A stretch of 64,000 nt of DNA from an uncultured Actinomycetota bacterium (GTDB taxonomy: Bacteria; Actinomycetota; Acidimicrobiia; Acidimicrobiales; Microtrichaceae). Below, piece by piece: positions 1 through 64,000 of this stretch. How positions within the stretch are numbered: position 1 is the first letter of the stretch; the number at the start of each line of letters is the position of its first letter. Location of the stretch: contig CAVZCC010000001.1 of the NCBI GenBank assembly GCA_963773765.1, forward strand, positions 18,901-82,900, read 5' to 3'. A program made the position numbers and the translations under genes. The notes beneath the pieces were generated by a model. It was given only the letters and a program-made list of their open reading frames with translations, did not search any database and had not been told where the DNA came from.

Positions 1-480
1 TCGCCGACGGTGTCCAGCGCCGGGGTGACCTCCGTGGGCAGGCCCCCCTCCCACAGGGCGAGCCGGCGACCGGCGTGCTCGATGATGTGGGTGTTGGCGG
101 GGTTCTTCACCGGCCCGGCGTCGCCGGTGAGCGACCGGTCGGGGAAGGCCATCACGTCGCCCAGTCCGGGGTAGATCGCCGCGCCGTGGGCGACCTCGGC
201 CAGCAGCCCCCGCGACCGGATCCACCGGTTGCGGTAGCGACACCCCGTCGTCGCCGATGGTGACCGCGTGCAGCATCCCGTCCCCGTCCAGGACGCTGTA
301 CCGGCCGATCGGCTCGAACAGGGGGTTCGGTCCGTTGCGCACGAAGGCGCCGCGGAGGCCGTCGGGGATCCTGCCGGAGACCTGGCACCGGTCCAGGTCG
401 AACTCGGCGTCGACCGGGCGGCGGTTGCCGCACAGGTCGGGCTGGCCCGCGTCGTTGGTGACGTGGCCGAGGAGCTGTGC
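1..480 (-). CDS. carotenoid cleavage dioxygenase family (lignostilbene/apocarotenoid dioxygenase-like); N-terminal part only, gene continues past left edge; one frameshift near 250
   Basis: Manual translation of minus strand from ATG at 480 gives MTTAQLLGHV...IPDGLRGAFVRNGPNP...LDGDGMLH, then after a +/-1 shift CRYRNRWIRSRGLLAEV...IYPGLGD...GPVKNPANTHIIEHAGRRLALWEGG. These are hallmark CCD/RPE65 motifs. Shift lies next to a GGGG run. Confidence 0.6.
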
Positions 481-490
481 CGTGGTCATG

Positions 491-1707
491 TCAGGTCCCT
501 TCGACGAATCGGTCGAGCGCGTCGGAGACCGCCAGCCCGGCAGGGAGCCGTTCGGCGCCGATGGCCAGGTCGACGGCCCGGTGGAAGTGGTGGATGAGCC
601 GCTCGTGCCAACCGATCTGGAACGGCCGGGCGCCGTGGGACTCCACCGAGCGCTGGATGGCGGCCATGTTGGACGTGTCCTGGGCCATCACCGTCTCGAA
701 CAGCGTCATCCGCATGGCGTGCTCCTCGGGCATCTCGCCGTCGCCCCAGTCGGGGGCGAACCACTGCAGCTCGAGCTCGGTGCGGCGATGGTCGACCGGC
801 CACATGCACAGGAGCGGGAACGCCCCGGTGTCGAGCGCGGCGACGATGTTGGGGAACCAGCCGAACGAGGTGCTCGTCTCCCGCCACAGCTGGCCGACGC
901 TCGGGTTGTCCGCCTCCGGCGAGGGGTCCATGATCCCGAGCAGCTCGGGCCGGATCCCCACCGAGAGCCGGCTGTGGCCGTTGGGCAACATGGCCACGGT
1001 GACCGTCGAGTCGTCGTACAGCAGTGCGGCGTTGTCGGGGTGGACGGTGCGGATGTGGTACACCTCGAGGAACGCGTCGACCATGGCCTTCCAGTTGGCG
1101 GCGACGTGGTGGGTCTGGGTGCCCACCCTGCGCAGCGACGGCCCGTTCACCTCCACCATCTGCTCCCGGAGCGGGCCGAGGAAGTCCACCAACGGTCCGG
1201 CGTCCGGGTCCTCGTTCACGAACACCCACCCCTCCCACACCTCACACCGCACGGGGACCATGCCCAGTGCGGCCCGTGTCCAGCCCGGCGAAGCTGCGGG
1301 CGTCCGGCACCGCCTTGAGGGAACCGGTGAGGTCGTAGGACCACGAGTGGTACTGGCAGGTCAGGCGCTTGGCCGTCCCGCACGCGTCACGCACCACGGG
1401 CGCCCCGCGGTGGCGGCAGCTGTTGTAGAAGGCGCGGATCCGGTCGTCCTGGCCCCGGACCAGCACGATCGGCGCACCCGACCGCTCGAAGGTGGCGTAC
1501 GAGCCCGGAGCGGCCAGGTCGGACTCGTGGGCGGCCAGGAGCCACGTCCGGCGCCAGACCCTGCTCCTGTTCGAGCGCGTACATGGCTTCATCGCGGTAC
1601 CGGCCGACCGGGATCGGCGGCACGGGGACCGCCTCGGGAGGAGGCGCCGTGCGCAGCCGGTTCTGCTCCAGCTGCTCGCGGATCTCGATTTCCAGGACTG
1701 GGTCCAC
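491..1707 (-). pseudogene. Rieske non-heme iron aromatic ring-hydroxylating oxygenase alpha subunit; reading requires 2 frame changes (near 1545 and near 1250)
   Basis: N-terminus MDPVLEIEIREQLEQ...YRDEAMYALEQEQ (ORF 1387-1707), then Rieske motif WLLAAHESDL...CRHRGAPV...CQYHSWSY in another frame (part of ORF 1242-2483), then catalytic domain MVPVRCEVWEGWVFVNED...(ORF 491-1261). Removing one G from a GGG run at about 1262 restores TGMVPVRCE in frame. Confidence 0.6.
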
Positions 1708-1796
1708 CCGAACCCTCGCTCTCTTGGATCAGACGTGTCCGGTGAGTGTAGTAAACACTGTTCATCGATGTTGCCGGCCGCCCGTGGCCGGCGATC

Positions 1797-3545
1797 GTGA
1801 CAGGGGGATGTTGCACCATGCCGACGCCAGAGTCGTTGACCACCAGCGAGCACCACGACTTCGACCTCGAGCTCGTGTCGGGAACGTGGCCGACCGACAT
1901 CTCGGGAGAGATGCTGTTCTCCGCGCCCAGCCTGAGCGGCAGGCTTCCCTACGGCATCTTCGACTTCGGCTGCGTCATCCGGCTCTCCCTCACCCCGGGC
2001 ACCCACGGCGCTCCCGACGGCCGGTTCGCCTGGCGCACGGGCCGGATCGAGACCCCGAGCAAGCGGATCTTCGACGCGGCACCCGACGCCTTCACGACGA
2101 GCCCGGTCGGCTACACCTCGCCCTTCGGGGCCCCCAACTCGTCGAACACGGCGCCGCTGCCCTGGGGGGACCGGCTGTTCACCACCTGGGATGCCGGGCG
2201 CCCGGTGGAGATCCACCCCGGCACGCTGGAGTACGTGGCCGAGGTCGGCCACATCGACAGCTGGGGCGGGTCGTCGATGTTCGGCGACACGGTCCTGCCG
2301 TTCCTCTTCTCCTCCGCCCACCCGGTGGTCGATCCCGAGCGCCACGGCCTGTGGACCACCAAGCTGGAACCGGTCATGTCGCCGACGTTCGGCATGCGGC
2401 CGTCGGTGGTGTGGTGGGACCGGTCCGGCACGGAGGTGAAGTGGTGGCCGCTGGAGGGGGTCTCCTTCCCCGGCTCCACCCACACCGTCAGCCAGACCCG
2501 CGACTGGGTCATCCTGTGCGACTCCGGCAACTTCAAGGCGGACGCGGACGAGATGTTCGGCGGGGAGCGCACGGTCACCATCGACGCCGACGTGCCGGTG
2601 TGGCTGGTGCGCAAGGACGACCTCTTCGCCCGCCCGTCGGGCACACCCGTCCAGCCCACCTGCTTCCGGGTGTCACCGCCCAACGGCCACTTCTATGCCC
2701 GCTACGACGACAGCGACGGGATCTCGGTGGTCTGGGAGGGCATGGACCTCATGGACCTGGCGCTCTACCTGCGCCCCGACGACGTCGACGTCCACGGCCG
2801 TCCGGTCGACCCGGCGTCGGTCGGGCTCTACAACATGGCGATGGCCCCGGAGACCATCACCGAGCTCCTGTTCGAGCCCGAGACCGGCAAGGTGATCGAA
2901 CGTGGGGCGTGCCGGGAGGACTGGACGGTCAACCTGCAGCTCTCCGCCATGGACTGGAGCCTGGAGGGCATGTCCGCACCCACCCTCCACCACGTGAGCT
3001 ACCAGGGCTGCCGCCCCGGGCGCGTCACGCAACGGGCGGCCCGGCTCTACGAGGACCGCATCGACCTGTCCGCGCTGGCCGAGGAGACGCCGGGGTACCT
3101 CGCCTCCTTCGAGCGGGGCAGCATGGAACTGACGGCCCGCTGGGAGTACCCGGACACCTCCGAGCTGATCACCTCGCCGACCTTCGCCCCCCGCAGCCCG
3201 GCGGCGGGCAACTACGCCGGTGGCGAACCCGGCGGCCACGACGGCTACGTGGTCCAGCCCGTGCTGAGCGACGACGGGTTCCGGGTGGACCTCTTCGACG
3301 CCGCCCACGTCGGGTCGGGGCCGGTCGCGACCCTCCGTGGCACCAACAAGGAGTGCGTGCCGCTGGTGCTGCACTCGGCGTGGATGCCGACCGCCGACGG
3401 ACTGGCGGACGCGGACCGCCTGCGGTTCTCCGACGAGCTCACCCCCGACCGCCTGGCCGGCCTGGACGACCACCAGCGCCGGCTGGTGGCCCGGGTGGCC
3501 GAGGACCTCGATGCCGGGCGTCCTCCTCCAACGGCTCCGGCCTGA
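1797..3545 (+). CDS. distant carotenoid oxygenase (CCD/RPE65)-like family protein, apparently intact (582 aa; alternative start at 1818)
   Basis: Long ORF with balanced composition; SAHPVVDPERHGLW resembles the CCD AHPKVDPxTGEL motif, plus an HT..Q..DWVILCD element similar to the HDFAITE region. Assignment is by motif only. Confidence 0.5.
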   Translation: MTGGCCTMPTPESLTTSEHHDFDLELVSGTWPTDISGEMLFSAPSLSGRLPYGIFDFGCVIRLSLTPGTHGAPDGRFAWRTGRIETPSKRIFDAAPDAFTTSPVGYTSPFGAPNSSNTAPLPWGDRLFTTWDAGRPVEIHPGTLEYVAEVGHIDSWGGSSMFGDTVLPFLFSSAHPVVDPERHGLWTTKLEPVMSPTFGMRPSVVWWDRSGTEVKWWPLEGVSFPGSTHTVSQTRDWVILCDSGNFKADADEMFGGERTVTIDADVPVWLVRKDDLFARPSGTPVQPTCFRVSPPNGHFYARYDDSDGISVVWEGMDLMDLALYLRPDDVDVHGRPVDPASVGLYNMAMAPETITELLFEPETGKVIERGACREDWTVNLQLSAMDWSLEGMSAPTLHHVSYQGCRPGRVTQRAARLYEDRIDLSALAEETPGYLASFERGSMELTARWEYPDTSELITSPTFAPRSPAAGNYAGGEPGGHDGYVVQPVLSDDGFRVDLFDAAHVGSGPVATLRGTNKECVPLVLHSAWMPTADGLADADRLRFSDELTPDRLAGLDDHQRRLVARVAEDLDAGRPPPTAPA

Positions 3546-3644
3546 CGCCCGGGCCGGGGCCACGACCTCCTGATCTCCGTGGCCGCCCGGCGCTACGGTG
3601 CACCTGACGCGCACACGCTGCCCAGCCGACCCCCGGGAGCCACC

Positions 3645-4265
3645 ATGTCCGACGACCAGAGCCCGACCCCTTCCGCCGATACCCCGGCCCAGGCCGAGGA
3701 CGACGTCGTCGCCGGCGTGGTCACCGACGGTGCCTACACCCTGTTCGTGGCGGACTTCGCCGATCCGGACACCGCCTGGGAGGCCTACGAGTCGCTGAAG
3801 TCGGTGGAGGACGGCACGACGGTGTCCATCGAGGGCGTCCTGGTGGTCAAGGCCGGTGCCGACGGCGTGATCGAGGTCCAGAAGGTCACCGACCATTCCA
3901 CCCGGTCCGGCCTGAAGTGGGGTGTGGTCGGCGGTGTGGTCCTGGGCGTGCTGTTCCCGCCGTCGATCATCGGCAGCGCCCTGGCGGTCGGCGCCGCGGG
4001 CGCCGCCGTCGGCAAGGCCCGCGAGGTGCACCACCGTTCCGAACTGGCCAAGGACCTGGAGGGTGCCATCGCCCCCGGGCACTCCGGCATCCTGGCCCTG
4101 GTCTCCGACCCCGGCGCGGTGGAGATCCGCAAGGCCCTGGACAAGGCCGACGCCATCGTGGAGCGGGCGGTGGACAAGGTGGCGGCGGAGGACATCAAGG
4201 CTGCGGCCAAGGAGGCCGAGGAGGACGACGCCGCTCCGGACGGAGGCAGCGCCACGGCCGGCTGA
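3645..4265 (+). CDS. DUF1269-type membrane protein (Gly-rich transmembrane segment, acidic C-terminus)
   Basis: ORF 3579-4265 read from internal Met MSDDQSP; hydrophobic GVVGGVVLGVLFPPSIIGSALAVGAAGAAVG segment; family call from memory. Confidence 0.5.
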   Translation: MSDDQSPTPSADTPAQAEDDVVAGVVTDGAYTLFVADFADPDTAWEAYESLKSVEDGTTVSIEGVLVVKAGADGVIEVQKVTDHSTRSGLKWGVVGGVVLGVLFPPSIIGSALAVGAAGAAVGKAREVHHRSELAKDLEGAIAPGHSGILALVSDPGAVEIRKALDKADAIVERAVDKVAAEDIKAAAKEAEEDDAAPDGGSATAG

Positions 4266-4268
4266 CCC

Positions 4269-4318
4269 GGCGGCCCGGGACGTGAGCCGCCGTCAGGCCG
4301 GCCCGGGGCCGGCCAGCT
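4269..4318. terminator. two GC-rich hairpins (cggcggc-N11-gccgccg; ggccggccc/gggccggcc) between convergent DUF1269 and MmyB-like genes
   Basis: Inverted repeats seen directly in sequence; no U-tract. Confidence 0.25.
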
Positions 4319-5137
4319 GGCGGCAGACACCTGCGGTCAGGTCGTCGTAGGGGAACCAGGTCTCGATGCGCAGGTGCTCGACCGCGACGTTCTGCGGCGC
4401 CTGGAACGCCGTGACCATGGTCAGGAAGCGCAGTTCGAGGCCGTCCCGGCGCAGGTGCAGGACCAGGGCCGGGTCCGACGGCACCAGGAGGTCGACGTGG
4501 CGCCAGCCCGGGTCGACGGTCGGCATGGCCAGGAGCTCGTCGAGCAGGTCGCGCATCTCTCCGTCGTCGGGGTCCTCGAGGACCTCGCGCTGGATCCGCC
4601 AGAGCAGCTGGCGGCCGACCTGGTCGAAGTTCGCCAGGAACGGCTGGGCCCCGTCGGGGTCGAACGTCAGGCGGGCGAGGTTCAGGCCGATGACCCCACC
4701 GCCGTCCGGGCCGTCGGGCGGTCCGCGGCGGCACCCCCCAGGATGGTGCCGAGCAGGCCGAGCGCCCCCTGGTTGAGGTCCCGGACCCGGTAGGTCCGGT
4801 CCAGGACGATGAGGGGGAAGGGCTCCTGGTGGACCTTCAGCAGGGCCAGGGCGTCCGTCACCGTGTCCGGCAGGGCGTCGTCGGATTCGTCGTAGACGGG
4901 CTCGTGGCCGGCGGCCCGGAGCATCGCGTTGACCTGCCGCAGGGGGACGCCGAGCGACGTGGACAGCTGCAGCACCATCTCCGGGCTCGGACGGGAGCGG
5001 CCCGTCTCCAGGAAGCTCACGTGCCGGGCGGAGACGTCTGCGGCCAACGCGAGGTCCAGCTGGCTCAACCCGCGCTGGCGGCGCCAGTGCCGGAGCAGCG
5101 CCGGGAACAGCCCGGCGCGGTGGTCGGGATCGGGCAC
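4293..5137 (-). CDS. MmyB-like helix-turn-helix (XRE) transcriptional regulator; frameshift near 4690
   Basis: ORF 4682-5137 carries the HTH (LSQLDLALAADVSARHVSFLETGRSRPS). C-terminal MmyB-like domain (LRFLTMVTAFQAPQNVAVEHLRIETWFPYDD) continues in ORF 4293-5177 in another frame. Confidence 0.55.
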
Positions 5138-5310
5138 CCGGGCCTCCTGGATACGTGGGGTGGACGGCGTCCGTCACCCACGACGCTAAGCGTTCGTGCG
5201 GCCGGCGGCACTTACCTCCCCAGTTCGTTGCGGTGCCCGCGATCCGGGCGCAAGGTGGCCCCCAACCCCGGGCGGACCCGCGCCGGGGACCACCACTCCC
5301 GGAGGTTCCG

Positions 5311-6193
5311 ATGCCGACACTGACCCCGGCCGCCGCCGCCGACCTGTTCCGCCGACCGCCCGACCGCTTCCTCGACGTCGGTGCCGGGGAGGTCGCCTAC
5401 CGTCGGGTCGGGGACGGGCCCGGACGTGCTGTTCGTCCACGGCTGGCCGGTCAGCGGAGCGACGTTCCGGACCCTGCTTCCCCACCTGGTGGACCACGTC
5501 ACCTGCCACCTGATCGACCTCCCGGGGGCCGGCTCCAGCCGCTTCACCGCGGCCACGACCCTGTCGGTCGACCAGCACATCCAGAGCGTGCGGCGGGTCC
5601 TGGACCTGCTGGAGCTGGACCGGGTCGCCGTGGTCGGACACGACAGCGGCGGGATGATCGCCCGCCACGCCGTCGCCGGCGACCCACGCCTGGGTGCCAT
5701 GGGCCTGGTCAACACCGAGCAGTCACACGGCCTGAGCCGGCGGTTCAAGGCGTTCCTCGCTGCACGCCACCTGCCGGGCCTGGGCGCCGGCCTCGGCTGG
5801 GTGGCGGGCCAGCGGCGCGTCCGCCGCATCCCGTTCGTCCTGGGCGACGCGTTCGCCGACCCGTCCCTGCTCGACGGCGAGTTCGACGAGTTCTTCCTCC
5901 GGCCCCTGCACGAGCTGCCGGATCGTCGCGACGCCGCCGTCCGTGTGCTGCGCAGCTTCGACGAGCGGTTCGTGCGGGACCTGGCCGGCCTGCACCGGCG
6001 CATCACGGTCCCGGTCCAGCTCGTCTGGGGCGACCAGGATCCGTTCTTCCCGCTGGCGTGGGCCCAGGAGATGGTGGGGACGTTCCCGGATGCCCGACTG
6101 GAGGTCGTCGCGGGCGCCGGCCTGTTCTCGCACGAGGAGCGTCCGGCCGAGGTGGCCCAGGCCCTGCTCCCGACCCTCACCGGGACGCGCTGA
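5311..6193 (+). CDS. alpha/beta hydrolase fold protein; frameshift near 5420
   Basis: MPTLTPAAAADLFRRPPDRFLDVGAGEVAYRRVGDGPG in ORF 5155 frame, continuing as VLFVHGWPVSGATFRTLL...VGHDSGGMIARHAV (nucleophile elbow) in ORF 5381-6193. Confidence 0.55.
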
Positions 6194-6282
6194 AGGGCGT
6201 CGGCCGTCCCGTCGACGGCGAGGGTACGGTGGTCCGTCACCGATGTGCGCGGCCGGACCTGTGCCGGCAGGGGGGAATCGTC

Positions 6283-6645
6283 ATGGACTACCGCTTCACC
6301 CAGGGTGAGCCCATCTCCGAGGAGGACGCCCTGGCCCAGGTCGCGGCGATGGGGTACCACGCCCTCGCCTTCGACCTGGTCAACGACGAGGACGAACCCC
6401 TGCACTGGCACGAGTTCGATGCGGTCACATGGGTGATCGACGGCACCGGCGCCTTTCGTGACGCGGACGGCAAGGTCACCCAGGTGCAGCCCGGCTGCCG
6501 GCTCGAGGCCCCCGCCGGGTGGCTCCACAGCAACCTGGCCGGCCCTCCGGTCCGTGTGGTCCTGGGCTCCTCCCTCCCCGGGGAGCAGTGGACCTGGCCC
6601 ATCGACAAGGACCCCGCCGACCGCCCGGCGCACCTGGCGGTCTGA
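6283..6645 (+). CDS. cupin domain protein (120 aa)
   Basis: MDYRFTQGEP...HWHEFDAVTWVIDGTGAFRDADGKV; ATG at 6283 within ORF 5155-6645. Confidence 0.55.
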   Translation: MDYRFTQGEPISEEDALAQVAAMGYHALAFDLVNDEDEPLHWHEFDAVTWVIDGTGAFRDADGKVTQVQPGCRLEAPAGWLHSNLAGPPVRVVLGSSLPGEQWTWPIDKDPADRPAHLAV

Positions 6646-6717
6646 GCCGCAGGCCGACGTGCCCGCGACGGACCGGTCACCCGGAGCGGCCACCTGCGGC
6701 GTCGACGCCAGGACGCC

Positions 6718-7139
6718 GTGACCCGCAGTCCGAGGGCCGCAGCCGCTGCCTGCCCGTGCGGGTCCGGGGAGCCGTACTCGCGGTGCTGTCGGCCCTTCCA
6801 CACGGGGGCCGCCGACCCCGGCACCGCCGAGCAGCTGATGCGGCGCGCTACAGCGCCTTCGCCAAGCGGCTTCCCGGGTACCTGCTGGCCACCTGGCACC
6901 CGGACGCCCGGCCGGCGGACCTGCACCTGGCCCCGTCCCAACGCTGGGTCGGGCTCCGCATCATCTCGACCGTCGACGGCGGACCCGCCGACCGCACCGG
7001 CGCCGTGGAGTTCGAGGCCCGCGTGGAATCGGGCGCCGGGCCGGGGCGGCTGCACGAAGTGAGCCGCTTCGAGCGTGTCGACGGCCGTTGGACGTACCGA
7101 TCCGGCCGGATCGTGGAGGACGGTGCGTCGTCGGGCTGA
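6718..7139 (+). CDS. YchJ/UPF0225 SEC-C-motif protein; frameshift near 6850
   Basis: CPCGSGEPYSRCCRPFHTG...TAEQLMR in ORF 6718-7062, then RYSAFAKRLPGYLLATWHPDARP...VDGRWTYRSGRI in ORF 6519-7139. Confidence 0.5.
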
Positions 7140-7143
7140 CAGC

Positions 7144-7686
7144 ATGTGTCGCGTGGTGCTCGTCGTGGTCGCGACCGTCGTCGCCGTCCTGCTGCTGGTC
7201 TGGTCGCTGCAGTTCTTCGGGGCGGACAGCGTGTGGTTCGCGTTCTTCGTCGTCTGGGTCCCGATGACGTGGTTGGGAACGGTGAGTCGCGTCGTCCGCC
7301 CCCGACTCCCCGAGGCGTGGCACCGCCTGCGCCCGTTCGAGCGGGACGGCCGGCTGTACGAGCTGCTCGGGGTCGGGCTGGCCAAGCGGCTCCTCCGCCG
7401 GGGGCCCCTGGCCGCGTTCAACCCGGACCTGCACCTGCCCTCCGAACCGACCCCGGAGCGGCTGGCCCACCTGGACCAGCGGATGCGCGACGCCGAGGCC
7501 AGCCACGCCATCCTGCTGGTCCTGACGCTGGGCGTCGTCCTCAACGCCGCGCTCCGGGGCTGGTGGGCCGCCGCGGGTTGGACGCTGCTGTTCGACGTGC
7601 TGATGAACGGCTATCCCGTGATGCTGCAGCGCTACAACCGGGCCCGGCTCTCCAGCCGGTACGACCTCCCCGCCACCGACGTGTGA
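7144..7686 (+). CDS. hypothetical membrane protein
   Basis: ORF 7075-7686 read from MCRVVLVVVATVVAVLLLVWSL; two or more hydrophobic helices; no family recognised. Confidence 0.4.
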   Translation: MCRVVLVVVATVVAVLLLVWSLQFFGADSVWFAFFVVWVPMTWLGTVSRVVRPRLPEAWHRLRPFERDGRLYELLGVGLAKRLLRRGPLAAFNPDLHLPSEPTPERLAHLDQRMRDAEASHAILLVLTLGVVLNAALRGWWAAAGWTLLFDVLMNGYPVMLQRYNRARLSSRYDLPATDV

Positions 7687-7710
7687 CGCGGGGCGTGGTG
7701 GGCACGTGGC

Positions 7711-9509
7711 TCAGGTGGTTCCGTCGGTCCGCACGACCCGCGTGCCGGGGAAGCCGGGCTCGCCGCGCCAGCGTTCCAGGTACCCGGCGTAGTCCATCAG
7801 GCTGCCGGTGTAGACCAGGTTGCGGGCCGCCTTGGGGTCGTCCCCCTGTTCGGCGTTGTAGTAGCCGGGCGTGCAGTTCCGTGAGTAGTCGGCGATCTGG
7901 CCGGCCACGCCCAACAGGATGCCGAGCCATTCCTCCTCCGCCTCCGGGGTGGCCTCGATGGTGGCGACGCCCTGCTCCTCGCAGGTGGCGATCAACCACG
8001 CCACGTGCTTGGCCGACTCCGACAGGAAGTGCAGGAAGTTCGTGCCGAAGCCGGCCTGCACGAGGCTGATCATCATCAGGTTGGGGAACTCGGCGGAGAG
8101 GATGCCGTGCAGCGTGTGGGCGCCGTCGTGCCACCGCTCGCTCATGGCCACGCCACCCCGTCCCACGGGGTCGAAGCCGAGCCGGCGGTCCAGGTCGGTG
8201 GTGACCTCGAACCCGGAGGCGAAGACGAGGACGTCGACCGGGTACTCGATGCCGTTGGCCACCACCCCCGTGGCGGTGATCCGCTCGACACCCCGGCCGT
8301 CGGTGTCGACCAGGTGCACGTTCGGGCGGTTGAACGACGGCAGGTACTCGTCGTGGAAGCACACCCGCTTGCAGTGCTTGCCGTACCAGGGCTTGAGGAG
8401 GGCCGCGGTGTCCGGGTCCTCGACGAGGTCGTCCACCCGCTGTCGCAGGGCCTCCATGGTCAGGAAGTCGGACCGCTCCAGCTCGGCCGCCGCGTCGGCC
8501 GAGTCGGCGGCGGTCTGGGTGTCCTCCCACATGACCTCGGTCCAACCGTCGCCGACGAGGTCCCGTTCCGGCTTGCGGCCGGTGACGGCCTGGGTGAAGT
8601 TGCGGACCCGCTCCTGGTGCCACCCGGCCGGCAGGCTGCGGAACCAGGCCTCGTCGGTGGGGCCGTTGTCGCGCCGGCCGACCGCGGACGGCGTGCGCTG
8701 GAAGACGTAGAGCTCCTCCGCGGTCTCCGCCACGCGGGGCACGACCTGCACCGCGGTGGCACCGGTGCCGATGATCCCGACCCGCTTTCCCCGCAACTGC
8801 TCCAAGGGCTCCTGCGGCCCGCCGCCGGTGGACCCGTAGTCCCATCGGCTGGTGTGGAACGCCCGGCCCCCGTAGTCCTCGATGCCCGGGATGCCCGGGA
8901 GCTTGGCCTTGTGCAGGATGCCGCCGGCGGTGACCAGGTACGTGGCCGACAACTCGTCGTGCCGCGCGTGGTGGTCACCCGCCACCGCTGTTGGTCCTCC
9001 TGCCACTCCGCGGCGGCCACCTCGGTCTGGAACAGGGCGTGGGGGTACAGGTCGTAGTGCCGCCCGAGCAGTTGGCAGTAGGCGAAGATCTCCGCTGCGC
9101 CCGCGTACTTCTCCGTGGGCATGTAGCCCGTCTCCTCCAGCAGCGGGAGGTAGGTGTACGACTCGACGTCGCACATGCAGCCCGGGTAGCGGTTCCAGTA
9201 CCAGGTGCCACCGAAGTCGCCGGCCTTCTCCACGATCCGGATGCCGTGGACGCCACGGGCCTTCAGGTTGATGGCGGCGAGCATGCCGGCGAACCCGCCG
9301 CCGACGATGACCACCTGGGTCTCCTCCACGACCGGGTCCCGGGTGAAGCCGGGTTCGACGTACGGGTCCCGGTCGAATGCCGCGTACCGGCCGGCCAGCT
9401 CGGTGTACTGGGCCAGGCCGTCCGGGCGGAGTCGCTTCTCCCGCTCCTGGCGGTACCGGTCCTGTGCCGCCGCCATGGACGGTGACGGGCCGGTGTCGTG
9501 CTGGTTCAT
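7711..9509 (-). CDS. Baeyer-Villiger (class B flavin) monooxygenase, paralog 1; single frameshift near 8955
   Basis: N-terminus MNQHDTGP...[17 protein letters not shown]...[23 protein letters not shown]...[10 protein letters not shown] (ORF 8460-9911 frame), then [13 protein letters not shown]...[10 protein letters not shown]...[10 protein letters not shown]...[11 protein letters not shown] (ORF 7711-9552 frame). Confidence 0.65.
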
Positions 9510-9614
9510 CGGTGGTCCCTCGACGTGGCGCATCCGAGCGCTGGGCAGGCACAAGTTAGGCCGCCCGTCCGCCGGGGTGGTTGCGTAGCGGACGAATGAC
9601 GCCGTCCCTACGAT

Positions 9615-11491
<1,877 letters not shown>

Positions 11492-11495
<4 letters not shown>

Positions 11496-12160
11496 CCACG
11501 CACCGGGGGGAGCCCGACCTGGACGCCGGCGGGTTCTCGACCTGGCTGCGGGAGGTCCGGGCCGCCCTGGACGGTGACGACGGGACCGACGTGCCCTGTG
11601 GCTCCTGCACGGCCTGTTGCCGGTCCTCCCAGTTCGTCCACATCGGGCCGGACGAGACCGCGACGCTGGCCGTCATCCCGGCGGAGCTGCTGTTCCCCGC
11701 GCCCGGCCTCCCGGCCGGCCACGTGCTGATGGGCTACGACGGCCAGGGGGCGTGTCCCATGCTGACCGAGCGGGGCTGCTCCATCTACGACCACCGCCCC
11801 CGCACCTGCCGCACCTATGACTGCAGGGTGTTCGCGGCCACCGGGGTGGAAGCGGATGACGACAAGCCCCAGATCGGCGACCGGGTCCGGCGCTGGCGCT
11901 TCACCCACCCCAGCGAGGACGACCGGGCCGAGCACGAGGCGGTGCGCGCCGCCGCCGTGTTCACCTCCGCGCACGCCGATGCGTTCCCTCCTACCGCCCG
12001 CCCGGCCAACGCCACGCAGCGTGCCGTGCTGGCCGTGGAGGTCGCCGACGCGTTCCTGCGCACCGACGCGTCGAGCGGGCGCACCACGGTGACCGCGCCG
12101 TCGGTCGACGAGGTCCTGGTGGTCCTGGACCGACGTCGACGGGCCCGTCGGTCCGCCTGA
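11492..12160 (+). CDS. YkgJ/UPF0153 family Fe-S-binding protein (CxxCxxCC)
   Basis: MTTHRGE...CGSCTACCRSSQFVHIGPDE...ACPMLTERGCSIYDHRPRTCRTYDCR. ATG at 11492 overlaps the TGA of the BVMO2 remnant (ATGA). Confidence 0.65.
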
Positions 12161-12187
12161 CTCGTGCGTACCCGTCCTGACCCTGCG

Positions 12188-12517
12188 TCAGGCCGGTCGG
12201 CGTCGCTTCCTGGGCACGGGACAGGCGCCTCCGGCCTGCTGCGCACGTCGGAGAAGTCGGAAGCCGTACCCGGTGCCGAGCAGCCAGGCCGCGGTGACGA
12301 CGGCTCCCGCCGTCCAGGCATGGTCCCGCAGGACGGCACCGGCGGACGTGCCGGCCAGGACCGTGGAGACCACGGCCAACGTCAACGGCAGGTGGCACGG
12401 ACACAGGATGAACGACCCGAACACCCACCACCGGCCCCTGCGTTCCAGCGCGGCACCAAGGACCGGTGCACTGGTCGGGGAGTGGTCCGTCAGGTGGCCG
12501 GTGGGTCGGGCATCCAT
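12188..12517 (-). CDS. small MerE-like membrane protein (CPCHLP motif)
   Basis: C-terminal portion of ORF 12188-13747: MDARPTGHL...WWVFGSFILCPCHLPLTLAVVSTVLAGTSAGAVL; resemblance to the MerE LTCPCHLP motif is from memory. Confidence 0.4.
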   Translation of the reverse strand: MDARPTGHLTDHSPTSAPVLGAALERRGRWWVFGSFILCPCHLPLTLAVVSTVLAGTSAGAVLRDHAWTAGAVVTAAWLLGTGYGFRLLRRAQQAGGACPVPRKRRRPA

Positions 12518-12588
12518 GCCCAGAGGATACCGGGTGGGGTATCCGGCTCCGAGCGGGTGGCCGAGGATCGTCTCAGCCGTCGGCTCCC

Positions 12589-14124
12589 TCAGCTCATGGC
12601 GGCGATGGGCTGCTTGGGCGGGAAGCGGCCGAAGGTGGAGAAGTGGTCCCGGATCCCGCTCGTGAAGCTGTCGATGTAGGCGAGCTTGCGGATCATGTAG
12701 CTGTGCTGCTCCTTGGGGTCGAGGTACAGGTTGTACAGCCGCCCGTGGGAGTACTTCTGCGTCACCCCGGTGAACCCGCCCAGGTTCAGGCAGTCGCGGT
12801 CGTCGTCGGAGGTCGAGGCGACCATGAACTTCCACTCGCCCACCCGCAACGCGGAGAACACGTTCGTGAGCCAGTAGTAGAGGTACTTGCGGTTCGACTC
12901 GCCGTCGGGGTCCAGCAGGAACGACGTCTGGTCGACGCCGTCGATGTAGCGGTCCTCGGGGATGGACCCCGCCGCGCCGGCCAGCGTTGAGGATCGTGTT
13001 GAACAGGTCCATCTGGGAGAACAGCCCGTCCGAGGCCCGGTCCGCGGTGATCATCCCGGGCCAGGTGAGGATGCCGGGCACGCGTTGGCCCCCTTCCCAG
13101 GTGGACCCCTTGGCGCTGCGGAACGGGGAGTAGGCGGCGTCGGGCCAGGTCTCCATCTCCGGTCCGTTGTCCGACGACAGGAAGACCAGGGTGTCGTCCA
13201 TCTGGCCGGTCGCCTCCAGCTCGGCCACCAGGCGCCCGACGATGTCGTCGAGCTCGATGATGGTGTCCTTGTAGGGATGCTTGGCGGGCGACGTCCCGAG
13301 GTAGCGCTCGTGCGGGTAGTTGTCGAAGTGCGCACCGCGGGTGCAGTGGTAGAGCAGCCAGGGCCGGCGGTCGGCCGGCGCCGGCGCGGCCATCCGGCGG
13401 ATGAAGTCCAGGGAGTACTCCGCCCAGCGGTCGTCCAGGAGTGACAGCACCGGGATGGTGACCTCCTCGACCTGTTCGGTCTCCCCGCCCCGGGTGGCGT
13501 GCACGAAGCACTTGTTGAACGGGAGGTTCTCCACCCACCGGGTCCGTTCCTCGCTGTAGACGATCTCCGGGAAGAAGTACGGGTCCCGCCACTCGGTGTA
13601 CATGTCCGACACCGACAGGAACCCGTAGAAGTCGTCGAAGCCGACGTGCTGGGGCTGGGACTCGACGTTCTCGCCCGATGTGCCACTTGCCCACGGCCTG
13701 GGTGATGTAGCCGGCGGCGGAGAGCAGCTGGGCCAGGGTGACCTCACCGTCCAGGCCGCCCGGCTGGCCGTACATGGGGGGACGGAGCAGCCCGTGGCGC
13801 ATGGGGAGGCGACCGGTCATCAGCGACGCCCGTGACGGCGTGCAGGAGGGCTCCGAGTAGCACGACGTGAGCAGGAGGCCGCGCCGGGCCAGCCGGTCGA
13901 TGTTGGGCGTCGGGGCGCCGACCGCGACGCCGCCGCCGTAGCAGCCGAAGTCCCCCCACCCCACGTCGTCGAAGAGGATGATCAGCACGTTGGGCCGCTT
14001 CCCGCCGGCGCCGTAGGCGTCCAGGGCAGCAGCGGCCCGCTCCTCCTGGCCGGCCAGGACGAAGTGCGGTTCCAGGCTCCGCCGGGCCTGGACCGTCTCC
14101 GCCACCACTGGATCATGTGCCATG
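12589..14124 (-). pseudogene. arylsulfatase (formylglycine-type, CxPxR); 2 frame changes (near 13680 and near 12870)
   Basis: MAHDPVV...[19 protein letters not shown]...[19 protein letters not shown]...AVGKWHIG (ORF 12786-14975 frame), then [19 protein letters not shown]...[10 protein letters not shown]...[13 protein letters not shown] (ORF 12188-13747 frame), then C-terminus ...VGEWKFMV... (ORF 12589-12861). Confidence 0.65.
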
Positions 14125-14218
14125 ACTGGACCCCCTTGCGGGGCGACTCTAGGACGCCGGAACCGGTGGCGAGGCCCGTCCCCGGCACGCACACCGGGCC
14201 CTTGGCCCATCCGCTCGG

Positions 14219-15043
14219 TCAGTCGATGGTGACGTCGCCCGGGAGCTCCCGGGCGGCCAGGCCCCGGAACCGGTTGGCCACCTGATCGTCGTAGCTGGGC
14301 CGGGTCGGGATCACGAACGTGCCGTCTCGGATCGCGTCCAGCACGGGGTCGACCACCTCGTCGGGGTGCAGGCCCGTGGCGACCATGCCGGCCAGGATCT
14401 CGCTCACCACGGGCCCGGTCCCGGTCCGGTCCACCCCGAAGCGCCGGGGGCGGACCGCAGCGGTGCGGGCGATGCCGGTGTCGACGGCGCTCGGGACCAG
14501 CACCGATGCCCCGATGCGGGACCCGACCGAGCGCAGGTCGTGGGCCAGGCACTCGGTCAGGGTGAACGCGGCGGCCTTGGACACGATGTAGGGGGCCGAC
14601 AACGGTGCGGCCACGATGGCGGCCACCGATGCGGTGTTGACCACGTGGCCGTCGGTGCCCTGGTCGATCATCCGGGGCACGAAGGCCGCGATGCCGTGCA
14701 CGATGCCCATGACGTTCACGCCCAGGGCCCAGTCCCAGTCCGCCGGGGCCGGCTCCCACGTGCGGCCGCCCTGGAACACCCCGGCGTTGTTGCACAGCAG
14801 GTCGACCGTGCCGAACGCGGAGAAGGCCTCCTCGGCCAGCGCGGCGACCGAGGCCGCATCCGACACGTCGACCTGGACCGCCAGCCCGCCGGCCGAACCG
14901 GCCGTGGCCCGCGCCCCGTCGCCGTCGATGTCCGCCGCCACCACCCGCATGCCCTCGGCCGCGAACCGGCGGCACATGGCCGCGCCGATCCCGCTCCCGG
15001 CACCGGTCACCACCGCCACCCTGCCCGCCAGTTCCTGCAGCAT
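14219..15043 (-). CDS. short-chain dehydrogenase/reductase (SDR), intact
   Basis: [23 protein letters not shown]...NNAG...YIVSKAA; only the C-terminal 274 aa of ORF 14219-15943 is real. Confidence 0.8.
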
Positions 15044-15078
15044 CCCTGCCTCCTCCTGCGTCCCTCGGTCGATCCGTG

Positions 15079-16552
15079 TCAGGCCGTCGCCGGCGGGGCG
15101 GGCCGGCGACGTCGCATCCGGTAGCGCCACGCCGGGAAGACCCTGGTCCGCAGCCAGTAGCGGGCGCCGCTGTCGGGCAGCTGGGTGACCACCTTGCCCG
15201 ACGGGGCCCGGAAGTAGTTGTTGCACCCGGCCACCCAGACCGTGTCGGCCAGGTCCGCCTGGAGACGCCGGTTGTAGCGGTCCATCACCCCCCGGCGCAC
15301 GTCGACCGCGCCGATCCCGAGTCGGTGCATGGCCCGCAGGGCGCCCATCACGAAGTGGGCCTGGGCCTCGTGGAAGAAGATGATCGAGTTCACGCCGTTG
15401 GTGTTGGGGCCGTAGAGGAGGAACAGGTTCGGGTACCCCGCCACACTCAGCCCCAGGTAGGCCTCGGCGCCGTCGGCCCAGTCGTCGTGCAGGCGGCGGC
15501 CGCCCTCGCCGATGACCTCGATGGTGCTGAGGTACTCGTCGGCCCGGAACCCGGTGCCGTAGATGATCGTGTCCACCTCGTGGAGCTCGCCGTCGGCGGT
15601 GCGCACCCCGGTCCCGGTGATCTCCGTGATCGGTGCGGTGACCAGGCGCACGTCGGGCCGGGTCAGGGTGGGCAGCCAGGTGCGGGAGGTGAGCGGCCGC
15701 TTGCACCCCACCGGGTGCTCCGGCGTGAGCGCGGCACGCAGGTCCGGGTCCGCCACCTTCCGCTCCAGGTAGGAGCGGGCCAGCCCGGTCAACATCCGGG
15801 TCTGGTCGGAGTCGAGCCCGAAGTCGGCCCGCTGGAACGTGAGCCAGATCTGGAAACGGTGCCAACGCGCCGCCAGGGGCACCCGGTCGAACCGGCGTTG
15901 CTGCTCCCGGGTGTAGGGCTGCTCGAAGCGCGGGGTGACCCACACCGGGCTGCGCTGGAACACCGTCAGGTGCTCCACCTCGTCCGCGATGGCGGGCACG
16001 TACTGGATGGCGCTCGCTCCGGTGCCGATGGAGGCGACCCGCTCACCCGCCAGCGCCTTGGTGTGGTCCCAGCGCGGCGGAATGGAACGCCCGGCCCCGG
16101 AAGCGGTCGGCTCCGGGGATGTCGGGGATGTTCGGCACGTTGAGCATCCCGAGGCCACTGACCACCACGTCGGCGGTGAACCGGTCGCCGGATGCCGCGG
16201 TCAGGTGCCAGAGCTGGTTCCCACCGTCCCACCGGGCCTCGGTGATGGCGGTGCCGGTGCGGACGTGTGGTCGGACGCCGTACTGGTCCGTGCATCGCTC
16301 CAGGTAGGCCAGGATCTCGGGCTGGGAGGCGTAGGTCCGGCTCCACCACGGGTTGAGCTCGAAGGAGTACGAGTAGAGGTGCGACGGGACGTCGCAGGCG
16401 GCGCCGGGGTAGGTGTTGTCCCGCCAGGTGCCCCCCACGCCGTCGGACTTCTCGTAGATCGTGAAGTCGTAGCCGGCCCGCTTGAGCCGGATGCCCATGG
16501 CGATGCCGCCGGCGCCGGCGCCCAGGACCGCCACGGTGGGCCGGTGGCTCAC
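15079..16552 (-). CDS. flavin-containing monooxygenase (FMO, class B); one frameshift near 16075
   Basis: GTG start [23 protein letters not shown]...[25 protein letters not shown]...GRAFHSA (ORF 16043-17074 frame), then [24 protein letters not shown]... (ORF 15079-16158 frame). Junction reads ttccattccgccgcgctgggac; deleting one base restores FHSARWDH. Confidence 0.65.
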
Positions 16553-17004
16553 GCGCGCCCCATGCGCTCGAGGTTGGCCGCGGCCCCGGTGTCCACCAGT
16601 TCCACCACCACGCCGTCGGGGTCCACCACGGTGCACATGTCGATGCCGTGGACCTCGATCCGTCGGGGCTCGCCCCCCAGGCCGAGCCCGGCCAGCCGCT
16701 GCAGCGCGGCGCCGACGTCGGTCATGACGGACAGGAGCAGGATGCCCGGCCCGGGCGCGGGACCGTCGGCAGGGCCGGCCGGGACCGGTCCGAGGTCGAC
16801 CAGTTCCACGATGCCGGCATCGGGCAGGTCGGCGCGGCCCAGGAACACCGCCCGCAGCGAGGTGGACGGGGCCCGGAGGAGGGTGGGCCAGTCGCCGGAG
16901 AACCGCTGGTCCAGGAGGACCTCGAAGCCCAGGCCGTCGCGCCAGAACCGGAGGCTGGCCTCCATGTCGCGGACGCAGATGGCCGAGTGGTGTACGACTG
17001 GCAC
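16549..17004 (-). CDS. VOC/glyoxalase-family protein, intact
   Basis: MPVVHHSAICVRDMEASLRFWRDGLGFEV...; its TGA overlaps the GTG of the downstream FMO (GTGA). Confidence 0.65.
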   Translation of the reverse strand: MPVVHHSAICVRDMEASLRFWRDGLGFEVLLDQRFSGDWPTLLRAPSTSLRAVFLGRADLPDAGIVELVDLGPVPAGPADGPAPGPGILLLSVMTDVGAALQRLAGLGLGGEPRRIEVHGIDMCTVVDPDGVVVELVDTGAAANLERMGRA

Positions 17005-17098
17005 GGTCCCCCTCTCCGCCGGCCCGGATCGCCGGCCGGCCGTGGGCCTCCCCCGGCCGTCCGTTGTAGCCCACCGGCAGTGCCCGGGGCGGGTTTCC

Positions 17099-18327
17099 TC
17101 AGACCTCGTCCGGCACCCCGTACGCCGTCTGGTAGCGGCTGAAGCGTGCCCGTTCCGCCACCGGGTCCAGGCCGGTGTCGGCCAGGGCGTACCGGTGGGT
17201 GCCGCGGGCGTCCTTGGGCCGGGCGGCCACGTAGTCCGTCACCGCGGCCCGCAGCTGTGGGGGAACGTCGATGCCGAGGCGATCGTGGATGCGGCCGACG
17301 GTGCCCGCCGGATCCTCCATGAGGTCGGAGTAGCGGACGTCGACGAACCGCTCGTCGGGGAGCGCGCCGGATGCCCGGGCGTCCATGGTGTCGTCCAGCA
17401 TCATGGCGTAGCCCAACGAGACCCAGGGCACCAGGGAGTCCACGTCCACGGTCCCGCAGCGCATGGACCGGAGCGTGCCCATCAGGCTGATGGTGGACGG
17501 CACGCTCTTGAGGGGGTCGCGGTGGATCTGGACCACCCGGGCGTCGGGGTAGACCGCGAACAGCGTGCGGAGCTGTCCCAGGTGGCTGGGGGCCTTGAGG
17601 ACCCAGCGCCGGGCCGGGCGCCGGCGCTGGAGCGTCTGCAGCACCTTGCGGTGGTACCGGTAGGCCTCGGTCTGGTCCGTGCCGACCAGGTGGGCGGAGT
17701 AGGAGGGGACCTCGAAGGTGCCGCCCCACTGGTCGGAGAGGAACTCGAGCATGGTGGCGAAGATGCATTCGTTGGGCTCGTCGCCGTGGTTGTGGTGCAT
17801 CGACTCGTAGGCGGGCTGGAGGTCGGCCCAGAAGGCGTGGACCTGGTGGCCCAGCCGCCGCGCCGTGTCGGGGTCCGTGAGCGCCTCGCCGGGGTGGAGC
17901 AGCTCCCAGGTGGCCGGCGTCCGCGCGGTCGGATCGAGCGACAGGAGCTCGTGCAGGATCGAGGTGCCGGAGCGGCCGGTGCCCACCACGAACACCGGCT
18001 CGGCGATCTCCTCGTCCAGGATGGACGGGTCGGCGTCCCACAGCGCGGCCAGGAGCAGGCGCTGGCGCAGCGCCCGGACGAGCTCGGTCCGGGCCACGAT
18101 GCGGCCGGCCAGCGTGAGGTCGGCCTCGGTGCGCAGCGCGCTGACCAGCACGTCGAAGTGCGGCCGCCAGGTGTCCCCGCCGAAGTCGGCCAGGCCGGTG
18201 GAGCGGCGTGCCGCGTCGAGCAGGTCCTCGGGCTCGAGCGAGACCAGGTACCCGGCACCGCCCACGGCCTCGCCGTGGGCGTTCAGGCGCTCGACCCAGT
18301 CGGGCGGGGTGGGCGGGGTCCAGGGCA
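17099..18327 (-). CDS. sulfotransferase family protein, intact
   Basis: MPWTPPTPPDW...PVFVVGTGRSGTSILHELLSLDP (PAPS 5-prime-phosphosulfate-binding type motif); rest of ORF 17099-18607 upstream of this Met looks non-coding. Confidence 0.65.
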
Positions 18328-18341
18328 TGCCGGGCCTCCGT

Positions 18342-19535
18342 TCAGCTCCAGCGCCGCTGCGCGGCGCGTGACCGGTCGGCGAGCTGGCGGCGGCGCGCCT
18401 CCGGCGTGATGGCCGGGTGGTCATGGGGGAGCCGGGCCCGCAGGTCCGGGACCGGGACCATCGTCGCCGTGGGCTGGGGCCTGGTGGCGGCCCCCACGTA
18501 GCGGTACACGGCCATGCCGATGGGTCGGCCCTCGGTGTCCAGCCAGTTGGGGACGCCCGGGTCGACATGGGAGATGACGATGCGCACCCGGCCGTCGCCG
18601 TCCACATGGGCCTGCCGGCCGTTGCAGCTCATGAGGCGCTGGTCCCAGTCCCCGGAGTCGAACCAGTGCAGGTTGTGGATCGACCAGTTCCAGTACCGGG
18701 CGTCCGGTTCGTCGTGCTCGACCAGCAGTGCCTGGCCCTCCGGTAGGTCCCAGCACCCGCCGCCGTAGGCGATGCTCGGGGCGCCGCCGGGCGGGGTGGT
18801 CGGAGGGGTGAACGTGTTGTGGGCCAGCAGGTCCCGGGTGGCGGCCACGTAGGCGGCCCAGAAGTCGATGGACCGGTCCACCCACCGCCCGGCCCGGTCC
18901 AGCGCCCCGGCGACGCCGTCGGGCGTGGGCGGCGCCGCGGGCTCGCCCGAGGTGTCGGTGCGCTCGATGCTGAACGACACCACCGGTTCCCGGTCCCAGT
19001 CGTACAGGTACTGGCGGATGAGCAGCATCCTGACCCCGGCGGCGGACCGCAGGTGGTTCCCGGGCCGGTCACCGGGGCCGATGGACAGCTCGAGGGTGCC
19101 GTCGCCGTCCACGGCCAGGTCGCTCAGGGCCACCTCTGCGTACACGTCGTTCTGGTCCAGGTGCATGTCGCCCTGGACCAGGGAGAACAGGGCCTCGTGC
19201 GCGCCGTGGACCCGACCCCGCAGCACGTAGGTGGCGTCGGGGTCGATGGCGCAGCGTTGGTACACGTTGTCCGGGTTGGGTGCGCCCCACTGCGACCACG
19301 GAAGTTCGTAGCGGTGCAGGCGCGGGTGGAGGGGGTCCGCGTGCTCCAGTTCACCCTGCAACGCCAGGCCGGCCTGCCGGGCCAGGTGGCGGATCCCCTC
19401 GGCCCGGCCCCGGTCGTCGGTGGGGAAGTGGTCCTCGGTGAGGCGGGTCGACAACCCCTCCAGGGTGGCGGTCCAGCGGGCCCAGGCCTCGCCGGCGGGA
19501 TCAGCGCCTGAACCGGGGGTGGGTGCCGATGGCAT
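18342..19535 (-). CDS. DUF1214/DUF1254-type protein, intact
   Basis: 397-aa ORF; ...RYWNWSIHNLHWFDSGDWDQRLMSCNGRQAHVDGDGRVRIVISHVDPGVPNWLDTEG... typical of that family (from memory). Confidence 0.5.
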   Translation of the reverse strand: MPSAPTPGSGADPAGEAWARWTATLEGLSTRLTEDHFPTDDRGRAEGIRHLARQAGLALQGELEHADPLHPRLHRYELPWSQWGAPNPDNVYQRCAIDPDATYVLRGRVHGAHEALFSLVQGDMHLDQNDVYAEVALSDLAVDGDGTLELSIGPGDRPGNHLRSAAGVRMLLIRQYLYDWDREPVVSFSIERTDTSGEPAAPPTPDGVAGALDRAGRWVDRSIDFWAAYVAATRDLLAHNTFTPPTTPPGGAPSIAYGGGCWDLPEGQALLVEHDEPDARYWNWSIHNLHWFDSGDWDQRLMSCNGRQAHVDGDGRVRIVISHVDPGVPNWLDTEGRPIGMAVYRYVGAATRPQPTATMVPVPDLRARLPHDHPAITPEARRRQLADRSRAAQRRWS

Positions 19536-19613
19536 GGGGGGAGTGTTGCAGCACCGCCGTGACCGCGCCGGGCATCACCGCGGACCGGATGGTGCGGGTG
19601 GGACAATCCTGCG

Positions 19614-21218
19614 GTGACGTCCGACGGCTCCACCGGTCCACCGACCGTGGCCGGCCGGGGCGGGGGCACGGCGCCGGCGCGGGCCGGGCTCATCCTGACC
19701 ACGCTGATCCTGGGGGCGGTGGTGGCCAACATCAACACGTCGATCTCCAATGTGGCGCTGCCGTCCATCGGGCGGGCCCTCCAGGCGACCGACACCCAGC
19801 TCACCGGCATCACCGACGCCTACCAGTTCGGCATCGCCGCCACGGTGCTGTACCTGGGCGCCCTGGGGGACCGGTACGGCCGTCGCCGGCTGCTGGTGCT
19901 GGGTGCCTTCCTGTGCGTGCCGCTGTCGTTGCTGTCGGCCTTCGCGACGTCGGCCTCCATGCTCATCGCCGCACAGGTGGGAGTGGGCGTCGCCGGGGCC
20001 ATGCTCTACCCGACCACCCTGGCGCTGATCTCGTCGCTGTGGAGCGGGCCCAGGATGACCCGGGCGATCGCCCTGTGGGCCGGTGTGGGACTGGGCACCT
20101 CGGTGCTGGGGCCCATCCTCGGCGGGTGGCTGCTGGACCTGGTGTGGTGGGGTTCGGTGTTCCTCATCACCGTGCCGTTCGCTGTGCTGGTGCTGGTCCT
20201 CGGCATCCTGGTGCTGCCCCGGCACGCAGGTGAGAACGCCGATCCGGTGGACCACCCCGGCGGCGCGTTGTCGGTGGTGATGATCGCCTCGTTCGTGATG
20301 GCCATCGTGCTGCTGCCCCAGGGGGTCACCCCGACGGTGGGCGCGCTGGTGGCCGTCGCCGCGGTGTCCGGCGTGCTGTTCGTCCGACGGGAGCACCGGG
20401 CCGACAACCCGCTGTTCGACCTGCACGCAGCGGCGGTCCCCACCTTCTGGGTGGCCTTCGTGGCCGGCCTGGTCGCGTTCGGTGCCCTGGTGGGCGGCAT
20501 GTTCATCGGCCAGCAGTTCACCCAGAACGTGCTGGGGGAGACGCCCCTGGTCGCGGTGCTCCTGACCCTCGGCCTGGCGGTCGGCATGCTGCCGGCGTCG
20601 GTGGTGGGCGGCCGCATGGTGGAGGCCCGGGGGACCCGGGTGACCTTCATGGCCGGCCTGGCCCTGATCGGGGCCGGGTTCACCGAGATGCTCATCTCCT
20701 GGAGGCCCGGGACGTCGTTGGTGTGGGTGGTGGTGGCCTACCTGCTCGTGGGTGTGGGGATCGGCCTGTCCGCCACGCCGGTGTCCCGGTCGCTCAGCGC
20801 ATCGCTGCCCATCAGCAAGGCGGGGATGAGCTCGGCGTCGGTGGACCTGACCAAGGACCTGGGTGGCGCCGTGTTCCAGGCGCTGCTGGGCACCCTCCTG
20901 GCCATCGCGTACAGCAAGTACTTCCGTGCCGCCTTCGCCGAGCTGCCGACGGCGGAGGCCCAGGCACTGGGCAACCGGGCCGCGCTGGAGATCGGGTCGT
21001 CCTACGAGGGGGCCGAGGCGGTGGCCAGGACACTGCCGTCGGCGGACTCGAAGCAGTTGGTCGACGCCGCCATGCGGGCCTTCACCGACGGCAAGGAGGT
21101 GGCGATCGCCTTCGCGCTGGCCTCGGTCCTGGCCGGGCTGGGCCTGGTGTGGTGGAAGTACCCGCGCCTGGATGAGGAGCGACGGATCATCGCCGGCATC
21201 CGGGGCGTGGACGGCTGA
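19614..21218 (+). CDS. MFS transporter, DHA2/EmrB-QacA-like, 14-TMS, intact
   Basis: 534-aa ORF with GTG start; ...LGALGDRYGRRRLLVLGAF... and multiple hydrophobic helices. Confidence 0.8.
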   Translation: MTSDGSTGPPTVAGRGGGTAPARAGLILTTLILGAVVANINTSISNVALPSIGRALQATDTQLTGITDAYQFGIAATVLYLGALGDRYGRRRLLVLGAFLCVPLSLLSAFATSASMLIAAQVGVGVAGAMLYPTTLALISSLWSGPRMTRAIALWAGVGLGTSVLGPILGGWLLDLVWWGSVFLITVPFAVLVLVLGILVLPRHAGENADPVDHPGGALSVVMIASFVMAIVLLPQGVTPTVGALVAVAAVSGVLFVRREHRADNPLFDLHAAAVPTFWVAFVAGLVAFGALVGGMFIGQQFTQNVLGETPLVAVLLTLGLAVGMLPASVVGGRMVEARGTRVTFMAGLALIGAGFTEMLISWRPGTSLVWVVVAYLLVGVGIGLSATPVSRSLSASLPISKAGMSSASVDLTKDLGGAVFQALLGTLLAIAYSKYFRAAFAELPTAEAQALGNRAALEIGSSYEGAEAVARTLPSADSKQLVDAAMRAFTDGKEVAIAFALASVLAGLGLVWWKYPRLDEERRIIAGIRGVDG

Positions 21219-21332
21219 GGCTCGACCGCCTCGACGACCCGATGGGGCGGGCCGGGGAAACGCGTAGTGACTACGCGGGTCAGGCAACCGCCCCGTGGCG
21301 GACACTCCCTCCAGACGTCCAGGAGGAGTGCA

Positions 21333-22727
21333 GTGGGAACCAACAGCACGGGAAGCCGTTGCAGGGGTCGTGTCCGGACCGGAGCGGGGGCGGTGGTCGC
21401 AGTGGCCGCGTTCCTGGTGTCGGCCTGCACGCCCGGGACGCAGGGGCCGCCGTTCCCCGGGACCACCCAACGGGTGAGCCTGGCCACGGCCAACACGCAG
21501 ATCGAAGGCGACTCCCTCGGCGGGGCGCTCAGTGACGACGGCCAGTGGGTGGCCTTCAGCACCCTGGAGGACCTGGACCCGGGCGACACCAACGGCCTGA
21601 CGGACGTGTACGTGCGGAGCCCGGAGGACTTCACCACCCGGCTCATGACCCCGTCGGTGTTCGGGCCGACGAACGGCGCTTCCGTCGACGTGAAGATCAG
21701 CGGCAACGGCAAGAACGTCACGTACACCACGACGGCGTCGTCCATGAGCTTCTCCGACGGCAACGGCGTGGAGGACGTGTACTTCACCAACGTGCTGGCC
21801 GGCGTCCCGTTCCCCGTGAGCGTGGTGGACGGACTGTTCCCGACCTTCGGCAACGCCCGCTCCTACGGGGCGGTGCCCAACCTGGACGGCAACGTGATCG
21901 CCTTCACGACCGACGCCGGCAACCTGGCACCCGGTGACGCCAACGGCCAGAGCGACGCCGTGGTCAAGGACATGGTCACCGGTGCCATCTCCCTGGTCAG
22001 CGTGTCCAGCGCGGGGGTGCAGGGCAACCTGCCGTCGTTCGTGGCCGACATCTCCGGGGACGGCCGGTACGTGGTGTTCACGTCGCTGGCGAACAACCTG
22101 GTGCCGGGCGACACCAACGGCGTGCGCGACCTCTTCCTGCGGGACCGCCTGGCCGGGACCACCAACCGGGTCAACCTGTCGTCCACGGGGGCCCAGGACA
22201 CGACCTCGTCCGGGCCGTTCCTCAGCGGCGCCAAGGTGTCCGACGACGGCCGCTACGTGTCGTTCCACTCCTCCGCGGCCATGGTCCCCGGTGACACGAA
22301 CGGGTTGCACGACGTGTACCGCCGGGACATGGTCGCCGGGACCACGGCCCGGGCCAGTGTCCCCAACGGCGGCGGTGAGTACGACCAGGTGGCCTACGGG
22401 GCCGACATGAGCAACGACGGCCGCTACGTGCTGTTCCTCCTGCGGGAGGCCGGGTTCGCCGACGGCGGCCTGGGCGTCGTCGCTGACATGGCCACCAACA
22501 CGGTGACCACCGTGACGCTGCGTTCCGGCACCGACGTGGTGTCGTCCACCACCGTGGCGGACCCGCCCGACATCCCCATGCCGGTGTTGGTGTACCGGTT
22601 CGCGGGCTACTCGCCCGAGCTGGCCCTGTCCGGGGACGGCCGGTTCGCCCTGTGGGGCACCGCGGCGGAGGCGCCGGGTGACACCAACGGCGGACTGGAC
22701 GTCTACCGACGGTGGTGGCGGCCCTGA
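21333..22727 (+). CDS. PD40/TolB-like beta-propeller repeat lipoprotein
   Basis: Six or more repeats of the SDDGRYV(A/S)F....PGDTNG..DVY(V/R)R type; signal peptide plus lipobox AVAAFLVSAC. Start moved from ORF-track 21267 to in-frame GTG 21333, which has AGGAGGA 1-7 nt upstream. Confidence 0.6.
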   Translation: MGTNSTGSRCRGRVRTGAGAVVAVAAFLVSACTPGTQGPPFPGTTQRVSLATANTQIEGDSLGGALSDDGQWVAFSTLEDLDPGDTNGLTDVYVRSPEDFTTRLMTPSVFGPTNGASVDVKISGNGKNVTYTTTASSMSFSDGNGVEDVYFTNVLAGVPFPVSVVDGLFPTFGNARSYGAVPNLDGNVIAFTTDAGNLAPGDANGQSDAVVKDMVTGAISLVSVSSAGVQGNLPSFVADISGDGRYVVFTSLANNLVPGDTNGVRDLFLRDRLAGTTNRVNLSSTGAQDTTSSGPFLSGAKVSDDGRYVSFHSSAAMVPGDTNGLHDVYRRDMVAGTTARASVPNGGGEYDQVAYGADMSNDGRYVLFLLREAGFADGGLGVVADMATNTVTTVTLRSGTDVVSSTTVADPPDIPMPVLVYRFAGYSPELALSGDGRFALWGTAAEAPGDTNGGLDVYRRWWRP

Positions 22728-22844
22728 CCGGATCGGCCGGACCCGGTCGTGGATGCCCGTTCTCGTGACATCCGAGGTTGCCGGGCCGTACGAGATGTCA
22801 CGAGTTCGTGGGGGCGGCGCCACGGATCACCCGTGCGGCCGAAC

Positions 22845-23273
22845 TCAGGCCGAGTAGACGATGTGGACGGTGCAGGGCGAGTTGTGGGCGATGCGGGACG
22901 GCAGGCTGCCGATCACGAACCGCTTCATCGAGTTGAGCCCCACGTTGCCGACCACGAGCATGTCCGCGCCCACCTCCGTCGCCACGTCCACCAGGGCGTC
23001 CACCGGGTCGCCCTGCACCGGGTGGGTGGACGCCTCCACGCCCGCCACCTTCGCCCGGGATGCGGCGTCGGCCAGCACGGACTCGACGTGGTCCAGCGAG
23101 CCCAACCGGCCCGCGAACTCCGACGGGACGTCTCCGGCCCGGACGGGCTTCTTGCGGTAGGCGCTCACGATGTGCAGGTGCTCGTCGAGCGCCCTGGCCA
23201 GCCGGATGGCCTCCAGCACCGCGGTGGTGGCGGACTCCGATCCGTCCGTGCCGACGACCAGCGGTCGATCCAT
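22845..23273 (-). CDS. universal stress protein (UspA family)
   Basis: MDRPLVVGTDGSESATTAVLEAIRLA...MLVVGNVGLNSMKRFVIGSLPSRIAHNSPCTVHIV. Confidence 0.7.
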   Translation of the reverse strand: MDRPLVVGTDGSESATTAVLEAIRLARALDEHLHIVSAYRKKPVRAGDVPSEFAGRLGSLDHVESVLADAASRAKVAGVEASTHPVQGDPVDALVDVATEVGADMLVVGNVGLNSMKRFVIGSLPSRIAHNSPCTVHIVYSA

Positions 23274-23308
23274 GGAAGTGGTCCCTTCGTGTGCCCGGTC
23301 GATGGTGT

Positions 23309-23707
23309 TCAGGTGGTGCTGACGATGAGCACCGAGCAGCCGGCCTTGTGCGAGATGGTGTTGGTGACGCTGCCCAACACCCGGCCCTTGCCCTTCATCC
23401 CCTTGTTGCCGACCACGATCAGGTCGGCGTCGACCGAGTCGGCCACACCGAGGATGGCGTCGGCGGCGTCGCCGGGGACGGCGTGGCGGTGCAGCACACC
23501 GCCGAAGCCCGCGCCGAGGGAGGCCAGGAACTCCTCGGCCTCCCGCGTGGCCGGCTGCGTCTCCGGGTGCGCCCGGTCCCGGTAGGGGTCGAACGCCAGC
23601 ACCAGGTGCACCTCGGCGCCGACGGTGCCCGCCAGCTCCATGGCCTGGTCGATGGCGATCCGGGCCGCCTCGGTGCCGGCTGCGCCGACCACGATCCTGT
23701 CGTACAT
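23309..23707 (-). CDS. universal stress protein (UspA family)
   Basis: MYDRIVVGAAGTEAARIAIDQA...LIVVGNKGMKGKGRVLGSVTNTISHKAGCSVLIV. Confidence 0.75.
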   Translation of the reverse strand: MYDRIVVGAAGTEAARIAIDQAMELAGTVGAEVHLVLAFDPYRDRAHPETQPATREAEEFLASLGAGFGGVLHRHAVPGDAADAILGVADSVDADLIVVGNKGMKGKGRVLGSVTNTISHKAGCSVLIVSTT

Positions 23708-23789
23708 GCAACGCCTCCTGCTCGGGGCCGAGGCTAGACCCGGTCCGGCGTGTGCGACCGCACCGTCGGGCCCGGCGCCCCGGGCGGGC

Positions 23790-26058
23790 TCAGGCCGGGG
23801 CCACCTCCACCGGGATCCCGTTGACGGCGGCGTTGTTGCTGAGCGGGTCGATGGCCAGCGGATCGGCCAACTCGTTGTTGTTCACCCCGGCGTGCTCACG
23901 GGCCACGGACAACCTGGTGCCGTCCTTGGTGTGGCCCCATCCGTGGGGCAGGGAGACGACGCCCGGCATCATCTCGTCGCTCACCTCGACCGGGACCTCG
24001 ACCGAGCCGTGTGACGAGGTCACCCGGGCGACGCCGCGGTCCGCCACTCCGCACCGGGCGGCGTCGTGGGGATGGATCAGCAGGGTGCAGCGGTCCTTGC
24101 CCTTCACCAGAACGGCCACGTTGTGCATCCAGGAGTTGTTGGAGCGCAGGTGGCGCCGGGAGGTGAGCAGCAGCGAGTCGACCGGCCGGTCCAGGCGGGC
24201 GGCGAGCCGGGGGAGGTCGGACACGATGTAGTCGGGGGCCAGGTCGACCCGGCCGTCAGGGGTCCGCAGCACCTCCGCCAGACGGGGCACCATCGGGCCC
24301 ATGTCGATGCCGTGGGGTTCGTCCTTGAAGTGCTGCAGGGTCAGGCCCCCGGGATGCTCGCCGTAGTGGTCACCGAACTCGCCGGTGCGGATCTGCAGGT
24401 CCAGCATCCGCTCCGGACCTCGTTCGGTGTACAGGGGCATGACGGTGGCGGGGTCCACGCCCTTGGCCTCGCACAGCGCGCTCGAAGTAGCCGTCGTCCA
24501 GGTCGTCCACGTCGATCTCGTCGTAGCCCATGCCCAGCAGCATCGCCCCCAGGATGGCCAGCACCCGCCACTCGCCGGGGTGCCCGGCCGGTGGGTCCAT
24601 CACGGCGGGGGAGTAGTTGCCGACGGAGCGCACCGCCCAGCCCAGGATCAGGTCGTCGAAGTGGGGCTGCTCCAACGCGGCCAGACCGGGCAGGAGGACG
24701 TGGGCGTGGCGCGTGGTCTCGTTGAGGTAGTTGTCCACGCTGATCATGCAGTCGAGGGTGGCGAGCGCCTGGTCCAGGCGGGTGGGGTTGGTGCTGGAGA
24801 TGACGGGGTTGCCGGCGATGGTCACCAGCGCCTTCCAGGCCCGGTCGCCGCCGTCCAGGATCTCCTCGGCCAGGAGCCCCACCGGCAGCTGTCCCAGGAC
24901 CTCCGGCACGTCGCCCACCCGGGAGCGCCAACGGCCGAAGCTGACCCCGTCCGCCCACTGGGGGTCGTCCAGGCTGCTCACACCCCAGGCCACGGGCTTG
25001 GCCAGCATCAGGCCGCCCGGACGGTCGAAGTTGCCGGTGAGCACGTTGATGACGTCGACCAACCACGAGGCCAGCGTGCCGAACTCCTGGTTGCAGGTGC
25101 CGATGCGGCCGTAGAGCGCCGCCGTCGGGGCGCCGGCCAGCTCGTGGGCCAGGCGGCGGATGGTCCCGGCCGGCACTCCGCACGTGGCCGCGACACGCTC
25201 GGGGGACCAGTCGGCCACGAGGTCCCCGATGGTGTCCACGTGGTCCACCAGGGGATGGACGGACCCGGGGTCCACCAGGCCGTCGGCGAAGAGCACGTGG
25301 GCCATCGCCATCAGCAGGGCGGCGTCGGTGCCGGGCACGATGGGGACCCACTCGTCGGCCCGTTCCGCCGTTCCCGTCCGACGGGGGTCGATGACGACGA
25401 CCTTGCCGCCGCGCTCCCGGATGGCGTCCATCTTGGCCAGCACGTCGGCGCAGGCCAGGAGCGACCCGCCCGAGGCCTGTGGGTTGCCACCCATGATCAC
25501 CAGGTGGTCGGTCCGCTCCAGGTCCGGGGTCGGGATGGTCCACATGTTGCCGTAGAGCAGCATGGACGAGACGTTCTTGGGCCACTGGTCGATGGTGCCC
25601 GCGCTGTACAGGCACTCCAGCTGGGCCAGGCCGACGAACAGGCCGACGTAGCGGCTGAGCGAGAAGGCGTGGGCGACGGGGTTGCCGATGTAGGACGTGA
25701 TGGCCGAGCGACCGTGGCGCTCCGCCACGCCGGCGATCAGCTCGTCGCAGCGCCGGAACGCCTCCTCCCAGCTCACCTCCCGCCACTCGTCGCCGTCCCG
25801 CACCATGGGGACGCGGATGCGGTCGGGGTCCTGGTGGAGGTGCCCGAGCGTGGTCCCCTTGGGGCAGATGAAGCCCTGGCTCCAGACATCGTCCCGGTCG
25901 GCGCGGATGAGCTTGACCTCCCGGTCCTCGACATGGACCTCCAGGCCGCACATGGCCTCACACAACGGGCAGGTCCGGAGGTGGACGGTGCGGTCGCCGG
26001 TGACGGTCCGGTCGTTCGGGGCGGGGCGCTGGTTCATGGCGGGGCGCTGGTTCATGGC
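23790..26058 (-). CDS. molybdopterin oxidoreductase family protein (N-terminal CxxCxxxC 4Fe-4S motif); one frameshift near 24465; start codon region carries an 18-bp tandem duplication
   Basis: MNQRPAMNQRPAPND...LRTCPLCEAMCGLEVHV...DDGYFE (ORF 24370-26409 frame), then EAKGVDPATVMPLYTERGPERMLDLQIR... molybdopterin-binding C-terminal domain (ORF 23790-24458 frame). Confidence 0.65.
26023..26058. repeat. perfect 18-bp tandem duplication (ggggcgctggttcatggc x2) duplicating the ATG and first six codons (MNQRPA) of the molybdopterin oxidoreductase
   Basis: Seen directly in sequence. Confidence 0.9.
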
Positions 26059-26070
26059 GGGATGGTAGGG

Positions 26071-26102
26071 CCCGGTTCCTGAGGAGGACCGTGGGAACCG
26101 GG
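26071..26102. promoter_or_regulatory. 9-bp perfect inverted repeat cccggttcc-N14-ggaaccggg with GGAGG in the loop, in divergent oxidoreductase/desaturase intergenic region
   Basis: Seen directly in sequence. Confidence 0.35.
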
Positions 26103-26227
26103 TGCCCACGCCGTTGGCATGCGCACGACCGGGGCTACGGTCGACGGCACGCCTCTCCTTCCGGGCGTTCATCGGGTCCTTCGGGTAGCAGGGCGGCTCC
26201 GACGTGCCGACCCACTGCTGAGATCCC

Positions 26228-27208
26228 ATGACCCTGACCTCGTCCCTGGCCCATCCCGACCCGACCGGGGCGGCACCTGCGCCGCCCGGGCCGCCACCGG
26301 GGCCGTCGACCCCGGTGCTCCTGGCCCAACGGGCCTTCACGGCCCTCCTGGTGGTCGGGCCGCTGGCCGCGCTGAGCATCGCCGTCCCGTTCTGGTGGGG
26401 ACACGTCATCCACCTCCGTGACGTGATCCTGGCCGTGGTGCTCTACGCCGTGACCGGCCACGGCATCACCATCGGCTTCCACCGCCTGTTCACCCACCGC
26501 AGCTTCACCCCCAACCGGACCCTCAAGATCGCGCTTGCCGTCAGCGGATCCATGGCCGTCGAGGGCTCCGTCATCGGATGGGTGGCCGGGCACCGGCGCC
26601 ACCACCGCTTCAGCGACAAGCCCGGTGATCCGCACTCCCCCCATCGCTACGGTGCCGGCGTCGGTCGCCAGCTGCGCGGCCTGGCCTTCGCCCACGTGGG
26701 CTGGCTGTTCGCGGACGATCCCACCTGCTCGGCCCGGTACGCCCCGGACCTGGAGGCCGACCCCGACCTGGTCCGGGTCAGCCGGCTCTTCCCCTTGTTC
26801 GCGGCGCTGTCCTTCGCCCTGCCCTTCGGGTTGGGCTGGGCGCTGTCGGGCACCATCGGGGGCGCCCTCGGCGCCCTCCTGTGGGCGGGTGCGGTCCGGA
26901 TGTTCCTGCTGCACCACGTCACGTGGAGCATCAACTCGGTCTGCCACATGTTCGGCACGCGTCCGTTCCGGACCAAGGACCGCAGCACCAACGTGGCTCC
27001 GCTCGCCGTGCTGACCATGGGGGAGTCGTGGCACAACCTGCACCACGCCTACCCCCAGTCGGCCCGCCACGGTGTGCTACCCGGCCAGCGGGACTCCTCC
27101 GCGGCGCTGATCCGGCTGTTCGAACGGGCGGGCTGGGCCACCGAGGTGCACTGGCCGGACCCGGACCGGGTGGCGTCCCTGCTGGTCGCACCGGTGCCTG
27201 CCCGCTGA
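26228..27208 (+). CDS. acyl-CoA/fatty-acid desaturase (membrane, three His boxes), intact
   Basis: HRLFTHR, HRRHHRF and HNLHHAY histidine boxes. Confidence 0.8.
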   Translation: MTLTSSLAHPDPTGAAPAPPGPPPGPSTPVLLAQRAFTALLVVGPLAALSIAVPFWWGHVIHLRDVILAVVLYAVTGHGITIGFHRLFTHRSFTPNRTLKIALAVSGSMAVEGSVIGWVAGHRRHHRFSDKPGDPHSPHRYGAGVGRQLRGLAFAHVGWLFADDPTCSARYAPDLEADPDLVRVSRLFPLFAALSFALPFGLGWALSGTIGGALGALLWAGAVRMFLLHHVTWSINSVCHMFGTRPFRTKDRSTNVAPLAVLTMGESWHNLHHAYPQSARHGVLPGQRDSSAALIRLFERAGWATEVHWPDPDRVASLLVAPVPAR

Positions 27209-27244
27209 GGTCGGGGTCCGGGCCGGCACGCCGGATGAATCGGC

Positions 27245-27688
27245 TCAGCGCCGACGCGTGAGGCGCACCCGGCGCACGTCGAGCGGCTCGCCCGTGGTCT
27301 CGTCCACCACGCGGGGCCGGACCTCGGCACCGGTCTCCGCGTCCACGAGCATGAGTGGTCGCGCGTCGTCGCCGAAGAGCCAGTCGTCGCCCCAGCGCCA
27401 CATGGCCGCCAGCACCGGGTAGAACTCCGCGCCCTTCCGGGTCAGGCGGTACTCGTGGCGTTCCGGGTGCCGTTGGTAGGGCTCCCGGCGCAGCATCCCC
27501 TCCCGGACCAGGCGATCGAGCCGGGAGGCCAGGGTGGCCCGGGGGATGTCCAGGTGGGCCTGGAAGTCCTCGAACCGTCGGACCCCGCTGCACGCCTCCC
27601 GCATGACCAGCGGCGTCCACCAGTCGCCGATCAGGTCGGTGGTGCGCGCGATCGGGCACGGAGCCTGGTCGAACCGGGTGCGCCGCAT
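27245..27688 (-). CDS. HxlR-family transcriptional regulator
   Basis: ...CPIARTTDLIGDWWTPLVMREACSGVRRFEDFQAHLDIPRATLASRLDRLVREGML; its ATG (27686-27688) overlaps the TGA (27688-27690) of the upstream oxidoreductase. Confidence 0.75.
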   Translation of the reverse strand: MRRTRFDQAPCPIARTTDLIGDWWTPLVMREACSGVRRFEDFQAHLDIPRATLASRLDRLVREGMLRREPYQRHPERHEYRLTRKGAEFYPVLAAMWRWGDDWLFGDDARPLMLVDAETGAEVRPRVVDETTGEPLDVRRVRLTRRR

Positions 27689-29988
27689 CAGCCCAGGACC
27701 TCCACCCGGGCCGGCACGTGCTTGTGCCACGGGGTGCCGGCCAGCCAGTCGCGGTCGGCGCCGGAGGTGAGCTCGTTGGGCGCCGCCCCGGGACCGGCGG
27801 TGGCGCCGGCGTCCTCGCCGGTCAGGCCCATGCCGTTGGGCAGGGTGATGTGGCCGGTCCGCAGGGAGTCGTTGAGCTCCACCACCGTGGTGGCACTGCC
27901 CCGACGGGTGCTGACCGTGACCCTCGACCCGTCGGTGACCCCCAGCGAGGCGGCATCGTCGGGGTGCATGCGCAACGCGCCGTCGGCGTCCGAGCGCCGC
28001 CACGCCGGATCCCGGTAGATCGTGTTGGCGGTGGAGGACCGGCGCTCGCCCGCGGACAGGACGAACGGGAACTCCGGGCCACCCTGCGCCGGGCCGTCGG
28101 CGGGCAGCGAGGACAGCTCCTCCAACAACTCCGGCACCACCAGGTGGATCCTCCCGTCGGGATGGTCGATGCGGTTCCAGGTCTCCTCGTAGGGGTCCAC
28201 GGTGAAGGTGACCCCGCCTCCGGCGAGGAGGGCCTGGAACAGGGCCTCGCCGTCGGCGTGGCCGGCCCGCTGCACCGCCTCCGGGAAGGCGAGTGCGCAC
28301 GTCTGGGCCAGCCCCCACACCGCGGCGGCGGCCTCGTTGCCCGGGCCCAGGGTCGGGCCGAGCGTCTCGTACAGGACCGGCGCCGCCATGGGTGCCAGGT
28401 CCGGTCGTTCCGCCATGAGGGTCAGGAACGCGGTGGCGTAGGCGGCCCGGCCCTCCGCCGCCGCTTCGTGGAGGGGCCGGAGGTCGTCGTCGTCGTAGGC
28501 GCCCAGGGCCCGCACCAGCCGGCGGTGGATCTCCGGTTCGGGCAGCGTGCCGGGGAGGGGGGAGAGCACCGGGGCCCGGAGCTGGGCCACGTTGTGGGGG
28601 AACTCCAGGTTGAAGAAGGTCATCTCCCACTTCTCGAACTGCGATGCCGCCGGCAGCACGTAGTCGGCGTGGCGGGCGGTCTCGGTGAGGGCCACGTCGA
28701 TGACCACCACCAGGTCCAGGGCGTCGAGCGCCTCCCGCATGCGGGGGGAGTCGGGCAGCGAGTGGGCCGGGTTGGCGCTCTCCACGACCATGGCCCGGAA
28801 GCGGTCCGGGTGGTCGGTGAGGATCTCGTCGGGGATGGCGGTGCACGGCACCAGCCCGGTGATGATGCGCGCCCCGGTGACCGGCGTGACCCGCTCCCGG
28901 CCGGGGCCGGCCGGTCCGCCTCCCCCTCCCAGGCTGGCGAAGCGGGAGTGGATGTTCATCGTCCCGGGCCGGGCGAAGTTCCCGGTGAGCAGGTACAGCA
29001 GCTTCTCCAGGTAGGAGTTGAGGGTGCTCTGCGGTGCCTGCTGGATGCCGAGGTCCTCGAAGATCGACACGCTGGCGGCCCCGGCGATGCGTGCGGCCGC
29101 GGACCGGACCAGCGACTCCTCCACGCCGGCCACGGCGCAGGCGGCGGCGATGTCCACGGCCCGCAGGTGCGTGGCCAGGTCGGCGTAGCCGTCGGTGTGC
29201 CCGACCACGAAGTCCTGGTCCACCAGGCCCTCCGCCACCAGCACCGCCAGCAGCGCGGACAGGCACCATGCGTCGGTGCCGGGGCGGACCTGGAGGTGGA
29301 TGTCCGCCATGGCCGCCGTCTCGGTGCGGCGGGGGTCGATCACGACCATGGCCCGGTCCGGGTCCTTGGCGATCGCCTTGAGCACCGTCCGGGCCCGGGG
29401 GAAGCCGTGGGACTGCCACGGGTTCTTGCCGACGAACACCACCACCTCGGCCCGCTCGTAGTCCCCGGTGGTGTGGCAGCGGGGACGGCCGAACAGCTGG
29501 CCGTCCACCCAGAACTCGCCGGTCTTCTCCTGGGCCAGGGCGTTGGACGAGTAGATGGAGCCCACGGCGGCCCGCAGGGCCCGGCCGTAGCCGCCACCCA
29601 GGTGGTTCCCCTGGCCACCGCCGCCGTAGTAGAAGATCGACGCGCCGCCGTGGGTGTCGCGGACGCGGGCCAGGCCTGCGGCGACCTCCGTGATGGCCGT
29701 GTCCCAGTCGACGGCCTCGAACGTGCCGTCCGCCCGCCGGCGCAGTGGCGTGGTCAGGCGACCCCCGAAGTTCTGGTAGTGGTCCAGGCGCAGCGCCTTC
29801 TCACAGGTGTAGCCGCCCGATCCCGGATGTGACTTGTCCCCCCGCACGCGGGCGAAGCGCCGGCCGTCCAGGCGCACCTCGATGCCGCAGTTGATGGAGC
29901 ACAGGATGCACGCGGTCCGGTGCCAGGCCTGGTCCCCGCCCGGGGACTCCGCCCCCTCCGCGGTGGTGCGGTCCTCGGTCGTGGTCAT
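27688..29988 (-). CDS. molybdopterin oxidoreductase family protein, 766 aa, intact
   Basis: MTTTEDRTT...CILCSINCGIEV...GGYTCEKA...; full-length ORF without interruption. Confidence 0.75.
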   Translation of the reverse strand: MTTTEDRTTAEGAESPGGDQAWHRTACILCSINCGIEVRLDGRRFARVRGDKSHPGSGGYTCEKALRLDHYQNFGGRLTTPLRRRADGTFEAVDWDTAITEVAAGLARVRDTHGGASIFYYGGGGQGNHLGGGYGRALRAAVGSIYSSNALAQEKTGEFWVDGQLFGRPRCHTTGDYERAEVVVFVGKNPWQSHGFPRARTVLKAIAKDPDRAMVVIDPRRTETAAMADIHLQVRPGTDAWCLSALLAVLVAEGLVDQDFVVGHTDGYADLATHLRAVDIAAACAVAGVEESLVRSAAARIAGAASVSIFEDLGIQQAPQSTLNSYLEKLLYLLTGNFARPGTMNIHSRFASLGGGGGPAGPGRERVTPVTGARIITGLVPCTAIPDEILTDHPDRFRAMVVESANPAHSLPDSPRMREALDALDLVVVIDVALTETARHADYVLPAASQFEKWEMTFFNLEFPHNVAQLRAPVLSPLPGTLPEPEIHRRLVRALGAYDDDDLRPLHEAAAEGRAAYATAFLTLMAERPDLAPMAAPVLYETLGPTLGPGNEAAAAVWGLAQTCALAFPEAVQRAGHADGEALFQALLAGGGVTFTVDPYEETWNRIDHPDGRIHLVVPELLEELSSLPADGPAQGGPEFPFVLSAGERRSSTANTIYRDPAWRRSDADGALRMHPDDAASLGVTDGSRVTVSTRRGSATTVVELNDSLRTGHITLPNGMGLTGEDAGATAGPGAAPNELTSGADRDWLAGTPWHKHVPARVEVLG

Positions 29989-30014
29989 GGTTCCCTCCGG
30001 TGCCGGTGGCCTGC

Positions 30015-30050
30015 GACTCAGTTCAACGACTCAGTTCAACGACTGAACTG
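30015..30050. promoter_or_regulatory. relatively AT-rich direct repeat (gactcagttcaac x2) ending in 7-bp-arm palindrome cagttca-acgac-tgaactg, in divergent promoter region
   Basis: Lies between the oxidoreductase (27688-29988, minus) and the hypothetical/flotillin genes (plus); candidate operator. Confidence 0.35.
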
Positions 30051-30100
30051 TAGCGCTCGTTGGTGCGTGCGGGAGGGGGCCGCGCCCTAGCGTTGGTGCC

Positions 30101-30895
30101 GTGGGACGACCGAGTGACGACGCCGCGGACCGGGAGCAGGTCGCAGCAGAGCTCGACGCGGTCCGCCCGTACCTGGACCTGGCCAAGGAGATCCAGCGCC
30201 AGGTGGAGCGGTTCGCCGCCGATGACGCGGCCGAGGTCGAGTCGTTGGTGCAGGCCATCGACGCCATCCCCCGACGCGAGCGGGCCCGCGTGGCCCGGGC
30301 CATCTTCGACCGGCTGCCGGCCGAGCAGCAGTGGACGATCGTGGAGCGGGTGTTCGGTGACGAGGAGATCAGCACGTACCTCGCGGAGGTCCGGGACCAG
30401 CGACTGCGACGGGCGCGTGAGGGTGACGTGCTGGGCTCACTGGCCCGGGCGGCCCGCGCCACCGGGCACCTCGACACCGCGGGGCTCCCGCCCGGGACCG
30501 AGCTGACGCTGGGCCTGTTCCGGCCCCAGGACGTCCGGGCCGCCGTGGCCCGGGGCCGCGACTCCGCCGTGTGCGCCCGGCGCCTGGTGCTGCGGGCCAC
30601 GGCGGAACCCGGCGCCTTCCGCGTGGTCGAGGACGTGTTCAACCCCCGGCGGGGCCTGTTCGTGACCGCGGACTACGACGAGCGGGTCTGGTCCGAGGAG
30701 CGGCTGTCGGGCCACCGCCTGGTCCGGGTGGGCTCACTGGTGGACGAGGACGGCATGACGGCCCTGCAGCCGACCCTCTATCCCGGGGCCCGGGTGGACC
30801 TCCAACCGGACCGGGACGGGGCCGGCACGGAGGGCCGACTGCACCTCGGCTACGCCGTCGTCGGGGATGAGGACGTCTTCGCCCACCGTTCCTGA
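30101..30895 (+). CDS. hypothetical protein (264 aa), no family recognised
   Basis: ORF with protein-like (non-GC-skewed) composition; lies immediately upstream of the flotillin gene. Confidence 0.4.
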   Translation: MGRPSDDAADREQVAAELDAVRPYLDLAKEIQRQVERFAADDAAEVESLVQAIDAIPRRERARVARAIFDRLPAEQQWTIVERVFGDEEISTYLAEVRDQRLRRAREGDVLGSLARAARATGHLDTAGLPPGTELTLGLFRPQDVRAAVARGRDSAVCARRLVLRATAEPGAFRVVEDVFNPRRGLFVTADYDERVWSEERLSGHRLVRVGSLVDEDGMTALQPTLYPGARVDLQPDRDGAGTEGRLHLGYAVVGDEDVFAHRS

Positions 30896-30988
30896 GGCGG
30901 GCGCCGTACAGTCGACCATGGTGACCTCCTCCGGAGGTCTCCATGGTCGTGACCTCCTCCGGAGGTCTTGAGACGGAAGGGCTGTTCG

Positions 30989-33013
30989 ATGGATCCCCTG
31001 AGTGTCCTCGTCGTCGTGGTGGTCGTGGCGTTCCTGGTGGTGATCCTGGGCCTGCGCAGCTTCCACTCCATCGGCCCCTCCGAGGTCGGACTGGTGGGCA
31101 AGCGGATCGGCAGGCGCATCGGCGACGACCAGTTGGTCGCGCTCAACGGCGAGGCCGGCTACCAGGCCGACCTGCTCATGCCCGGCCTGCGGTTCAAGCT
31201 GTGGCCGCTGTTCAAGGTGGAGCGCTTCCCGTGGGTCCAGGTCCCACCGGACCACATCGGCATCGTCATCGCCCAGGTGGGCGACGCGGTGCCGACCGGC
31301 GCCAAGTCCGCGGTCTACAAGCCGGAGTTCGACAGCTTCGCCGACACCCGGGCCTTCCTCGCCAACGGGGGACAGCGGGGCGTGCAGCGTCCGGTGCTCC
31401 CTCCCGGCACCATCGCGCCGATCCACCCCATCGGCTTCGTGGTCATCACCAGTGACGAGGTGTTCGGCAAGCCCGTGTCCGACTCCACCCTCACCGCGGC
31501 CCAACAGGTGGAGGCCGCCGCGCTGCGGGTCACCCACATCACCCCCCAGGGCGACCGCGACGTGGTGGGCGTCGTCACCACGCTGGAGGGGCCGCCGTCG
31601 GGAGACATCGCCAGCCGGATCGGCGGGTTCTCCGACGTGACGGCCATGGAGCAGTCCGGCGCCGGCTCCGCGGTGCAGATCATCCAGGCCGTGCTGCGGT
31701 CCAAGAACGACCTGCACGACAACTACCAGGACTACCAGCGGTTCCTGGAGAGCGGCGGCTGCATCGGCCTGCAGCACGACCCGCTGCTCTATGGCTCCTA
31801 CCTGCTCAACCCGTTCCTGGTGAAGGTGGAGCTGCGCGAGATGCTGGTGGTCCGCCAGGGCGAGGTGGCGGTCATCAAGTCCTACGTCGGGCTCCCCACC
31901 GAGGACACCTCGGGGGAGGAGTTCAAGTTCGGCTCCATCGTGAAGCCGGGCCACCAGGGCATCTGGTCCGAGCCGCTGCGGACGGGCAAGTACACGCTGA
32001 ACCCCCGCATCTACGAGGCCGAGATCGTCCCCACGTCGATCCTGACCCTCAACTGGTCCCACGCCACCTCCGATGCCCACAGCCTGGACGAGCGCCTGGC
32101 CCCCATCGAGGCCAAGTCCAAGGAGGCGTTCGCGTTCAGCATCGACCTCCAGGTCCAGATCCACGTGCCCGACACCCGCGCCCCCAAGGTGATCTCCATG
32201 GTGGGCACCATGCAGAACCTGGTGAACGAGGTGCTGCAGTCGGCGGTGGGGAACTACTTCCGCAACAAGCTCCAGACCCTGGGCGCGACCGAGTTCATCG
32301 AGAAGCGCGACGAGGTCCAGAACGCGGCCGAGGGCTACATCCAGCAGTACCTGTCCCGTTACGAGGTGGAGACCCGGGGCGTGTACATCCAGGACGTGAT
32401 CTTCCCGGCCGACCTGGTGGAGGTCCTCACCAGCCGTGAGATCGCGGCACAGGAGCGGGCCACGTTCGCCCAGCAACGAGCCGCCCAGGAGGCCCGGGTG
32501 AGTCTGGAGCAGCAGCGCGGCGTGGCCGACATGCAGGCCCAGCTGGCCCAGGCCAACGTGTCGGTGGACATCGAGAAGTCACGGGCCCAGGCCGCCAGCG
32601 CCCGGGCCGACGGCGAGGCCGCGGTGATCACGGTGACCGGCGCGGCGGAGGCCACACGGACCCGGGACATCGGCAATGCCAACGCGTCGGCCGAGGAGGC
32701 ACTGGGCCTGGCCCGGGCCAAGGGATTCGACGCGCAGCGCCGCGCCATCGGATCGGAGCAGACCGCCATGGTGGCCGCGCTGCGGGAGGTGGCATCGGGC
32801 CACGTCAAGATCGTCCCCGACATCCAGGTCGGGGGCGACAGCGGTGTGCTCGGTGGCCTCGGCGCGCTGCTCATGCGCTCCCTGGCCGAGGGCAGCGGCG
32901 AACCTGCCGACGGCCTGCCCGCGGGCGGCGACGGCGACGTGGCACCGGAACCGGAACCGGAACCGGAACCGGAACCGGAACCGGAACCGGAACCGGAGAC
33001 CGGACCGAGCTGA
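30989..33013 (+). CDS. flotillin/SPFH (band 7) family protein with C-terminal (PE)8 acidic tail
   Basis: N-terminal TM helix (LVVVVVVAFLVVILGL), SPFH region, Ala/Gln/Glu-rich coiled-coil flotillin C-terminus, ends APEPEPEPEPEPEPEPEPETGPS. Confidence 0.75.
   Translation: MDPLSVLVVVVVVAFLVVILGLRSFHSIGPSEVGLVGKRIGRRIGDDQLVALNGEAGYQADLLMPGLRFKLWPLFKVERFPWVQVPPDHIGIVIAQVGDAVPTGAKSAVYKPEFDSFADTRAFLANGGQRGVQRPVLPPGTIAPIHPIGFVVITSDEVFGKPVSDSTLTAAQQVEAAALRVTHITPQGDRDVVGVVTTLEGPPSGDIASRIGGFSDVTAMEQSGAGSAVQIIQAVLRSKNDLHDNYQDYQRFLESGGCIGLQHDPLLYGSYLLNPFLVKVELREMLVVRQGEVAVIKSYVGLPTEDTSGEEFKFGSIVKPGHQGIWSEPLRTGKYTLNPRIYEAEIVPTSILTLNWSHATSDAHSLDERLAPIEAKSKEAFAFSIDLQVQIHVPDTRAPKVISMVGTMQNLVNEVLQSAVGNYFRNKLQTLGATEFIEKRDEVQNAAEGYIQQYLSRYEVETRGVYIQDVIFPADLVEVLTSREIAAQERATFAQQRAAQEARVSLEQQRGVADMQAQLAQANVSVDIEKSRAQAASARADGEAAVITVTGAAEATRTRDIGNANASAEEALGLARAKGFDAQRRAIGSEQTAMVAALREVASGHVKIVPDIQVGGDSGVLGGLGALLMRSLAEGSGEPADGLPAGGDGDVAPEPEPEPEPEPEPEPEPETGPS
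32945..32998. repeat. (CCGGAA)8 plus CCGGAG hexanucleotide microsatellite encoding (PE)n tail of flotillin
   Basis: Perfect hexamer array seen directly in sequence. Confidence 0.95.
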
Positions 33014-33045
33014 CCGGGCTGACCGGGCTGACCACCGGCCCCGGG
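33003..33045. terminator. tgaccgggc x2.5 tandem 9-mers ending in palindrome ctgacc-N10-ggtcag between convergent flotillin and GNAT genes
   Basis: GC-rich stem without U-tract; actinobacterial-style terminator candidate. Confidence 0.3.
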
Positions 33046-33360
33046 TCAGCGCCCGGAGTTGAGGTGGTCCAGCAGCTGGTGGTCGACGAGGTGGTCGTAC
33101 TCCGGGTGCCGCTCGATCCAGCCGGCGATGAACGGGCAGAGGGGGACGACCGGCTCGCCGATGCCCTCCATCTGTTCCATGGCACCGTGGGCCAGGGCTG
33201 AACCGACGCCGCGGCCTCCGAAGCGGGGGTCGACCTCGGTGTGCACGAAGAAGTACCGGCCGCCCTTGCGGACGTACTCGGCGAAGCCGGCCAGCTCCCC
33301 GTCGGAGCGGACGGCGAACCGGCGGAGCTCCGGCTCGTGGGTGACCACGGGATCGGTCAT
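33046..33360 (-). CDS. small GNAT-fold N-acetyltransferase-like protein (104 aa)
   Basis: MTDPVVTHEPELRRFAVRSDGELAGFAEYVRKGGRYFFVHTEVDPRFGGRGVGSALAHGAMEQME. Confidence 0.55.
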   Translation of the reverse strand: MTDPVVTHEPELRRFAVRSDGELAGFAEYVRKGGRYFFVHTEVDPRFGGRGVGSALAHGAMEQMEGIGEPVVPLCPFIAGWIERHPEYDHLVDHQLLDHLNSGR

Positions 33361-33375
33361 GTTCCTCCTCTGCCC

Positions 33376-34592
33376 TCAGGACTCGTCGAACACCATGATC
33401 GTGCCCGAGTAGTTGGCCACCCAGACCCGTCCGGTGGACCCGTCGTAGGCGATGCCGATGGGGTGGTGGCCCACCGGGATCTCCTGCAGCTCGGTCAGGT
33501 CGTCGGCGTCCAGCTTGGAGATCGTGTCGGAGTCGTAGTTCACGTTGTAGAGCGCGGTGCCGTCGGTGGAGATGGCCATGGACCTGGGCTGGCTGCCCAC
33601 CTGGACCTTCTTCACCACCGCGCCGCTGGCCGTGTCCACCTTGGACACGGACCCCTCCTTGTTGTTGGTGGTGTACAGGAACGCACCGTCGGGGCTGAGC
33701 ACCACGTGGCGGGGACCCAGGCCCACGTTCGTGATCCAGCTGACCGAGAAGTCGTCCAGGTCCACCCGGGCGACCTTGGAGTCGCCCATGAGCGCGACGT
33801 AGGCCGTGGCGCCGTCGGGAGAGATGGCGATGCCCCGTGGGTAGCGACCCATGGGGATGCGCCTGATCTCCTGTCCGGTGCGCGTGTCCGCGACGCTGAG
33901 GTCCCACGTGCACCAGTTGCTGGTGAGCACCAGCTCGTCGTCCGGCGTGACCGCCACGTACTTGGGGACGGCGCCCACGGGGACGACCTGGTTGATCTTC
34001 CAGTCCTCGGTGCTGATCCGGTACAGGTAGCTGGGCGGGACACCGCTCTCGGGCGTGCAGCTGTCCTTGCCCTCCCGGAACCCGGGCCCGTACATGGAGT
34101 AGTTGGAGACGTAGACCTGCGATCCGTCCGAGGTGAACGCGGCCTCCACCGGTGCCCCTTGGTACTCGCCCGGCTTGTCGATGCCGAAGTCACTGAGCCG
34201 GACGGTGTCGGGCACGGTCGCCACCAGTGCGCCGTCACCGTCGTAGGCCGTGACCGTGTGGGTGTACATCATGTTCTGGGCCGTCACCAGGCCCTGGTTG
34301 GACGCCACCACGGACTTGGGGGAGATGTCGCCCGAGATCGTCGTGAACTTCTGCATCCGCAGGGTGTCCGCCGGTGGCCGGGGCACGGCCGTGGTGGTCG
34401 GGGCGGTGGTGGTGGGATCCTCGCCGGTGTCCCCTCCGGGGTGTCCGCAGTGCTGGTGTCCGCAGTGCCGGTGTCCGCCTGCACCTCGGCCCGGACGTCG
34501 TCACCGCCGCGTTGTTCCCACAGGAACGTGCCCACGCCCATCGACAGCACCACACCGGCGACCAACGCCACGGTCCAGCGGGTCCGATCCAT
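33376..34592 (-). CDS. YVTN-family beta-propeller repeat protein with signal anchor and Thr/Pro-rich linker; one frame change in the linker (about 34380-34430)
   Basis: MDRTRWTVALVAGVVLSMGVGTF...ADTGTADTSTADTPEG (ORF 34284-34652 frame), then ...TTTAPTTTAVPRPPADTLRMQKFTTISGD... with YVTN repeats (ORF 33376-34386 frame). Confidence 0.5.
34427..34485. repeat. about four imperfect 15-nt tandem units (gtgtccgcagtgc-like) encoding Thr/Ala/Asp-rich linker repeats in the YVTN gene
   Basis: Seen directly in sequence. Confidence 0.6.
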
Positions 34593-34651
34593 CGGGCACA
34601 GCTTGGCATCCCGGCGTTCTGCGGCGGAATCAGCCCCCGGGGCCGGGCGCA

Positions 34652-34912
34652 CTACCCGCCGGAGAGGGCCTGCATCAGCGTGACCTCCTCGGTGCCCGTG
34701 AGCGGCGTCGCCAGGTCCCGGACCATGTCCGGGCCGACGAAGACCCGCATGTGCGGGCGGAGCCGGCCCTGTTCGTCCACGACCCGGAACCGCAGGCCCG
34801 GGAACTGCCGGTCCAGGTCCACGAGCACCTCTCCGACGGTGGAGCCCGTGGCGCTGACACGTGGCGCTCCGTCGGTGTACGAGCGCAGCGGCGTGGGGAT
34901 CCGCACGATCAC
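34652..34912 (-). CDS. MoaD/ThiS/CysO-family ubiquitin-like small protein ending in Gly-Gly (86 aa)
   Basis: MIVRIPTPLRSYTDGAPRVSATGSTVGEVLVDL...EEVTLMQALSGG stop; its start overlaps the stop of the upstream BNR-propeller gene. Confidence 0.6.
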   Translation of the reverse strand: MIVRIPTPLRSYTDGAPRVSATGSTVGEVLVDLDRQFPGLRFRVVDEQGRLRPHMRVFVGPDMVRDLATPLTGTEEVTLMQALSGG

Positions 34913-36057
34913 CGGATGTCCGGGAGCGGGTCGGCGTGCTCGACCGAGTAGATCTCCGGCAGGTGCTGCGCGACCCGTTCCCAGGACCGGCCTTCGTCAG
35001 CGCTGGCCCAGACCTCGCCGCTGGTGGTCCCGAAGTACACCCCGACCGAGGGCTCGGCGTCCACGGTCATGGCCTGGCGCTTCACGGTGAACCAGGCCCG
35101 CTCCGGCAGCCCGAGATCGCACCGTTCCCAGGATTCGCCCGCGTCCGCGGTGCGGTAGACGGCGGGACGGCCGTCGGGGCTGGTCCGGGGCCACACGTCG
35201 GTGCCGTCCATCGGGAAGACCCAGGCCGTGTCCGGGTCCCGGGGGTGGAGCTCCACGGGGAAGCCGATGTCGCCGACCTCGGCGGGCATGTTGTCCCCGA
35301 TGCGGACCCAGCGACCCTCCGGGCGTTCCATGCGGTAGATGCCGCAGTGGTTCTGCTGGTACAGGCGGTCGGGACGCTCGGGGTGGAGGCGCACGCAGTG
35401 GGGGTCGTGGCCGTAGTCCACCTCCTCCTCGGGGAGGAACGCGACGGCGCAGCCGGCGTTGAGCGGGGCCCACCCCGTGCCGCCGTCCGTGGTCTCGAAC
35501 ACGCCGCCGGAGGACAGCCCCAGGTACATGTGGGACGGGTCCCGGGGATCGATGTTGACCGAGTGGAGCATGGAGCCGTCGGGCGTGTTCTGCTCCGGCC
35601 ACTCCGCCCACGTGGTCCACATGGGGTGGTCGTTCCAGCCGTCCACCGGGTCCCAGGTCGCGCCCCCGTCGGCGCTGCGGAACAGGCCCTGGGGCGTGCC
35701 TCCGGCCCACCACACGCCGGGCTCTCCACCGTGTCCGGGGGAGAGCCAGAACACCGCGTCCAGGCTGCGCCCCAACGGCTCACCGGTGCGGAACGCGGGG
35801 GGTCGTGAGGACTCCGACCAGGTGCGTCCCAGGTCCTGGGACCGGAACACCGTCGGGCCGAGGTGGCCGGTGCGGGCGGCCATCAGCAGGGTGCGCCGGT
35901 CGCGGGGGTCCAGGACGACGTGCTGGGCCACGTGGCCCAGGAAGACCGGCTCGCCGAGCTCCCAGGTGGTCCGGGCCCGGTCGCCCCGAAGGATGAACAG
36001 GCCCTTGCGGGTCCCCACCAGCAGTACGGGGCCCTCGTGGTGGTCGGCGTCGGCCAT
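34909..36057 (-). CDS. cytoplasmic BNR/Asp-box repeat beta-propeller protein (sialidase-like fold, Ycf48-like)
   Basis: Five SxDxGxTW-type boxes (SQDLGRTW, SADGGATW, TTDGGTGW, TADAGESW, SADEGRSW); no signal peptide; GGAGGA located 6 nt upstream of the ATG. Confidence 0.6.
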   Translation of the reverse strand: MADADHHEGPVLLVGTRKGLFILRGDRARTTWELGEPVFLGHVAQHVVLDPRDRRTLLMAARTGHLGPTVFRSQDLGRTWSESSRPPAFRTGEPLGRSLDAVFWLSPGHGGEPGVWWAGGTPQGLFRSADGGATWDPVDGWNDHPMWTTWAEWPEQNTPDGSMLHSVNIDPRDPSHMYLGLSSGGVFETTDGGTGWAPLNAGCAVAFLPEEEVDYGHDPHCVRLHPERPDRLYQQNHCGIYRMERPEGRWVRIGDNMPAEVGDIGFPVELHPRDPDTAWVFPMDGTDVWPRTSPDGRPAVYRTADAGESWERCDLGLPERAWFTVKRQAMTVDAEPSVGVYFGTTSGEVWASADEGRSWERVAQHLPEIYSVEHADPLPDIR

Positions 36058-36222
36058 GGTGTGTCCTCCGGTCGGGGACGTGGTCGTCCGTGTCGGTGTG
36101 GGCGTTGACGGGGTAGGGACGACGGGTGGCCGCCCGAATCATCGGTCACCCACCCGTCAGGTCCACACCACCGTCCGTGCGGCCAGTCTTGCCGCCCCGC
36201 CACCCCGGAGGTCCGTCCGTTG

Positions 36223-36248
36223 CGTCACCAAGGGATCAGCCGACCGTC
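36223..36248 (+). promoter_or_regulatory. candidate ECF41-type promoter (CGTCACC-N15-CGTC) about 25 nt upstream of the ECF sigma start
   Basis: Resembles the reported ECF41 TGTCACA-N16-CGTC promoter consensus (recalled from memory); 5 of 7 matches in the -35 element. Confidence 0.25.
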
Positions 36249-36273
36249 AGGGGGTCCGCCTACCGTGGTGGGC

Positions 36274-37272
<999 letters not shown>

Positions 37273-37288
37273 CGGTACGGTCCCTCGC

Positions 37289-38836
37289 ATGGAGCCGCCG
37301 GTCGTGTCCGTGGTCGGGGGCGGTCCCGCCGGGCTGATGGCGGCGGAGCGCCTGGCGACCTTCGGGGCACGGGTCACGGTCCACGAACGGATGCCGTCGG
37401 TGGGCCGCAAGCTGCTGGTGGCCGGTCGTGGCGGGCTGAACCTGACCCACGACGAGCCACTCGACCAGTTCCTGGACCGGTACGGCCCGGCCCGGGCCCG
37501 ACTGGAGCGGGCGGTGCGGGCCTTCGGACCGGACCACCTCCGGGCCTGGTGCGACGGTCTGGGCCAACCGACGTTCGTGGGGTCCAGCCGGCGGGTGTTC
37601 CCGGAGTCGTTCCGGGCCACCGCCCTGCTGGCGGCGTGGCTGGAACGGCTGGAGGGCCTGGGAGTGCAGATCCAGGTCGGCCGGCGGTGGGAGGGCTGGG
37701 CGGGGGACCGCCTGGTCTTCGCGACCGACACCGGCGGCCGGGTGGAGGTGCACGCCGACGCGACGGTGCTGGCCCTGGGAGGGGCCAGTTGGCCCCGCAC
37801 CGGGTCCGACGGCGCGTGGGTTCCGGTGGTGGCCGGCGGCGGCGTCACCGTGCAGCCCCTCCGGCCCGCCAACTGCGGGTTCGTGGTCGGGTGGTCCGGG
37901 CACTTCACCAGCCGCTTCGCCGGCCGGCCGCTCAAGAACGTCCGGCTGACCGGTGGCGGGCGGTCCGTCCGGGGGGAGGCGCTCCTGACCGACGACGGGA
38001 TCGAGGGCACGGCCGTCTACGCGCTCTCGGCGGAGCTGCGCGACGCGATCGACCGGGACGGCTCCGCGACCCTCCTGGTCGACCTGCGCCCCGACGTCCC
38101 CGAGGCGGAGCTGGCCCGCCGCCTGGGCGACCGCCGCCCGAAGGAGTCCGGGTCCAGTTGGCTGCGACGAGCCGGTGGCCTCCGTCCGGTGGCCGTGGCC
38201 CTCCTGCGTGAGTGCGCCGGGGTCCGGCTGCCGGACGACCCCGCGGCCATGGCCCGGCTGGTCACCGGGTGCCCGGTCGTCCTGACCGCGGCGCAGCCGA
38301 TCGACCGGGCCATCTCCACCGCCGGCGGCGTGGCCCTGGAGGAGGTGGATGACGCCTTCATGCTCCGGCGCCGCCCCGGCACGTTCGTGGTCGGCGAGAT
38401 GCTCGACTGGGAGGCGCCCACCGGGGGGTACCTCCTGCAGGCCACGTTCAGCACCGCGGTGGCCGCGGCCGACGGTGCGTTGCGCTGGCTGGCCGGACGC
38501 GCCGCCGGCCACGCGGCCCCGTCCTACGATCCAGCGGTGGACGCACCCGAGACCGTGACCGATGCCATGGCCGTGCTGGAGGCCGACGGGTACCGGGGCG
38601 ACTTCACGCTCGAGGGTGAGGCCGTGCGGTGCCACGGCGGCGGGCACGTCGGGGACCGGGCCCAGTTCGAGGTGGAGCGGACCTACCGGTTCGAGGGCGA
38701 GTCGGACCCCGGCGACGAGGCCATCGTGCTGGGCGTGCACTGCACGTCGTGCGGATCACGGGGCATCGTGGTGTCCGCGTTCGGTCCCGACGCGGACCCC
38801 GAGCTGGTGGGTCTGGTCCGGCTGCTCGGCAGCTGA
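37289..38836 (+). CDS. HI0933/BaiN-like FAD flavoprotein with about 110-aa Cys-containing C-terminal extension
   Basis: VVGGGPAGLMAAERLA...; C-terminal extension has CHGGGH and CTSCGS. Confidence 0.6.
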   Translation: MEPPVVSVVGGGPAGLMAAERLATFGARVTVHERMPSVGRKLLVAGRGGLNLTHDEPLDQFLDRYGPARARLERAVRAFGPDHLRAWCDGLGQPTFVGSSRRVFPESFRATALLAAWLERLEGLGVQIQVGRRWEGWAGDRLVFATDTGGRVEVHADATVLALGGASWPRTGSDGAWVPVVAGGGVTVQPLRPANCGFVVGWSGHFTSRFAGRPLKNVRLTGGGRSVRGEALLTDDGIEGTAVYALSAELRDAIDRDGSATLLVDLRPDVPEAELARRLGDRRPKESGSSWLRRAGGLRPVAVALLRECAGVRLPDDPAAMARLVTGCPVVLTAAQPIDRAISTAGGVALEEVDDAFMLRRRPGTFVVGEMLDWEAPTGGYLLQATFSTAVAAADGALRWLAGRAAGHAAPSYDPAVDAPETVTDAMAVLEADGYRGDFTLEGEAVRCHGGGHVGDRAQFEVERTYRFEGESDPGDEAIVLGVHCTSCGSRGIVVSAFGPDADPELVGLVRLLGS

Positions 38837-38879
38837 GCCGCCGTGCTCGTGTCCGGCCGGCGCACCGGCCCGGGCGGGA

Positions 38880-40121
38880 TCAGCCCGCCCCGTCGGTGGC
38901 GGACCGGATGGCGGCCTCCACCACGGAGGCGATGGCCCGCTGCCCGTCCGGCGTGGGGTGGAACGGCGCCTGGCTGGCCGGGTCGTCGAACCACAGCACC
39001 GACAGGCCGTAGGTCCACGGGTCCTCGGTGCACCACTCGTGGCCGACCATCGTTGCGGAGATGTCCGCGATGCTCACCCCCTCCAGGCCGGTGACCGCCT
39101 CCTCGAGGGTGTCCTGGAGCCTGGCCTGCAGGCTCTGCAGGTAGGCCTGCTCCTCGCCGGACAACGGGTACACGTCCCAGCAGTCGCCGTCGAGGCCGGC
39201 CGGGAGCGGCCGGTGGTAGGTGGTGAAGATGATCTTCGGCACCTTGCCGTTGCCGAAGCGTGGGTCACGGCCACGGGCCTGGATGGCGGCGACGATCTCC
39301 CGGTAGTGCCGGGTCAGTTCCCCGCTGGTGACCGGTTGCCAGAAGAGCTGCTCGACCGGGGCACCCGGGTTGGCCGCGGTGCAGTAGCTGGACCCGACGT
39401 CGTCCAGCAGCGTGCGGTCACCGCGCTCCAGCTCCGCCGCCAGCGCGGGCGCCCGCGCCGCCAGCGCCCTGGCCACGGCTCCGACCGGGTCCGCCGCCGC
39501 GGCGAGGGCCTCCACCGCGAGGGACTCGCCGGTGGTGTAGCCGGACACGCAGTACCGGACGATGGTGGAGAACGCCACGTCGTCCGCGCCGAAGGTGAGC
39601 ACGACCACGTCCGGCTCCGCCCCGTCGTAGGCCGCGTTGAGCTGCTGGGCAGTGGCCCAGTCGCCGAACTGGGCCGGCTGCATGACGGTCTCACCGGTGG
39701 TCTGCTGGGAGGTGATCCCGTTCAGGTAGGTGGCACCGGTGCAGGCGAACGTGGCCAGGTCGGCTCCGAGCGCCGTGGTGGCGACATGGCCGTAGGCCGC
39801 CCCGTCCCGGTGGCAGAGCTGGTGGTCGCCCTCCCAACGGGGGTCCTCGGTGCCGCCGGTCCAGGAACTGCGGTCGGGGTCGGAGCGGTCGTACCCGTAG
39901 CGGTAGCCGTAGGCGATGCCCTCGCCGGCGGCGACCGAGTCGCCGATCACGACCACCGAGAGCCTCCCGTCCGGTGCCCGGGCCGGGAGCGAGGACCCCA
40001 CCTCGGTGGTCGGCGGGGCGGCGGGCACGGTGTCGTCGTTCGACGTGCAGGCCGCCGTCGCGGTGCCCAGCACCGCGACGGCCAGGGCGCCCAGCGCGTG
40101 CCGGGGGGTCCGTCGGCGCAT
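38880..40121 (-). CDS. SGNH/GDSL hydrolase lipoprotein
   Basis: MRRRTPRHALGALAVAVLGTATAAC (lipobox), VVIGDSVAAGEG (GDS motif block). Confidence 0.65.
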   Translation of the reverse strand: MRRRTPRHALGALAVAVLGTATAACTSNDDTVPAAPPTTEVGSSLPARAPDGRLSVVVIGDSVAAGEGIAYGYRYGYDRSDPDRSSWTGGTEDPRWEGDHQLCHRDGAAYGHVATTALGADLATFACTGATYLNGITSQQTTGETVMQPAQFGDWATAQQLNAAYDGAEPDVVVLTFGADDVAFSTIVRYCVSGYTTGESLAVEALAAAADPVGAVARALAARAPALAAELERGDRTLLDDVGSSYCTAANPGAPVEQLFWQPVTSGELTRHYREIVAAIQARGRDPRFGNGKVPKIIFTTYHRPLPAGLDGDCWDVYPLSGEEQAYLQSLQARLQDTLEEAVTGLEGVSIADISATMVGHEWCTEDPWTYGLSVLWFDDPASQAPFHPTPDGQRAIASVVEAAIRSATDGAG

Positions 40122-40147
40122 GGTCCGACGGTACCGCCGTGACGCGG

Positions 40148-40747
40148 TCAGGCGTCGGTGGCGGCGTCGATGCGCTTGCCGACGCCGCGCACCTGGAACG
40201 CCATCACGATCTCGGTGATGCCGCGGAACAGGGCGAAGAACCCGACCCAGATGAGGATCAGCGCGGCGCGCGCGGGGTAGTACTGCTGCGAGGCCCAGAA
40301 GCCGAGCATCAGCTCCAGGATGCCCACGACCAGTCCGAGCCACCAGATCTCGTTGGTGTGGCGGTCCAGGACGGCGCCGACGATCTGGAAGGTTCCGGCC
40401 AGGACCAGGATGAGCCCCAGCACCGACGCCAGTGCCCAGAACGCGTCCTGCGGGTTGATCCAGCAGTACAGGGCCGCTGCCAGCAACAGGACGCCGAAGA
40501 TCAGGTTGAGCCAGCGCCACCCGCTCCGGAGCAGGCTGAACACCAGGAGCTCGTTGACGGCGGCCATGGCGAACACCACGCCCAGGATCACACCCACGGT
40601 GCCGATCGACGTGGAGGTGAACCGCAGCACCACCAGTGCCACCAGCAGCCAGATGATCCCGGTGACCAGGAACAACCACCAGAGTCTGGTGGCCTCCCGG
40701 AAGGCCCGGGCGTCGACGATCACATCGGTCTCTTCGGTCATGGTCAT
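40148..40747 (-). CDS. HdeD/DUF308 family membrane protein
   Basis: 199-aa ORF, six hydrophobic helices; family call from memory. Confidence 0.5.
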   Translation of the reverse strand: MTMTEETDVIVDARAFREATRLWWLFLVTGIIWLLVALVVLRFTSTSIGTVGVILGVVFAMAAVNELLVFSLLRSGWRWLNLIFGVLLLAAALYCWINPQDAFWALASVLGLILVLAGTFQIVGAVLDRHTNEIWWLGLVVGILELMLGFWASQQYYPARAALILIWVGFFALFRGITEIVMAFQVRGVGKRIDAATDA

Positions 40748-40833
40748 GGGGACCCTCCTGACAGGCGGTGGCTGACTGCCGTGCAGTCAGACCCCCTCGG
40801 TGGGCGGCACGTTACCGACGGCCGGTGACGGGG

Positions 40834-42255
40834 TCAGGGATCCACGTGCTCCAGGCGGAGCGTGGTGTCCACCAGCAGGCGGAACCGGCCCCGGCCGGCC
40901 TTCTGCAGGCGGATGGGGGCTTCGCGCTCGTCGAGCCGGCGCCGGAGCAGGATCAGGCGGCTCTCCAGGTTGTCCCGGTACTCGGGGAGCTCCAGGGACG
41001 GGTCGAGCCGGACCTCCCTGTTGGTGAAGTCCACCCGGCCCTCCGCGTCGAACTGGCAGAGGAGGGACCAGAGGATCCGTCCGGCGACGCCCTTGATCAG
41101 GTAGTCGCCGTCCAGGAACGTGCTGCCGTCGGCGGGGAAGAAGCGGACCTGCGTCACCGATCCGGGAGCGGCCAGCGAGAGCGGCCGGGCGGGCGACGCG
41201 GCCTCTCGGGGCAGCGGCGCGGCCTCGCTCGGCCTCCACGGCGGCCCCGACGAGCGCAGCCACCACCCCCAGCGTCGTTTCGTCACGGTGACTGAACGCC
41301 ACCGGCCGGTCGCGTTCTGCGAACAACACCCCGACCACCTGCCCGAACGCGACCGCCGGCACCGCCACCTGGCTCCCGGCATCGGCCAGGCCCGGCAGGG
41401 CGATCACGCCGGTGACCTCCACGCCGGCATCGGCGGACCGGCGCTGCACGGTGCGGGAGTACTTGTCCATCTGGCGGATGTTGCCGACCCGCACGACGGT
41501 GCCCCGCTCCGCGGCCAGGCCGATCACCCCCATCCCCACCTCGACCTCGGACCCGATCCCCCCGTCCGGGTAGCCGTGGGCCGCCACGGTGTACAGGCTG
41601 GTGCCGGACTCGTCGGCGAGGAGCAGCAGGCTGTGCTCGTAGCCGAGGAGCTCCGCCAGCCCGTCGACGGCCAGCCCCACGAGTTGGTCCAGGTCGGCGC
41701 TCCGGGCCAGTCGGCCCGCCAGCTCGGCCACGGCGGCGACGCGGTCGGTGCCCGGGCGGTCGGTGCCCGGGCGGACGGCGCCGGGGGGGACGTCGGCGCC
41801 AGCGGTACCGGGCGGGTTCGCGGCGGCGCCACCACCCACCACACGTTCCAGGGACACGACGCGGTAGATGTCGGCGGCGCGCAGCCGGAAGACGTCCTCC
41901 ATACCGGACAACGCGGCCAGGGTGTCCACGTCGGTCCTCAGGCGCTCGAAGACCGGGCCGCGTCGTTCCGTGCGCTCGTAGGCCAGGGCCAGCCGGTACT
42001 CGTCGTAGGTGACGGGGTCGATCAGGAGCAGGTTGGCCCGCGGGTTCTCCGCCAGGTTCCGGGCGGTCTTGGAGAAGAACTGGTTGGACAGCGCCACCCG
42101 GTGGTCGTCCACCATGCGCACGCGCGACAGGTAGGTGACGTTGGGCGTCCCCCCGGCGGAGGACGTGGCGACCACCGCCGGCACCGCCCCCTCGAAGCAC
42201 TGGTGGATGTCCGCCAGCCGGAGGCCCGAGGGGTCCGGCCCGTCGTCGGTCACGC
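40834..42255 (-). CDS. one-component regulator: PNPOx-like (FMN/F420 split-barrel) domain + GAF domain + OmpR/SARP-type winged-helix DNA-binding domain; frame change near 41190; GTG start
   Basis: From GTG at about 42255: LRLADIHQCFEGAVPAVVATSSAGGTPNVTYLSRVRMVDDHRVALSNQFF (PNPOx-like), ...LLLADESGTSLYTVAAHGYPDGGIGSEVEVGMGVIGLAAERGTVVRVGNIRQ (GAF-like) (ORF 40787-42625 frame), then FFPADGSTFLDGDYLIKGVAGRILWSLLCQFDAEGRVDFTNREVRLD...SRLILLRRRLDE...IRLQKAGRGRFRLLV (trans_reg_C-like) in ORF 40834-41382 frame. Confidence 0.5.
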
Positions 42256-42618
42256 CGAGCCTCCGTCCGGCCCCACCGGCGCACCCGCTCCCGGGCCCGG
42301 CGTCTGGTCGAAGAGCTCCTCCATCTGGACCGTCACGGCCGTGAGGCCGGCCGGCACCAGCTTCTCCAGGAGGTCCACGGGGAACCCGTCGACCTCGTGG
42401 ATGGCGTCGAACATGGCCCGGCGGTAGCGGCCGGACACCCTGGCGTCCTCCGCCGTGGCCGGCTCCGTCCGGAGCACCCGGCCCTTGGCCTGCACCGACT
42501 GCAGGGTCCTGATGTCGGTCGCCGTGCAGGCGATGGGAGCTCCCGGCAGCACGGCACCGTCCAGGACGGGGTCCCCGGCGGGGACCAGGAGGCGGATGCG
42601 CCCGTCGTCGGAGGACAT
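42250..42618 (-). CDS. small PNPOx-like (pyridoxamine 5-prime-phosphate oxidase family) protein
   Basis: MSSDDGRIRLLVPAGDPVLDGAVLPGAPIACTATDIRTLQSVQAKGRVLRTEPATAEDARVSGRY...; its TGA overlaps the GTG of the downstream regulator (GTGA). Confidence 0.55.
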   Translation of the reverse strand: MSSDDGRIRLLVPAGDPVLDGAVLPGAPIACTATDIRTLQSVQAKGRVLRTEPATAEDARVSGRYRRAMFDAIHEVDGFPVDLLEKLVPAGLTAVTVQMEELFDQTPGPGAGAPVGPDGGSA

Positions 42619-42874
42619 CGTGCACCCCCAGCCGCGGCCCGCGTACGGCTCGCCGTCCGGCCCCGTGATCCCCACCAGCAGGGCGGACCCGCTCCTCAGG
42701 AGGTGCTGCGTTTGCGGACCGAGCTCCACCCCGTGCTCCCGTTGCCGACTTCGGAAGTTCTTAGCATTCGCTGCGGGGCCTTTGAGGAGCGGGGCGGACC
42801 GAACCGTCCGACGATGGCGAACGACCACGACGACGGCGGGCCGACAGCCGGACCCGCCCCACGGAAGGACCGAC

Positions 42875-43636
42875 ATGACCGACATCACGCTCCCCGCCGA
42901 AGCCTCCGACGTCGCCCCCGACGTCGCCGCACTGACCATCACCGGGATGCGCTCCCGGCCGGAGTTCGGCCTGGTCGCGGTGGACCTGTACCGGGACATC
43001 CACAAGGGCATCCGGGCCGAGCTGTTCTCCGTGACCGGTGAGAGCGGCTCGGTCGACCCCGGCGACCGGCTGGGACGGGCGGCCCTGGCCGCCCACGTCC
43101 GGGACGTCGTCGGACTCCTGGCCGACCACGCCGACCACGAGGACGCCCACATCCAGCCCGTCCTCGAACGCCACCTGCCCGAGCTGGCCGGGACCATCGG
43201 GACCGACCACGCCCGCCTGGAGGAACGGACCGGTTCGTTGGTGGAGGTCGCAGGACTGGTGGAGGCGGCCCGGCCTGCCGACCAGCGGGCGCTGGTGCAC
43301 CACCTGTACCGGGAGCTGGCCTCGTTCACCGGCGACTACCTGCGCCACCAGGACGTGGAGGAACGCGTGGTCATGCCCGCGCTGGAGTCCGCCGTCGGGG
43401 TGGAGGCCGTGCTGGGGATCCACCAGGCCATCGTCGGCTCGATCCCGCCGGAGCAGATGGCCGCCTCGCTCGCGGTCATGCTGCCGGCCATGAACCTGGA
43501 GGACCGGACCGACCTGTTGGGCGGCATGCAGGCCGGTGCACCGCCCGAGGTCTTCGCCGGGGTGTGGGGGCTGGCGGGCTCCGTGCTGGACCCGGCCGAC
43601 CTCCGGGCGCTCGGTCGCCGCCTGGGCCTGGACTGA
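42875..43636 (+). CDS. hemerythrin-like metal-binding domain protein
   Basis: MTDITLP...DLYRDIHKGIRAELF...DHEDAHIQPVLERHLPEL...; the preceding part of ORF 42455-43636 looks non-coding. Confidence 0.5.
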   Translation: MTDITLPAEASDVAPDVAALTITGMRSRPEFGLVAVDLYRDIHKGIRAELFSVTGESGSVDPGDRLGRAALAAHVRDVVGLLADHADHEDAHIQPVLERHLPELAGTIGTDHARLEERTGSLVEVAGLVEAARPADQRALVHHLYRELASFTGDYLRHQDVEERVVMPALESAVGVEAVLGIHQAIVGSIPPEQMAASLAVMLPAMNLEDRTDLLGGMQAGAPPEVFAGVWGLAGSVLDPADLRALGRRLGLD

Positions 43637-43733
43637 GGGCCCCGGGGGTGCGCCCGGGCCCGGGGCGGGGCACGGGTGCACCCGGCACGCGCCGCTACGG
43701 TGGCCACAGGACCGACCGGGGGTGCAGGCGACC

Positions 43734-45686
43734 GTGAGCGAGGCCAGCGGACAGGCGGGCGTGGAGCCCATCACGGATGACGACGCGACGATCGCGGCCG
43801 CCCTGGCGGACGTGAGCATCCCGACGCTCCTCCTGTCGTTGGTCCACATGACCGGTGACATCGCCATCCTGGACGAGCTGCCGCGGCCGGCGGGGATCTA
43901 CCTCAACGAGGTGCAGGGCTTCATGTCCCCGGAGGACCAGGCCGCCGTGCGGGCCCGGGCGCTGGAGGTCATCACCGCCTACCGCGACGGCGGCTGCGTG
44001 CTCCCGCCCCCGCCCGACGCCGGACGACGGTCCACCGCGATGATGAACGTGCTGGTGGCCGACGAGGTCCCCGACGAGTACGTGCCGCTGCTCCTCGAGG
44101 AGCTGGAGCTCGACGGCGTGGACGCCCGGGACGGCGACTGGGGCGCCGCCATCCCCGACGACGTGCGGGCCGGCGCCCACGTGGTGGTCATCGGCGGCGG
44201 GATGTCCGGGATCCTGGCCGGCATCCGCCTGCAGGCCGCGGGTCTCCCGTTCACCATCGTCGAGAAGAACCCGGGCGTGGGCGGCACCTGGTACGAGAAC
44301 CGCTACCCCGGCTGCCGGGTGGACGTGGGCAACCACTTCTACTGCTACTCGTTCGCGCCCAACGACGAGTGGACCGAGTTCTTCGCCCGCCAGCCCGAGC
44401 TGCAGGCCTACTTCGAACAGGTGCGTCACCGACTTCGGCGTCGGCGACCACCTCCGGTGCTCGCACGGAGGTCGTCGCCGCCCGCTGGGACGACGACCGT
44501 GCCCGTTGGACGGTGACCGTCCGCGGCGCCGACGGCGTCCAGCGAGGACCTGGAGGCCAACGCGGTCATCAGCGCGGTGGGCCAGCTGAACCGGCCCAGG
44601 CTGCCCGACATCGCCGGCCTGGAGGACTTCGGTGGCCCGGTCATGCACTCGGCCCGGTGGGTGGAGGGCACGGACCTGCGCGGGCAAGCGGGTGGCGGTG
44701 ATCGGCACCGGCGCCAGCGCCTTCCAGATCGTGCCCACCATCGCGGAGCGAGGTCGGCCACCTGACGGTGTTCCAGCGGTCCGCGCCGTGGATGTTCCCC
44801 AACCCGCACTACCACGACAAGGTGGCACCGGGCGTGCGCTGGGCGCTTCGCCACCTGCCGTACTACGGCCGGTGGTACCGGTTCCTGATCTTCTGGCCGG
44901 CGTGCGACGGCGGGCTGCCGGCCATGCGGGTCGACCCCGACTGGCCCCACCAGGACCGGGCCGTCAGCGAGGTGAACGACGCGGCCGCGGGAGGTCTTCA
45001 CCCAGTGGATGGCCGACCAGGTCGGCGACGACGCCGAGCTCCTGGCCAAGGTGGTGCCCGACTACGTGTGCCTGGGCAAGCGCACCCTGCAGGACAACGG
45101 CAGCTGGCTGGGTGCCCTCACCCGCGACGACGTGGACCTCGTCACCGAACCGATCGAACGCATCGGGTCCGACCGGATCGTGTGCACCGACGGGACCGAG
45201 GTCCCGGTGGACGTGATCATCTGCGCCACCGGGTTCCACGCCAACCGCTACCTGTGGCCGATGGAGATCACCGGCCGGGGAGGCGTGGTGCTGTCCGAGC
45301 AGTGGGGCGACCGGCCCACGGCGCTGCTGGGGATCACGGTGCCGAACTTCCCCAACCTGTTCTGCCTCTACGGGCCGGGGACCAACCTGGCCAGCGGGGG
45401 CAGCCTGATCTTCCACTCCGAGTGCCAGGTCCGGTACGTGATGGGGTGCCTGGCCCGCGTGCTCGGGGGCGGGCACCGCGCCATCGAGGTCACCGCCGAG
45501 GCGCACGACGCCTACAACGAGCGCCTGCAGGCCGAGTTGGCCACCATGGTGTGGTCGCACCCGTCCATCCGGAACAGCTGGTACCGCAACGACGACGGGG
45601 ACATCTACATCCTGTCGCCGTGGCGCCTGGTGGACTACTGGCGCTGGACCCGGGCGCCGGAGCCGGACGACTTCATCCTCACGTGA
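43734..45686 (+). pseudogene. class B flavin monooxygenase paralog 3 (FMO/BVMO-like with N-terminal extension), 5 or more frame changes
   Basis: GTG-start VSEASGQAG...HVVVIGGGMSGILAGIRL...GGTWYENRYPGCRVDVGNHFYCYSF...YFEQV (43536 frame); TEVVAARWDDDRARWTVTVRGADG (44369 frame); GQLNRPRLPDIAGLEDFGGPVMHSARW (44577 frame); GKRVAVIGTGASAFQIVPTIAER (44632 frame); FQRSAPWMFPNPHYHDKVAPGVRW (44768 frame); ADQVGDDAELLAKVVPDYVCLGKR...NFPNLFCLYGPGTN (45009 frame). Confidence 0.6.
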
Positions 45687-45696
45687 GCCGGCCCGG

Positions 45697-46959
45697 GTGA
45701 GCGCACCCCGACTCCCTCCCGGCCTGCCGGTCCCGTCCGGGCACAACCTGGCGGTTCGGATCACCAAGGACGCGGCCCGCCAGGTGCGCGCCGGTCACCC
45801 GTGGCTGTTCGACGCCTCGATCACGTCGCTCCGGTCGCCGGCCGCGGCGACGACCGCTCCGGCGGCCGGCGACCTGGCCGTGGTGTTCGGCGACGACCGC
45901 CGGTTCCTGGCCGTGGGGCTGTACGACCCCGCGTCGCCCATCCGTGTCCGCGTGCTGCACCACGGCGCCCCCCTCGCCGTGGACCGGGCCTTCTGGGCCG
46001 CGCGGCTGGCGGAGGCCTGGGACCGGCGGGGCGACCTGACCCGGTCGCCGGAGACCACGGCCTGGCGGTGGGTCCACGGCGAGAACGACCGGATGCCGGG
46101 CCTGGTGATCGACCGCTACGGATCCACCTCGGTCATCAAGCTGTACACGTCGGCGTGGATCCCGCACCTGGCCGGGGTGCTGGACGTGATGGCCGAACGG
46201 CTGGGCCCGGACACGGTGGTGCTCCGCCTCGGGCGCAACGTTGCCGCCGGGCCGACCTTCGGGCTGTCCGACGGCGCGACCATCCAGGGGCCGGTCCCGC
46301 CCGGACCGGTGCCGTTCCGGGAGCACGGCCTGCACTTCGTGGCCGACGTGGTCCACGGCCAGAAGACGGGGCACTTCCTGGACCAACGGGACAACCGGGC
46401 CCGGGTGGGCGAACGGGCCGCGGGGCGTTCCGTCCTGGACGTGTTCTGCTGCACGGGTGGGTTCAGCGTCCACGCCGCCGCCGGCGGGGCACAGGAGGTC
46501 CACGGGGTGGACCTCAGCCGCCACGCCGTGGAGGCGGCCGGGGCCAACATGGCCCGCAACCGCGACCGGCCCCCCGTGCGCGACTGCCGGTACCGGAGCA
46601 CGGTCGGCGACGCCTTCGAGGTCATGGCCCGGCTCGCGGCGGCGGGGGAGCGCTACGGGATGGTGGTGGTGGACCCGCCGTCGTTCGCGTCCAGGCAGTC
46701 CGACGTGGGGGCCGGGCTGCGGGCCTACGGTCGCCTCACCGACCTGGCCCTGGCCCTGCTCCGTCCCGGCGGCACCCTGGTCCAGGCCTCGTGCTCGGCC
46801 CGCATCTCCGCCGAGGCCTTCTTCGCCCAGATCCACGGGCGGGCCGGACGGGCCGGCGTCCGCCTGGCCGACGAGGTCCGGACCGGGCACGCCGTGGACC
46901 ACCCCGTCGGCTTCGCCCAGGGTGCCTACCTGAAGGCCCTGTTCGCCACCGTCGCCTGA
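45697..46959 (+). CDS. class I SAM-dependent rRNA methyltransferase, RlmI/RlmK-like, intact
   Basis: 420-aa ORF; ...VLDVFCCTGGFSVHAA...VVDPPSFA... methyltransferase motifs with N-terminal PUA-like region. Confidence 0.65.
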   Translation: MSAPRLPPGLPVPSGHNLAVRITKDAARQVRAGHPWLFDASITSLRSPAAATTAPAAGDLAVVFGDDRRFLAVGLYDPASPIRVRVLHHGAPLAVDRAFWAARLAEAWDRRGDLTRSPETTAWRWVHGENDRMPGLVIDRYGSTSVIKLYTSAWIPHLAGVLDVMAERLGPDTVVLRLGRNVAAGPTFGLSDGATIQGPVPPGPVPFREHGLHFVADVVHGQKTGHFLDQRDNRARVGERAAGRSVLDVFCCTGGFSVHAAAGGAQEVHGVDLSRHAVEAAGANMARNRDRPPVRDCRYRSTVGDAFEVMARLAAAGERYGMVVVDPPSFASRQSDVGAGLRAYGRLTDLALALLRPGGTLVQASCSARISAEAFFAQIHGRAGRAGVRLADEVRTGHAVDHPVGFAQGAYLKALFATVA

Positions 46960-46979
46960 CGCGCCGCCGCACCACCGGT

Positions 46980-47450
46980 GTGCCGTGGGACAGTGGGGCG
47001 GTGCCGCAACCGTTCCTGTCCGACCGCGACTGGGCCTTCGACGTGGACCCGGACCACCTCTGGGGGCGGATCGCCTCCGTGGACGAGTACGCGCGCTGGT
47101 GGCCCTGGCTCCGGCGGTTCGATCCCGCCGGCGGGTTGAGCGAGGGCGCGCGGTGGCGGTGCGAGGTGGCACCGCCGCTTCCGTACCTGGTCCGCTTCAC
47201 GGTGCACCTGGACCACATCGAGCACGGCAGGGAGGCCCACGCCACCGTCACCGGCGACGTCCGGGGCGAGGCCACCCTCACGGTGGCCTCCACCGTCCAC
47301 GGCGGCAGCCGGGCCCGCCTCCGCTCCCGGCTGGCCCCGGCCAACCCCCTGCTGCGCAGCGTCGGTCGCATGGCGCGTCCGGTGGTGGAGTGGGGGCACG
47401 ACTGGGTGCTGGACCAGGGCCGGCGCCAGTTCGTGAGCCGGGCCTTCTGA
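46980..47450 (+). CDS. SRPBCC (START/polyketide-cyclase-like) family protein, GTG start
   Basis: VPWDSGAVPQPFLSDRDWAFDVDPDHLWGRIASVDEYARWWPW... C-terminal part of ORF 45801-47450. Confidence 0.5.
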   Translation: MPWDSGAVPQPFLSDRDWAFDVDPDHLWGRIASVDEYARWWPWLRRFDPAGGLSEGARWRCEVAPPLPYLVRFTVHLDHIEHGREAHATVTGDVRGEATLTVASTVHGGSRARLRSRLAPANPLLRSVGRMARPVVEWGHDWVLDQGRRQFVSRAF

Positions 47451-47469
47451 CCGGGAACCGGGGTGCCGC

Positions 47470-48195
47470 TCAGGCGCCGCCGTGGCGGTCGTCGGGGGAC
47501 AGCCGCTCGGGCAGGTCCGAGGCCGGACCGTCGTGCACCAGCTCGCCGTTGGCCAGCATGATCCCCCGCTCGAACCGCTCGATCACGTCCGGGTCATGGG
47601 TCGCGACGACCACGGTCGCGCCGTCGGCGCGCACCTCGTCCAGGATCTCCAGCAGCGCGAGACGGCCGGGGGCGTCCAGGCCGACGAAGGGCTCGTCCAC
47701 CAGCAGCAGCGAGAAGGGCCGGGCCAGCGCCACGGCGATGGCGGTCTTCTGGCGGAGGCCGCGGCTGAACTGTGAGGGCAGCTGGTCCTCCCGGCCCCGC
47801 AGGCCGATCCGGTCCACCAGCTCCTCCAACTCCTCGCTCCATCCGGGGCCGCCGTGCATCCGGTTGATGTACTCCAGGTGTTCCTTGACGCTCAGGTCGT
47901 CGTACAGGACGGGGTTGTCCGGCAGCCACGACCGCCACGACCGGGCCTGCAGGGTGTTGTTGCCGAGCCCGTGGACCAGGACCTCGCCCTCGGTCGGCTC
48001 CAGGACACCGGCGGCCAGGCTGAGCAGGGTGGACTTGCCGGAGCCGTTGTGGCCGACCAGCACCACGGACTGTCCCTCCGGCACCTCCAGGTCGACCTCC
48101 TCCAGGGCGGCCACGTCGCCGTAGTACTTGGAGAGGCCCACCACCTCCAGGGCCGGGGGCGTGACCGGCTCGGGGGCTCGGCTGGTGCGGCTCAT
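47470..48195 (-). CDS. ABC transporter ATP-binding protein
   Basis: Walker A GHNGSGKST, signature FSRGLRQK, Walker B LLLVDEP. Confidence 0.8.
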   Translation of the reverse strand: MSRTSRAPEPVTPPALEVVGLSKYYGDVAALEEVDLEVPEGQSVVLVGHNGSGKSTLLSLAAGVLEPTEGEVLVHGLGNNTLQARSWRSWLPDNPVLYDDLSVKEHLEYINRMHGGPGWSEELEELVDRIGLRGREDQLPSQFSRGLRQKTAIAVALARPFSLLLVDEPFVGLDAPGRLALLEILDEVRADGATVVVATHDPDVIERFERGIMLANGELVHDGPASDLPERLSPDDRHGGA

Positions 48196-48250
48196 GTGGT
48201 GCTCCGGGGATCGTTCGGGGACGGGGCCGGACGGGACGGTGCGGGGGCGG

Positions 48251-49891
48251 TCATGCCGGGGACCTCCCCATGCCGGCCTCGGCCATGGACCGGTGCAGGT
48301 CCGCCCGGAAGCGGACCCACAGGAACACCACGGCGCACAGCAGGGCGACGGGCACGGCGGTGGTGGCGACCACCGCGACCGGGTCGGTCCCGTCACGGGC
48401 CGCGCCACGGGCGACCAGCACGGGCACCAGGCCGATGACGGCGATCAGGGGGGGCCACACGGTCCGGAAGAGGAGGCGGGGGCCGGCGACCTCGGGAGGG
48501 ATGAAGGCCTCCTGGGAGCTCTCCAGGATCGCCTCGGACACCACCGTCACCGCTGCGCCGCACACCCCGGCCACGGCTCCCGGGAGGATGGCCATCAGGC
48601 CCACCCGCAGCACCTCGGGATCGGGGCCCACCGCGTAGGCGGCACCCACCGCCACCAACCCGACGCCGACCATCACGATCACCGGCTCGGCCAGGTGCCG
48701 CAGGAGGATGAGGCCCTCGGGCTCGGGACGGGCGGAGAGCAGTCCGGGGTGGTCGATGTCCTGGGCCAGTGGCTCGGTGGCGTCCAGTGCGGCGACATAG
48801 GTGGCCAGTCCGGCCACCAGGATCAGGGGGGTGGTGCCGCCCCACATGCCGCGGAGCGCCAGGCCCACCGCGGCACCCAGGACGAGGACCCGACCGACGC
48901 GGACCACGGGCCACCGGGCCACGCTGCGCAGGTCCCGGGCCAGGACCGGGAACCTGCGGGCGACGGGCCCGGGCAGGCCGGGGAACCAGGGGCGGCCCCG
49001 GGGGCGCTCGGACGCCAGCTGCCGCCGGAGCAGCACCACGGTGCGCAGGTCCTGTTGGGTGACGGCGAAGCGGAGCTGGCCCACCAGGGCGGTCCGGCGG
49101 CGGGCCTGCTCCACCGACAGCCCGCCGATGACGAGCACCCCGATGACGGACAGGACGACCGCCACCGCGACCGGCACCAGGGACACCGGGTCGAAGCCGA
49201 GCGGCCAGACCACCACCCGCCCCAGGACGGTCAGGGGCGCGGTCGGGCCGTACCCGGCCACGTCCGCGATGGACCATGCCAGCAGGAGCCACCCCGCCAG
49301 GAGCGGCACCCATCGGGGCACCAGGCGGCTGGAGGTCACCAGGCCGGCGCCGAGCGACAACGCCGCCACGGCGGCACCGAACACGGCACCACTGGCGAAC
49401 CAGGGCAACGCTGCGCCGCTCAGGCGCTGGTCCATGAGCCCGGCGGCCAGGCCCCCGACGACCACGCCGGCGAGGACGCCGTAGCCCAGGATGCCGATGG
49501 TGGGCCGACGCAGGGTGGTGCCGCGGTCGATGGGGGCGAGCAGGAGGTGGTGCACGTCGGCCGCCTCCAGGGCGACCGGACCGCCCCGCGACCCGGAGCG
49601 GATGCCCACCAGGAGGACGGCGGCGGCCAGCAGGCCGAACCAGGCAGGTCCCTCCTCCAGCACCCGGGTGGTGCCGGCCGGGTCGAGCTTGGTGTCGCCC
49701 ACCAGTCCGGACGCGAAGACCACCACGACGATGGCGGCCAGGGCCGTGGTGTAGGCCCGGTACGCCATCTCGCCCCACTGCTGGTCACCCATGCGCCGCC
49801 GTCGGCGTCGGCCGCGCAGGTCGGCCAGCGCCTGGCGCTCCTCGGGGGTGTCCACCAGGGACTCGGTCGTCACTTCCCCCGATTCTTCCAA
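48251..49891 (-). CDS. polytopic membrane protein, probable ABC exporter permease partner (546 aa)
   Basis: Full-length ORF with many hydrophobic segments; immediately upstream of the ABC ATPase. Confidence 0.45.
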   Translation of the reverse strand: MEESGEVTTESLVDTPEERQALADLRGRRRRRRMGDQQWGEMAYRAYTTALAAIVVVVFASGLVGDTKLDPAGTTRVLEEGPAWFGLLAAAVLLVGIRSGSRGGPVALEAADVHHLLLAPIDRGTTLRRPTIGILGYGVLAGVVVGGLAAGLMDQRLSGAALPWFASGAVFGAAVAALSLGAGLVTSSRLVPRWVPLLAGWLLLAWSIADVAGYGPTAPLTVLGRVVVWPLGFDPVSLVPVAVAVVLSVIGVLVIGGLSVEQARRRTALVGQLRFAVTQQDLRTVVLLRRQLASERPRGRPWFPGLPGPVARRFPVLARDLRSVARWPVVRVGRVLVLGAAVGLALRGMWGGTTPLILVAGLATYVAALDATEPLAQDIDHPGLLSARPEPEGLILLRHLAEPVIVMVGVGLVAVGAAYAVGPDPEVLRVGLMAILPGAVAGVCGAAVTVVSEAILESSQEAFIPPEVAGPRLLFRTVWPPLIAVIGLVPVLVARGAARDGTDPVAVVATTAVPVALLCAVVFLWVRFRADLHRSMAEAGMGRSPA

Positions 49892-49920
49892 CCGGCGGCG
49901 GGGACCGACGAATCCGGCTG

Positions 49921-50625
49921 TCAGTCCGGCCGTCGCCCCAGCGCGATCACGGCCGGGAAGAGCCGGTGGTTCTCCTTGTGGACGTGCAGGTGGGTGTCGG
50001 CCTCCAGCTCGGACAGGCCCCGGTAGAGGGCCCGGTAGCTGGCGCAGCCGTCCTCCGGTGCGGTGTACCCGCCGGTCCGCTCCCGCAGCAACGCGAGGAG
50101 ATCACCGACCCGATCGTGCTCGGCCAGCATCACCGCGATGGGGTCCCTGACGCTTCCCGTGGGGGTCCCGCGGTGGGGGGTGGCGCCGTCCAGGGCCCGA
50201 ACCATGGGGAACAGGACCCGTTCCTCCTTCAGGAGGTGGGGCTCCAGGTCGTCCCGGAGGGCACCGAACGCGGCGGCGACCCCGGCCAGCTCGGGGTGGC
50301 GCAGGCCGTGCACGGCGGTCACCTTGTCCATGAGCGCGCCCAGGCGGGGGAGCTCGCGGTGCAGGGAGGCGTGGTGGGTCTCCTCCAGGTGGTCCACCAG
50401 GTGGGGGGGATCCATGGTGGCCCAGTCGGCCGGCGGTTCGGGAGCCAGCGCGCCCAACTCCCGCACCACCTCGTCGGCGTCGAGCCCCGCCTGCTCGGAG
50501 GCCTCGAGGACGGAACGGTCGCCGTGACAGCAGTAGTCGAGGCCCAGGCGCTCGAACACGCGGGCCGTCGCCGGCCGTGCCGTCACCAGGTCACCCAGGG
50601 ATGTCCCCGCGTCGATGGAGCTCAT
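49921..50625 (-). CDS. iron-sulfur cluster repair di-iron protein (RIC; ScdA/YtfE family)
   Basis: MSSIDAGTSLGDLVTARPATARVFERLGLDYCCHGDRSVLE (DYCC motif) plus hemerythrin-like C-terminus; ATG overlaps the stop of the upstream gene (ATGA). Confidence 0.7.
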   Translation of the reverse strand: MSSIDAGTSLGDLVTARPATARVFERLGLDYCCHGDRSVLEASEQAGLDADEVVRELGALAPEPPADWATMDPPHLVDHLEETHHASLHRELPRLGALMDKVTAVHGLRHPELAGVAAAFGALRDDLEPHLLKEERVLFPMVRALDGATPHRGTPTGSVRDPIAVMLAEHDRVGDLLALLRERTGGYTAPEDGCASYRALYRGLSELEADTHLHVHKENHRLFPAVIALGRRPD

Positions 50626-51443
50626 GTCATTCCTCCCGTTCCCCAGGCCCAGTGGACGCCGGCGGCGGTGACGAGCACCACGGCGAACCCGAGCAGCATC
50701 TGGCGTGCACCCAGGACCGCCACCCGGTGCGGCGGCCGGTGTGCCGTGATCCGTTGCACCGCGACCACCCCACCCACCGCAACGGCACCGGCCAGCAGCG
50801 AGCGCTGTGCCATCACCGCGGTCGCGGCCAGCCCCATGGCGGCCAGGTCGGCCCGCAGGAGCGTGGTGGTGTCCACGGCACGGTGGTGCAGGCCGGCGAT
50901 CACGGCGCGGACCGCGGGGATGGAGGTCACGGCCCTGGCCGCGGGGATGAGCCACACTCCGGCCGCCAGCGCCGTGGGTGCGCCGTCCGCCAGCACGATC
51001 ATGGCCGCCACGCCGCTGATCCCGACGGCGCCGGCCAGTTCCGGGACCAGGCGACGGCTCCGGGACCGCATGTCGAACCAGAGCTCGAGCCCCACCAGCG
51101 GGGCGACGAGCAGCAGGGGCCACCAGAACGCACCGTCGGCCAGGGCCACGGCGGCGATCCCCAGCGCGCCCAGCGCGACGAGTTCGACACCGGCCACGGC
51201 GGCGGCGACCCTGGTCCGGCGCAGGGCCCGACCCCGCCGGAGGTCCACCAGGAGCGTCTTCACCGGGGTGCGCGACACGAACCCCAGCACTGCCGCCGCG
51301 GCCAGGCACCACCCGGCCGCCCCCGGGGCCACCAGCAGGCCCAGGAGCGCGGGCTCGAGCGTGAGCCCCCATCCGCCGTGCTCGGCCGGCACCGCGACGG
51401 CCCGCAGGTCCGACCGGGGGGCCGGTGCCACGTCGGTGCTCAC
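50622..51443 (-). CDS. YwiC-like family membrane protein
   Basis: 273-aa hydrophobic ORF; family call from memory. Confidence 0.4.
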   Translation of the reverse strand: MSTDVAPAPRSDLRAVAVPAEHGGWGLTLEPALLGLLVAPGAAGWCLAAAAVLGFVSRTPVKTLLVDLRRGRALRRTRVAAAVAGVELVALGALGIAAVALADGAFWWPLLLVAPLVGLELWFDMRSRSRRLVPELAGAVGISGVAAMIVLADGAPTALAAGVWLIPAARAVTSIPAVRAVIAGLHHRAVDTTTLLRADLAAMGLAATAVMAQRSLLAGAVAVGGVVAVQRITAHRPPHRVAVLGARQMLLGFAVVLVTAAGVHWAWGTGGMT

Positions 51444-51461
51444 GACGCCCTCACCGCGCGC

Positions 51462-51737
51462 TCATGGGGTGCCGGAGCGGGTGTCGGAGCGGGAGCGGAT
51501 CATCTCGACCCAGTACTCGTCGGGCGGGCCCACGAAGGTGATGGCCGACTGGGGACACACCGACGCTCCCAGCCAGGCCGCCTCGGCCAGCTCGGCCGGC
51601 ACCTCCAGCAGGTGGAGGTCGACGCAACCGTCCTCGTCCAGGTCGTAGACGGCGGGCGCGAACCGGTGGCACAGGCCCCATCCCTGGCACAGCGACGGAT
51701 GGACCTTGACCCGGACCGTCCCATCGGCGGCATCCAT
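51462..51737 (-). CDS. small ferredoxin (single-cluster, P450-type Fdx)
   Basis: MDAADGTVRVKVHPSLCQGWGLCHRFAPAVYDLDEDGCVDLHL...SVCP. Confidence 0.65.
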   Translation of the reverse strand: MDAADGTVRVKVHPSLCQGWGLCHRFAPAVYDLDEDGCVDLHLLEVPAELAEAAWLGASVCPQSAITFVGPPDEYWVEMIRSRSDTRSGTP

Positions 51738-52159
51738 CAGGCCGCTCCGGTGAGGGAGGCCAGCGAGGTGCGCGACATCTCGGCGGTGAGCTGGCCCCGG
51801 GCCCGGGACCACGGCACGTGCAGGGCGCACGTGCCGCCCCCGGCGCAGGTCCGTTCCTCCAGGACGCACCGACCCGTGTCGGTGGGTCCTTCCACCGCCT
51901 CGATGACCTGCAGCACGCTGAGGTCCGCCAGGTCCGCCACGACGACGTAGCCGCCCGTGGGGCCGGGCTCGGACCGGACCCATCCCCGGGCCAGCAGGGG
52001 TGACATGACCTGGGTCAGGAACCCCGCGGTGGTGCCCACGGAGCGGGCCAGGTCGGCGGCCTTGGCCCGCGGCGGCGGATCCGCCGTGCCGGCCCGGCGG
52101 TCCAGCTCCAGCAACGCCCGGGTGGCCAGGTCCGCCTTGCGGGTGATCTCAAGTCGCAT
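51737..52159 (-). CDS. Rrf2-family transcriptional regulator with three C-terminal Cys (NsrR/IscR-like Fe-S sensor)
   Basis: MRLEITRKADLATRALLEL...CVLEERTCAGGGTCALH; stop overlaps the ferredoxin start. Confidence 0.7.
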   Translation of the reverse strand: MRLEITRKADLATRALLELDRRAGTADPPPRAKAADLARSVGTTAGFLTQVMSPLLARGWVRSEPGPTGGYVVVADLADLSVLQVIEAVEGPTDTGRCVLEERTCAGGGTCALHVPWSRARGQLTAEMSRTSLASLTGAA

Positions 52160-52332
52160 AGTGGGAGACTAAGGGATTGCGTGGTGTCAGGGCGACGGTC
52201 GGAGCGGGGTCATCGGTCACGGCTGCGGCGGCGACGGTTGGCGTAGCCTGCGGCGGGCGCGCACGAGGGGGAGCCGTGGCGGAGCAGCGATCCAGGCAGG
52301 AACGACCGGGCGTCCCGGCGGTGCCGTCCCCC

Positions 52333-53175
52333 ATGGACCTGGGGCCGGGGTCGTGGCTGTGGCGCTACGCCGGCGACAACCGCCTCGGGTTCACCGGGCT
52401 GTCCGCGGGGATCCTGCAGCTCATGCACCCCGGCCTGGGCGCCGGCGTGGTGCAGCACTCGGCGTTCTTCACCGAGCCCTGGGACCGCATCTTCAGGTCC
52501 ATCCCGGAGATCATCGGTGTGGTCTACGACGGGCCGGAGGCGGAGGCCACCGGGCACCGGGTCCGGGACTACCACCGGCGCATCGCCGGCACCGACGACC
52601 AGGGTCGCCGCTACAGCGCGCTGGACCCCGGCACCTTCTGGTGGGCCCACGCCACCTTCCAGTTCGCGGTGGAGCGACTGGCCGACCGCTTCGACACGCA
52701 CCAGCTGTCCGGCCCGGAGCGGGAGGAGCTCTACGCCGAGGGGGTCGAGTGGTACCGGCGCTACGGCGTGAGCATGCGCCCGGTCCCGACCGACCGCGAG
52801 GGGTTCCGGGAGCGGTGGAACACCTGCTGCGAGGAGACCCTGGAGATGACCGTCGCGGCGGAACGGGCCATCGACATGGCACTGCACGACAAGGTCGAGG
52901 ACCTGCCCGGCATGCCGTGGTGGACCCAGCCGTTCCAGCGGGAGGTGATCACGCCCATCTTCCGCCTGACCGCCATCGGCGGGTTGCCGGCCAGGGTGCG
53001 GCGTCGCTTCGGCATCCCCTGGGGAGCGGTGGACGCGGCCCAGCTCCGCGCCTTCGAGGTCTGGGTGCGGGAGACCTGGCGGTTCGTGCCCCGACCCATG
53101 CGGTGGGCCCCACGGGCCGCCGACGGCTGGCGCCGCGAGGCGCAGCTCCGCCGGACGGAGGCCGGAGCGGCGTGA
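52333..53175 (+). CDS. DUF2236/MpaB-family oxygenase-like protein
   Basis: MDLGPGSWLWRYAGDNRLGFTGLSAGILQLMHPGLGAGVVQHSAFFTEPWDRIFRSIPEIIGVVYDG...; family call from memory. Confidence 0.5.
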   Translation: MDLGPGSWLWRYAGDNRLGFTGLSAGILQLMHPGLGAGVVQHSAFFTEPWDRIFRSIPEIIGVVYDGPEAEATGHRVRDYHRRIAGTDDQGRRYSALDPGTFWWAHATFQFAVERLADRFDTHQLSGPEREELYAEGVEWYRRYGVSMRPVPTDREGFRERWNTCCEETLEMTVAAERAIDMALHDKVEDLPGMPWWTQPFQREVITPIFRLTAIGGLPARVRRRFGIPWGAVDAAQLRAFEVWVRETWRFVPRPMRWAPRAADGWRREAQLRRTEAGAA

Positions 53176-53199
53176 ACCGCGGACCCGACGGGGCGGTGG

Positions 53200-53748
53200 C
53201 TAGAGCTTGGTGACGGCGTCGCCGCGACGGATCACGCCGGGGGCGATCACCCGGGCGTTGAGCCCCCGGAGCCGGAGCTCCTTGCCGGCCGGGGAGTTGA
53301 CGAACCGCACGGCGTCCTCCCCGAACCGCTCGCGGAACTTGGCGCACCCGTTGTGGGGGCGCTCGGTCACCTCGATCACGGCGCTGCCGACCGACAGGCG
53401 CGTGCCGGCCGGGAGGTTCCCCGTCCCCAGGTCCAGGTCGACGTAGAGCTGGTCCCCGGCCAGCGCCCGGTCCTGCGGCGTCGGGGCGAGCAGCGCGACC
53501 ATGCGGGAGCTCATCACGTTGAGCTGCATGAGGGGATGGGCGGAGCCGTCGGGCGTGTGGCGGGAGCCCCGGACGGACCAGGTGTCGCCCACCAGGCCCA
53601 GCTCCAGGTCCAGCTCGCCCTCGTCCAGGACCTCCCGCTCGTCCACCGCCGGTCGGCGGACGATCATGTCCAGCGTCCCGGTGCGACCGGGCGCGGCGCG
53701 CAGGTGGTCCAGGGCTGCTTCCAGGGTGGCGGTGTCGGTGTGGGCCAT
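53200..53748 (-). CDS. MOSC domain-containing protein
   Basis: ...ERPHNGCAKFRERFGEDAVRFVNSPAGKELRLRGLNARVIAPGVIRRGDAV; alternative start at 53766. Confidence 0.6.
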   Translation of the reverse strand: MAHTDTATLEAALDHLRAAPGRTGTLDMIVRRPAVDEREVLDEGELDLELGLVGDTWSVRGSRHTPDGSAHPLMQLNVMSSRMVALLAPTPQDRALAGDQLYVDLDLGTGNLPAGTRLSVGSAVIEVTERPHNGCAKFRERFGEDAVRFVNSPAGKELRLRGLNARVIAPGVIRRGDAVTKL

Positions 53749-53819
53749 GGCTCGAGTGTGGGGCATCCCGGTCCGCCGGTGCCCGTCGATTTCGGGCTCG
53801 GCACCCGGGCGACCCCCGG

Positions 53820-54944
53820 TCAGGCCATGGGGCCGGCCGGGAGCGGCCCGCGGTCGTGGGCGTCGCCGTCGTCCCCGGGGTCGAGGTCGGGGTCGCCCGC
53901 CCCGGCTCCGCCGCCCTCGTCGGCCGACAGCCGGTTGACGGTGGCCAGGCGGGTCCGGCCGATGCCCTTGAGGTCGAACACCCGTCGCACCCGGTGGGTC
54001 TCGAGGTCCGCCCGGTCCTCCATCGCCAGCAGGTACTCCCGGGGGATGACGACCTTGCCCCGACGGGCCACGTCGGTCATGCGGCTGGCCAGGTTGACGG
54101 TCGGGCCGAACACGTCGCCACCCACGGTGATGGTCGGGCCGTACGCCACGCCGCAGTGCAGCTGCACCGGCTCCGGCCGGTCGGCAAGGCGGTCCAGCAG
54201 GTCCAGGCCGATGTCCACCCCGTCCTCCAGGGTGTCGGCCAGGAACATGACCTCGTCGCCGATCAGCTTCACCACGCGGCCACCGCGGGCGGACACGACG
54301 TCGAAGGCCGCCGTCTCGAAGGCGTCGATGACCTCGGCCAGCTCCGGTGGCGTGAGCTCCCGGGTCAGCTTGGAGAAGCCCGAGATGTCGGCGAACCCCA
54401 CCGCGCACTCGGACAGGTCCTCCTCCGCCCCCAACCAGCGGCTGAGCGCGGCCACCAGGTGCCGCCGCCACACGTAGACCAGGGAGTCCTCCAGGAGCGC
54501 CAGCAGCGAGGTGTCCGGGTCGCGCTCCATGGCCTGGATGCGGTCCCACGGTGAGAGGTCCGGCTCGCCGGCCGGCATGGAGAGGAGGATGTCGTCCAGC
54601 ACGGCGGCCTGGGCCTCGGCGATGCGGGAGAAGGACGCACCCAGCAACCGGGCCAGGCGGAGCACGGCGTCGTCGTCCAGCAGGTCCGCCCCCACCATGG
54701 ACACCAGGCGCCGTGCCATCTGCACGTCGGTGTCGCCGAAGGCCACCACGTCCTCCGGGACCTCGGCGAAGCCCATGGCCCGCCACCACCGGACCATCTC
54801 CTCGTGGGTGACCCCGACACGCTCCTCCATGTCCCTGCGGCGGTACACCGGGGGATCCAGGCCCACCATGCGGGACAGACCCGCCACCCGTTCGGGGTCC
54901 ACCGGCCGGCGTGTCTCCCCGGACGGCACCTCGCCGATCGTCAC
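53820..54944 (-). CDS. class III adenylate/guanylate cyclase with N-terminal regulatory domain
   Basis: ...AVGFADISGFSKL...LIGDEVMFL...; GTG start proposed; the upstream part of ORF 53820-56438 is antisense to the GH5 gene. Confidence 0.65.
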   Translation of the reverse strand: MTIGEVPSGETRRPVDPERVAGLSRMVGLDPPVYRRRDMEERVGVTHEEMVRWWRAMGFAEVPEDVVAFGDTDVQMARRLVSMVGADLLDDDAVLRLARLLGASFSRIAEAQAAVLDDILLSMPAGEPDLSPWDRIQAMERDPDTSLLALLEDSLVYVWRRHLVAALSRWLGAEEDLSECAVGFADISGFSKLTRELTPPELAEVIDAFETAAFDVVSARGGRVVKLIGDEVMFLADTLEDGVDIGLDLLDRLADRPEPVQLHCGVAYGPTITVGGDVFGPTVNLASRMTDVARRGKVVIPREYLLAMEDRADLETHRVRRVFDLKGIGRTRLATVNRLSADEGGGAGAGDPDLDPGDDGDAHDRGPLPAGPMA

Positions 54945-54973
54945 GGTCAGGCCCGCCGGACGGTGACCGTGAC
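54940..54973. other. perfect 10-bp inverted repeat gtcacggtca-N14-tgaccgtgac spanning the GH5 stop codon and the cyclase start
   Basis: Seen directly in sequence. Confidence 0.6.
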
Positions 54974-56428
54974 CACGTCGGCGGTGGGGTCGGCCTCCAC
55001 CGTCAGCCGACCGGCGTCGGGGGCGGAGGTGACCTCGCCCCCGTCCACCACCACCGTGTAGCCGGCGGGGTACGCGCGCCGGGGGACGACGATGCTGGTG
55101 GGAGCGGTGACGGCGTGGTCGGCCCGGAACCGCAGCTCGTAGTCGCCCGTGGCGGGCTCGAAGCGCTGGCTCAACGGCCGTCCCGCGGTGGCCTGCGCGG
55201 ACGTACGGACCAACTGGGACTCCACCACGTCCGGGTAGCGGCCGTTGTGCCAGTGGAACCACGACAGCAGGTGGTCGTCGGCCAGCCGGGCCGGCAGCGT
55301 CACGTTGAGGGGGCTGGCGGAGGCCCCGAACTCGGTCAGCATGGCCGGAGCCGCCCACGCCGCGGCCTGGCCCCGGGCCCGGTCGACGGCCTCGGTGAAC
55401 CGGGCGTCGCACCAGGCGTTCGCCTCCGGCGACGGCTGCACCGGCTCGCCGCCGTCGGTGTACAGGCAGTAGGTGTGGAAGGACAGGCCCACCTGGCCGT
55501 GGGCGGGCGGCGGCATCTGCGCCGCGGCGTAGACGGGGAACATGGCCTCCGGCTCCCACCACACCGGGAGGTCCGGCGCCGCGGCCCGGACGCGTGCGGT
55601 GATGCGGTCGTAGAGGGCCGAGGCGCGGGCGTCCAGGTCCGGGCAGCCGCCCAGGACACAGGACACCACCGGCGTCCCCGGGAACGGCTCGTTGATGAGC
55701 TCGACCCCGATCACGTTGGGGGCATCGGCCATGCGGCCGGCCAGCGCCGCCACCCCGTCGGCGTACGCGTCGACCACGCCGGTCCCCGGCGTCACCGGGG
55801 CATTGGCCCACCAGTCGTCCCACTGCCGCAGGGACCGGGGGGTGAGGTAGGCGGCCGACCAGCCGATGGCGTCGGCCAGGCCCTCGGGCAGGGTGGTGTC
55901 CAGTGCGGCGGCCTCCGGCGTGGTGGCCCACGACGGCATCCCCTCGAACACGTCCTGGTGCAGGTCCAGGAGCACCCACATGCCGGCGCCGGCCACGGTG
56001 TCCACCACCGCCCGCACCCGATCCAGGTAGGCGGGGTCCACCTGCCCCGGCGCCGGCATGAGCGCGGCCGGCCACACGCCCAGCCGGATCCCGTTCACGC
56101 CGTCGGCGGCCAGGCGCTCCAGGTCCGCAGGGTCCAGTGCGCCGTCGGCCGGCTCGGTGATGAACGGCGCGCGCTTGGCCACCGAGTTCACGCCGTGGAT
56201 GAGCACCACCCGGCCCGCGCCGTCCACCAGGTCCGCGCCCCGGAACCGCAACGGGGGGACCAGGTCCGGCTCGGCGACGGAGACCACGTCGGTGGCCGGG
56301 CCCAGGGTCACCACGGGCGGGGCGTCCGCGCACGCAGCGGCCACGGCCACCAGGGCGGCGACGAGTGCCACCGGCCCCACCTTCGCCGTCCGGCGCCCGG
56401 ACCCCGCGATCCCTCGTCCCACAGGCAT
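54947..56428 (-). CDS. glycoside hydrolase family 5 lipoprotein (endoglycoceramidase/cellulase-like)
   Basis: Lipobox LVAAVAAAC, VIGVELINEP (acid/base Glu), MLTEFG (nucleophile Glu). Confidence 0.65.
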   Translation of the reverse strand: MPVGRGIAGSGRRTAKVGPVALVAALVAVAAACADAPPVVTLGPATDVVSVAEPDLVPPLRFRGADLVDGAGRVVLIHGVNSVAKRAPFITEPADGALDPADLERLAADGVNGIRLGVWPAALMPAPGQVDPAYLDRVRAVVDTVAGAGMWVLLDLHQDVFEGMPSWATTPEAAALDTTLPEGLADAIGWSAAYLTPRSLRQWDDWWANAPVTPGTGVVDAYADGVAALAGRMADAPNVIGVELINEPFPGTPVVSCVLGGCPDLDARASALYDRITARVRAAAPDLPVWWEPEAMFPVYAAAQMPPPAHGQVGLSFHTYCLYTDGGEPVQPSPEANAWCDARFTEAVDRARGQAAAWAAPAMLTEFGASASPLNVTLPARLADDHLLSWFHWHNGRYPDVVESQLVRTSAQATAGRPLSQRFEPATGDYELRFRADHAVTAPTSIVVPRRAYPAGYTVVVDGGEVTSAPDAGRLTVEADPTADVVTVTVRRA

Positions 56429-56567
56429 GGGCGGTCACCGTAGCCGGACCGCGTCACCTCGGTCGTGGCCGTCCCCGGACGTCCCGGCGCTCCCCGCGAC
56501 TCCCGGCGCGACGGGGCCCGCTGGTACCTTGGCCGGTGTCCTCCGACCCCTTGTGGTGGCCCTGACC

Positions 56568-57254
56568 ATGACCGTGCAACTGGATGAGCAGGCCGATCCC
56601 GCTCCCGTTCCGGATCCCACGCCACGCCCCGTCAAGCAGCTGGTGCTGATCTCCCTGGCCGCCGTGCTGGTGGTGGGCGCCGGGCTCCTGGCCGCCGGAT
56701 GGGACCGCGGCACCCCGCCATGGGCCGGACGGGTGCTGGAGTCGACGCAGGCCAAGCCCGACATCACCCTCACCGACACCTCCGGGCGGCCGTTCAACCT
56801 GCGCACCGACACCGCGGGGAAGCTCACGGTCCTGATGTTCGGCTACACCCACTGCCCGGACGTGTGCCCCATCAACCTGGCCACGCTGGACAGCACGTTG
56901 GACTCCCTCGGCCCCCGGGCCCGGGGACAGGTGGAGATGGTGTTCGTGACCGCGGACCCGGCCCGGGACACGCCGGAGGTCCTGCGGACGTACCTGGACC
57001 AGTTCGACGTGGAGTTCATCGGCCTGACCGGCACCGAGGCGGAGGTCGCCGCCGCCCAGGAGGCGGCGAAGGTCCCCATCGCCACCCTGGACCAGCCCGA
57101 TGCGAAGGGCGACTACACCGTGGGACACGCCACCCAGATGATCGTGTACGGGACCGACGACCAGGCCCGGATCGTGTACCCGTTCGGCACCCGCCAGGTC
57201 GACTGGTCCCGCGACCTGCCCCGGCTGCTGAACGGCGAGGAGCCCGCGGCGTGA
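56568..57254 (+). CDS. SCO1/SenC copper chaperone
   Basis: TM anchor plus FGYTHCPDVCP (CxxxC). Confidence 0.75.
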   Translation: MTVQLDEQADPAPVPDPTPRPVKQLVLISLAAVLVVGAGLLAAGWDRGTPPWAGRVLESTQAKPDITLTDTSGRPFNLRTDTAGKLTVLMFGYTHCPDVCPINLATLDSTLDSLGPRARGQVEMVFVTADPARDTPEVLRTYLDQFDVEFIGLTGTEAEVAAAQEAAKVPIATLDQPDAKGDYTVGHATQMIVYGTDDQARIVYPFGTRQVDWSRDLPRLLNGEEPAA

Positions 57255-57769
57255 CCGCCCCCGACGTGGTTCGGCCACCCCGCCGCCGCTCCGCGGTCCC
57301 GCTGGCCCTGGCCGTGGCGGCGCTGGCGGTCGTCGTGGCCGGCGTCGCCCTGCTGGTGGCCCGGGACGACCGTGCCGGCGGCACGGCACAGGTGGGCGCG
57401 GGCGAGGCCGTCGTGGGCGCGACCCGGGCCGGGGCCGCGTCGGCCTACGTGACGCTGGACAACGACGGCGACGGGACCGACCGCCTGGTGGGCGTCACCA
57501 GCCCGTCGGCCGGTGCCGTCAGCCTGCACGTCACCGAGGAGCGGGACGGCCTGTCGATCATGCAGGAGGCCGACGGGCTGGACGTCCCGCCGGGGAGCGG
57601 CCTCACCATGGCCCCGGGTGGCACGCACCTGATGCTGGAGGACCTGGCGCAGCCGCTGGAGGCCGGGTCCACCGTCACCCTGCGGCTCTCGTTCGAGCGC
57701 AGCGGGGACGTGGAGGTCCGGGCGGAGGTGCTCCCGCTGGAGGCACTGGCGGAGCGGGTGGGCCGATGA
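57251..57769 (+). CDS. PCu(A)C/DUF461 periplasmic copper chaperone, GTG start
   Basis: ...GVTSPSAGAVSLH...GGTHLMLEDL (H/M copper-binding pattern); GTG overlaps the SCO1 stop (GTGA). Confidence 0.55.
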   Translation: MTAPDVVRPPRRRSAVPLALAVAALAVVVAGVALLVARDDRAGGTAQVGAGEAVVGATRAGAASAYVTLDNDGDGTDRLVGVTSPSAGAVSLHVTEERDGLSIMQEADGLDVPPGSGLTMAPGGTHLMLEDLAQPLEAGSTVTLRLSFERSGDVEVRAEVLPLEALAERVGR

Positions 57770-57851
57770 TGCAGCGCGTGGGCCGGGGTGGAACGATGGT
57801 TGCGATGCAGATGACCGAGCCGGTCGGCACCCGGACCCCGGACGTGGCGCC

Positions 57852-58776
57852 ATGAGGTGGTGGTGCTCGGCGGTGGCGGAGAAGTGGACGTGGGCCCCGC
57901 GTCCGTACCTGGGCGTGTGGATCCTGTGCCTCGGGCTGGGCGCGGCGTACTGGCGGAGCTGGACCCACCACCGGGACCAGTGGGTCCCGGACGAGCGGGA
58001 CCGCCGCCGCCCGCTGTGGTTCGGGCTCGGCCTCCTGGCGCTCTGGGTCGCCTCCGACTGGCCCGTCGGTGCCCTGGGTGGGTCCTACCTGGCCTCGGTC
58101 CACATGCTGCAGTACATGATCTACACGCTCGCCGCGGCACCGCTGCTCATGCTCGGCACGCCGGAATGGCTCGGTCGACGCATCCTGGCCGCCACCTGGC
58201 TGCGCACCGTCTACCTGGCCATCTCCAAGCCGACTCATCGCCGCCCTCATCAGCAACTTCGTGCTGATCGCCACCCACGCCCCGGTCACGGTGGACCTGT
58301 TGCGCTCCAGCCAGTTGGGGTCGTTCCTCCTGGACATGATCTGGCTGGTGGCCGGCTTCATCCTGTGGACCCCGATCATCAGCCCGCTGCCGGAGGCCCA
58401 GGCCCGCTCCGCGCCGATCAAGCTGGTGTACCTGTTCGCAGCGGCCGCCCTCATGCCCATGATCCCCGGCGGGTTCCTCACCTTCTCGCCGCTGCCCCTG
58501 TACGCCACCTACGAGCTGGCACCCCGGGTCGGCATCGAGGCACTCGACGACCAGCAGATGGCAGGCGTGGCCATGAAGGTCGGCAACCTCCCGGTGATCT
58601 GGACCGTCATGGCGGTGATCTGGTTCCGCTGGTACCGCCGTGAGGCGGGCGACCAGCGGCCCACGGTGGTGCGCGACCCGGTCACCGGCGCGCCGTTGCG
58701 GGCACCACGGGCAGCGCGTCCAGCCCCCGGAACGGACCGCGCTGGTGCCAGCGCAGGGGTTCCGCCGTCCGGCTGA
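57852..58776 (+). CDS. ctaG: cytochrome c oxidase caa3-type assembly factor CtaG-like membrane protein; frameshift near 58235
   Basis: RPYLGVWILCLGLGAAYW...MLQYMIYTLAAAPLLMLGTPEWL...AISKP (57852 frame), then LIAALISNFVLIATHAPV...LWTPIISPLPEAQ... (58261 frame). Confidence 0.5.
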
Positions 58777-59905
58777 GCCCCGGCGTGCGGCGGGCCAGGG
58801 TGCCGAGCATCACCTCGGTCTCGGAGCGGGCCAGCGACGCACCCAGGCAGTAGTGGGCGCCGAACGCGAAGGACAGCGGGGCCGGACCGTCGCGGCCGGG
58901 CCGGAACCGGTCGGGGTCCGCGAACTGCGCCGGGTCCCGGTTGGCGGCGGCGAGGTACACCAGCACCGGTTGCCACGCCGCCACCTCCACCCCGGCGATC
59001 ACCACGTCCTCCAACGGGACCCGGGCCACGTAGAGCGTGGGGGTCTCGAAGCGCAGGAACTCGGCCACCACCGCGGGGACGTCCCAGTCGCCGTGCACCA
59101 CCGCCTCCCACCGGGTCGGGTCCTCCAGGAGGACCGACATGCCGTTGGTGAACAGGTCACGGGTGGTGCGGTGCCCGGCGGAGTACAACGTGGCCGCCAG
59201 CGACAACAGCTCCACCCGCTGCAGCCGCTGGCCGTCCTCCTCGGCCAGGAGCAGTGCGGACAACAGGTCGTCACCGGGGACCTCCCGGCGCCGGTCCAGC
59301 AGCGCGCCCAGGTAGGCGTGGAACGCCTCGGCCGCGTCGACCGCCGCCACCAGGTCGGCGGAGGAGACCTCCACCCCCAGCAGGGGGGCCACGGCATCGC
59401 TCCAGCCGGTGAGCAGGTCCCGGTCCGCGACGGGGACGCCGAGCATCTCGGAGATGACCAGCGACGGGAGCTGGTGGGCGAACCTCGACAGCAGGTCCAC
59501 GGCTCCGTCGCCGGCCTCCTCCAGCACGCCGTCCACCAGGGTGCCCGCGGTGGCCTCCATCCAGGGCCTCAACGCCGCCACCCGGCGGGGCGTGAAGACC
59601 GACGACACCAGGCCCCGGACCCTGGGGTGGTCCGGCGGGTCCAGGAAGTTGATGCGGTGGCCCATCTCGTTGCGGGCCGCGCCCTCCGGGAGCCGGTCCA
59701 GGTAGCGCAGGGCGATGGGGGAGGATCCGCAGCCGGGGTGGCGGAGCACCTCCATGGCGGCGTCGTAACCGGTCACGGCCACGAAGCCGTCGGCCAGCAC
59801 CGCCACGGGCGCCACGGAGCGCAGGTCGGCCAGCACCGGGTAGGGGTCGTCCGCTCCCACCAGGTCCGAGGTCGTCAGGTCCACCGCTGCGTCGCCCCGG
59901 TCCAT
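58682..59905 (-). CDS. cytochrome P450, intact
   Basis: FGAHYCLGASLAR heme-binding loop; AGHRTT I-helix; ETPT. Confidence 0.85.
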   Translation of the reverse strand: MDRGDAAVDLTTSDLVGADDPYPVLADLRSVAPVAVLADGFVAVTGYDAAMEVLRHPGCGSSPIALRYLDRLPEGAARNEMGHRINFLDPPDHPRVRGLVSSVFTPRRVAALRPWMEATAGTLVDGVLEEAGDGAVDLLSRFAHQLPSLVISEMLGVPVADRDLLTGWSDAVAPLLGVEVSSADLVAAVDAAEAFHAYLGALLDRRREVPGDDLLSALLLAEEDGQRLQRVELLSLAATLYSAGHRTTRDLFTNGMSVLLEDPTRWEAVVHGDWDVPAVVAEFLRFETPTLYVARVPLEDVVIAGVEVAAWQPVLVYLAAANRDPAQFADPDRFRPGRDGPAPLSFAFGAHYCLGASLARSETEVMLGTLARRTPGLSRTAEPLRWHQRGPFRGLDALPVVPATARR

Positions 59906-59971
59906 GCGACCCGTCTAGCACGCACGTGGATGACGTCGGAGTCCGGCGCCCCGCCCCCTAGCCTGAGCGGC

Positions 59972-61111
59972 ATGGTGATGGCAGATCGTCCCGAGGTCCG
60001 GACCGCATCCACCCCCGTGGCGGCGGTGACGCTGGTGGGCCTGGCGGAGAACCTGGTGAACGCCCTGGCCCGCGTGCCGTTCCGCCAGCCCTGGCAGGGG
60101 CCGTCCGGTCCGGTCCAGAACGTGGGTGCCGGCGTGACCCGCCAGATCATCCGGTCCTTCATGGGGTACTCCACCGGGCTCCCCATCGAGGAGTTCCGTT
60201 CCATGGAGCGTGCGCTGGACAGCCTGTGCAAGGTGGTGCTCCCGCCCTGGGTGGTGGTCCGCGACGGGACCAGCGTGGGGACCGGGGTCATCAACGGCGT
60301 GCCCGGCATCTGGGCCCGTCCCCGCACCGGCCGGGTGAACGGCACGGTCCTGTACCTGCACGGCGGGGGCTACATCGGCACGTCGCCGATGATGTACGCC
60401 GCCTTCGTCGGGGCACTGGTCAAGGGCACCGGCTGCGAGGTGTTCGTGGCCGACTACCGCCTGGCGCCCGAGTTCCCGTTCCCGGCGGGCCTCTACGACG
60501 CCGTCGACGCCTACGTGGGACTGCTGGAGGCCGGCGTCGACCCGTCCAACCTGGTGGTGGCCGGTGACTCCGGCGGCGGCGGCCTGGCCACGTCGTTGAT
60601 GGGGGAGCTGTTCACCCGGGACCTGCCGCGACCCGCCGGACTGGTGCTCTTCTCCCCGGAGGTCGACCTGGACCTGGACGACCCGTCGGTCACCGACAAC
60701 GCCTCCAAGGACATCCTGCCCTGGAACATCCCGGTCACGTCCTACCTGCACGGGGTGCAGCCCGAGGACTCCCGGGTCTCCGCGGTGTTCGCCGATCCGA
60801 TGTGGTTCCCGCCCACCTTCGTGGCCTTCGGGTCCGAGGAGATGTTCCGCGACGGCATCCGCACCTTCGTCGACCGCCTGGCCGGGGCCGGGGTCGCCAC
60901 GGAGTCCCACGAGGAGGAGGGCATGTTCCACGTCTTCCCCATCGTCATGCCGTGGGCCGGTTCGGCCCGGCGGGTGTTCGGCTCCGTGGACCGGTTCGTG
61001 ACCGAGCACGTGGTGCCGACGGGCGACGCCGTCCTGGAGGACGTGGCGTCGGTCCCGGAGCCGGCCGACGACCCAGCCGGGGTCGGCGGCACCCTCCGGT
61101 CGATCTCGTAG
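59972..61111 (+). CDS. alpha/beta hydrolase, HSL-family esterase/lipase
   Basis: LYLHGGGY (oxyanion HGGG), VAGDSGGGGLA (GDSGG nucleophile). Confidence 0.75.
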   Translation: MVMADRPEVRTASTPVAAVTLVGLAENLVNALARVPFRQPWQGPSGPVQNVGAGVTRQIIRSFMGYSTGLPIEEFRSMERALDSLCKVVLPPWVVVRDGTSVGTGVINGVPGIWARPRTGRVNGTVLYLHGGGYIGTSPMMYAAFVGALVKGTGCEVFVADYRLAPEFPFPAGLYDAVDAYVGLLEAGVDPSNLVVAGDSGGGGLATSLMGELFTRDLPRPAGLVLFSPEVDLDLDDPSVTDNASKDILPWNIPVTSYLHGVQPEDSRVSAVFADPMWFPPTFVAFGSEEMFRDGIRTFVDRLAGAGVATESHEEEGMFHVFPIVMPWAGSARRVFGSVDRFVTEHVVPTGDAVLEDVASVPEPADDPAGVGGTLRSIS

Positions 61112-61215
61112 ACCTGCGACCCGTGGCGGGTCGCATCCCGACAAGTTCGGCGGCATCCGGTCGATCTCGTCGACCTGTGACCCCGGACGGGTCGCATTCC
61201 TACACGTTCGGCGTG
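61082..61215. repeat. about 62-bp unit tandemly duplicated (2.1 copies) covering the esterase 3-prime end/stop plus a 9-bp-stem palindrome
   Basis: Copy 1: tcggcggcaccctccggtcgatctcgtagacctgcgacccgtggcgggtcgcatcccgacaagt. Copy 2: ttcggcggcatccggtcgatctcgtcgacctgtgaccccggacgggtcgcattcctacacg. A third copy starts ttcggcgtgg. Confidence 0.8.
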
Positions 61216-61229
61216 GGGCGGGCCGGGGG

Positions 61230-62060
61230 TCAGGGACGGTCCGCCAGGGGGAGGGCCAGCCCCAGTCCGGTGGCCACGGCCCGGCCGGTCTCGGCCGCGG
61301 TGAGGTACGGCTCGATGTCGTGCGGGTGGCGGCCGTTGAACACGTACTCGTCCCGCAGCCGGTCCCCGAAGATCGGCGCCAGCCGGGGAGCGGCCATGGT
61401 GGCCAGGTCGCCCTCGGCCGCCACGTTGGTCCACTCCCGCACGCAGGACGGCCAGACCCCCCTGCCGTCGACCGGCGGCGGGTCCAGCCGGTCCAGCACC
61501 AGGTCCGGCGTGCCCAGCGGGGAGCCGACGGTGATGAACTGGGCCAGGTCGAACTCGGGGTGGGCGCACAGCACCTGGTAGGCGATCACGGTGCCCATGG
61601 AGTGGGCCAGCACCACCTTGGTGTCCGGTCCCAGGTGCCGCTCCAGCCGCTCGTGGATGGCGGCCTTGGCCGCGGGGTCCACGAAGTAGCGGCCCAACAG
61701 CTCGGTGGACCGTCGGTTGGTCTCCGCCGCCATGGCCTTGGCCACCGCGTCGAGCGCGCCCGGGCCGTCGGTCTGCAGGTCCTCCAGCGTGTCGGCCAAC
61801 CCGGCGTGGTCCACGCCGCCCGCATCGCCGCCCCCGGACAACTCGGCCAGCACCTCCTCCGGTGACCGCGGCTCCGGACGGACCAGGTCGCCCCAGAACG
61901 CCACCGACACCGACCGGTGGACCCGTTCCAGCGGTACGTCGTGCAGGTCCACCCCGGCGGCCCACAGGCCGTCCAGCAGGGGCGGGGCCCAGCGGAATCC
62001 CAGTCGGACCGGGCCCCACATCTCGTGGAACGCGCCGTGGACCATCACCACTTCTGCCAT
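61230..62060 (-). CDS. alpha/beta hydrolase fold protein (lipase-like, AHSMG nucleophile elbow)
   Basis: MAEVVMVHGAF...VVLAHSMGTVIAYQVL. Confidence 0.5.
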   Translation of the reverse strand: MAEVVMVHGAFHEMWGPVRLGFRWAPPLLDGLWAAGVDLHDVPLERVHRSVSVAFWGDLVRPEPRSPEEVLAELSGGGDAGGVDHAGLADTLEDLQTDGPGALDAVAKAMAAETNRRSTELLGRYFVDPAAKAAIHERLERHLGPDTKVVLAHSMGTVIAYQVLCAHPEFDLAQFITVGSPLGTPDLVLDRLDPPPVDGRGVWPSCVREWTNVAAEGDLATMAAPRLAPIFGDRLRDEYVFNGRHPHDIEPYLTAAETGRAVATGLGLALPLADRP

Positions 62061-62139
62061 GGGACGCAGTGTGGCAGGGTGCGGTCCGGGCACCAAGGAC
62101 CGTCGGACGGGCGGTCCCGACCACGGGGAGGGTCCCGGC

Positions 62140-62799
62140 ATGGGACGTACCACTGGAGGACTGACCGGGTTGGCGGGGCTGGGGCTGGCGGCCGCGGCCG
62201 CGGCCGAGGTGGTGTGGCGCCGTGGCCGGGACTGGGGCGCGACCGAGGAGGAGCGCACGGCCCCGTTCCCCGGCGACGAACTGGTGGCCGGGCCGGCGTC
62301 GTCGTTGACCCGGGCCGTCACGGTCGAGGCACCGGCGGAGGAGGTCTGGCGCTGGTTGGTGCAGATCGGCCAGGGTCGGGGTGGTTGGTACAGCTATGAC
62401 GCGCTGGAGAACCTCCTGGGACTGGACATCCACTCCACCGACGAGGTCCGGCCCGAGTGGCAGGACCTGGCGGTGGGTGACCGGGTCGTGATGATCCGCC
62501 CGGGCTGGATGGGCCTCGCGGACGGGTTCGGCCTGCCGGTGGCCGTCCTGGACCCGCCCCGGGCCCTGGTCCTCCGCGAGGACCCCGACGAGACACCGTG
62601 GGACGCGGTGTGGTCGTTCCTGGTGGTCCCCGTCGGGCCGGGCCGCTGCCGGCTCGTCTCGCGCAGCCGGGCCCACACCGCTCCCGGCATCGGCGCCGCG
62701 CTCGGGACGCGCCGCGGCCCGTCCCATGGACCTGGTGACCCTGTTCATGACCCGCCGCATGCTGCTGGGCATCCGCGACCGGGCCGAGGCCGCCTTCTG
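62140..62799 (+). CDS. SRPBCC family protein; probable frameshift near 62715
   Basis: MGRTTGG...WRWLVQIGQGRGGWYSYDALENL... then C-terminus PMDLVTLFMTRRMLLGIRDRAEAAF stop in another frame ending at 62799. Confidence 0.45.
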
Positions 62800-62934
62800 A
62801 CGGGGACGGTGGACGGCCTGCCGACGTCGCCGGTGGTGTGACGCACGGCGACCCCGGCGGCAGGCGTGGCGGCGCCGCCGGTCGGGTACCGTGCCCGTCA
62901 TGAGCGTCGCAAGGATCCAGGTGGAGGTGCGGGG

Positions 62935-64000
62935 ATGACGATCGTGGAGCCACCGGCGGACTCCTCGGTGACCGACTGGGCCACCGATTTCGACCACACC
63001 GACGAGGCCTACGCCGCGGCCGCCCCGGAGATCTGGGACGACCTCCGTGAGCGCTGCCCCGTGGCGCACTCGGATCGCTTCGGCGGGACCTGGCTGCCCA
63101 CCCGGCATGACGACGTGTCCGCCATCGCCCATGACACCGAGCACTTCAGCTCCCACGGCGTGATCGTGAACGACTTCAAGCCCGGCATCCCGGCCCCCGT
63201 CGGCTTCGCCCCGCCCATCACGTCGGACCCCCCGTTCCACCAGGTGGCACGCGGCATCCTGCTCCCTGCCTTCTCCCCCAAGGCCATCAACCCGCTGGAG
63301 GCGCCGACCCGGGAGTTCTGCGCCGGGCTCATGGACGACATCGTGGACTCCGGCCGCACCGACGTGGACGCCGCGACCGACTACGCCCAGCACATCCCCG
63401 TCCGCGTCATCGCCCACATGCTGGGCGTGCCGCAGTCCGACGGCGACCGGTTCCGGGAGTTCATCCACCGCATCCTCGAGAAGCCGGGCCAGACGGGCCC
63501 GACCAACGAGGAGGACACGATGGTCCACTACCTCGACGGCATCATCGCCGACCACCGGGAGCACCCCAAGGACGACCTGATCGGCTACCTGCTGGACCAG
63601 GAGATCGACGGCGAGCCGCTGACCGAGGACCACGTCATGGGCACCGTCGCCCTGGCCCTCATCGCCGGGATCGACACCACCTGGTCCGCCATCGGCGCCA
63701 GCCTCTGGCACCTGGCCCAGCACCCCGGTGACCGCCGACGCCTGCGGGACGAGCCCGAGCTCATGACGTTCGCGGTGGAGGAGTTCCTGCGCGCCTACGC
63801 CCCGGTCACCATGGCCCGCATCGTGGCCAAGGACACCGAGGTGCGGGGGTGCCCGATGTCGGAGGGGGACTGGGTGCTGCTGCCGTTCCCGGCCGCCAAC
63901 CGTGACCCCGAGTTCTTCGACGACGCCGACGAGTTCGTCATCGACCGGCGCAAGAACCGCCATGCCGCGTTCGGCCTGGGCATCCACCGCTGCCTGGGCT
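62935..64000 (+). CDS. cytochrome P450, second copy, C-terminal end beyond window
   Basis: Manual translation from ATG 62935: MTIVEPPADSS...ALIAGIDTT...EEFLRAYAP...AAFGLGIHRCLG (heme-binding loop) reaching the window end; not in ORF track because no stop. Confidence 0.85.
   Translation, partial: MTIVEPPADSSVTDWATDFDHTDEAYAAAAPEIWDDLRERCPVAHSDRFGGTWLPTRHDDVSAIAHDTEHFSSHGVIVNDFKPGIPAPVGFAPPITSDPPFHQVARGILLPAFSPKAINPLEAPTREFCAGLMDDIVDSGRTDVDAATDYAQHIPVRVIAHMLGVPQSDGDRFREFIHRILEKPGQTGPTNEEDTMVHYLDGIIADHREHPKDDLIGYLLDQEIDGEPLTEDHVMGTVALALIAGIDTTWSAIGASLWHLAQHPGDRRRLRDEPELMTFAVEEFLRAYAPVTMARIVAKDTEVRGCPMSEGDWVLLPFPAANRDPEFFDDADEFVIDRRKNRHAAFGLGIHRCLG

Follow-up and report, generated by a model that had tools for sequence, protein, structure and literature searches.

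Frame changes in a strain-diverse, metagenome-derived Acidimicrobiia-like contig as probable consensus errors of long-read assembly

Introduction

The collapsing of alleles into a single consensus is a described source of INDEL errors and apparent frameshifts in the Trypanosoma brucei Lister 427 genome, where separating the haplotypes restores truncated open reading frames to full length (PMC8445201). There, a mosaic consensus of two similar haplotypes gains INDELs where nearby variants shift the alignment of reads (PMC8445201). The IDEEL test has also been used to measure frameshift errors in metagenome-assembled genomes built from long (Nanopore) reads, errors that are corrected with proovframe or short-read polishing, and Nanopore consensus errors are classically errors of homopolymer length (PMC9262707; bioRxiv 10.1101/2021.08.23.457338). 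In addition, Flye merges strains of 97.6–98.65% identity into consensus contigs (PMC8302730), and Nanopore-only Flye assembly with one round of Medaka is applied to genomes from soils and sediments rich in strain-level diversity (PMC12313526).

In this study, we analyzed a 64,000-nt stretch of DNA (the window) from a 1.71 Mb contig belonging to a metagenome-derived, Acidimicrobiia-like genome, in which many genes are interrupted by changes of reading frame. The window is comparable to T. brucei Lister 427 in that extra bases occur at strain-variable sites with both alleles in tandem. It differs in that the haplotypes would be those of co-occurring bacterial strains in a metagenome and not homologous chromosomes, in that the errors are almost all single-base, CpG-creating insertions in a genome of 72% G+C, and in that the proposed artefact is deduced from assembled sequences. 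As in Nanopore metagenome-assembled genomes, small consensus indels split genes in contiguous contigs, and the public proteins of this contig are truncated in that way; however, the insertions in the window avoid homopolymers and track strain-level diversity. The relatives of the window are 96.6–98.8% identical to it, the same range as the strains collapsed by metaFlye, although the study of that collapse focused on lost strain resolution, with indels a side effect, and described no tandem-allele pattern (PMC8302730).

The likeness of the window to the reductive evolution of Mycobacterium leprae and M. ulcerans is superficial, being limited to the large fraction of interrupted genes. Reductive decay proceeds through deletions, nonsense mutations and insertion-sequence insertions under relaxed selection, and its lesions are shared by descent, whereas the lesions in the window are nearly all 1-bp insertions, are mostly private, and occur in genes that have no in-frame stops and are not under relaxed selection. 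We consider it highly probable that a long-read metagenome assembly that merged close strains introduced the frame changes as consensus errors, and that they are not a sign of gene decay.

Frame changes across the window

Frame changes were checked in three ways: by GC3 frame analysis, by blastx and frameshift-aware protein-to-DNA alignment against intact homologues, and by DNA alignment against close relatives. The latter included three public sister assemblies from the same population, namely L086 (96.6% identical), L087 and L088 (98.7–98.8%) and L091 (96–98.6%). In the 64,000-nt stretch, approximately 15 of approximately 60 genes need a frame change. The original prediction that roughly one gene in four is broken was sound, with 14 of the 15 genes it named confirmed. 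The exception is an alpha/beta hydrolase, which is intact, as a single open reading frame (5324–6190) spans positions 1–217 of 217 of the Abhydrolase_6 profile. An adenylate cyclase is an additional gene with a frame change. The affected features, and two uninterrupted control genes, are as follows.

1–488, minus strand: CCD-1 (RPE65-type dioxygenase, N-terminal part, extending past the window edge); extra C at 238
494–1728, minus strand: Rieske oxygenase; extra T at 1277 and extra T at 1562
3518–3632, no strand: cluster of small insertions (+2, +1, +1, +1, +1) in the 3' tail of the CCD-like gene and the spacer before DUF1269
4296–5173, minus strand: MmyB-like regulator; net +2 or -1 at ~4683–4687
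6670–7136, plus strand: YchJ-like protein (SEC-C motif and NTF2-like domain); one base missing at ~6845
7711–9527, minus strand: BVMO-1; two extra bases (GT) at 8959–8960
9662–11492, plus strand: BVMO-2, hotspot 1; ~20–22 single-base insertions from 9686 to 11277
12592–14126, minus strand: sulfatase; extra bases at 12985 and 13677
15082–16552, minus strand: FMO; extra C (plus strand) at 16075
23793–26055, minus strand: molybdopterin oxidoreductase-1 (Mo-oxidoreductase-1); one extra base in CGCG at ~24477–24480
27688–29988, minus strand: Mo-oxidoreductase-2 (control); uninterrupted
30968–33013, plus strand: flotillin (control); uninterrupted in the window
33379–34650, minus strand: YVTN beta-propeller protein, membrane-anchored at its N terminus; one base missing at ~34440 in a length-variable linker
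40834–42261, minus strand: PNPOx-GAF regulator; extra A (plus strand) at 41213
43722–45683, plus strand: FMO-3, hotspot 2; inserted bases at 44018, 44028, 44039, 44423, 44463, 44543, 44681, 44749 and 44986
53823–54950, minus strand: adenylate cyclase; one base at 53882, close to the 3' end, may be extra, on pairwise comparison with L088 only
57852–58773, plus strand: CtaG (Caa3_CtaG); extra G at 58232
62161–62797, plus strand: SRPBCC-like protein; +1 frame change between ~62680 and 62707

Several lesions were placed by comparison with the short-read MEGAHIT contig L002, which has 92% nucleotide identity to the window. In CCD-1 this alignment reads TAG[C]GAC, and the frameshift-aware alignment has a +1 change at 237 with 94% amino acid identity and zero stops. 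Both extra bases of the Rieske oxygenase were found by the same two approaches, and the repaired protein, which has no stops, shows 98% identity to its intact 404-aa counterpart in L002. The two extra bases of BVMO-1 also come from the L002 alignment; its public product, P0001, is 100% identical and truncated at 424 aa, relatives being ~595 aa. The insertions at 3518–3632 could partly represent genuine divergence, given that L002, to which they were aligned, is only 92% identical.

In the MmyB-like gene, blastx pieces of one homologue lie in frames -1 and -3, in agreement with the frameshift-aware alignment and with a GC3 phase change of 2. The YchJ-like gene, which has a Pfam YchJ_M-like match, encodes CPCGSG...AEQLMR in one reading frame and RYSAF...WHP in the following one, and has CGG-CG-CGC in the window against CGGAGCCGC in the intact L003 gene. 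Frameshift-aware alignment of the sulfatase to its L009 homologue gave 75% identity and no stops; its extra base at 13677 is missing in L091 and that at 12985 is common to L091, in which FMO is an intact 490-aa protein.

In JGI metagenomes, 27 relatives read through the Mo-oxidoreductase-1 junction without a break (137 of 137 codons), and the lesion of the window at ~24478 is also present in L091. The YVTN anchor and propeller lie in different frames, the L086 product is intact at 405 aa, and the gene was covered by the three-way alignment. In the PNPOx-GAF regulator, whose Pfam GAF match stops at profile position 106 of 136, the lesion at 41213 was found only in the window in the three-way alignment, and an in-frame 15-nt insertion at 41774 is likewise private to the window; its relatives P0242 and P0243 are unbroken proteins of 467 aa, as against 488 aa for the public product of this contig. 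The CtaG lesion was identified by blastx, frameshift-aware and relative alignments, and the L088 protein is intact at 307 aa. In the SRPBCC-like gene, residues 39–187 of P0361 match in one frame and residues 195–221 (MDPVTLVMTRRMLLGIRDRAE) in the next, with 81% identity. The direction of the change in the adenylate cyclase is possibly +1, judging from the general bias toward insertions.

The distribution of the lesions is highly uneven, as had been proposed: 54 events counted in 2-kb bins gave a dispersion index of 8.6 (chi-square p = 4e-39). The heaviest clusters are BVMO-2 (~20 lesions) and FMO-3 (nine). BVMO-2 is indeed broken, although the 8–12 events first estimated for it were too few, as is evident from its alignments to relatives. 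The genes reported as clean proved uninterrupted in the case of the CCD-like gene, Mo-oxidoreductase-2 (760 aa against an L067 homologue, with no net frame change), flotillin and the permease; the MFS gene, which is outside the coverage of any homologue or sister assembly, is one open reading frame by GC3 and ORF analysis alone. Single-base differences were also found in intergenic DNA by three-way alignment, with +1 at 30918, -1 at 38852 and +1 at 40751 (span 30918–40751), and the lesions are therefore not restricted to genes.

Insertion bias and purifying selection

The lesions of the window comprise ~50 insertions of one or two bases versus ~4 deletions (binomial p = 4e-11). A search for in-frame stops in the repaired genes found none, and neither insertion sequences nor large deletions were seen inside the affected genes. 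Values of dN/dS were 0.077 for the repaired Rieske oxygenase, 0.28 for BVMO-2 and 0.20–0.22 for BVMO-1, as compared to 0.087 for the uninterrupted CCD-like gene. These results bear directly on the possibility that the frameshifts are true mutations in pseudogenes that are decaying as in M. leprae or M. ulcerans. That possibility, which the original prediction had raised beside assembly error, agrees with the interruption of about a quarter of the genes, and with the seven lesions that the window has in common with L091, as inheritance would give. However, bacterial pseudogene decay is deletion-biased, the reverse of the spectrum seen here, and the absence of nonsense codons from every repaired gene, the dN/dS of 0.08–0.28 and the lack of insertion sequences or large deletions within the affected genes all stand against it. 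Even BVMO-2, with its ~20 lesions, yields after repair a stop-free protein that matches the intact relatives P0121 and P0122 at 87% identity along its entire length. Together with the mostly private nature of the lesions, the insertion bias and the unchanged dN/dS make real decay very improbable, and of the two alternatives originally offered it is that of consensus indels in the assembly that stands. Collapsed paralogues, which had been suggested as a cause of such indels, do not account for them, since the BVMO paralogues are only 65–70% identical in DNA and are thus too distant for collapse.

The sequence context of the insertions is distinctive. The inserted base is the same as its neighbour in 26% of cases in the window and 16% in L086, below the 50% expected by chance, and a new CpG is created in 41% and 65%, respectively, against an expected 17%. 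An association with homopolymers, as first suggested, was thus not borne out, either overall or at 238 and 1277, where the extra bases are not changes in homopolymer length; the description of the extra base at ~16075 in FMO as lying in a gccgcgc context was correct.

Comparison with sister assemblies

Each sister assembly bears its own insertions in other genes; what is broken in the window is intact there, and vice versa. L086 has 70 private insertions versus five deletions within 21 kb, including 15 in its flotillin gene, which is split into three gene calls; it also has 18 insertions in a gene at 34915–36063 that is intact in the window. In L091, eight private insertions fall in Mo-oxidoreductase-2, and the sulfatase has 12. 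Conversely, each of PNPOx-GAF, CtaG, FMO and YVTN is unbroken in one or more of the sister assemblies, and the lesions at 41213, 16075, 13677 and 58232 are absent from L086, L087, L088 or L091, as are six to nine lesion sites in BVMO-2. That most lesions are missing from sisters of 96–99% identity, which have other lesions elsewhere, is a further argument against inherited pseudogenes.

The same comparison bears on programmed ribosomal frameshifting, or other recoding read through in vivo. The shifts are nearly all +1 and the genes are still under purifying selection, which is in favor of such recoding, yet there is no slippery or conserved motif common to the sites, orthologues (including those of the 96–99% identical sisters) are continuous at the same positions, up to 20 shifts occur within one gene, and the same kind of extra base occurs in intergenic DNA. 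Programmed frameshifting is effectively refuted, as the sites are not conserved in the sister strains.

In comparisons with the sister assemblies, small indels fell in SNP-dense 500-bp bins (Spearman rho of 0.74 and 0.61 for blocks B and A of L091, respectively, and 0.57 for L086), the correlation being weak for L087 (rho 0.16). As pN/pS in such SNP-dense blocks is 0.16–0.17, the substitutions there represent real variation and not noise.

Strain alleles in tandem

FMO-3 is the sole hotspot covered by two sister strains, and the statistics on tandem alleles apply to this gene only. Six of its nine insertions shift the frame (six +1 events with zero stops in the frameshift-aware alignment), and the other three, which lie within ~21 nt, jointly add one codon and so cancel. 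In the three-way alignment, eight of these nine sites hold the L086 allele and the L087 allele in tandem. Compared with L087, 13 single bases are extra in the window, eight of which, all in FMO-3, occur at differences between L086 and L087 with both alleles side by side, an excess over both the local (p = 1.4e-3) and the global background (p = 1.7e-7). Eight FMO-3 lesion sites are absent from the sister assemblies, and the region is error-prone in all three of the assemblies covering it. Elsewhere the pattern of both alleles in tandem occurs at single sites, such as 10758 and 11138 in BVMO-2; lesions in this gene were called from alignments to L084 (86% nucleotide identity), L003, L001 and L091.

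These findings weigh on the explanation that the errors are ordinary long-read noise, that is, random sequencing errors left behind where coverage was low or polishing poor, with strain mixing playing no part. Locally unpolished noisy reads could yield both the insertion bias and the patchiness, and L086 and L091 are far worse than L087, as quality dependent on coverage would predict. In addition, 41213, 1277, 1562 and others fit no known polymorphism; the window-private insertions without a matching polymorphism in the sampled relatives are 41213, 10711, 11165, 11277, 238, 1277 and 1562, several of which are A or T, and these sites sit poorly with a merging of strains. Noise would nevertheless have to reproduce two strain alleles in tandem at eight of 13 extra bases, coincide with blocks of strain divergence in which substitutions bear the mark of purifying selection, and recur in FMO-3 in every assembly covering that region; moreover, avoiding homopolymers while favoring the creation of CpG or GpC is not a random-base pattern. 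We therefore consider noise on its own to be unlikely.

Lesions common to two assemblies

Seven lesions of the window also occur in L091: ~24478, 12985 and five of the insertions in BVMO-2. A mixed origin, in which most frame changes are artefacts and this minority are real frameshift alleles of a sub-lineage, would account for the extra base being at the same codon in the window and L091 despite flanking differences at several sites. The intergenic +1 at 30918, which is common to the window and L091 and absent from L086 and L087, implies that real shared indels exist. However, comparison of the window with L091 gave a pN/pS of 0.16 for BVMO-2 and 0.17 for the sulfatase, which means that both genes were under selection after the two copies diverged; this fits poorly with inactivation before that split and argues against inherited pseudogene lesions at the shared sites. 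Furthermore, the shared sites carry the signature of the private errors (insertion of a C or G that creates a CpG), the five shared BVMO-2 lesions total +5 and do not restore the frame, and at 10869 both sequences resemble a merge of the allele forms GTG-CAC and TGC-CAC of relatives. A mixed origin thus has a low probability. Reading the shared lesions as artefacts implies that errors arose again at identical sites.

Proposed origin of the frame changes

The merging of close strains that we favor would begin with several co-occurring strains of one species that are 96–99% identical, with mosaic blocks reaching 5–10% divergence. Strain-oblivious assembly and polishing would pool the reads of these strains, and where the strains differ, typically at a wobble C/G or where neighbouring variants shift the read alignment, the consensus may retain both alleles adjacent to each other. 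Two alleles side by side would add one base and break the frame, and regions nearly identical between strains would stay clean, resulting in the patchy distribution of lesions. The Flye-style contig names suggest Nanopore or PacBio sequencing with metaFlye as the platform and pipeline. We infer that the source sample contained reads of at least two strains, and that the same mechanism gave rise to the isolated lesions and to those shared with L091.

If so, the lesions are no evidence that the organism is losing genes and are of low biological interest; the practical lesson is the need for strain phasing and re-polishing. Truncated or chimeric products of such genes are already public, among them P0001 (424 aa) and P0241 (488 aa), both encoded on the single 1,711,747-bp contig.

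Frame changes in the window

The window (64 kb, 69–75% G+C) contains no tRNA genes, and the nearest named relatives of its proteins are metagenome-recovered genomes of Acidimicrobiia, Acidimicrobiales and Microthrixaceae. A search of a genome collection placed the closest relatives at no more than 73% protein identity (Acidimicrobiia, Microthrixaceae and assorted others), and these were used as protein references only. The sole match in a plasmid collection was a distant Nonomuraea Baeyer-Villiger monooxygenase (BVMO), which served as the first intact reference; the plasmid has no gene order in common with the window. ORF lists were uninformative because of the very high G+C (260 ORFs of at least 100 aa in the window), and coding frames were placed by third-position G+C (GC3). 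Junctions were confirmed by blastx against the ORFs of relatives, frameshift-aware protein-to-DNA alignment, Pfam, DNA alignment to relatives and BLASTP of the homologue against both frames.

These analyses confirmed a frame change in 14 of the 15 genes named in the original prediction, the exception being the alpha/beta hydrolase gene, in which one ORF spans the whole Abhydrolase_6 profile in Pfam. An additional candidate lesion was found at 53882 in an adenylate cyclase gene. The estimate that about a quarter of the genes are broken was borne out (about 15 of about 60), as was the highly non-uniform distribution of lesions (dispersion index 8.6, p = 4e-39). Two genes are hotspots:

9662..11492, + strand, BVMO-2, hotspot 1
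43722..45683, + strand, FMO-3, hotspot 2

BVMO-2 had been expected to carry 8–12 lesions, an underestimate given that DNA alignment to relatives indicates about 20–22. FMO-3, for which five or more frame changes were predicted, has nine extra bases, and three of them cancel one another.

Several candidates were discarded. Loose gap penalties in alignment produced many spurious compensating gaps, and apparent frameshifts in CrtO, DUF1269 and the N-terminus of BVMO-1 were false, as stop-to-stop reference ORFs had taken in upstream non-coding sequence. An apparent window deletion at 45205 is actually an insertion in the sister contig L087, whose gene call splits there, and a Mo-oxidoreductase-1 lesion placed at 24525 by frameshift-aware alignment was relocated to about 24478 by sequence and GC3 analysis. 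In Mo-oxidoreductase-2, a +1 and a −1 change 20 nt apart (27793–27813) cancel each other relative to the homologue from L067 (73% aa identity); the pair could represent two hidden errors or mere local divergence.

The products of two interrupted genes, a 424-aa BVMO-1 fragment (P0001) and a 488-aa PNPOx-GAF protein with a wrong-frame C-terminus (P0241), are already public exactly as the window encodes them, each recorded on a single 1,711,747-bp contig (NCBI, ENA). Therefore, the frame changes belong to the deposited sequence.

Lesion spectrum and comparison with sister assemblies

Insertions, of one base and occasionally two, number about 50, versus about four deletions (p = 4e-11):

about 6845, deletion, YchJ
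about 34440, deletion, YVTN
38852, deletion, intergenic
9516, 2-base deletion, upstream of BVMO-1

Once the extra bases are removed, no in-frame stops are found in the genes and substitutions are still concentrated at third codon positions. The dN/dS values of Rieske (two lesions) and BVMO-2 (about 20 lesions) are 0.077 and 0.28, respectively, compared with 0.20–0.22 for BVMO-1 and 0.087 for the uninterrupted CCD-like gene. After repair, BVMO-2 matches the intact proteins of relatives at 87% identity across its whole length, and BVMO-1 is just as close to its own relatives. Intergenic DNA has extra bases of this kind too. The lesions do not resemble mutations.

A search with the PNPOx-GAF protein identified 96–97% identical proteins on large contigs of other ENA assemblies, and exact-protein look-ups led to four loci collinear with the window.

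Sister assemblies collinear with the window (locus, ENA analysis, identity to window, part of window covered)
L086, ERZ25039545, 96.6%, 30.9–52.2 kb
L087 and L088, ERZ25039459, 98.7–98.8%, 30.8–62.2 kb
L091, ERZ25039596, 96.0–98.6%, 10.4–33.7 kb

The names ("contig_N") and sizes (122–472 kb) of these contigs suggest that they are Flye long-read assemblies. The single-base insertions differ from one sister assembly to the next and hit different genes. Private to L086 are 62 one-base and eight two-base insertions, versus five small deletions, in 21 kb; 15 of the insertions are in the flotillin gene and 18 in the gene at 34915–36063, both of which are intact in the window. The insertions of L091 include eight in Mo-oxidoreductase-2, a gene unbroken in the window, and 12 in its sulfatase. 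The comparison of orthologous loci that had been proposed as a check showed PNPOx-GAF (467 aa), CtaG (307 aa), FMO (490 aa) and YVTN (405 aa) to be intact in at least one sister assembly, and in L002, a short-read MEGAHIT contig 92% identical to the window, CCD-1, Rieske and BVMO-1 are intact. Real pseudogene lesions would be common to such close relatives, and lesions that are private, one-directional and assembly-specific point to errors. Real gene decay, one of the two explanations offered originally, is rejected in view of the marked excess of insertions, the lack of in-frame stops, the dN/dS of 0.077–0.28 and the privacy of most lesions to one assembly. The broken frames are no biological feature of the organism.

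The public sister sequences are worse than the window across the whole L086 locus and at 16571–18088 of L091. The 505-aa "sulfatase" called in the latter interval is mostly wrong-frame read-through over 12 insertions, with a "faint" Pfam match. Each of the three assemblies covering FMO-3 (43.7–45.7 kb), namely the window, L086 and L087, has small indels in this gene, at positions of its own.

Sequence signature and proposed origin of the insertions

The other explanation offered originally, consensus indels in the assembly, is supported, although two of its suggested causes, paralogues and homopolymers, did not hold (low coverage was a third), and the indels fall instead in strain-variable blocks. 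The BVMO copies within the genome are only 65–70% identical, which speaks against collapsed paralogues. Homopolymer slippage was ruled out since the inserted base, mostly C or G, equals its neighbour less often than by chance (16% in L086 and 26% in the window, versus 50% expected). A new CpG is created by 65% of the inserted bases in L086 and 41% in the window, versus 17% expected, and GpC is likewise enriched. This signature differs from Nanopore consensus errors as usually described, namely homopolymer errors. A local G+C effect was also discounted, as the hotspots (0.71–0.72 G+C) are not richer than clean regions (0.74–0.75), and alignments to relatives revealed no common sequence motif at the lesion sites.

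The simplest account would be that co-occurring strains had their reads merged into a single consensus which, at strain differences, retained both alleles and thereby gained a base. Every element of this account has a published precedent. Allele collapse is known to produce INDEL errors and apparent frameshifts (PMC8445201), Flye merges strains that are 97.6–98.65% identical (PMC8302730), and Nanopore-only Flye assembly with one round of Medaka has been used on soils rich in strain-level diversity (PMC12313526). FMO-3 is the hotspot for which two sister strains (L086 and L087) are available. There, at eight of the 13 sites with one base more in the window than in L087, the extra base and its neighbour are the exact L086 and L087 alleles (p = 1.4e-3 against local divergence and 1.7e-7 against global divergence). 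Single sites in BVMO-2 have the same appearance, with GCC/GCG becoming GCCG at 10758 and GGC/GGG becoming GGCG at 11138, and the sequence at 10869 resembles a merger of the allele forms GTG-CAC and TGC-CAC.

Small indels concentrate in divergent 500-bp bins, with Spearman rho of 0.74 and 0.61 for blocks B and A of L091, respectively, and 0.57 for L086; for L087 the correlation is weak (0.16). FMO-3 is among the most strain-divergent stretches of 30.8–52.2 kb (10.2% between L086 and L087, versus 3.0% overall). Divergence between the window and L091 is below 0.5% over the FMO, SDR and glyoxalase genes. In BVMO-2 and the sulfatase, pS between the two is 0.17–0.25 and pN/pS is 0.16–0.17, and the differences are therefore real, selected variation. 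Five isolated insertions (238, 1277, 1562, 41213 and 58232) match no polymorphism among the sampled relatives and may be ordinary consensus noise.

Lesions common to two assemblies

Seven lesions are common to the window and L091, one in Mo-oxidoreductase-1 (about 24478), one in the sulfatase (12985) and five in BVMO-2. The artefact may have arisen in both samples, provided that each contains the same pair of alleles; alternatively, the lesions may be real. The genes concerned are under purifying selection, and if the lesions were real the genes would have been very recently inactivated in parallel, or would still be expressed via some +1 frameshift tolerance. Against real, inherited lesions are the pN/pS of 0.16–0.17 between the window and L091 copies, the same CpG-creating signature at the sites, and the fact that the five in BVMO-2 leave the frame unrestored. 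In a scan of JGI metagenomes the Mo-oxidoreductase-1 junction was continuous in 27 relatives, the best match being only 74% identical, and no near-identical short-read copy of the junction was found. We consider it very improbable that the seven +1 lesions are real alleles in a natural Acidimicrobiia population.

Consequences for gene calls

Gene loss in the organism is not demonstrated, and the biological weight of the broken frames is small. The interrupted oxygenases, sulfatase, CtaG and regulators are best regarded as intact, and the gene calls of the contig and its sister assemblies should be repaired through strain phasing and re-polishing. Truncated or wrong-frame proteins from these sequences are already public, including P0001, P0241 and the L091 "sulfatase"; at 72% G+C wrong frames stay open, and gene callers consequently yield long but false proteins. 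Three warning signs that need no reference, namely single-base insertions only, CpG creation with homopolymer avoidance, and clustering in strain-variable blocks, together flag a long-read metagenome genome built from mixed strains, for which strain phasing is needed before polishing.

Strain-variable segments and gene content

Divergence is mosaic at 10.4–19.8 kb relative to L091 and at 30.8–52.2 kb relative to L086, with blocks of 5–10% (BVMO-2, the sulfatase, 17–19 kb, flotillin, 34.5–36 kb and FMO-3) alternating with stretches below 0.5%, a pattern suggesting that recombination exchanges alleles within the population. L091 and the JGI contig L093 (apparently short-read, from its name and size) lack a segment of about 3 kb (19776–22751) with an MFS-like transporter (19647–21212) and an ORF (21402–22706); in both, 19775 is followed immediately by 22752. 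The difference appears to be a genuine strain-specific insertion or deletion. Two in-frame length differences were also seen: +21 and +9 nt relative to L091 in the flotillin C-terminal region (32998–33034), within a short tandem repeat of CGGTTC-like units, and a 15-nt insertion at 41774 in the PNPOx-GAF interdomain linker, present in the window but in neither L086 nor L087.

The gene cluster at 1–12160 is conserved with L002 and comprises two RPE65-type carotenoid-cleavage dioxygenases, a Rieske oxygenase, DUF1269 and CrtO-like genes, and two Baeyer-Villiger monooxygenases in divergent orientation. Between DUF1269 and CrtO, the block at 4520–7079 (MmyB-like regulator, alpha/beta hydrolase, cupin and YchJ) is without a counterpart in the otherwise collinear L002. 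The second Baeyer-Villiger monooxygenase is followed by a CxxCxxCC protein, an order likewise present in the loci L084 and L085.

Follow-up and report, generated by a model that had tools for sequence, protein, structure and literature searches.

Seven genes on one strand, among them both a sulfotransferase and a sulfatase, raise the question of whether they form a single pathway for a sulfated metabolite, as a sequence-only reading of this DNA had suggested, or are neighbours only here. They span positions 12188-19535 of the window, the 64,000-nucleotide stretch of an uncultured Actinomycetota bacterium analysed here (Table 1). Comparison with related loci leads us to regard the region as probably a mosaic, its modules being separate units that adjoin one another in this lineage alone. 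At its core is a conserved two-gene sulfation module, and the juxtaposition with the other genes is specific to the lineage.

Gene content and layout

Third-position GC and Pfam/NCBIfam matches agree on seven co-directional minus-strand genes, and the intergenic distances measured from gene 1 to gene 7 (13, 94, -4, 35, 95 and 71 nt) bear out the gap sizes claimed earlier, together with the GTGA overlap between the VOC stop and the monooxygenase start. The divergent MFS efflux pump placed at 19614 was also recovered and is of the DHA2 type (NCBIfam LfrA, E 2e-73; EmrB subfamily, E 2e-46). A 99%-identical contig, L001, lacks window positions 20162-22749, and this 2.6-kb deletion cuts the pump short, which argues that the pump is no required partner of the region.

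Table 1. Features of the seven-gene region, its frameshifts and the neighbouring pump (window positions).
Feature	Position	Strand	Description
Gene 1	18342..19535	-	397-aa cytoplasmic protein, DUF1214-type double beta-sandwich fold; homologue of Rv3531c and 6ANS
Gene 2	17099..18328	-	409-aa Stf1/Stf9-type (Sulfotransfer_3) sulfotransferase, predicted PAPS-dependent class
Gene 3	16549..17004	-	151-aa VOC/glyoxalase-fold protein, single domain
Gene 4	15079..16552	-	Type I Baeyer-Villiger monooxygenase; 490 aa without the extra base at 16075
Monooxygenase frameshift	16075	-	Single inserted base; gap relative to L001
Gene 5	14219..15043	-	Classical SDR (short-chain dehydrogenase/reductase), 274 aa
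Gene 6	12589..14123	-	Cys-type (CTPSR) S1 sulfatase; 510 aa without the extra bases at 13673 and 12985
First sulfatase frameshift	13673	-	Single inserted base; gap relative to L001
Second sulfatase frameshift	12985	-	Single inserted base; gap relative to L001
Gene 7	12188..12517	-	MerE-like small membrane protein, 109 aa; CPC motif in first hydrophobic segment
Divergent MFS efflux pump	19614..21218	+	DHA2 family (LfrA/EmrB/QacA-like)

Scans for consensus promoters and terminators and for intergenic RNA folds found nothing, and such scans are uninformative at 72% GC. A scan of 20 window ORFs showed neither a PAPS-synthesis gene nor a formylglycine-generating enzyme. Oxygenase genes are abundant in the window; a second monooxygenase gene in the neighbouring region (approximately 9615-11500) is heavily broken.

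A conserved pair: gene 1 and the sulfotransferase

Profile search confirmed the sulfotransferase motif noticed on first reading (PF13469, E 1e-36; 127.7 bits, cut-off 27). The proposed Stf-like subfamily holds as well: the protein is homologous to Stf1 (PDB 2ZQ5, E 2e-40 over residues 35-396) and Stf9 (PDB 2Z6V, E 2e-38 over residues 34-404) along its full length, N-terminal helical region included. Its PAPS-binding 5'-phosphosulfate loop, of pattern GxxRSGT(S/T), aligns GTGRSGTS with GLVRTGTT, and its 3'-phosphate motif (HRDP...S) aligns HRDPLKSVPS with HR-PVETIMAS; across 22 homologues, residues R119-S123 and H269-P272/S278 do not vary. The start codon, preceded by a GGAGG ribosome-binding site, lies 13 nt past the stop of gene 1.

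Gene 1 had been labelled DUF1214/DUF1254. The DUF1214-type fold stands, being common to the solved DUF1254/DUF1214 proteins; the profile assignment does not, as no Pfam family is matched even at E<=10 and neither DUF1214 (PF06742) nor DUF1254 (PF06863) is reached. PF06742 is carried by some homologues at 54-76% identity, and no DUF1254 match was found anywhere. The closest known proteins include the structural-genomics targets 6ANS from B. cenocepacia (E 6e-43) and VPA0106/VPA0735 from Vibrio; unlike the latter DUF1254/DUF1214 proteins, the window protein falls below both profiles. Homology to M. tuberculosis Rv3531c (E 6e-32; hhalign probability 99.8%) and an adjacent co-directional Stf1-type sulfotransferase place it in an Rv3531c/6ANS-like family.

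Of 48 assessable sulfotransferase loci, drawn from Acidimicrobiia, Myxococcota and one Spirochaetales MAG, 47 have gene 1 directly upstream and in the same orientation. Clustering of all ORFs revealed no third conserved gene, Pfam counts of the pair's neighbours showed no dominant family, and the gene that follows the sulfotransferase is usually convergent (opposite orientation in about 33 of 46 loci). The five downstream genes (VOC, monooxygenase, SDR, sulfatase and MerE-like) join the pair only in L001; none stands beside it in the 48 other loci, including those whose sulfotransferases are about 80% identical. The seven-gene operon did not, therefore, survive neighbourhood analysis, the check proposed along with it, as a conserved unit, since only gene 1 and the sulfotransferase travel together.

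Their association takes further forms: one locus holds a second, 30%-identical pair, the two genes overlap in Croceicoccus, and a 963-aa fusion protein combines an SRPBCC lipid-binding domain, a sulfotransferase and a gene-1 domain. Distant versions of the pair adjoin PAPS-supply genes (cysD/N/C, cysQ). Judged by homology and gene order, the two genes are an old, conserved module with a predicted function in sulfation.

Relatives of the pair in other bacteria

Gene 1 corresponds to Rv3531c and gene 2 to Stf1 (Rv3529c), so that the pair matches the M. tuberculosis operon Rv3531c-Rv3530c-Rv3529c, a unit of the cholesterol-catabolism region that is controlled by the repressor KstR and has a KstR operator upstream of Rv3531c (PMC1995591). 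Both share a single strand and tight spacing, with the gene 1 homologue upstream and the sulfotransferase last. In M. tuberculosis and M. kansasii the Rv3531c-like, SDR and Stf1 genes follow one another in overlapping order, and in Tsukamurella this trio adjoins cysD and cysC. In the Mycobacteriales an SDR gene (Rv3530c) separates the two, whereas only 13 nt lie between those of the window; the window SDR lies three genes downstream and is 26% identical to Rv3530c, a generic similarity. Unlike the M. tuberculosis operon, the window has no KstR-type operator, and no steroid-catabolism genes were identified adjoining the pair.

Two other systems are instructive. A plasmid cluster of Paraburkholderia sprentiae carries on one strand ADH-DUF1214-sulfotransferase-VOC-CysQ-CysD-CysN, in which the gene 1 homologue (28% identity), the sulfotransferase (32%, E 1e-53) and the VOC gene are ordered like window genes 1-3, although the two VOC proteins have no detectable sequence similarity. 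In contrast to the window it brings along genes for PAPS supply and recycling, and it lacks monooxygenase, sulfatase and MerE-like genes. Work by Mougous in 2006, and later studies, reportedly connected cyp128-stf3 of M. tuberculosis with the sulfated menaquinone S881. That unit consists of a Sulfotransfer_3-type enzyme and one upstream gene, a P450 hydroxylase, that readies the lipid acceptor. By analogy it may serve as a model for a two-gene sulfation unit, the window partner being a DUF1214-fold protein and not a P450.

The five downstream genes

The VOC protein (PF00903, E 9e-10) has counterparts in 2 of 89 ORFs downstream of the sulfotransferase in related loci and is otherwise absent there. 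VOC genes recur beside distant gene 1 homologues, one of them 30% identical to that of the window, and dehydrogenase genes likewise recur near distant homologues of gene 1 and the sulfotransferase; by analogy, the VOC and SDR genes of the window could go with the pair. The SDR itself matches PF00106 (E 3e-40) and a PRK06194-like NCBIfam model (E 5e-80).

The call of an FMO was right as to a flavin monooxygenase (Pfam FMO-like and Pyr_redox_3), which is more exactly a type I Baeyer-Villiger monooxygenase: it matches cyclohexanone monooxygenase in the PDB (E 1e-74) as well as steroid and phenylacetone monooxygenases. Once corrected, it displays the FxGxxxHxxxW(P/D) fingerprint, as FxGxxxHxxxWD, and the dinucleotide-binding motifs GAGAGG and GTGASA. 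The extra base at 16075 falls within this fingerprint; the L001 gene is intact at 490 aa.

In its corrected frame the sulfatase (PF00884, E 1e-56, 192 bits; arylsulfatase PDB 7AJ0, E 4e-112) carries the C-x-P-x-R motif as CTPSR. Reading its N-terminus revealed no signal peptide, and the enzyme is therefore probably cytoplasmic. Orthologues at 70-90% identity were found in 80 metagenome loci, most of them matching over essentially all 510 aa and the others clipped by contig ends. Sulfotransferase, gene 1, VOC and MerE-like genes never occur near them; their surroundings gave just generic SDR and MFS matches, apart from a single monooxygenase of weak similarity (29%). Conversely, a sulfatase is present in one of 49 sulfotransferase loci, as a weak match on the opposite strand. 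Co-occurrence of a sulfotransferase with a formylglycine sulfatase is thus as uncommon as the first reading had it, but here its rarity amounts to a lack of conservation. The co-occurrence that a dedicated sulfated-metabolite cluster with both enzymes would display was not found among these loci, the set being common only to L001. On its orthologue distribution, the sulfatase stands alone as an independently conserved gene.

The last gene exceeds the Pfam cut-off for PF05052 (E 3e-7, 30.7 bits against 22.8) and scores under that of the NCBIfam MerE equivalog (33.6 bits, cut-off 80). Its hydrophobic segments cover approximately residues 31-61, with the CPC motif, and 67-88. It adjoins the sulfatase in L001 only, and no mer operon context (merR, merA, merT/P) was seen in the L001 gene calls or the nearby window ORFs examined.

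Competing explanations

A catabolic operon is one alternative: with the sulfotransferase pair merely upstream, the sulfatase, SDR, Baeyer-Villiger monooxygenase and VOC protein would break down a sulfated steroid or secondary alcohol by desulfation, oxidation to a ketone and oxygen insertion to an ester. By the established chemistry of sulfatases, SDRs and Baeyer-Villiger monooxygenases this order is coherent, and a probably cytoplasmic sulfatase, the abundance of oxygenases in the window, the monooxygenase-SDR pair that recurs in M. branderi and the Burkholderia fusion of a monooxygenase with an esterase would fit it. We judge it unlikely, however, in view of the single weak monooxygenase among 80 sulfatase loci, the generic nature of the SDR matches there, the 95-nt gap between SDR and sulfatase and a cluster devoid of esterase. 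If instead all seven genes were one operon, a sulfated small molecule or sulfolipid would be made, redox-tailored, desulfated and exported by the MFS pump. Co-directional genes with 13-95 nt gaps, one GTGA overlap and no terminator detected (by scans uninformative at this GC content) argue for it, as do the arrangement kept in L001, the VOC and dehydrogenase genes around distant homologues of the pair, and the membrane proteins, MFS or Sap-type, that some loci encode upstream of the pair. This is quite unlikely, given that the downstream five are never with the pair in the 48 other loci, that sulfatase orthologues have no sulfotransferase nearby, that the next gene past the sulfotransferase is usually convergent and that L001 keeps the pair despite its pump deletion.

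The remaining alternative concerns the frameshifts, one in the monooxygenase and two in the sulfatase, which the sequence-only reading had noted. They are present in the sequence and absent from L001, and both corrected frames are intact and full length. The two genes might be true pseudogenes, recently inactivated in this strain, in a decaying cluster: all four indels between window and L001 lie within them (p ~0.02 under uniform error placement), none is in a homopolymer, and the neighbouring second monooxygenase is broken. Nevertheless, L001 lacks every one of the window insertions and carries an independent extra base elsewhere in the sulfatase, at a site (window 13729) that is undisturbed in the window itself; the two sulfatase insertions are also absent from the 80 orthologues. 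Moreover, 18 synonymous against 2 non-synonymous differences separate the two sulfatases, which indicates purifying selection. Nanopore-only MFD loci often have split matches, and none of the other loci does (10 of 21 against 0 of 28, p = 4e-5), the MFD MAGs being Nanopore-only assemblies with one Medaka polishing round (PMC12313526). Decay is thus very unlikely; the frameshifts are most likely long-read assembly errors that carry no biological message, and accordingly the organism itself probably has all seven genes intact.

The mosaic of modules remains our preferred explanation. Within it, the Stf1-type sulfotransferase would work in the cytoplasm and transfer sulfate from PAPS to the hydroxyl group of an acceptor, presumably a lipophilic alcohol such as a steroid, isoprenoid or lipid; gene 1 may bind or present this acceptor or perform a coupled chemical step. 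The VOC protein, Baeyer-Villiger monooxygenase and SDR would make up an ordinary cassette leading from alcohol to ketone to ester, the sulfatase a stand-alone, strongly conserved Cys-type module and the MerE-like gene an orphan small membrane protein. Since the genes are co-directional, with short gaps and no terminator detected, and are kept in both sampled strains, co-transcription or a functional link is possible in this lineage.

Several hints of lipids or steroids surround relatives of the pair: besides the KstR operator at Rv3531c, gene 1 homologues are contained in steroid-type catabolic clusters of Novosphingobium, and Sap/SfLAP genes lie upstream of the pair in 4 loci.

A conserved pair within the seven-gene run

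The sulfotransferase of the run keeps a single partner. Using an alignment of 22 of its homologues as query, we retrieved 49 distinct genome loci, with flanks of up to 10 kb, from Acidimicrobiia, Myxococcota ('Deltaproteobacteria') and one Spirochaetales MAG. Of the 48 loci with upstream sequence (the contig of locus L040 begins at the sulfotransferase), 47 have a co-directional gene-1 homologue immediately upstream; in locus L023 it lies 8 kb away. When all ORFs of the loci were clustered, only gene 1 and the sulfotransferase, with their antisense shadows, exceeded 11 loci. No third conserved partner emerged from this clustering or from a Pfam tally of 89 downstream and 83 upstream ORFs, in which no family dominates. 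The VOC, monooxygenase, sulfatase and MerE-like genes follow the sulfotransferase in none of the retrieved loci, even at about 80% sulfotransferase identity (L029, L046, L051), and in about 33 of 46 the next gene runs the other way. In L001, a 99%-identical public contig, the divergent MFS pump is cut off by a 2.6-kb deletion. The seven-gene set is therefore confined to this species-level lineage, and what is conserved is the pairing of gene 1 with the sulfotransferase. The sequence-only reading had seen in the run one operon for sulfation and desulfation, which finds no support in a neighbourhood analysis where only these two genes stay paired. Our verdict is that the region consists of an Rv3531c/Stf1-type sulfation module adjoining unrelated lineage-specific neighbours.

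Minor families recur around the pair, namely SDR (5), EamA (5), MFS (6), ABC (6), Sap/SfLAP (4) and DUF4230 (4), and are partly inherited by lineage. The Sap/SfLAP genes (PF11139, 'sulfolipid-1-addressing protein') encode membrane proteins and are located just upstream of the pair in four loci, all from Acidimicrobiales or Microthrixaceae.

Coordinates of the genes, indels and related loci discussed in the text (window positions unless a locus is named)
Feature	Position	Strand	Properties
Gene 1	18342-19535	-	Rv3531c-like, DUF1214-type fold
Sulfotransferase (gene 2)	17099-18328	-	Sulfotransfer_3, E 1e-36
VOC protein (gene 3)	16549-17004	-	single-domain
Monooxygenase (gene 4)	15079-16552	-	
SDR (gene 5)	14219-15043	-	classical type
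Sulfatase (gene 6)	12589-14123	-	E 1e-56; Cys-type CTPSR motif
MerE-like protein (gene 7)	12188-12517	-	109 aa; 30.7 bits against a Pfam cut-off of 22.8; under the NCBIfam equivalog cut-off
Divergent gene	19614-21218	+	DHA2-type MFS efflux pump
486-aa protein	21267-22727	+	
Second monooxygenase gene	9615-11500	+	
Extra window base	16075		within monooxygenase FxGxxxHxxxWD fingerprint
Extra window base	13673		sulfatase
Extra window base	12985		sulfatase
Extra L001 base	equivalent to 13729		
Segment missing in L001	20162-22749		2.6 kb
Extra genes in L001	L001 16141-19743		3.6 kb
Sap/SfLAP gene	L008 8057-8752		
Sap/SfLAP gene	L011 6698-7393		
Sap/SfLAP gene	L012 6692-7387		
Sap/SfLAP gene	L016 6709-7404		
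Second, reversed pair	L036 3210-5521	-	30% identity
Fusion protein P0366	L144 18-2909		963 aa, 130-kb contig
pNL2 region	L135/L137 396000-418288		

Gene products and the downstream genes

GC content of the window is 72%. Judged by third-position GC, minus-strand coding is unbroken from 12188 to 19535, with a change of frame at every gene boundary and three additional ones within genes. Intergenic spacings are 13, 94, -4 (GTGA), 35, 95 and 71 nt, in agreement with the gaps of 14-95 bp and the single GTGA overlap described earlier. Profile searches (Pfam, NCBIfam) bore out the previous product labels for six of the seven genes; that of gene 1, DUF1214/DUF1254, was not accurate, Pfam giving no match to this gene at E<=10. 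The monooxygenase belongs to the type I Baeyer-Villiger enzymes (match to cyclohexanone monooxygenase, E 1e-74).

Neither sigma-70 promoter nor intrinsic-terminator scans returned any site, Rfam gave no match in window 9000-23000, and RNA folding of the four longer intergenic or flanking segments did not beat shuffled sequences (z -0.4 to -1.8); at 72% GC all of these approaches are uninformative. Beyond the pump lies a 486-aa protein without Pfam or NCBIfam match, in which a hydrophobic segment at the N-terminal end precedes a Cys (AVVAVAAFLVSAC); reading by eye showed at least five repeats of the type PGDTNGxxDV(Y/F).

The sulfatase, at whose N-terminus no signal peptide was seen by eye, is best read as an enzyme that stands alone and is probably cytoplasmic. 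No formylglycine-generating enzyme or PAPS-synthesis gene was seen among 20 other ORFs of the window. With its frameshifts corrected, the sulfatase has orthologues of 70-90% identity in 80 metagenome loci, the majority aligning over essentially the full length. Not one neighbour is conserved across these loci: sulfotransferase, gene-1, VOC and MerE-like homologues occur in 0/80, and a weak (29%) monooxygenase match in 1/80. Amino-acid identities of 85-90% are seen in loci L052-L131, where contig GC is 62-74% and the neighbours are unrelated; such unusual conservation suggests either very strong constraint or horizontal transfer. The MerE-like gene is best read as encoding an orphan membrane protein, mer genes being absent around it.

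The VOC, monooxygenase and SDR genes, of which the first two overlap, are best read as a common cassette that turns an alcohol into a ketone and the ketone into an ester by oxidation. Mycobacterium branderi carries a 57%-identical monooxygenase followed by an SDR, and a Burkholderia monooxygenase homologue is joined to an esterase. Since VOC and dehydrogenase genes recur near distant homologues of the pair, there is some room for genes 3 and 5 possibly belonging with it. The window VOC shares 30% identity with the one adjoining the gene-1 homologue of Novosphingobium strain P6W and shows no similarity to its Paraburkholderia counterpart. Compared with Rv3530c and with the M. branderi SDR, the window SDR has generic SDR similarity only.

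Relationship to the stf1 operon of M. tuberculosis

Along its entire length the sulfotransferase shows homology to M. tuberculosis Stf1 (Rv3529c; 2ZQ5, E 2e-40) and M. avium Stf9 (2Z6V), so that an Stf-like assignment holds; its two PAPS-binding motifs align with those of Stf1/Stf9 and are invariant among homologues. In the M. tuberculosis-complex locus, obtained via a search with Stf1, an Rv3531c-like gene (375 aa) is followed by an SDR (260 aa) and Stf1 (384 aa); stop and start codons overlap, and kshA adjoins. M. kansasii has the same layout. The 375-aa protein, like gene 1, has no Pfam match, and over 357 residues the two are 28% identical (E 6e-32, hhalign probability 99.8%). The Rv3531c-Stf1 genes are within the cholesterol-catabolism region (PMC6429209), and a KstR operator with positive binding lies upstream of Rv3531c (Kendall et al. 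2007, PMC1995591). In this respect the window differs: the KstR-type operator (TnnAACnnGTTnnA) has zero matches in it.

A PAPS-type sulfotransferase is genetically coupled to a DUF1214-fold protein. While the sulfation-plus-desulfation operon as first framed is of little consequence, the transferable point is a conserved partner of Stf1-type sulfotransferases, extending to M. tuberculosis (Rv3531c with Rv3529c). We know of no acceptor for Stf1, and the literature searched contained no functional study of 6ANS, DUF1214 or DUF1254 proteins. Together with the lipid and steroid substrate hints considered below, the gene-1-like partner gives a concrete experimental handle.

Distant homologues and a proposed role

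The gene-1 family has 3692 members in a profile search of 1.84 billion representatives. The theme recurs around more distant members on annotated replicons. In Tsukamurella, a hypothetical-SDR-sulfotransferase set adjoins cysD and cysC, and Paraburkholderia sprentiae carries ADH-DUF1214-sulfotransferase-VOC-CysQ-CysD-CysN on a single strand. The sulfotransferase and gene-1 genes overlap in Croceicoccus; Sphingomonas paeninsulae has VOC-DUF1214, with sulfotransferase-SDR at 4 kb. One Myxococcales contig bears, besides its primary pair, a second one in reversed order. Both domains also occur in one polypeptide: P0366 is a single frame joining SRPBCC (Polyketide_cyc2, lipid-binding), Sulfotransfer_3 and gene-1 domains, followed by a TetR gene. 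In another protein, P0362, the gene-1 domain is joined to a SnoaL/NTF2 (SnoaL_2) domain. Two apparent DUF-sulfotransferase fusions, P0373 and P0386, were set aside for error-prone contigs or a garbled middle.

Other gene-1 homologues are found without a nearby sulfotransferase in steroid-type catabolic clusters of Novosphingobium aromaticivorans pNL2, strain P6W and Sphingobium; the family is therefore wider than the sulfotransferase partnership. On pNL2, the DUF1214-annotated homologue, with no sulfotransferase near it, lies between an SDR and an extradiol dioxygenase, cysQ being 4 kb off, and adjoins a steroid-type block (FadD3-family ligase, steroid delta-isomerase, thiolases, acyl-CoA dehydrogenases).

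We suppose that the pair would work in the cytoplasm to sulfate a lipophilic alcohol, with gene 1 binding or presenting the substrate or performing a coupled step, and that a dehydrogenase (SDR or ADH), where present, may supply or remove the hydroxyl. The lipophilic class is suggested by context in distant relatives: the KstR regulon, the steroid clusters, the SRPBCC and NTF2 fusions, and Sap/SfLAP upstream of the pair in L008, L011, L012 and L016. Within the Acidimicrobiia clade itself there are no substrate pointers. We entertain tentatively, with more doubt than confidence, the broader idea that DUF1214-fold proteins of the Rv3531c-like kind serve Stf1-type sulfotransferases as dedicated partners, possibly as subunits, in a widespread two-component sulfation of steroid- or isoprenoid-like lipids, including the stf1 operon of the M. 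tuberculosis KstR cholesterol regulon. This two-component reading fits the cross-phylum pairing, both gene orders, the PAPS-supply neighbours and the SRPBCC-sulfotransferase-DUF fusion, none of which excludes it.

Frameshifts and comparison with a close relative

L001 carries the same seven genes and is 99% identical to window 12186-20161, with four indels across 7977 bases. The frameshifts first reported in the monooxygenase and sulfatase are indeed present in the window sequence; what they mean has changed, the insertions being missing from L001. Removing the three window insertions restores uninterrupted open reading frames of 490 aa (monooxygenase) and 510 aa (sulfatase). Relative to L001, 18 codon changes in the sulfatase are synonymous and 2 non-synonymous; the gene was therefore under purifying selection.

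Programmed frameshifting is rejected because so close a relative lacks the insertions. Assembly error is much the more likely cause: matches to gene 1 or the sulfotransferase are split in tblastn in 10 of 21 loci from the Microflora Danica MAG set, a Nanopore-only assembly (PMC12313526), against 0 of 28 others (p = 4e-5). It has counter-evidence, since all four indels fall in only two genes (p about 0.02 under uniform placement) and none of the four is in a homopolymer. Frameshifts in long-read metagenomes should thus be compared with close relatives before pseudogenes are called.

A second Baeyer-Villiger-type monooxygenase gene is split into at least four frames and shows about 13 indel events and just 96% identity to L001 over 1.5 kb, compared with 99% identity and 4 indels in the adjoining 8-kb block. 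Either the gene is a pseudogene in decay or the consensus is poor at this spot. The segment missing in L001, either a deletion there or an assembly difference, takes in two-thirds of the MFS pump, at its C-terminal end, together with the greater part of the 486-aa gene. At the other side, at window position about 12186, L001 has extra genes (a 358-aa ORF, an AAA_16 protein and a guanylate-cyclase fragment) 2 nt past the MerE-like stop, and this synteny break coincides exactly with the 3' end of the seven-gene run.

Follow-up and report, generated by a model that had tools for sequence, protein, structure and literature searches.

The window analysed here is a stretch of 64,000 nucleotides with a GC content of about 72%, and two overlapping genes, designated A and B, lie on its minus strand between positions 42729 and 40834. 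Gene A (42250–42729, minus strand) encodes a stand-alone PNPOx-like split-barrel protein of 159 aa. It starts at the GTG at 42729, downstream of the Shine-Dalgarno sequence GGGAG, and its TGA ends at 42250; the resulting length equals that of P0121 (159 aa, 99% identical) and agrees with the gene calls in four related loci. The ATG at 42618, taken as the start of the small gene in a preliminary description of this DNA, is internal, and the extension upstream of it codes for conserved residues (…LLVGITGPDGEPYAGRGWG…). As a result, the divergent spacer, formerly drawn at 42619–42874, shortens to 42730–42874 (145 bp). The overlap of the two genes is as originally described: on the minus strand, the TGA of gene A (42252–42250) and the GTG of gene B (42253–42251) merge into GTGA. 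A GGAGG is located 10 nt upstream of the gene B GTG, and the same 4-nt overlap recurs in relatives, indicating translational coupling.

Across the spacer and divergent from gene A, as had been noted, a gene for a hemerythrin (HHE) domain protein of 253 aa, the predicted target of the system, occupies 42875–43636 of the plus strand (Pfam Hemerythrin, E = 7.1e-9); among PDB sequences the protein shows only weak similarity to the hemerythrin domain of FBXL5. On the far side, gene B is followed by an HdeD/DUF308 gene (40148–40747, minus strand; profile scan). The wider neighbourhood had been characterised as rich in O2, redox and NO sensing, and Usp (23309–23707) and Rrf2 (51737–52159) genes are indeed present in the window, along with HdeD/DUF308. 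However, NsrR, USP and the other genes lie 9 kb or more away, and none has a copy of the operator described below.

The N-terminal frame of gene B (41214–42253, minus strand) encodes, by Pfam, a PNPOx-like domain, a linker and a GAF domain. The PNPOx-like domain (approximately 41843–42226, minus strand) matches PNPOx_N over residues 17–87 (43.5 bits against a cut-off of 28.1, E = 4.7e-11), while the GAF domain (approximately 41234–41701, minus strand) matches GAF_2 over residues 185–340 (47.6 bits against a cut-off of 28.6, E = 2.4e-12) as well as the GAF profile (43.5 bits against a curated cut-off of 22.4). Both domains had been proposed for the large protein on reading the letters, and both exceed the curated Pfam cut-offs. 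The linker is of low complexity and contains a 15-nt PGTDR duplication. A profile of the N-terminal domain recovered the FMN-binding protein 3in6 (2.8e-7) and, at about 1e-3, HupZ and HutZ, matches that give weak hints of a bound cofactor. No Response_reg match was obtained in Pfam, the N-terminus being made up of PNPOx and GAF without a receiver domain, and the Pfam scan found neither a BTAD domain nor a transmembrane segment. Within the B family, the Cys, His and Met positions conserved in at least 50% of members are C19 (82%), His at position 52 (79%; Arg in the clade of the window) and, in the GAF domain, His at position 202 (76%), none of which falls in a recognised metal- or heme-ligand motif.

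Gene A of the window matches nothing in Pfam at E ≤ 1 and nothing in NCBIfam. Across its family, 36 of the 56 members match PNPOx_N (Pfam; best E = 3.3e-10), and gene A has the split-barrel fold; aligned with the N-terminal domain of B using hhalign, it scored only E = 3.9e-4 with a probability of 36%. In fold or sequence signature, gene A and the N-terminal domain of B both resemble COG3576, HupZ, HutZ and FMN-binding proteins. The known members of the COG3576/HupZ/HutZ type, however, are stand-alone enzymes or cofactor binders and not sensor modules of transcription factors, and gene A differs from them further in its C-terminal tail, an FDQTPGPGAG motif that is invariant in, and specific to, its family.

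As sequenced, the sensor and DNA-binding halves of gene B are in different frames, and the window encodes no intact regulator. Past the GAF domain the frame continues as a Pro/Arg-rich nonsense tail of 137 aa ending at 40787, and this run-on product has been deposited as P0005 (488 aa), which exactly equals the window translation. A frame change in the inter-domain linker had been reported near 41190; it does lie in the linker from the GAF to the C-terminal domain, but at 41213, where a single extra base (T on the minus strand, A on the plus strand) separates the GAF and DNA-binding domains. The base was located by alignment to L001, a metagenome contig that is 99.0% identical to the window over these 2.2 kb and lacks it (CGCGCCGC[T]GCCCCGAG on the minus strand). 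Deletion of base 41213 restores a protein of 472 aa, in keeping with the roughly 470 aa first estimated, which aligns end to end with the intact P0001 (97% identical), differing by a few substitutions and a single indel of five residues. Only two substitutions, both conservative, occur in the 111 codons past the shift.

Because close relatives are intact (all four of P0001, P0002, P0003 and P0004), the downstream domain is undecayed and single-base indels relative to L001 are numerous, we take the frameshift, on sequence comparison, to be most likely an indel error of the assembly. Across 13.4 kb, in which window and L001 share 98.8% identity, there are 16 single-base indels, 13 of which are extra bases in the window. 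If the frameshift were instead real, B would be a pseudogene or split gene here, its sensor half uncoupled from the winged helix, and the hemerythrin and A promoters would be left unregulated in this strain. This is the less likely reading. It accords with the presence of the base in the deposited assembly, from which the run-on P0005 was annotated, with the position of the insertion outside any homopolymer, and with the adjacent FMO-like gene, which holds 11 of the 16 indels, is disrupted in the window but reads through as 495 aa in L001, and could represent local decay. Against it stand the four intact relatives and the abundance of single-base indels between otherwise near-identical sequences, a pattern more like assembly error; moreover, with two conservative changes in 111 codons, any inactivation of B would have to be very recent. 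Programmed frameshifting was rejected, as relatives lack the extra base and inspection of the sequence around 41213 revealed no slippery site. Nor are the two halves separate genes in relatives: sensor and DNA-binding domains reside on one polypeptide in more than 3000 homologues, as they do in the repaired gene of the window.

The C-terminal frame of gene B (40834–41212, minus strand) comprises linker sequence, a domain of 111 aa (40837–41169, minus strand) and the stop codon (TGA, 40834–40836). Sequence searches were silent on this domain: there was no match to Trans_reg_C or any other model in Pfam or NCBIfam at E ≤ 1, searches of PDB sequences with phmmer and with a 61-sequence family profile returned only haloalkane-dehalogenase noise, and hhalign comparison of the profile with the PhoB C-terminal domain gave nothing. 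A confident AlphaFold2 model (pLDDT 93.6, pTM 0.87), computed from an alignment of the family, has three β-strands followed by α1, a short β-strand, α2, α3 and a β-hairpin with a further strand, and thereby contains the N-terminal β-sheet, three helices and C-terminal β-hairpin wing of the OmpR/PhoB fold. Its fold matches include 8hml, AdeR, PrrA, DrrD, CadC, CpxR, VanR, ToxR, PhoP, AfsR and EmbR. OmpR-family domains align over 85–96 residues, compared with 60–73 for generic winged helices (ScpB, MCM8, ESCRT), and they alone also align across the N-terminal β-sheet. At the level of the predicted structure, then, the domain is an OmpR/PhoB-type winged helix, while by sequence profile it falls outside the Trans_reg_C family; the original assignment of a trans_reg_C-like, OmpR-type domain is borne out by fold comparison and not by Pfam or NCBIfam. 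The predicted recognition helix, NLESRLILLRRRLDE (40927–40971, minus strand), carries invariant Arg and Asn residues and the predicted wing a GRGRF motif, so that the family's invariant residues fall on these two elements. No other segment of the B protein is as strongly conserved as the winged helix, a finding that fits an operator conserved across phyla.

Gene B hence encodes a PNPOx-like split barrel, a GAF domain and an OmpR/PhoB-fold winged helix. In contrast to the OmpR/PhoB family (BaeR, AdeR, PhoB, PhoP, CpxR), it has no receiver domain and is therefore not a two-component response regulator, and sequence comparison links its C-terminal domain neither to Trans_reg_C nor to PDB sequences. 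A different proposal, in which A and B work primarily as a GAF-controlled pair of oxidoreductases or heme-handling enzymes and the winged helix serves protein–protein contacts instead of binding DNA, would suit two observations: there is no sequence-level Trans_reg_C match, and the solved proteins closest to the two barrels (HupZ, HutZ, MSMEG_3380, FMN-binding proteins) act as enzymes or bind cofactors. We consider this proposal very improbable. An alignment across the N-terminal β-sheet that OmpR-family domains alone achieve, invariant residues placed on the predicted recognition helix and wing, and an operator-like array that travels with the module and has the 11-bp periodicity of OmpR/PhoB sites all speak for a DNA-binding role.

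Database searches for the same architecture returned at least 3265 full-length B matches, nearly all of about 450–475 aa at 96–100% coverage, which form 2764 clusters at 50% identity (425 of these at E ≤ 1e-30). The A–B pair occurs in at least 595 species genomes from five or more phyla. Its carriers include the Acidimicrobiia, where the closest relatives are found, many Betaproteobacteria and Gammaproteobacteria, Nitrospirota (including N. moscoviensis), Acidobacteriota, Chloroflexota and Myxococcota. The preliminary description had called the architecture unusual, and full-text searches of the literature gave no account of a PNPOx-GAF-winged helix protein; it is, however, widespread rather than rare. 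Members carry the database labels "GAF domain-containing protein", "PNPOx superfamily flavin-nucleotide-binding protein" and "adenylate cyclase", the last of which is probably wrong for B.

Gene A is a second PNPOx-like barrel that is always encoded directly upstream of B: a profile search placed an A homologue in this position in every one of the 84 loci. The two proteins are also naturally fused, at approximately 630–660 aa and with an N-terminal part that ends in FDQTPGP, in P0056, P0242, P0255, P0256, P0273, P0281, P0304, P0310 and L083. An apparent fusion of 658 aa in Nitrospira moscoviensis was discarded; the two genes of that locus occupy different frames, making it a high-GC ORF artefact. 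Taken together, the 4-nt overlap and the natural fusions argue, on sequence grounds, for a stoichiometric A–B complex.

A hemerythrin gene (234–255 aa) adjoins the A–B pair in 47 of the 84 loci, divergent and upstream in Acidimicrobiia, convergent and downstream in many Proteobacteria. Where the hemerythrin gene is missing, the neighbouring gene encodes a cytochrome c (Thauera and others), a cupredoxin-like protein (Nitrospira), an FAD-linked oxidase (Chloroflexota), DUF169, DUF4337 or an E1 dehydrogenase.

Binding-site prediction, suggested at the outset for the divergent spacer, identified a 45-bp putative operator at 42746–42790 (minus strand) that is made up of four direct repeats spaced 11 bp apart, detected both as repeat chains and by nhmmer. 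Read from 42790 to 42746, the window copy is GCTCCTCAAAG GCCCCGCAGCG AATGCTAAGAA CTTCCGAAGTC G, and the consensus of the approximately 45-bp element is GTTGCTAAATG nTnnCTnAGCG AAnGCTAAGAA TTTCCTAAnCG; the window copy is degenerate, with the cores CCTCA, CCGCA, GCTAA and CCGAA. Repeat chains numbered 18 in the upstream sequences and 0–4 in shuffles, and the nhmmer profile gave 31 matches at E < 0.01 against none in the reversed-sequence control. At E < 0.1, the element was found in 37 of the 84 related loci at fixed positions, and the 64-kb window contains exactly one match (E about 1e-6). Only two positional classes were seen, the spacer between hemerythrin and A or a site just past the 5′ end of a convergent hemerythrin gene. 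Wherever detected, the element is on the 5′ side of the hemerythrin gene, its unit 1 always facing that gene. In the window, unit 4 stops about 16–18 nt short of the start of gene A. Phylum after phylum, the array of four 11-bp repeats accompanies the module. As an independent test, a scan of all metagenome contigs using the pattern TTSCTAAAT-N15-SCTAAGAA-N4-CTA, which contains no protein information, returned 58 loci, 38 of which have B, A or hemerythrin on the same, often short, contig.

The remaining 20 of the 58 matches have no module gene on the contig, and the element adjoins varied genes (hemerythrin, cytochrome c, DUF169, DUF4337, E1 dehydrogenase), as could be expected if it were genuine but read by another regulator or an alternative sigma factor, with B acting elsewhere. 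We judge this improbable. Most of the module-negative matches are on short contigs, near contig ends, or are AT-rich chance matches, at least two of them at a GC content of 0.30–0.34; four periodic direct repeats do not resemble a sigma-factor promoter; and across at least five phyla, in which the flanking genes differ, B is the sole constant DNA-binding protein nearby. An RNA element was also rejected, an Rfam scan of 40–44 kb having produced only sub-threshold chance matches to mir-124 and Bcj11.

The geometry of the promoter region bears on how the array might be used. For the hemerythrin gene, GACGAT (42810–42815, plus strand) is a putative –10-like hexamer, assigned by its spacing of exactly 19 nt to operator position 1. 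In nine of nine proteobacterial loci inspected, a TAnnnT hexamer (TAGACT in five) is found exactly 19 nt from the element, and Acidimicrobiia loci have (C/G)A(C/A)GAT at the same spacing. No –35 consensus was evident by inspection at the expected distance, and a scan of the spacer for consensus sigma-70 promoters and terminators found nothing. A –10-like hexamer at 19 nt with no –35 consensus is what one would expect of an activator standing in for the –35 element. Sites of the OmpR/PhoB family are tandem 11-bp direct-repeat boxes, and the array predicted here abuts the –35 position, as pho boxes do, but has four units where two are usual. On the other side, the element ends so close to gene A that it must share sequence with the A–B promoter, pointing to autoregulation.

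From these observations, we propose as the probable reading that A and B constitute a one-component, cofactor-based sensor–regulator with two barrels, a GAF domain and an OmpR-fold winged helix that activates the adjacent hemerythrin gene. A and B would together form a two-part cytoplasmic sensor–transcription factor, at times naturally fused. PNPOx-like split-barrel proteins bind FMN, FAD, F420 or heme at the dimer interface. Since such proteins are normally dimers with the cofactor at the interface, A may pair with the barrel of B as an A:B heterodimer, and the pair may hold flavin or heme. F420 is unlikely as a general ligand, given the spread of the module into Proteobacteria and Nitrospirota and what is generally known of F420 distribution. 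The redox or ligand state of the cofactor (O2, NO or an oxidant) could then be relayed via the GAF domain to the winged helix. B is predicted to occupy the repeats in head-to-tail fashion, the mode known from OmpR-family proteins, and from there would most likely activate the gene on the unit 1 side: hemerythrin in the window, cytochrome c or a cupredoxin-like protein elsewhere. As the array in the window's arrangement also overlaps the A–B promoter, B probably regulates its own expression as well.

Components of this scheme have counterparts in known systems. GAF domains sense gas or redox state and control genes for di-iron or heme proteins in NorR (a GAF–AAA+–HTH sensor of NO) and in the heme-GAF proteins DosS and DosT. 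The GAF domain of B may act as a comparable gas or redox sensing module, by analogy, but its output domain differs, there being no AAA+ or kinase domain, and its conserved Cys, His and Met residues are outside any recognised metal- or heme-ligand motif. DnrS is a GAF plus OmpR/BTAD-type activator, and B shares with it, as with SARP/AfsR/EmbR and CadC/ToxR, a sensor fused directly to an OmpR-fold winged helix. B differs from these proteins in having no detected BTAD or transmembrane segment and in adding a PNPOx-like barrel and an obligatory second barrel protein. In Thermus thermophilus DnrS, the N-terminal GAF domain is described as a likely redox/O2 sensor controlling respiratory genes (PMC6282519). 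By analogy, this GAF-containing, O2-sensitive activator is a functional precedent for B.

More tentatively, A and B may represent a new, widespread class of redox/O2/NO transcription factors, in which heteromeric PNPOx-like barrels with flavin or heme and a GAF domain are joined to a previously unmodelled OmpR-fold subfamily. Such factors would read a four-repeat, 45-bp operator kept from Actinomycetota to Proteobacteria and switch on hemerythrin, cytochrome c or cupredoxin-type genes. To the picture of this locus, the present analysis adds the exact frameshift base, a corrected start for gene A, fold-level support for the winged helix, the wide spread of the family, the obligatory pairing of A and B with its natural fusions, and a predicted operator and target. 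If the proposal is correct, a common but unannotated sensor–regulator family would be added to those known from bacterial signal transduction, a divergent OmpR-fold DNA-binding domain missed by current sequence profiles would be defined, and bacterial hemerythrin-domain proteins would gain a dedicated regulator. With a concrete predicted operator and target, the function, ligand and regulon of the family become directly testable in culturable carriers, among them Nitrospira moscoviensis, Variovorax, Thauera and Ramlibacter.

The predicted operator, a 45-bp element of four 11-bp direct repeats, recurs in related loci with differing gene content around the A-B module, that is, the small PNPOx-like barrel protein (gene A) followed by the PNPOx-GAF-winged-helix regulator (gene B). 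The Polyangia locus L058 carries two copies, one (3405-3447) between the hemerythrin gene and gene A, and the other (6124-6164) downstream of gene B, where it is flanked by genes for a cytochrome c and a DUF4337 protein. In the Thauera loci L077 and L052, which lack hemerythrin, A and B share an operon with a c-type cytochrome gene that lies ahead of them; the operator (L077 2782-2824; L052 1743-1785) is inverted there, so that unit 1, the repeat that faces the predicted target gene, still points toward the cytochrome-A-B operon. Adjoining the operator in one betaproteobacterial locus (L025, 7972-9069) is a TetR-family protein fused to a metallo-beta-lactamase domain of the ODP type, an oxygen-binding di-iron protein family; this fusion is possibly another gas-sensing regulator. 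Within the window, no copy of the 45-bp element was found near three further genes, which encode a Usp-family protein (23309-23707, minus strand), an Rrf2-family regulator that is a candidate NsrR-like protein (51737-52159, minus strand), and a Caa3_CtaG assembly factor (58261-58776, plus strand).

Downstream of the window's hemerythrin gene lies an FMO/Baeyer-Villiger-type monooxygenase gene (44018-45205, plus strand), which is intact in the closely related metagenome contig L001 (495 aa). Relative to L001, the window copy is broken by 11 single-base indels, some of them bunched (+1/+1/+1 within 20 nt); either the assembly is of poor quality at this spot or the gene is decaying. This indel load in a neighboring gene bears on how far the frameshift at 41213, the single extra base that splits gene B between its GAF and winged-helix domains, can be trusted. 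Genes A and B also show length differences from L001 that keep the reading frame: gene A has an additional GGG codon near its end (42272-42274), and a 15-nt duplication in the PNPOx-GAF linker of gene B (41760-41774) produces a second PGTDR. Judged from sequence, this linker is evidently length-tolerant. A mir-124 Rfam match within the gene A coding sequence (42480-42539, minus strand) is sub-threshold (28.3 bits versus a gathering score of 49) and was regarded as chance.

Many members of the gene B family bear the JGI name "adenylate cyclase." No cyclase domain was detected, Pfam reporting PNPOx_N and GAF only, and the label was probably carried over via the GAF domain. Natural single-chain fusions, in which the small barrel protein is joined to the regulator N-terminus, occur in several lineages (P0056, P0242, P0255, P0256, P0273, P0281, P0304, and P0310; also L083, 3419-5347) and span 629-660 aa. 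Other representatives of ∼300-320 aa, including P0296, P0317, P0324, P0329, and P0348, align to the regulator only from the GAF domain onward. Because their N-termini seem complete, these sequences suggest a GAF-winged-helix subfamily that would lack the PNPOx domain.

Follow-up and report, generated by a model that had tools for sequence, protein, structure and literature searches.

The 64-kb stretch of metagenomic DNA analyzed here (the window, 64,000 nt) has a G+C content of ~72% and a coding GC3 of ~0.95, so that the reading frame is legible straight from base composition. It includes a gene for a Baeyer–Villiger monooxygenase (BVMO) that, as written, is interrupted by repeated changes of frame (Table 1). 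The hemerythrin-like gene upstream and the RlmI-like methyltransferase gene downstream are both intact, as the initial annotation had stated. We traced the frame of the target gene from the open reading frame (ORF) list, a three-frame translation, a sliding GC3 plot and a seven-state Viterbi frame tracker. The tracker remains in f0 from ~43635 to 44416 and is in f0 again from 44981 to the stop codon. Between ~44416 and ~44981, the + strand frame runs f0>f1>f2>f0>f1>f2>f0, a series of six switches that are all +1, and the monooxygenase sequence jumps frames at the switch points in the three-frame translation. The initial annotation had reported five or more switches, near 44410, 44540, 44690, 44760 and 44990; we recovered all five and added a sixth near 44463, as well as a compensating triple of insertions.

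Exact positions came from alignment to the same locus in a sister assembly, L081. This alignment resolves nine single-base insertions in the window, six of which are net frame changes. The remaining three (44018, 44028 and 44039) sum to +3 and compensate for one another, scrambling ~6 codons on the way; the window has DAGRRSTAMM in place of the ...VHRMM of relatives, and removal of the triple brings the family motif VHRMM back. The target gene thus carries nine extra bases in 1.95 kb, whereas the remaining 19.3 kb of the L081 alignment contain no more than five, a degree of clustering beyond chance (P ~1e-5 by our own Poisson estimate from these two counts).

Table 1. Coordinates of the target gene, its extra bases and motifs, its neighbors and the other disrupted genes of the window. 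Residue numbers refer to the repaired protein.
Feature	Position	Strand	Remarks
BVMO-1	7722-9606	-	frame disrupted once (net) near 8960-8995; L168 copy intact (600 aa)
BVMO-2	9607 to ~11468	+	at least 11 frame switches; several insertions with SNP doubling
FMO-4	15114-16553	-	extra C at 16075, private to the window; copies in L167, L168 and L169 intact (490 aa)
Arylsulfatase-like gene	12594-14107	-	three frames; window-private insertions at 12985 and 13677; 505-aa ORF in L168
GAF/PNPOx-like regulator	40841-42263	-	window-private extra A at 41213; intact 467 aa in L081, L082 and L083
RPE65-like fragment	1-492	-	one frame switch near 236; outside sister-locus coverage
CtaG-like membrane protein gene	57848-58698	+	one frame switch near 58234; outside sister-locus coverage
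Molybdopterin oxidoreductase	23707-26056	-	frame switch near 24478; no indel versus L168
Hemerythrin-like gene, upstream	42875..43636	+	intact, 253 aa; clean boundaries
BVMO gene as written (target)	43734..45686	+	1953 nt
N-terminal extension	43734..44174	+	~146 residues; predicted mostly helical; conserved, 46 homologs aligned
Extra C	44018	+	first of triple; absent from L081; B-allele base, present in L082
Extra C	44028	+	second of triple; absent from L081; B-allele base
Extra G	44039	+	third of triple; absent from L081
FAD-binding Rossmann motif GGGMSG (GxGxxG)	44193..44210	+	residues 153-158
Type I BVMO motif GGTWYENRYPGCRVD ([AG]GxWxxxx[FY]P[GM]xxxD)	44280..44324	+	residues 182-196
Extra G	44423	+	f0 to f1; absent from L081
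Extra G	44463	+	f1 to f2; absent from L081; not in the initial annotation
Extra C	44543	+	f2 to f0; absent from L081, L082 and L083
BVMO fingerprint FGGPVMHSARW(V) (FxGxxxHxxxW)	44628..44663	+	residues 297-308
Extra C	44681	+	f0 to f1; window CGCGGGC, allele A CGGGGC, allele B CGCGGC
NADPH-binding Rossmann motif GTGASA (GxGxx[GA])	44704..44721	+	residues 322-327
Extra C	44749	+	f1 to f2; absent from L081
Extra C	44985	+	f2 to f0; absent from L081, L082, L083 and JGI contig L164
RlmI-like methyltransferase gene, downstream	45697..46959	+	intact, 420 aa; clean boundaries

Once the nine extra bases are taken out, the gene measures 1,944 nt and encodes 647 amino acids followed by a stop codon (45684–45686); a GTG at 43725 offers an alternative start. 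Judged by its sequence, the predicted product is a HAPMO-like type I BVMO dependent on FAD and NADPH. Manual joining of the frames gave a 649-residue protein that can be aligned over its full length with intact proteins of 646–660 aa from uncultured Acidimicrobiales, the best homolog showing 79% identity at 100% coverage. The nearest relatives are uncultured Acidimicrobiales proteins with 73–79% identity, and many homologs have been labeled '4-hydroxyacetophenone monooxygenase' by JGI. Pfam recognizes the FMO-like, Pyr_redox_3 and NAD_binding_8 families from residue ~149 on, and the core between residues ~147 and ~595 matches solved type I BVMOs (E = 3e-66 to 1e-58). The closest of these structures by phmmer is STMO (4AOS, E = 3e-66), with CHMO, PAMO and OTEMO next. 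A Foldseek search with a model of the 79%-identical homolog (P0001) retrieved STMO, PAMO and CHMO with a probability of 1.00 and TMt values of 0.70–0.74.

Type I BVMOs are defined by the fingerprint FxGxxxHxxxW[P/D] and by a second motif, [A/G]GxWxxxx[F/Y]P[G/M]xxxD. The repaired protein has two Rossmann motifs and the second motif (GGTWYENRYPGCRVD), in addition to the sequence and fold similarity expected of the class. Its fingerprint, FGGPVMHSARWV at residues 297–308, agrees through the W, but the last position is V instead of the P or D of the motif, which also sets it apart in a comparison with the solved type I BVMOs. We regard the repaired gene as another ordinary member of a well-populated clade of HAPMO-like BVMOs in the Acidimicrobiales. 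HAPMO (4-hydroxyacetophenone monooxygenase) of Pseudomonas fluorescens ACB shares with the target a length of ~640–650 aa and an N-terminal extension that precedes the BVMO core, a likeness of size, extension and homolog names.

This extension distinguishes the target from steroid monooxygenase (STMO, 4AOS), phenylacetone monooxygenase (PAMO, 1W4X) and cyclohexanone monooxygenase (CHMO, 3GWD), which have ~540 aa and lack its 146-residue N-terminal domain. The initial annotation had raised the possibility that the N-terminal ~150 aa match a known domain. The first 146 residues had no match in Pfam, NCBIfam or PDB sequences, and the fold search with the full-length model yielded no known domain for the extension, which is nevertheless conserved among the aligned homologs. 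Fold-search alignments with the full-length P0001 model did not exceed the ~520–540 residues of the BVMO targets, which therefore seem to lack any equivalent of the extension. Block-mean pLDDT values in this model lie between 77 and 97 for residues 11–110, except for residues 51–60 (52). We regard the extension as a conserved domain that is typical of the family and absent from curated domain sets. HAPMO, unlike other type I BVMOs, is reported to possess an N-terminal extension that matters for structural integrity (PMC10028610).

At least three further assemblies of the same species exist (ERZ25039459 contig_8028, the source of L081; ERZ25039596 contig_31748; and ERZ25039545 contig_70283). 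Over 21 kb, L081 is 98.9% identical to window positions 35671–56954, with 193 mismatches and 26 indel events, and it contains none of the nine extra bases. Two other extra bases are private to L081, at window positions 45188 and 45205, sites at which the window shows no break, and the L081 target gene is called as two products of 495 and 159 aa. The JGI contig L164 (987 nt, 98.6% identity) spans window positions 44889–45868, and its sole gap relative to the window falls on the C at 44985; the 253-aa protein that it encodes is continuous across both the window break and the L081 break. An intact reading frame, which the initial annotation had itself set against a real disruption, is thus found in other data. 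All nine sites are covered cleanly in L081 only, and L164 covers one.

Beyond these sequences, scans of public genomes and metagenome contigs with the rebuilt protein as query returned only orthologs from other species (63–78% identity) and no full-length copy from the same species, and a protein collection contained no unbroken full-length match above 90% identity to the target protein. A 141-residue query over five junctions found no near-identical fragments (best match 79% identical). Among Logan contigs with the RlmI gene, those from which DNA was retrieved cover the FMO gene at its 3′ end only.

The other two sister sequences of the locus, L082 and L083, carry a divergent form of the target gene, which we call allele B; the window and L081 represent allele A. 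L082 and L083 share 101 substitutions in the target gene relative to the window and L081, 63% of which fall at codon position 3. This pattern points to a second allele that is truly divergent, and perhaps introgressed, within a population that is otherwise 98–99% identical. Along the alignment, divergence between assemblies is concentrated in the target gene (window 43500–45700), with flanks at ~1%. We rejected L082 and L083 as clean references, given ~44 and ~53 indels, respectively, at the target locus; the private differences of L082 are distributed nearly at random by codon position (39% at position 3). We attribute the noise on this gene in all four assemblies to high allelic divergence, which would be its likely source, and the estimate of that divergence derives from the same noisy assemblies. 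In a MAFFT alignment, L082 has a base at 44018, 44028, 44423, 44681 and 44749, and L083 has one at 44028, 44423 and 44749. We interpret these bases as B-allele sequence or as a recurrence of the artifact; alternatively, they could be real shared variants.

The nine extra bases have a distinctive signature. Every one is an insertion, and each sits outside homopolymers (run lengths of 1–2). At seven of the nine sites as scored by script, or eight as scored by eye, the extra base is the B-allele base beside an A/B difference, against a null rate of 0.10 per site (P = 3e-6). The same doubling occurs at window-private insertions in other genes, namely at 1559, 10018, 10029, 10370, 10758, 11137 and 13677. 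Residual indels that lead to frameshifted gene calls have been documented for long-read consensus sequences (PMC9262707). The target resembles those cases in that single-base indels split its ORF, and in that the indels vary from one assembly of an organism to the next and vanish in another data set. It differs from them in one respect: long-read artifacts are classically homopolymer indels, whereas those in the target lie outside homopolymers at strain-polymorphic sites.

The nine positions, their absence from L081, the clean ORF after repair and the match to allele B are direct results. On this basis, we consider it very likely that the target locus is an intact, selectively maintained BVMO gene and that its multiple frameshift is a consensus artifact in which two alleles were mixed. 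The sampled population would carry two divergent alleles of the gene: A, represented by L081, and B, represented by L082 and L083. Wherever the two disagree, the consensus of the 1.71 Mb metagenomic contig would have kept the A base and inserted the B base as well, an event that we term SNP doubling, and such doubling could account for the nine added bases. The doubling probably arose at the consensus or polishing step. Flye-style contig names and the error pattern point to a long-read assembly as the source, and a mixture of two haplotypes with both bases kept appears to be the simplest reading of the error mechanism.

A real, strain-specific pseudogene would explain the same breaks differently: once inactivated, the copy would have gained the nine insertions while selection on a redundant oxygenase was relaxed, as the initial annotation had proposed among its explanations. 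The breaks do cluster in one gene between two intact neighbors, the presence of four FMO/BVMO genes in the window makes redundancy plausible, and some of the extra bases recur in L082 and L083. The repaired gene nonetheless looks constrained throughout. Its product matches all 236 columns that are invariant in 40 homologs, including 126 of 126 within the frameshift zone, and GC3 is unchanged (0.978 in the frameshift zone and 0.975 outside). Compared with the corrected L081 gene, it has 16.5 synonymous and 12.5 non-synonymous differences, which correspond to a dN/dS of 0.25 (dS 0.035, dN 0.0086). Mismatches versus L081 reach 16 per kb in the target gene and 12–14 per kb in the flanks, with no substitution excess over the flanks.

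Bacterial pseudogene decay is biased towards deletion, an expectation that nine insertions in nine events contradict; nine indels, insertions only, set against ~29 substitutions are unlike neutral decay. The inserted bases, moreover, copy a second allele at polymorphic sites, and different genes are broken in each assembly. Neither of the marks by which we would recognize a pseudogene was found. Independent data from the same lineage lack the disruptions (nine of nine in the 98.9%-identical L081, and 44985 in L164), and relaxed constraint, in the form of a dN/dS near 1, residue loss, codon-bias decay or extra substitutions, is not apparent. Relaxed selection on redundant oxygenases is contradicted by these observations taken together, and we regard a pseudogene as unlikely.

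Less probable still is that the nine insertions are real, reside on one molecule and stem from a natural process that leaves the bases of both alleles behind at polymorphic sites. If true, it would point to an event such as aberrant heteroduplex repair in recombination between co-existing BVMO alleles and to the inactivation of oxygenase genes in a single strain, the population being 99% identical otherwise.

Confusion of paralogous FMO/BVMO genes of the same genome by the assembler or polisher was also put forward in the initial annotation. The part of that proposal that invokes an assembly artifact agrees with our results, and four family members, all with frame breaks, do lie in one 64 kb window. 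The target, however, shares only 31–44% amino acid identity with the other three, and the DNA matches are patchy (~67–78% in stretches of >70 bp and 86% in a single 37-bp stretch), which is too little for such confusion. The bases inserted agree with the orthologous B allele of L082 and L083 and with no paralog; they track a second allele of co-occurring strains, and non-FMO genes are affected likewise. We find a paralogous cause hardly credible.

Generic platform errors, for example at homopolymers or methylation motifs and independent of population structure, are just as hard to sustain as the cause of the nine insertions. Consensus indels are common in long-read data (PMC9262707), three of the insertions share a G[C]GAGG context, and window-private insertions at 9686, 10537, 11165 and 16075 have no polymorphism nearby. 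The nine bases, though, all sit outside homopolymers, and no single motif is common to all sites; seven or eight of them coincide with A/B allele differences, and they occur clustered in blocks rather than spread evenly. Programmed frameshifting was rejected outright, as nine insertions outside slippery runs would be undecodable and a sister assembly lacks them.

The mixing of two alleles, which we favor for the target, bears on the rest of the window, where further genes are disrupted (Table 1). The initial annotation had counted three of the four FMO/BVMO genes as disrupted. Disruption is borne out, but the count is too low, as all four are broken, the fourth by the extra C at 16075. It had also seen the damage as concentrated in this one family; most breaks do fall in FMO/BVMO genes, probably owing to unusually high allelic divergence at these loci, but not exclusively, given that the sulfatase gene and the GAF regulator are hit as well. 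BVMO-2 shows ~30 indel events, mostly 1-nt window insertions, relative to at least two of the three sister assemblies; it is split in all three of these and most nearly whole in L167 (368 + 252 aa). In the sister assemblies, the noisy genes include those for RPE65, a hydrolase, a sulfatase and a sulfotransferase.

At least nine genes in the window look like pseudogenes, and for all of those examined apart from BVMO-2, one or more sister assemblies have an intact copy. Because the breaks examined are private to the window assembly, any inference of decay, redundancy or relaxed selection drawn from this contig would mislead. The signature described here, an extra base at a strain-differing site, outside homopolymers and in blocks of 1–2.5 kb, may help to spot and repair such artifacts in long-read metagenome assemblies.

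The sister assemblies also differ from the window in ways that are separate from the target gene. The window adenylate cyclase gene at 53193–53882 is intact, according to L082 and the frame tracker. L081 positions 17067–19253 (window ~53200–54950) contain private indels at window positions 53193, 53243, 53692 and 53882, and these fuse the MOSC and adenylate cyclase genes of L081 into one 728-aa ORF. With the window intact over ~53200–54950 where L081 is broken, both assemblies carry private frame errors. A 3.6 kb insertion containing genes with Guanylate_cyc and AAA_16 domains lies at positions 10768–13946 of L167, which is on the same contig as L081, between the equivalents of window positions 12187 and 12186; it is absent from the window, L168 and L169. 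At window positions 41741–41755, 15 nt are tandemly duplicated in frame (GCGGTCGGTGCCCGG, a PGTDR repeat in translation); L081 lacks this duplication, which is probably a real length polymorphism in the linker of the GAF regulator. A short hexanucleotide-type repeat, reading (RF)n on the minus strand, occupies window positions 32897–32998 at the edge of a coding region.
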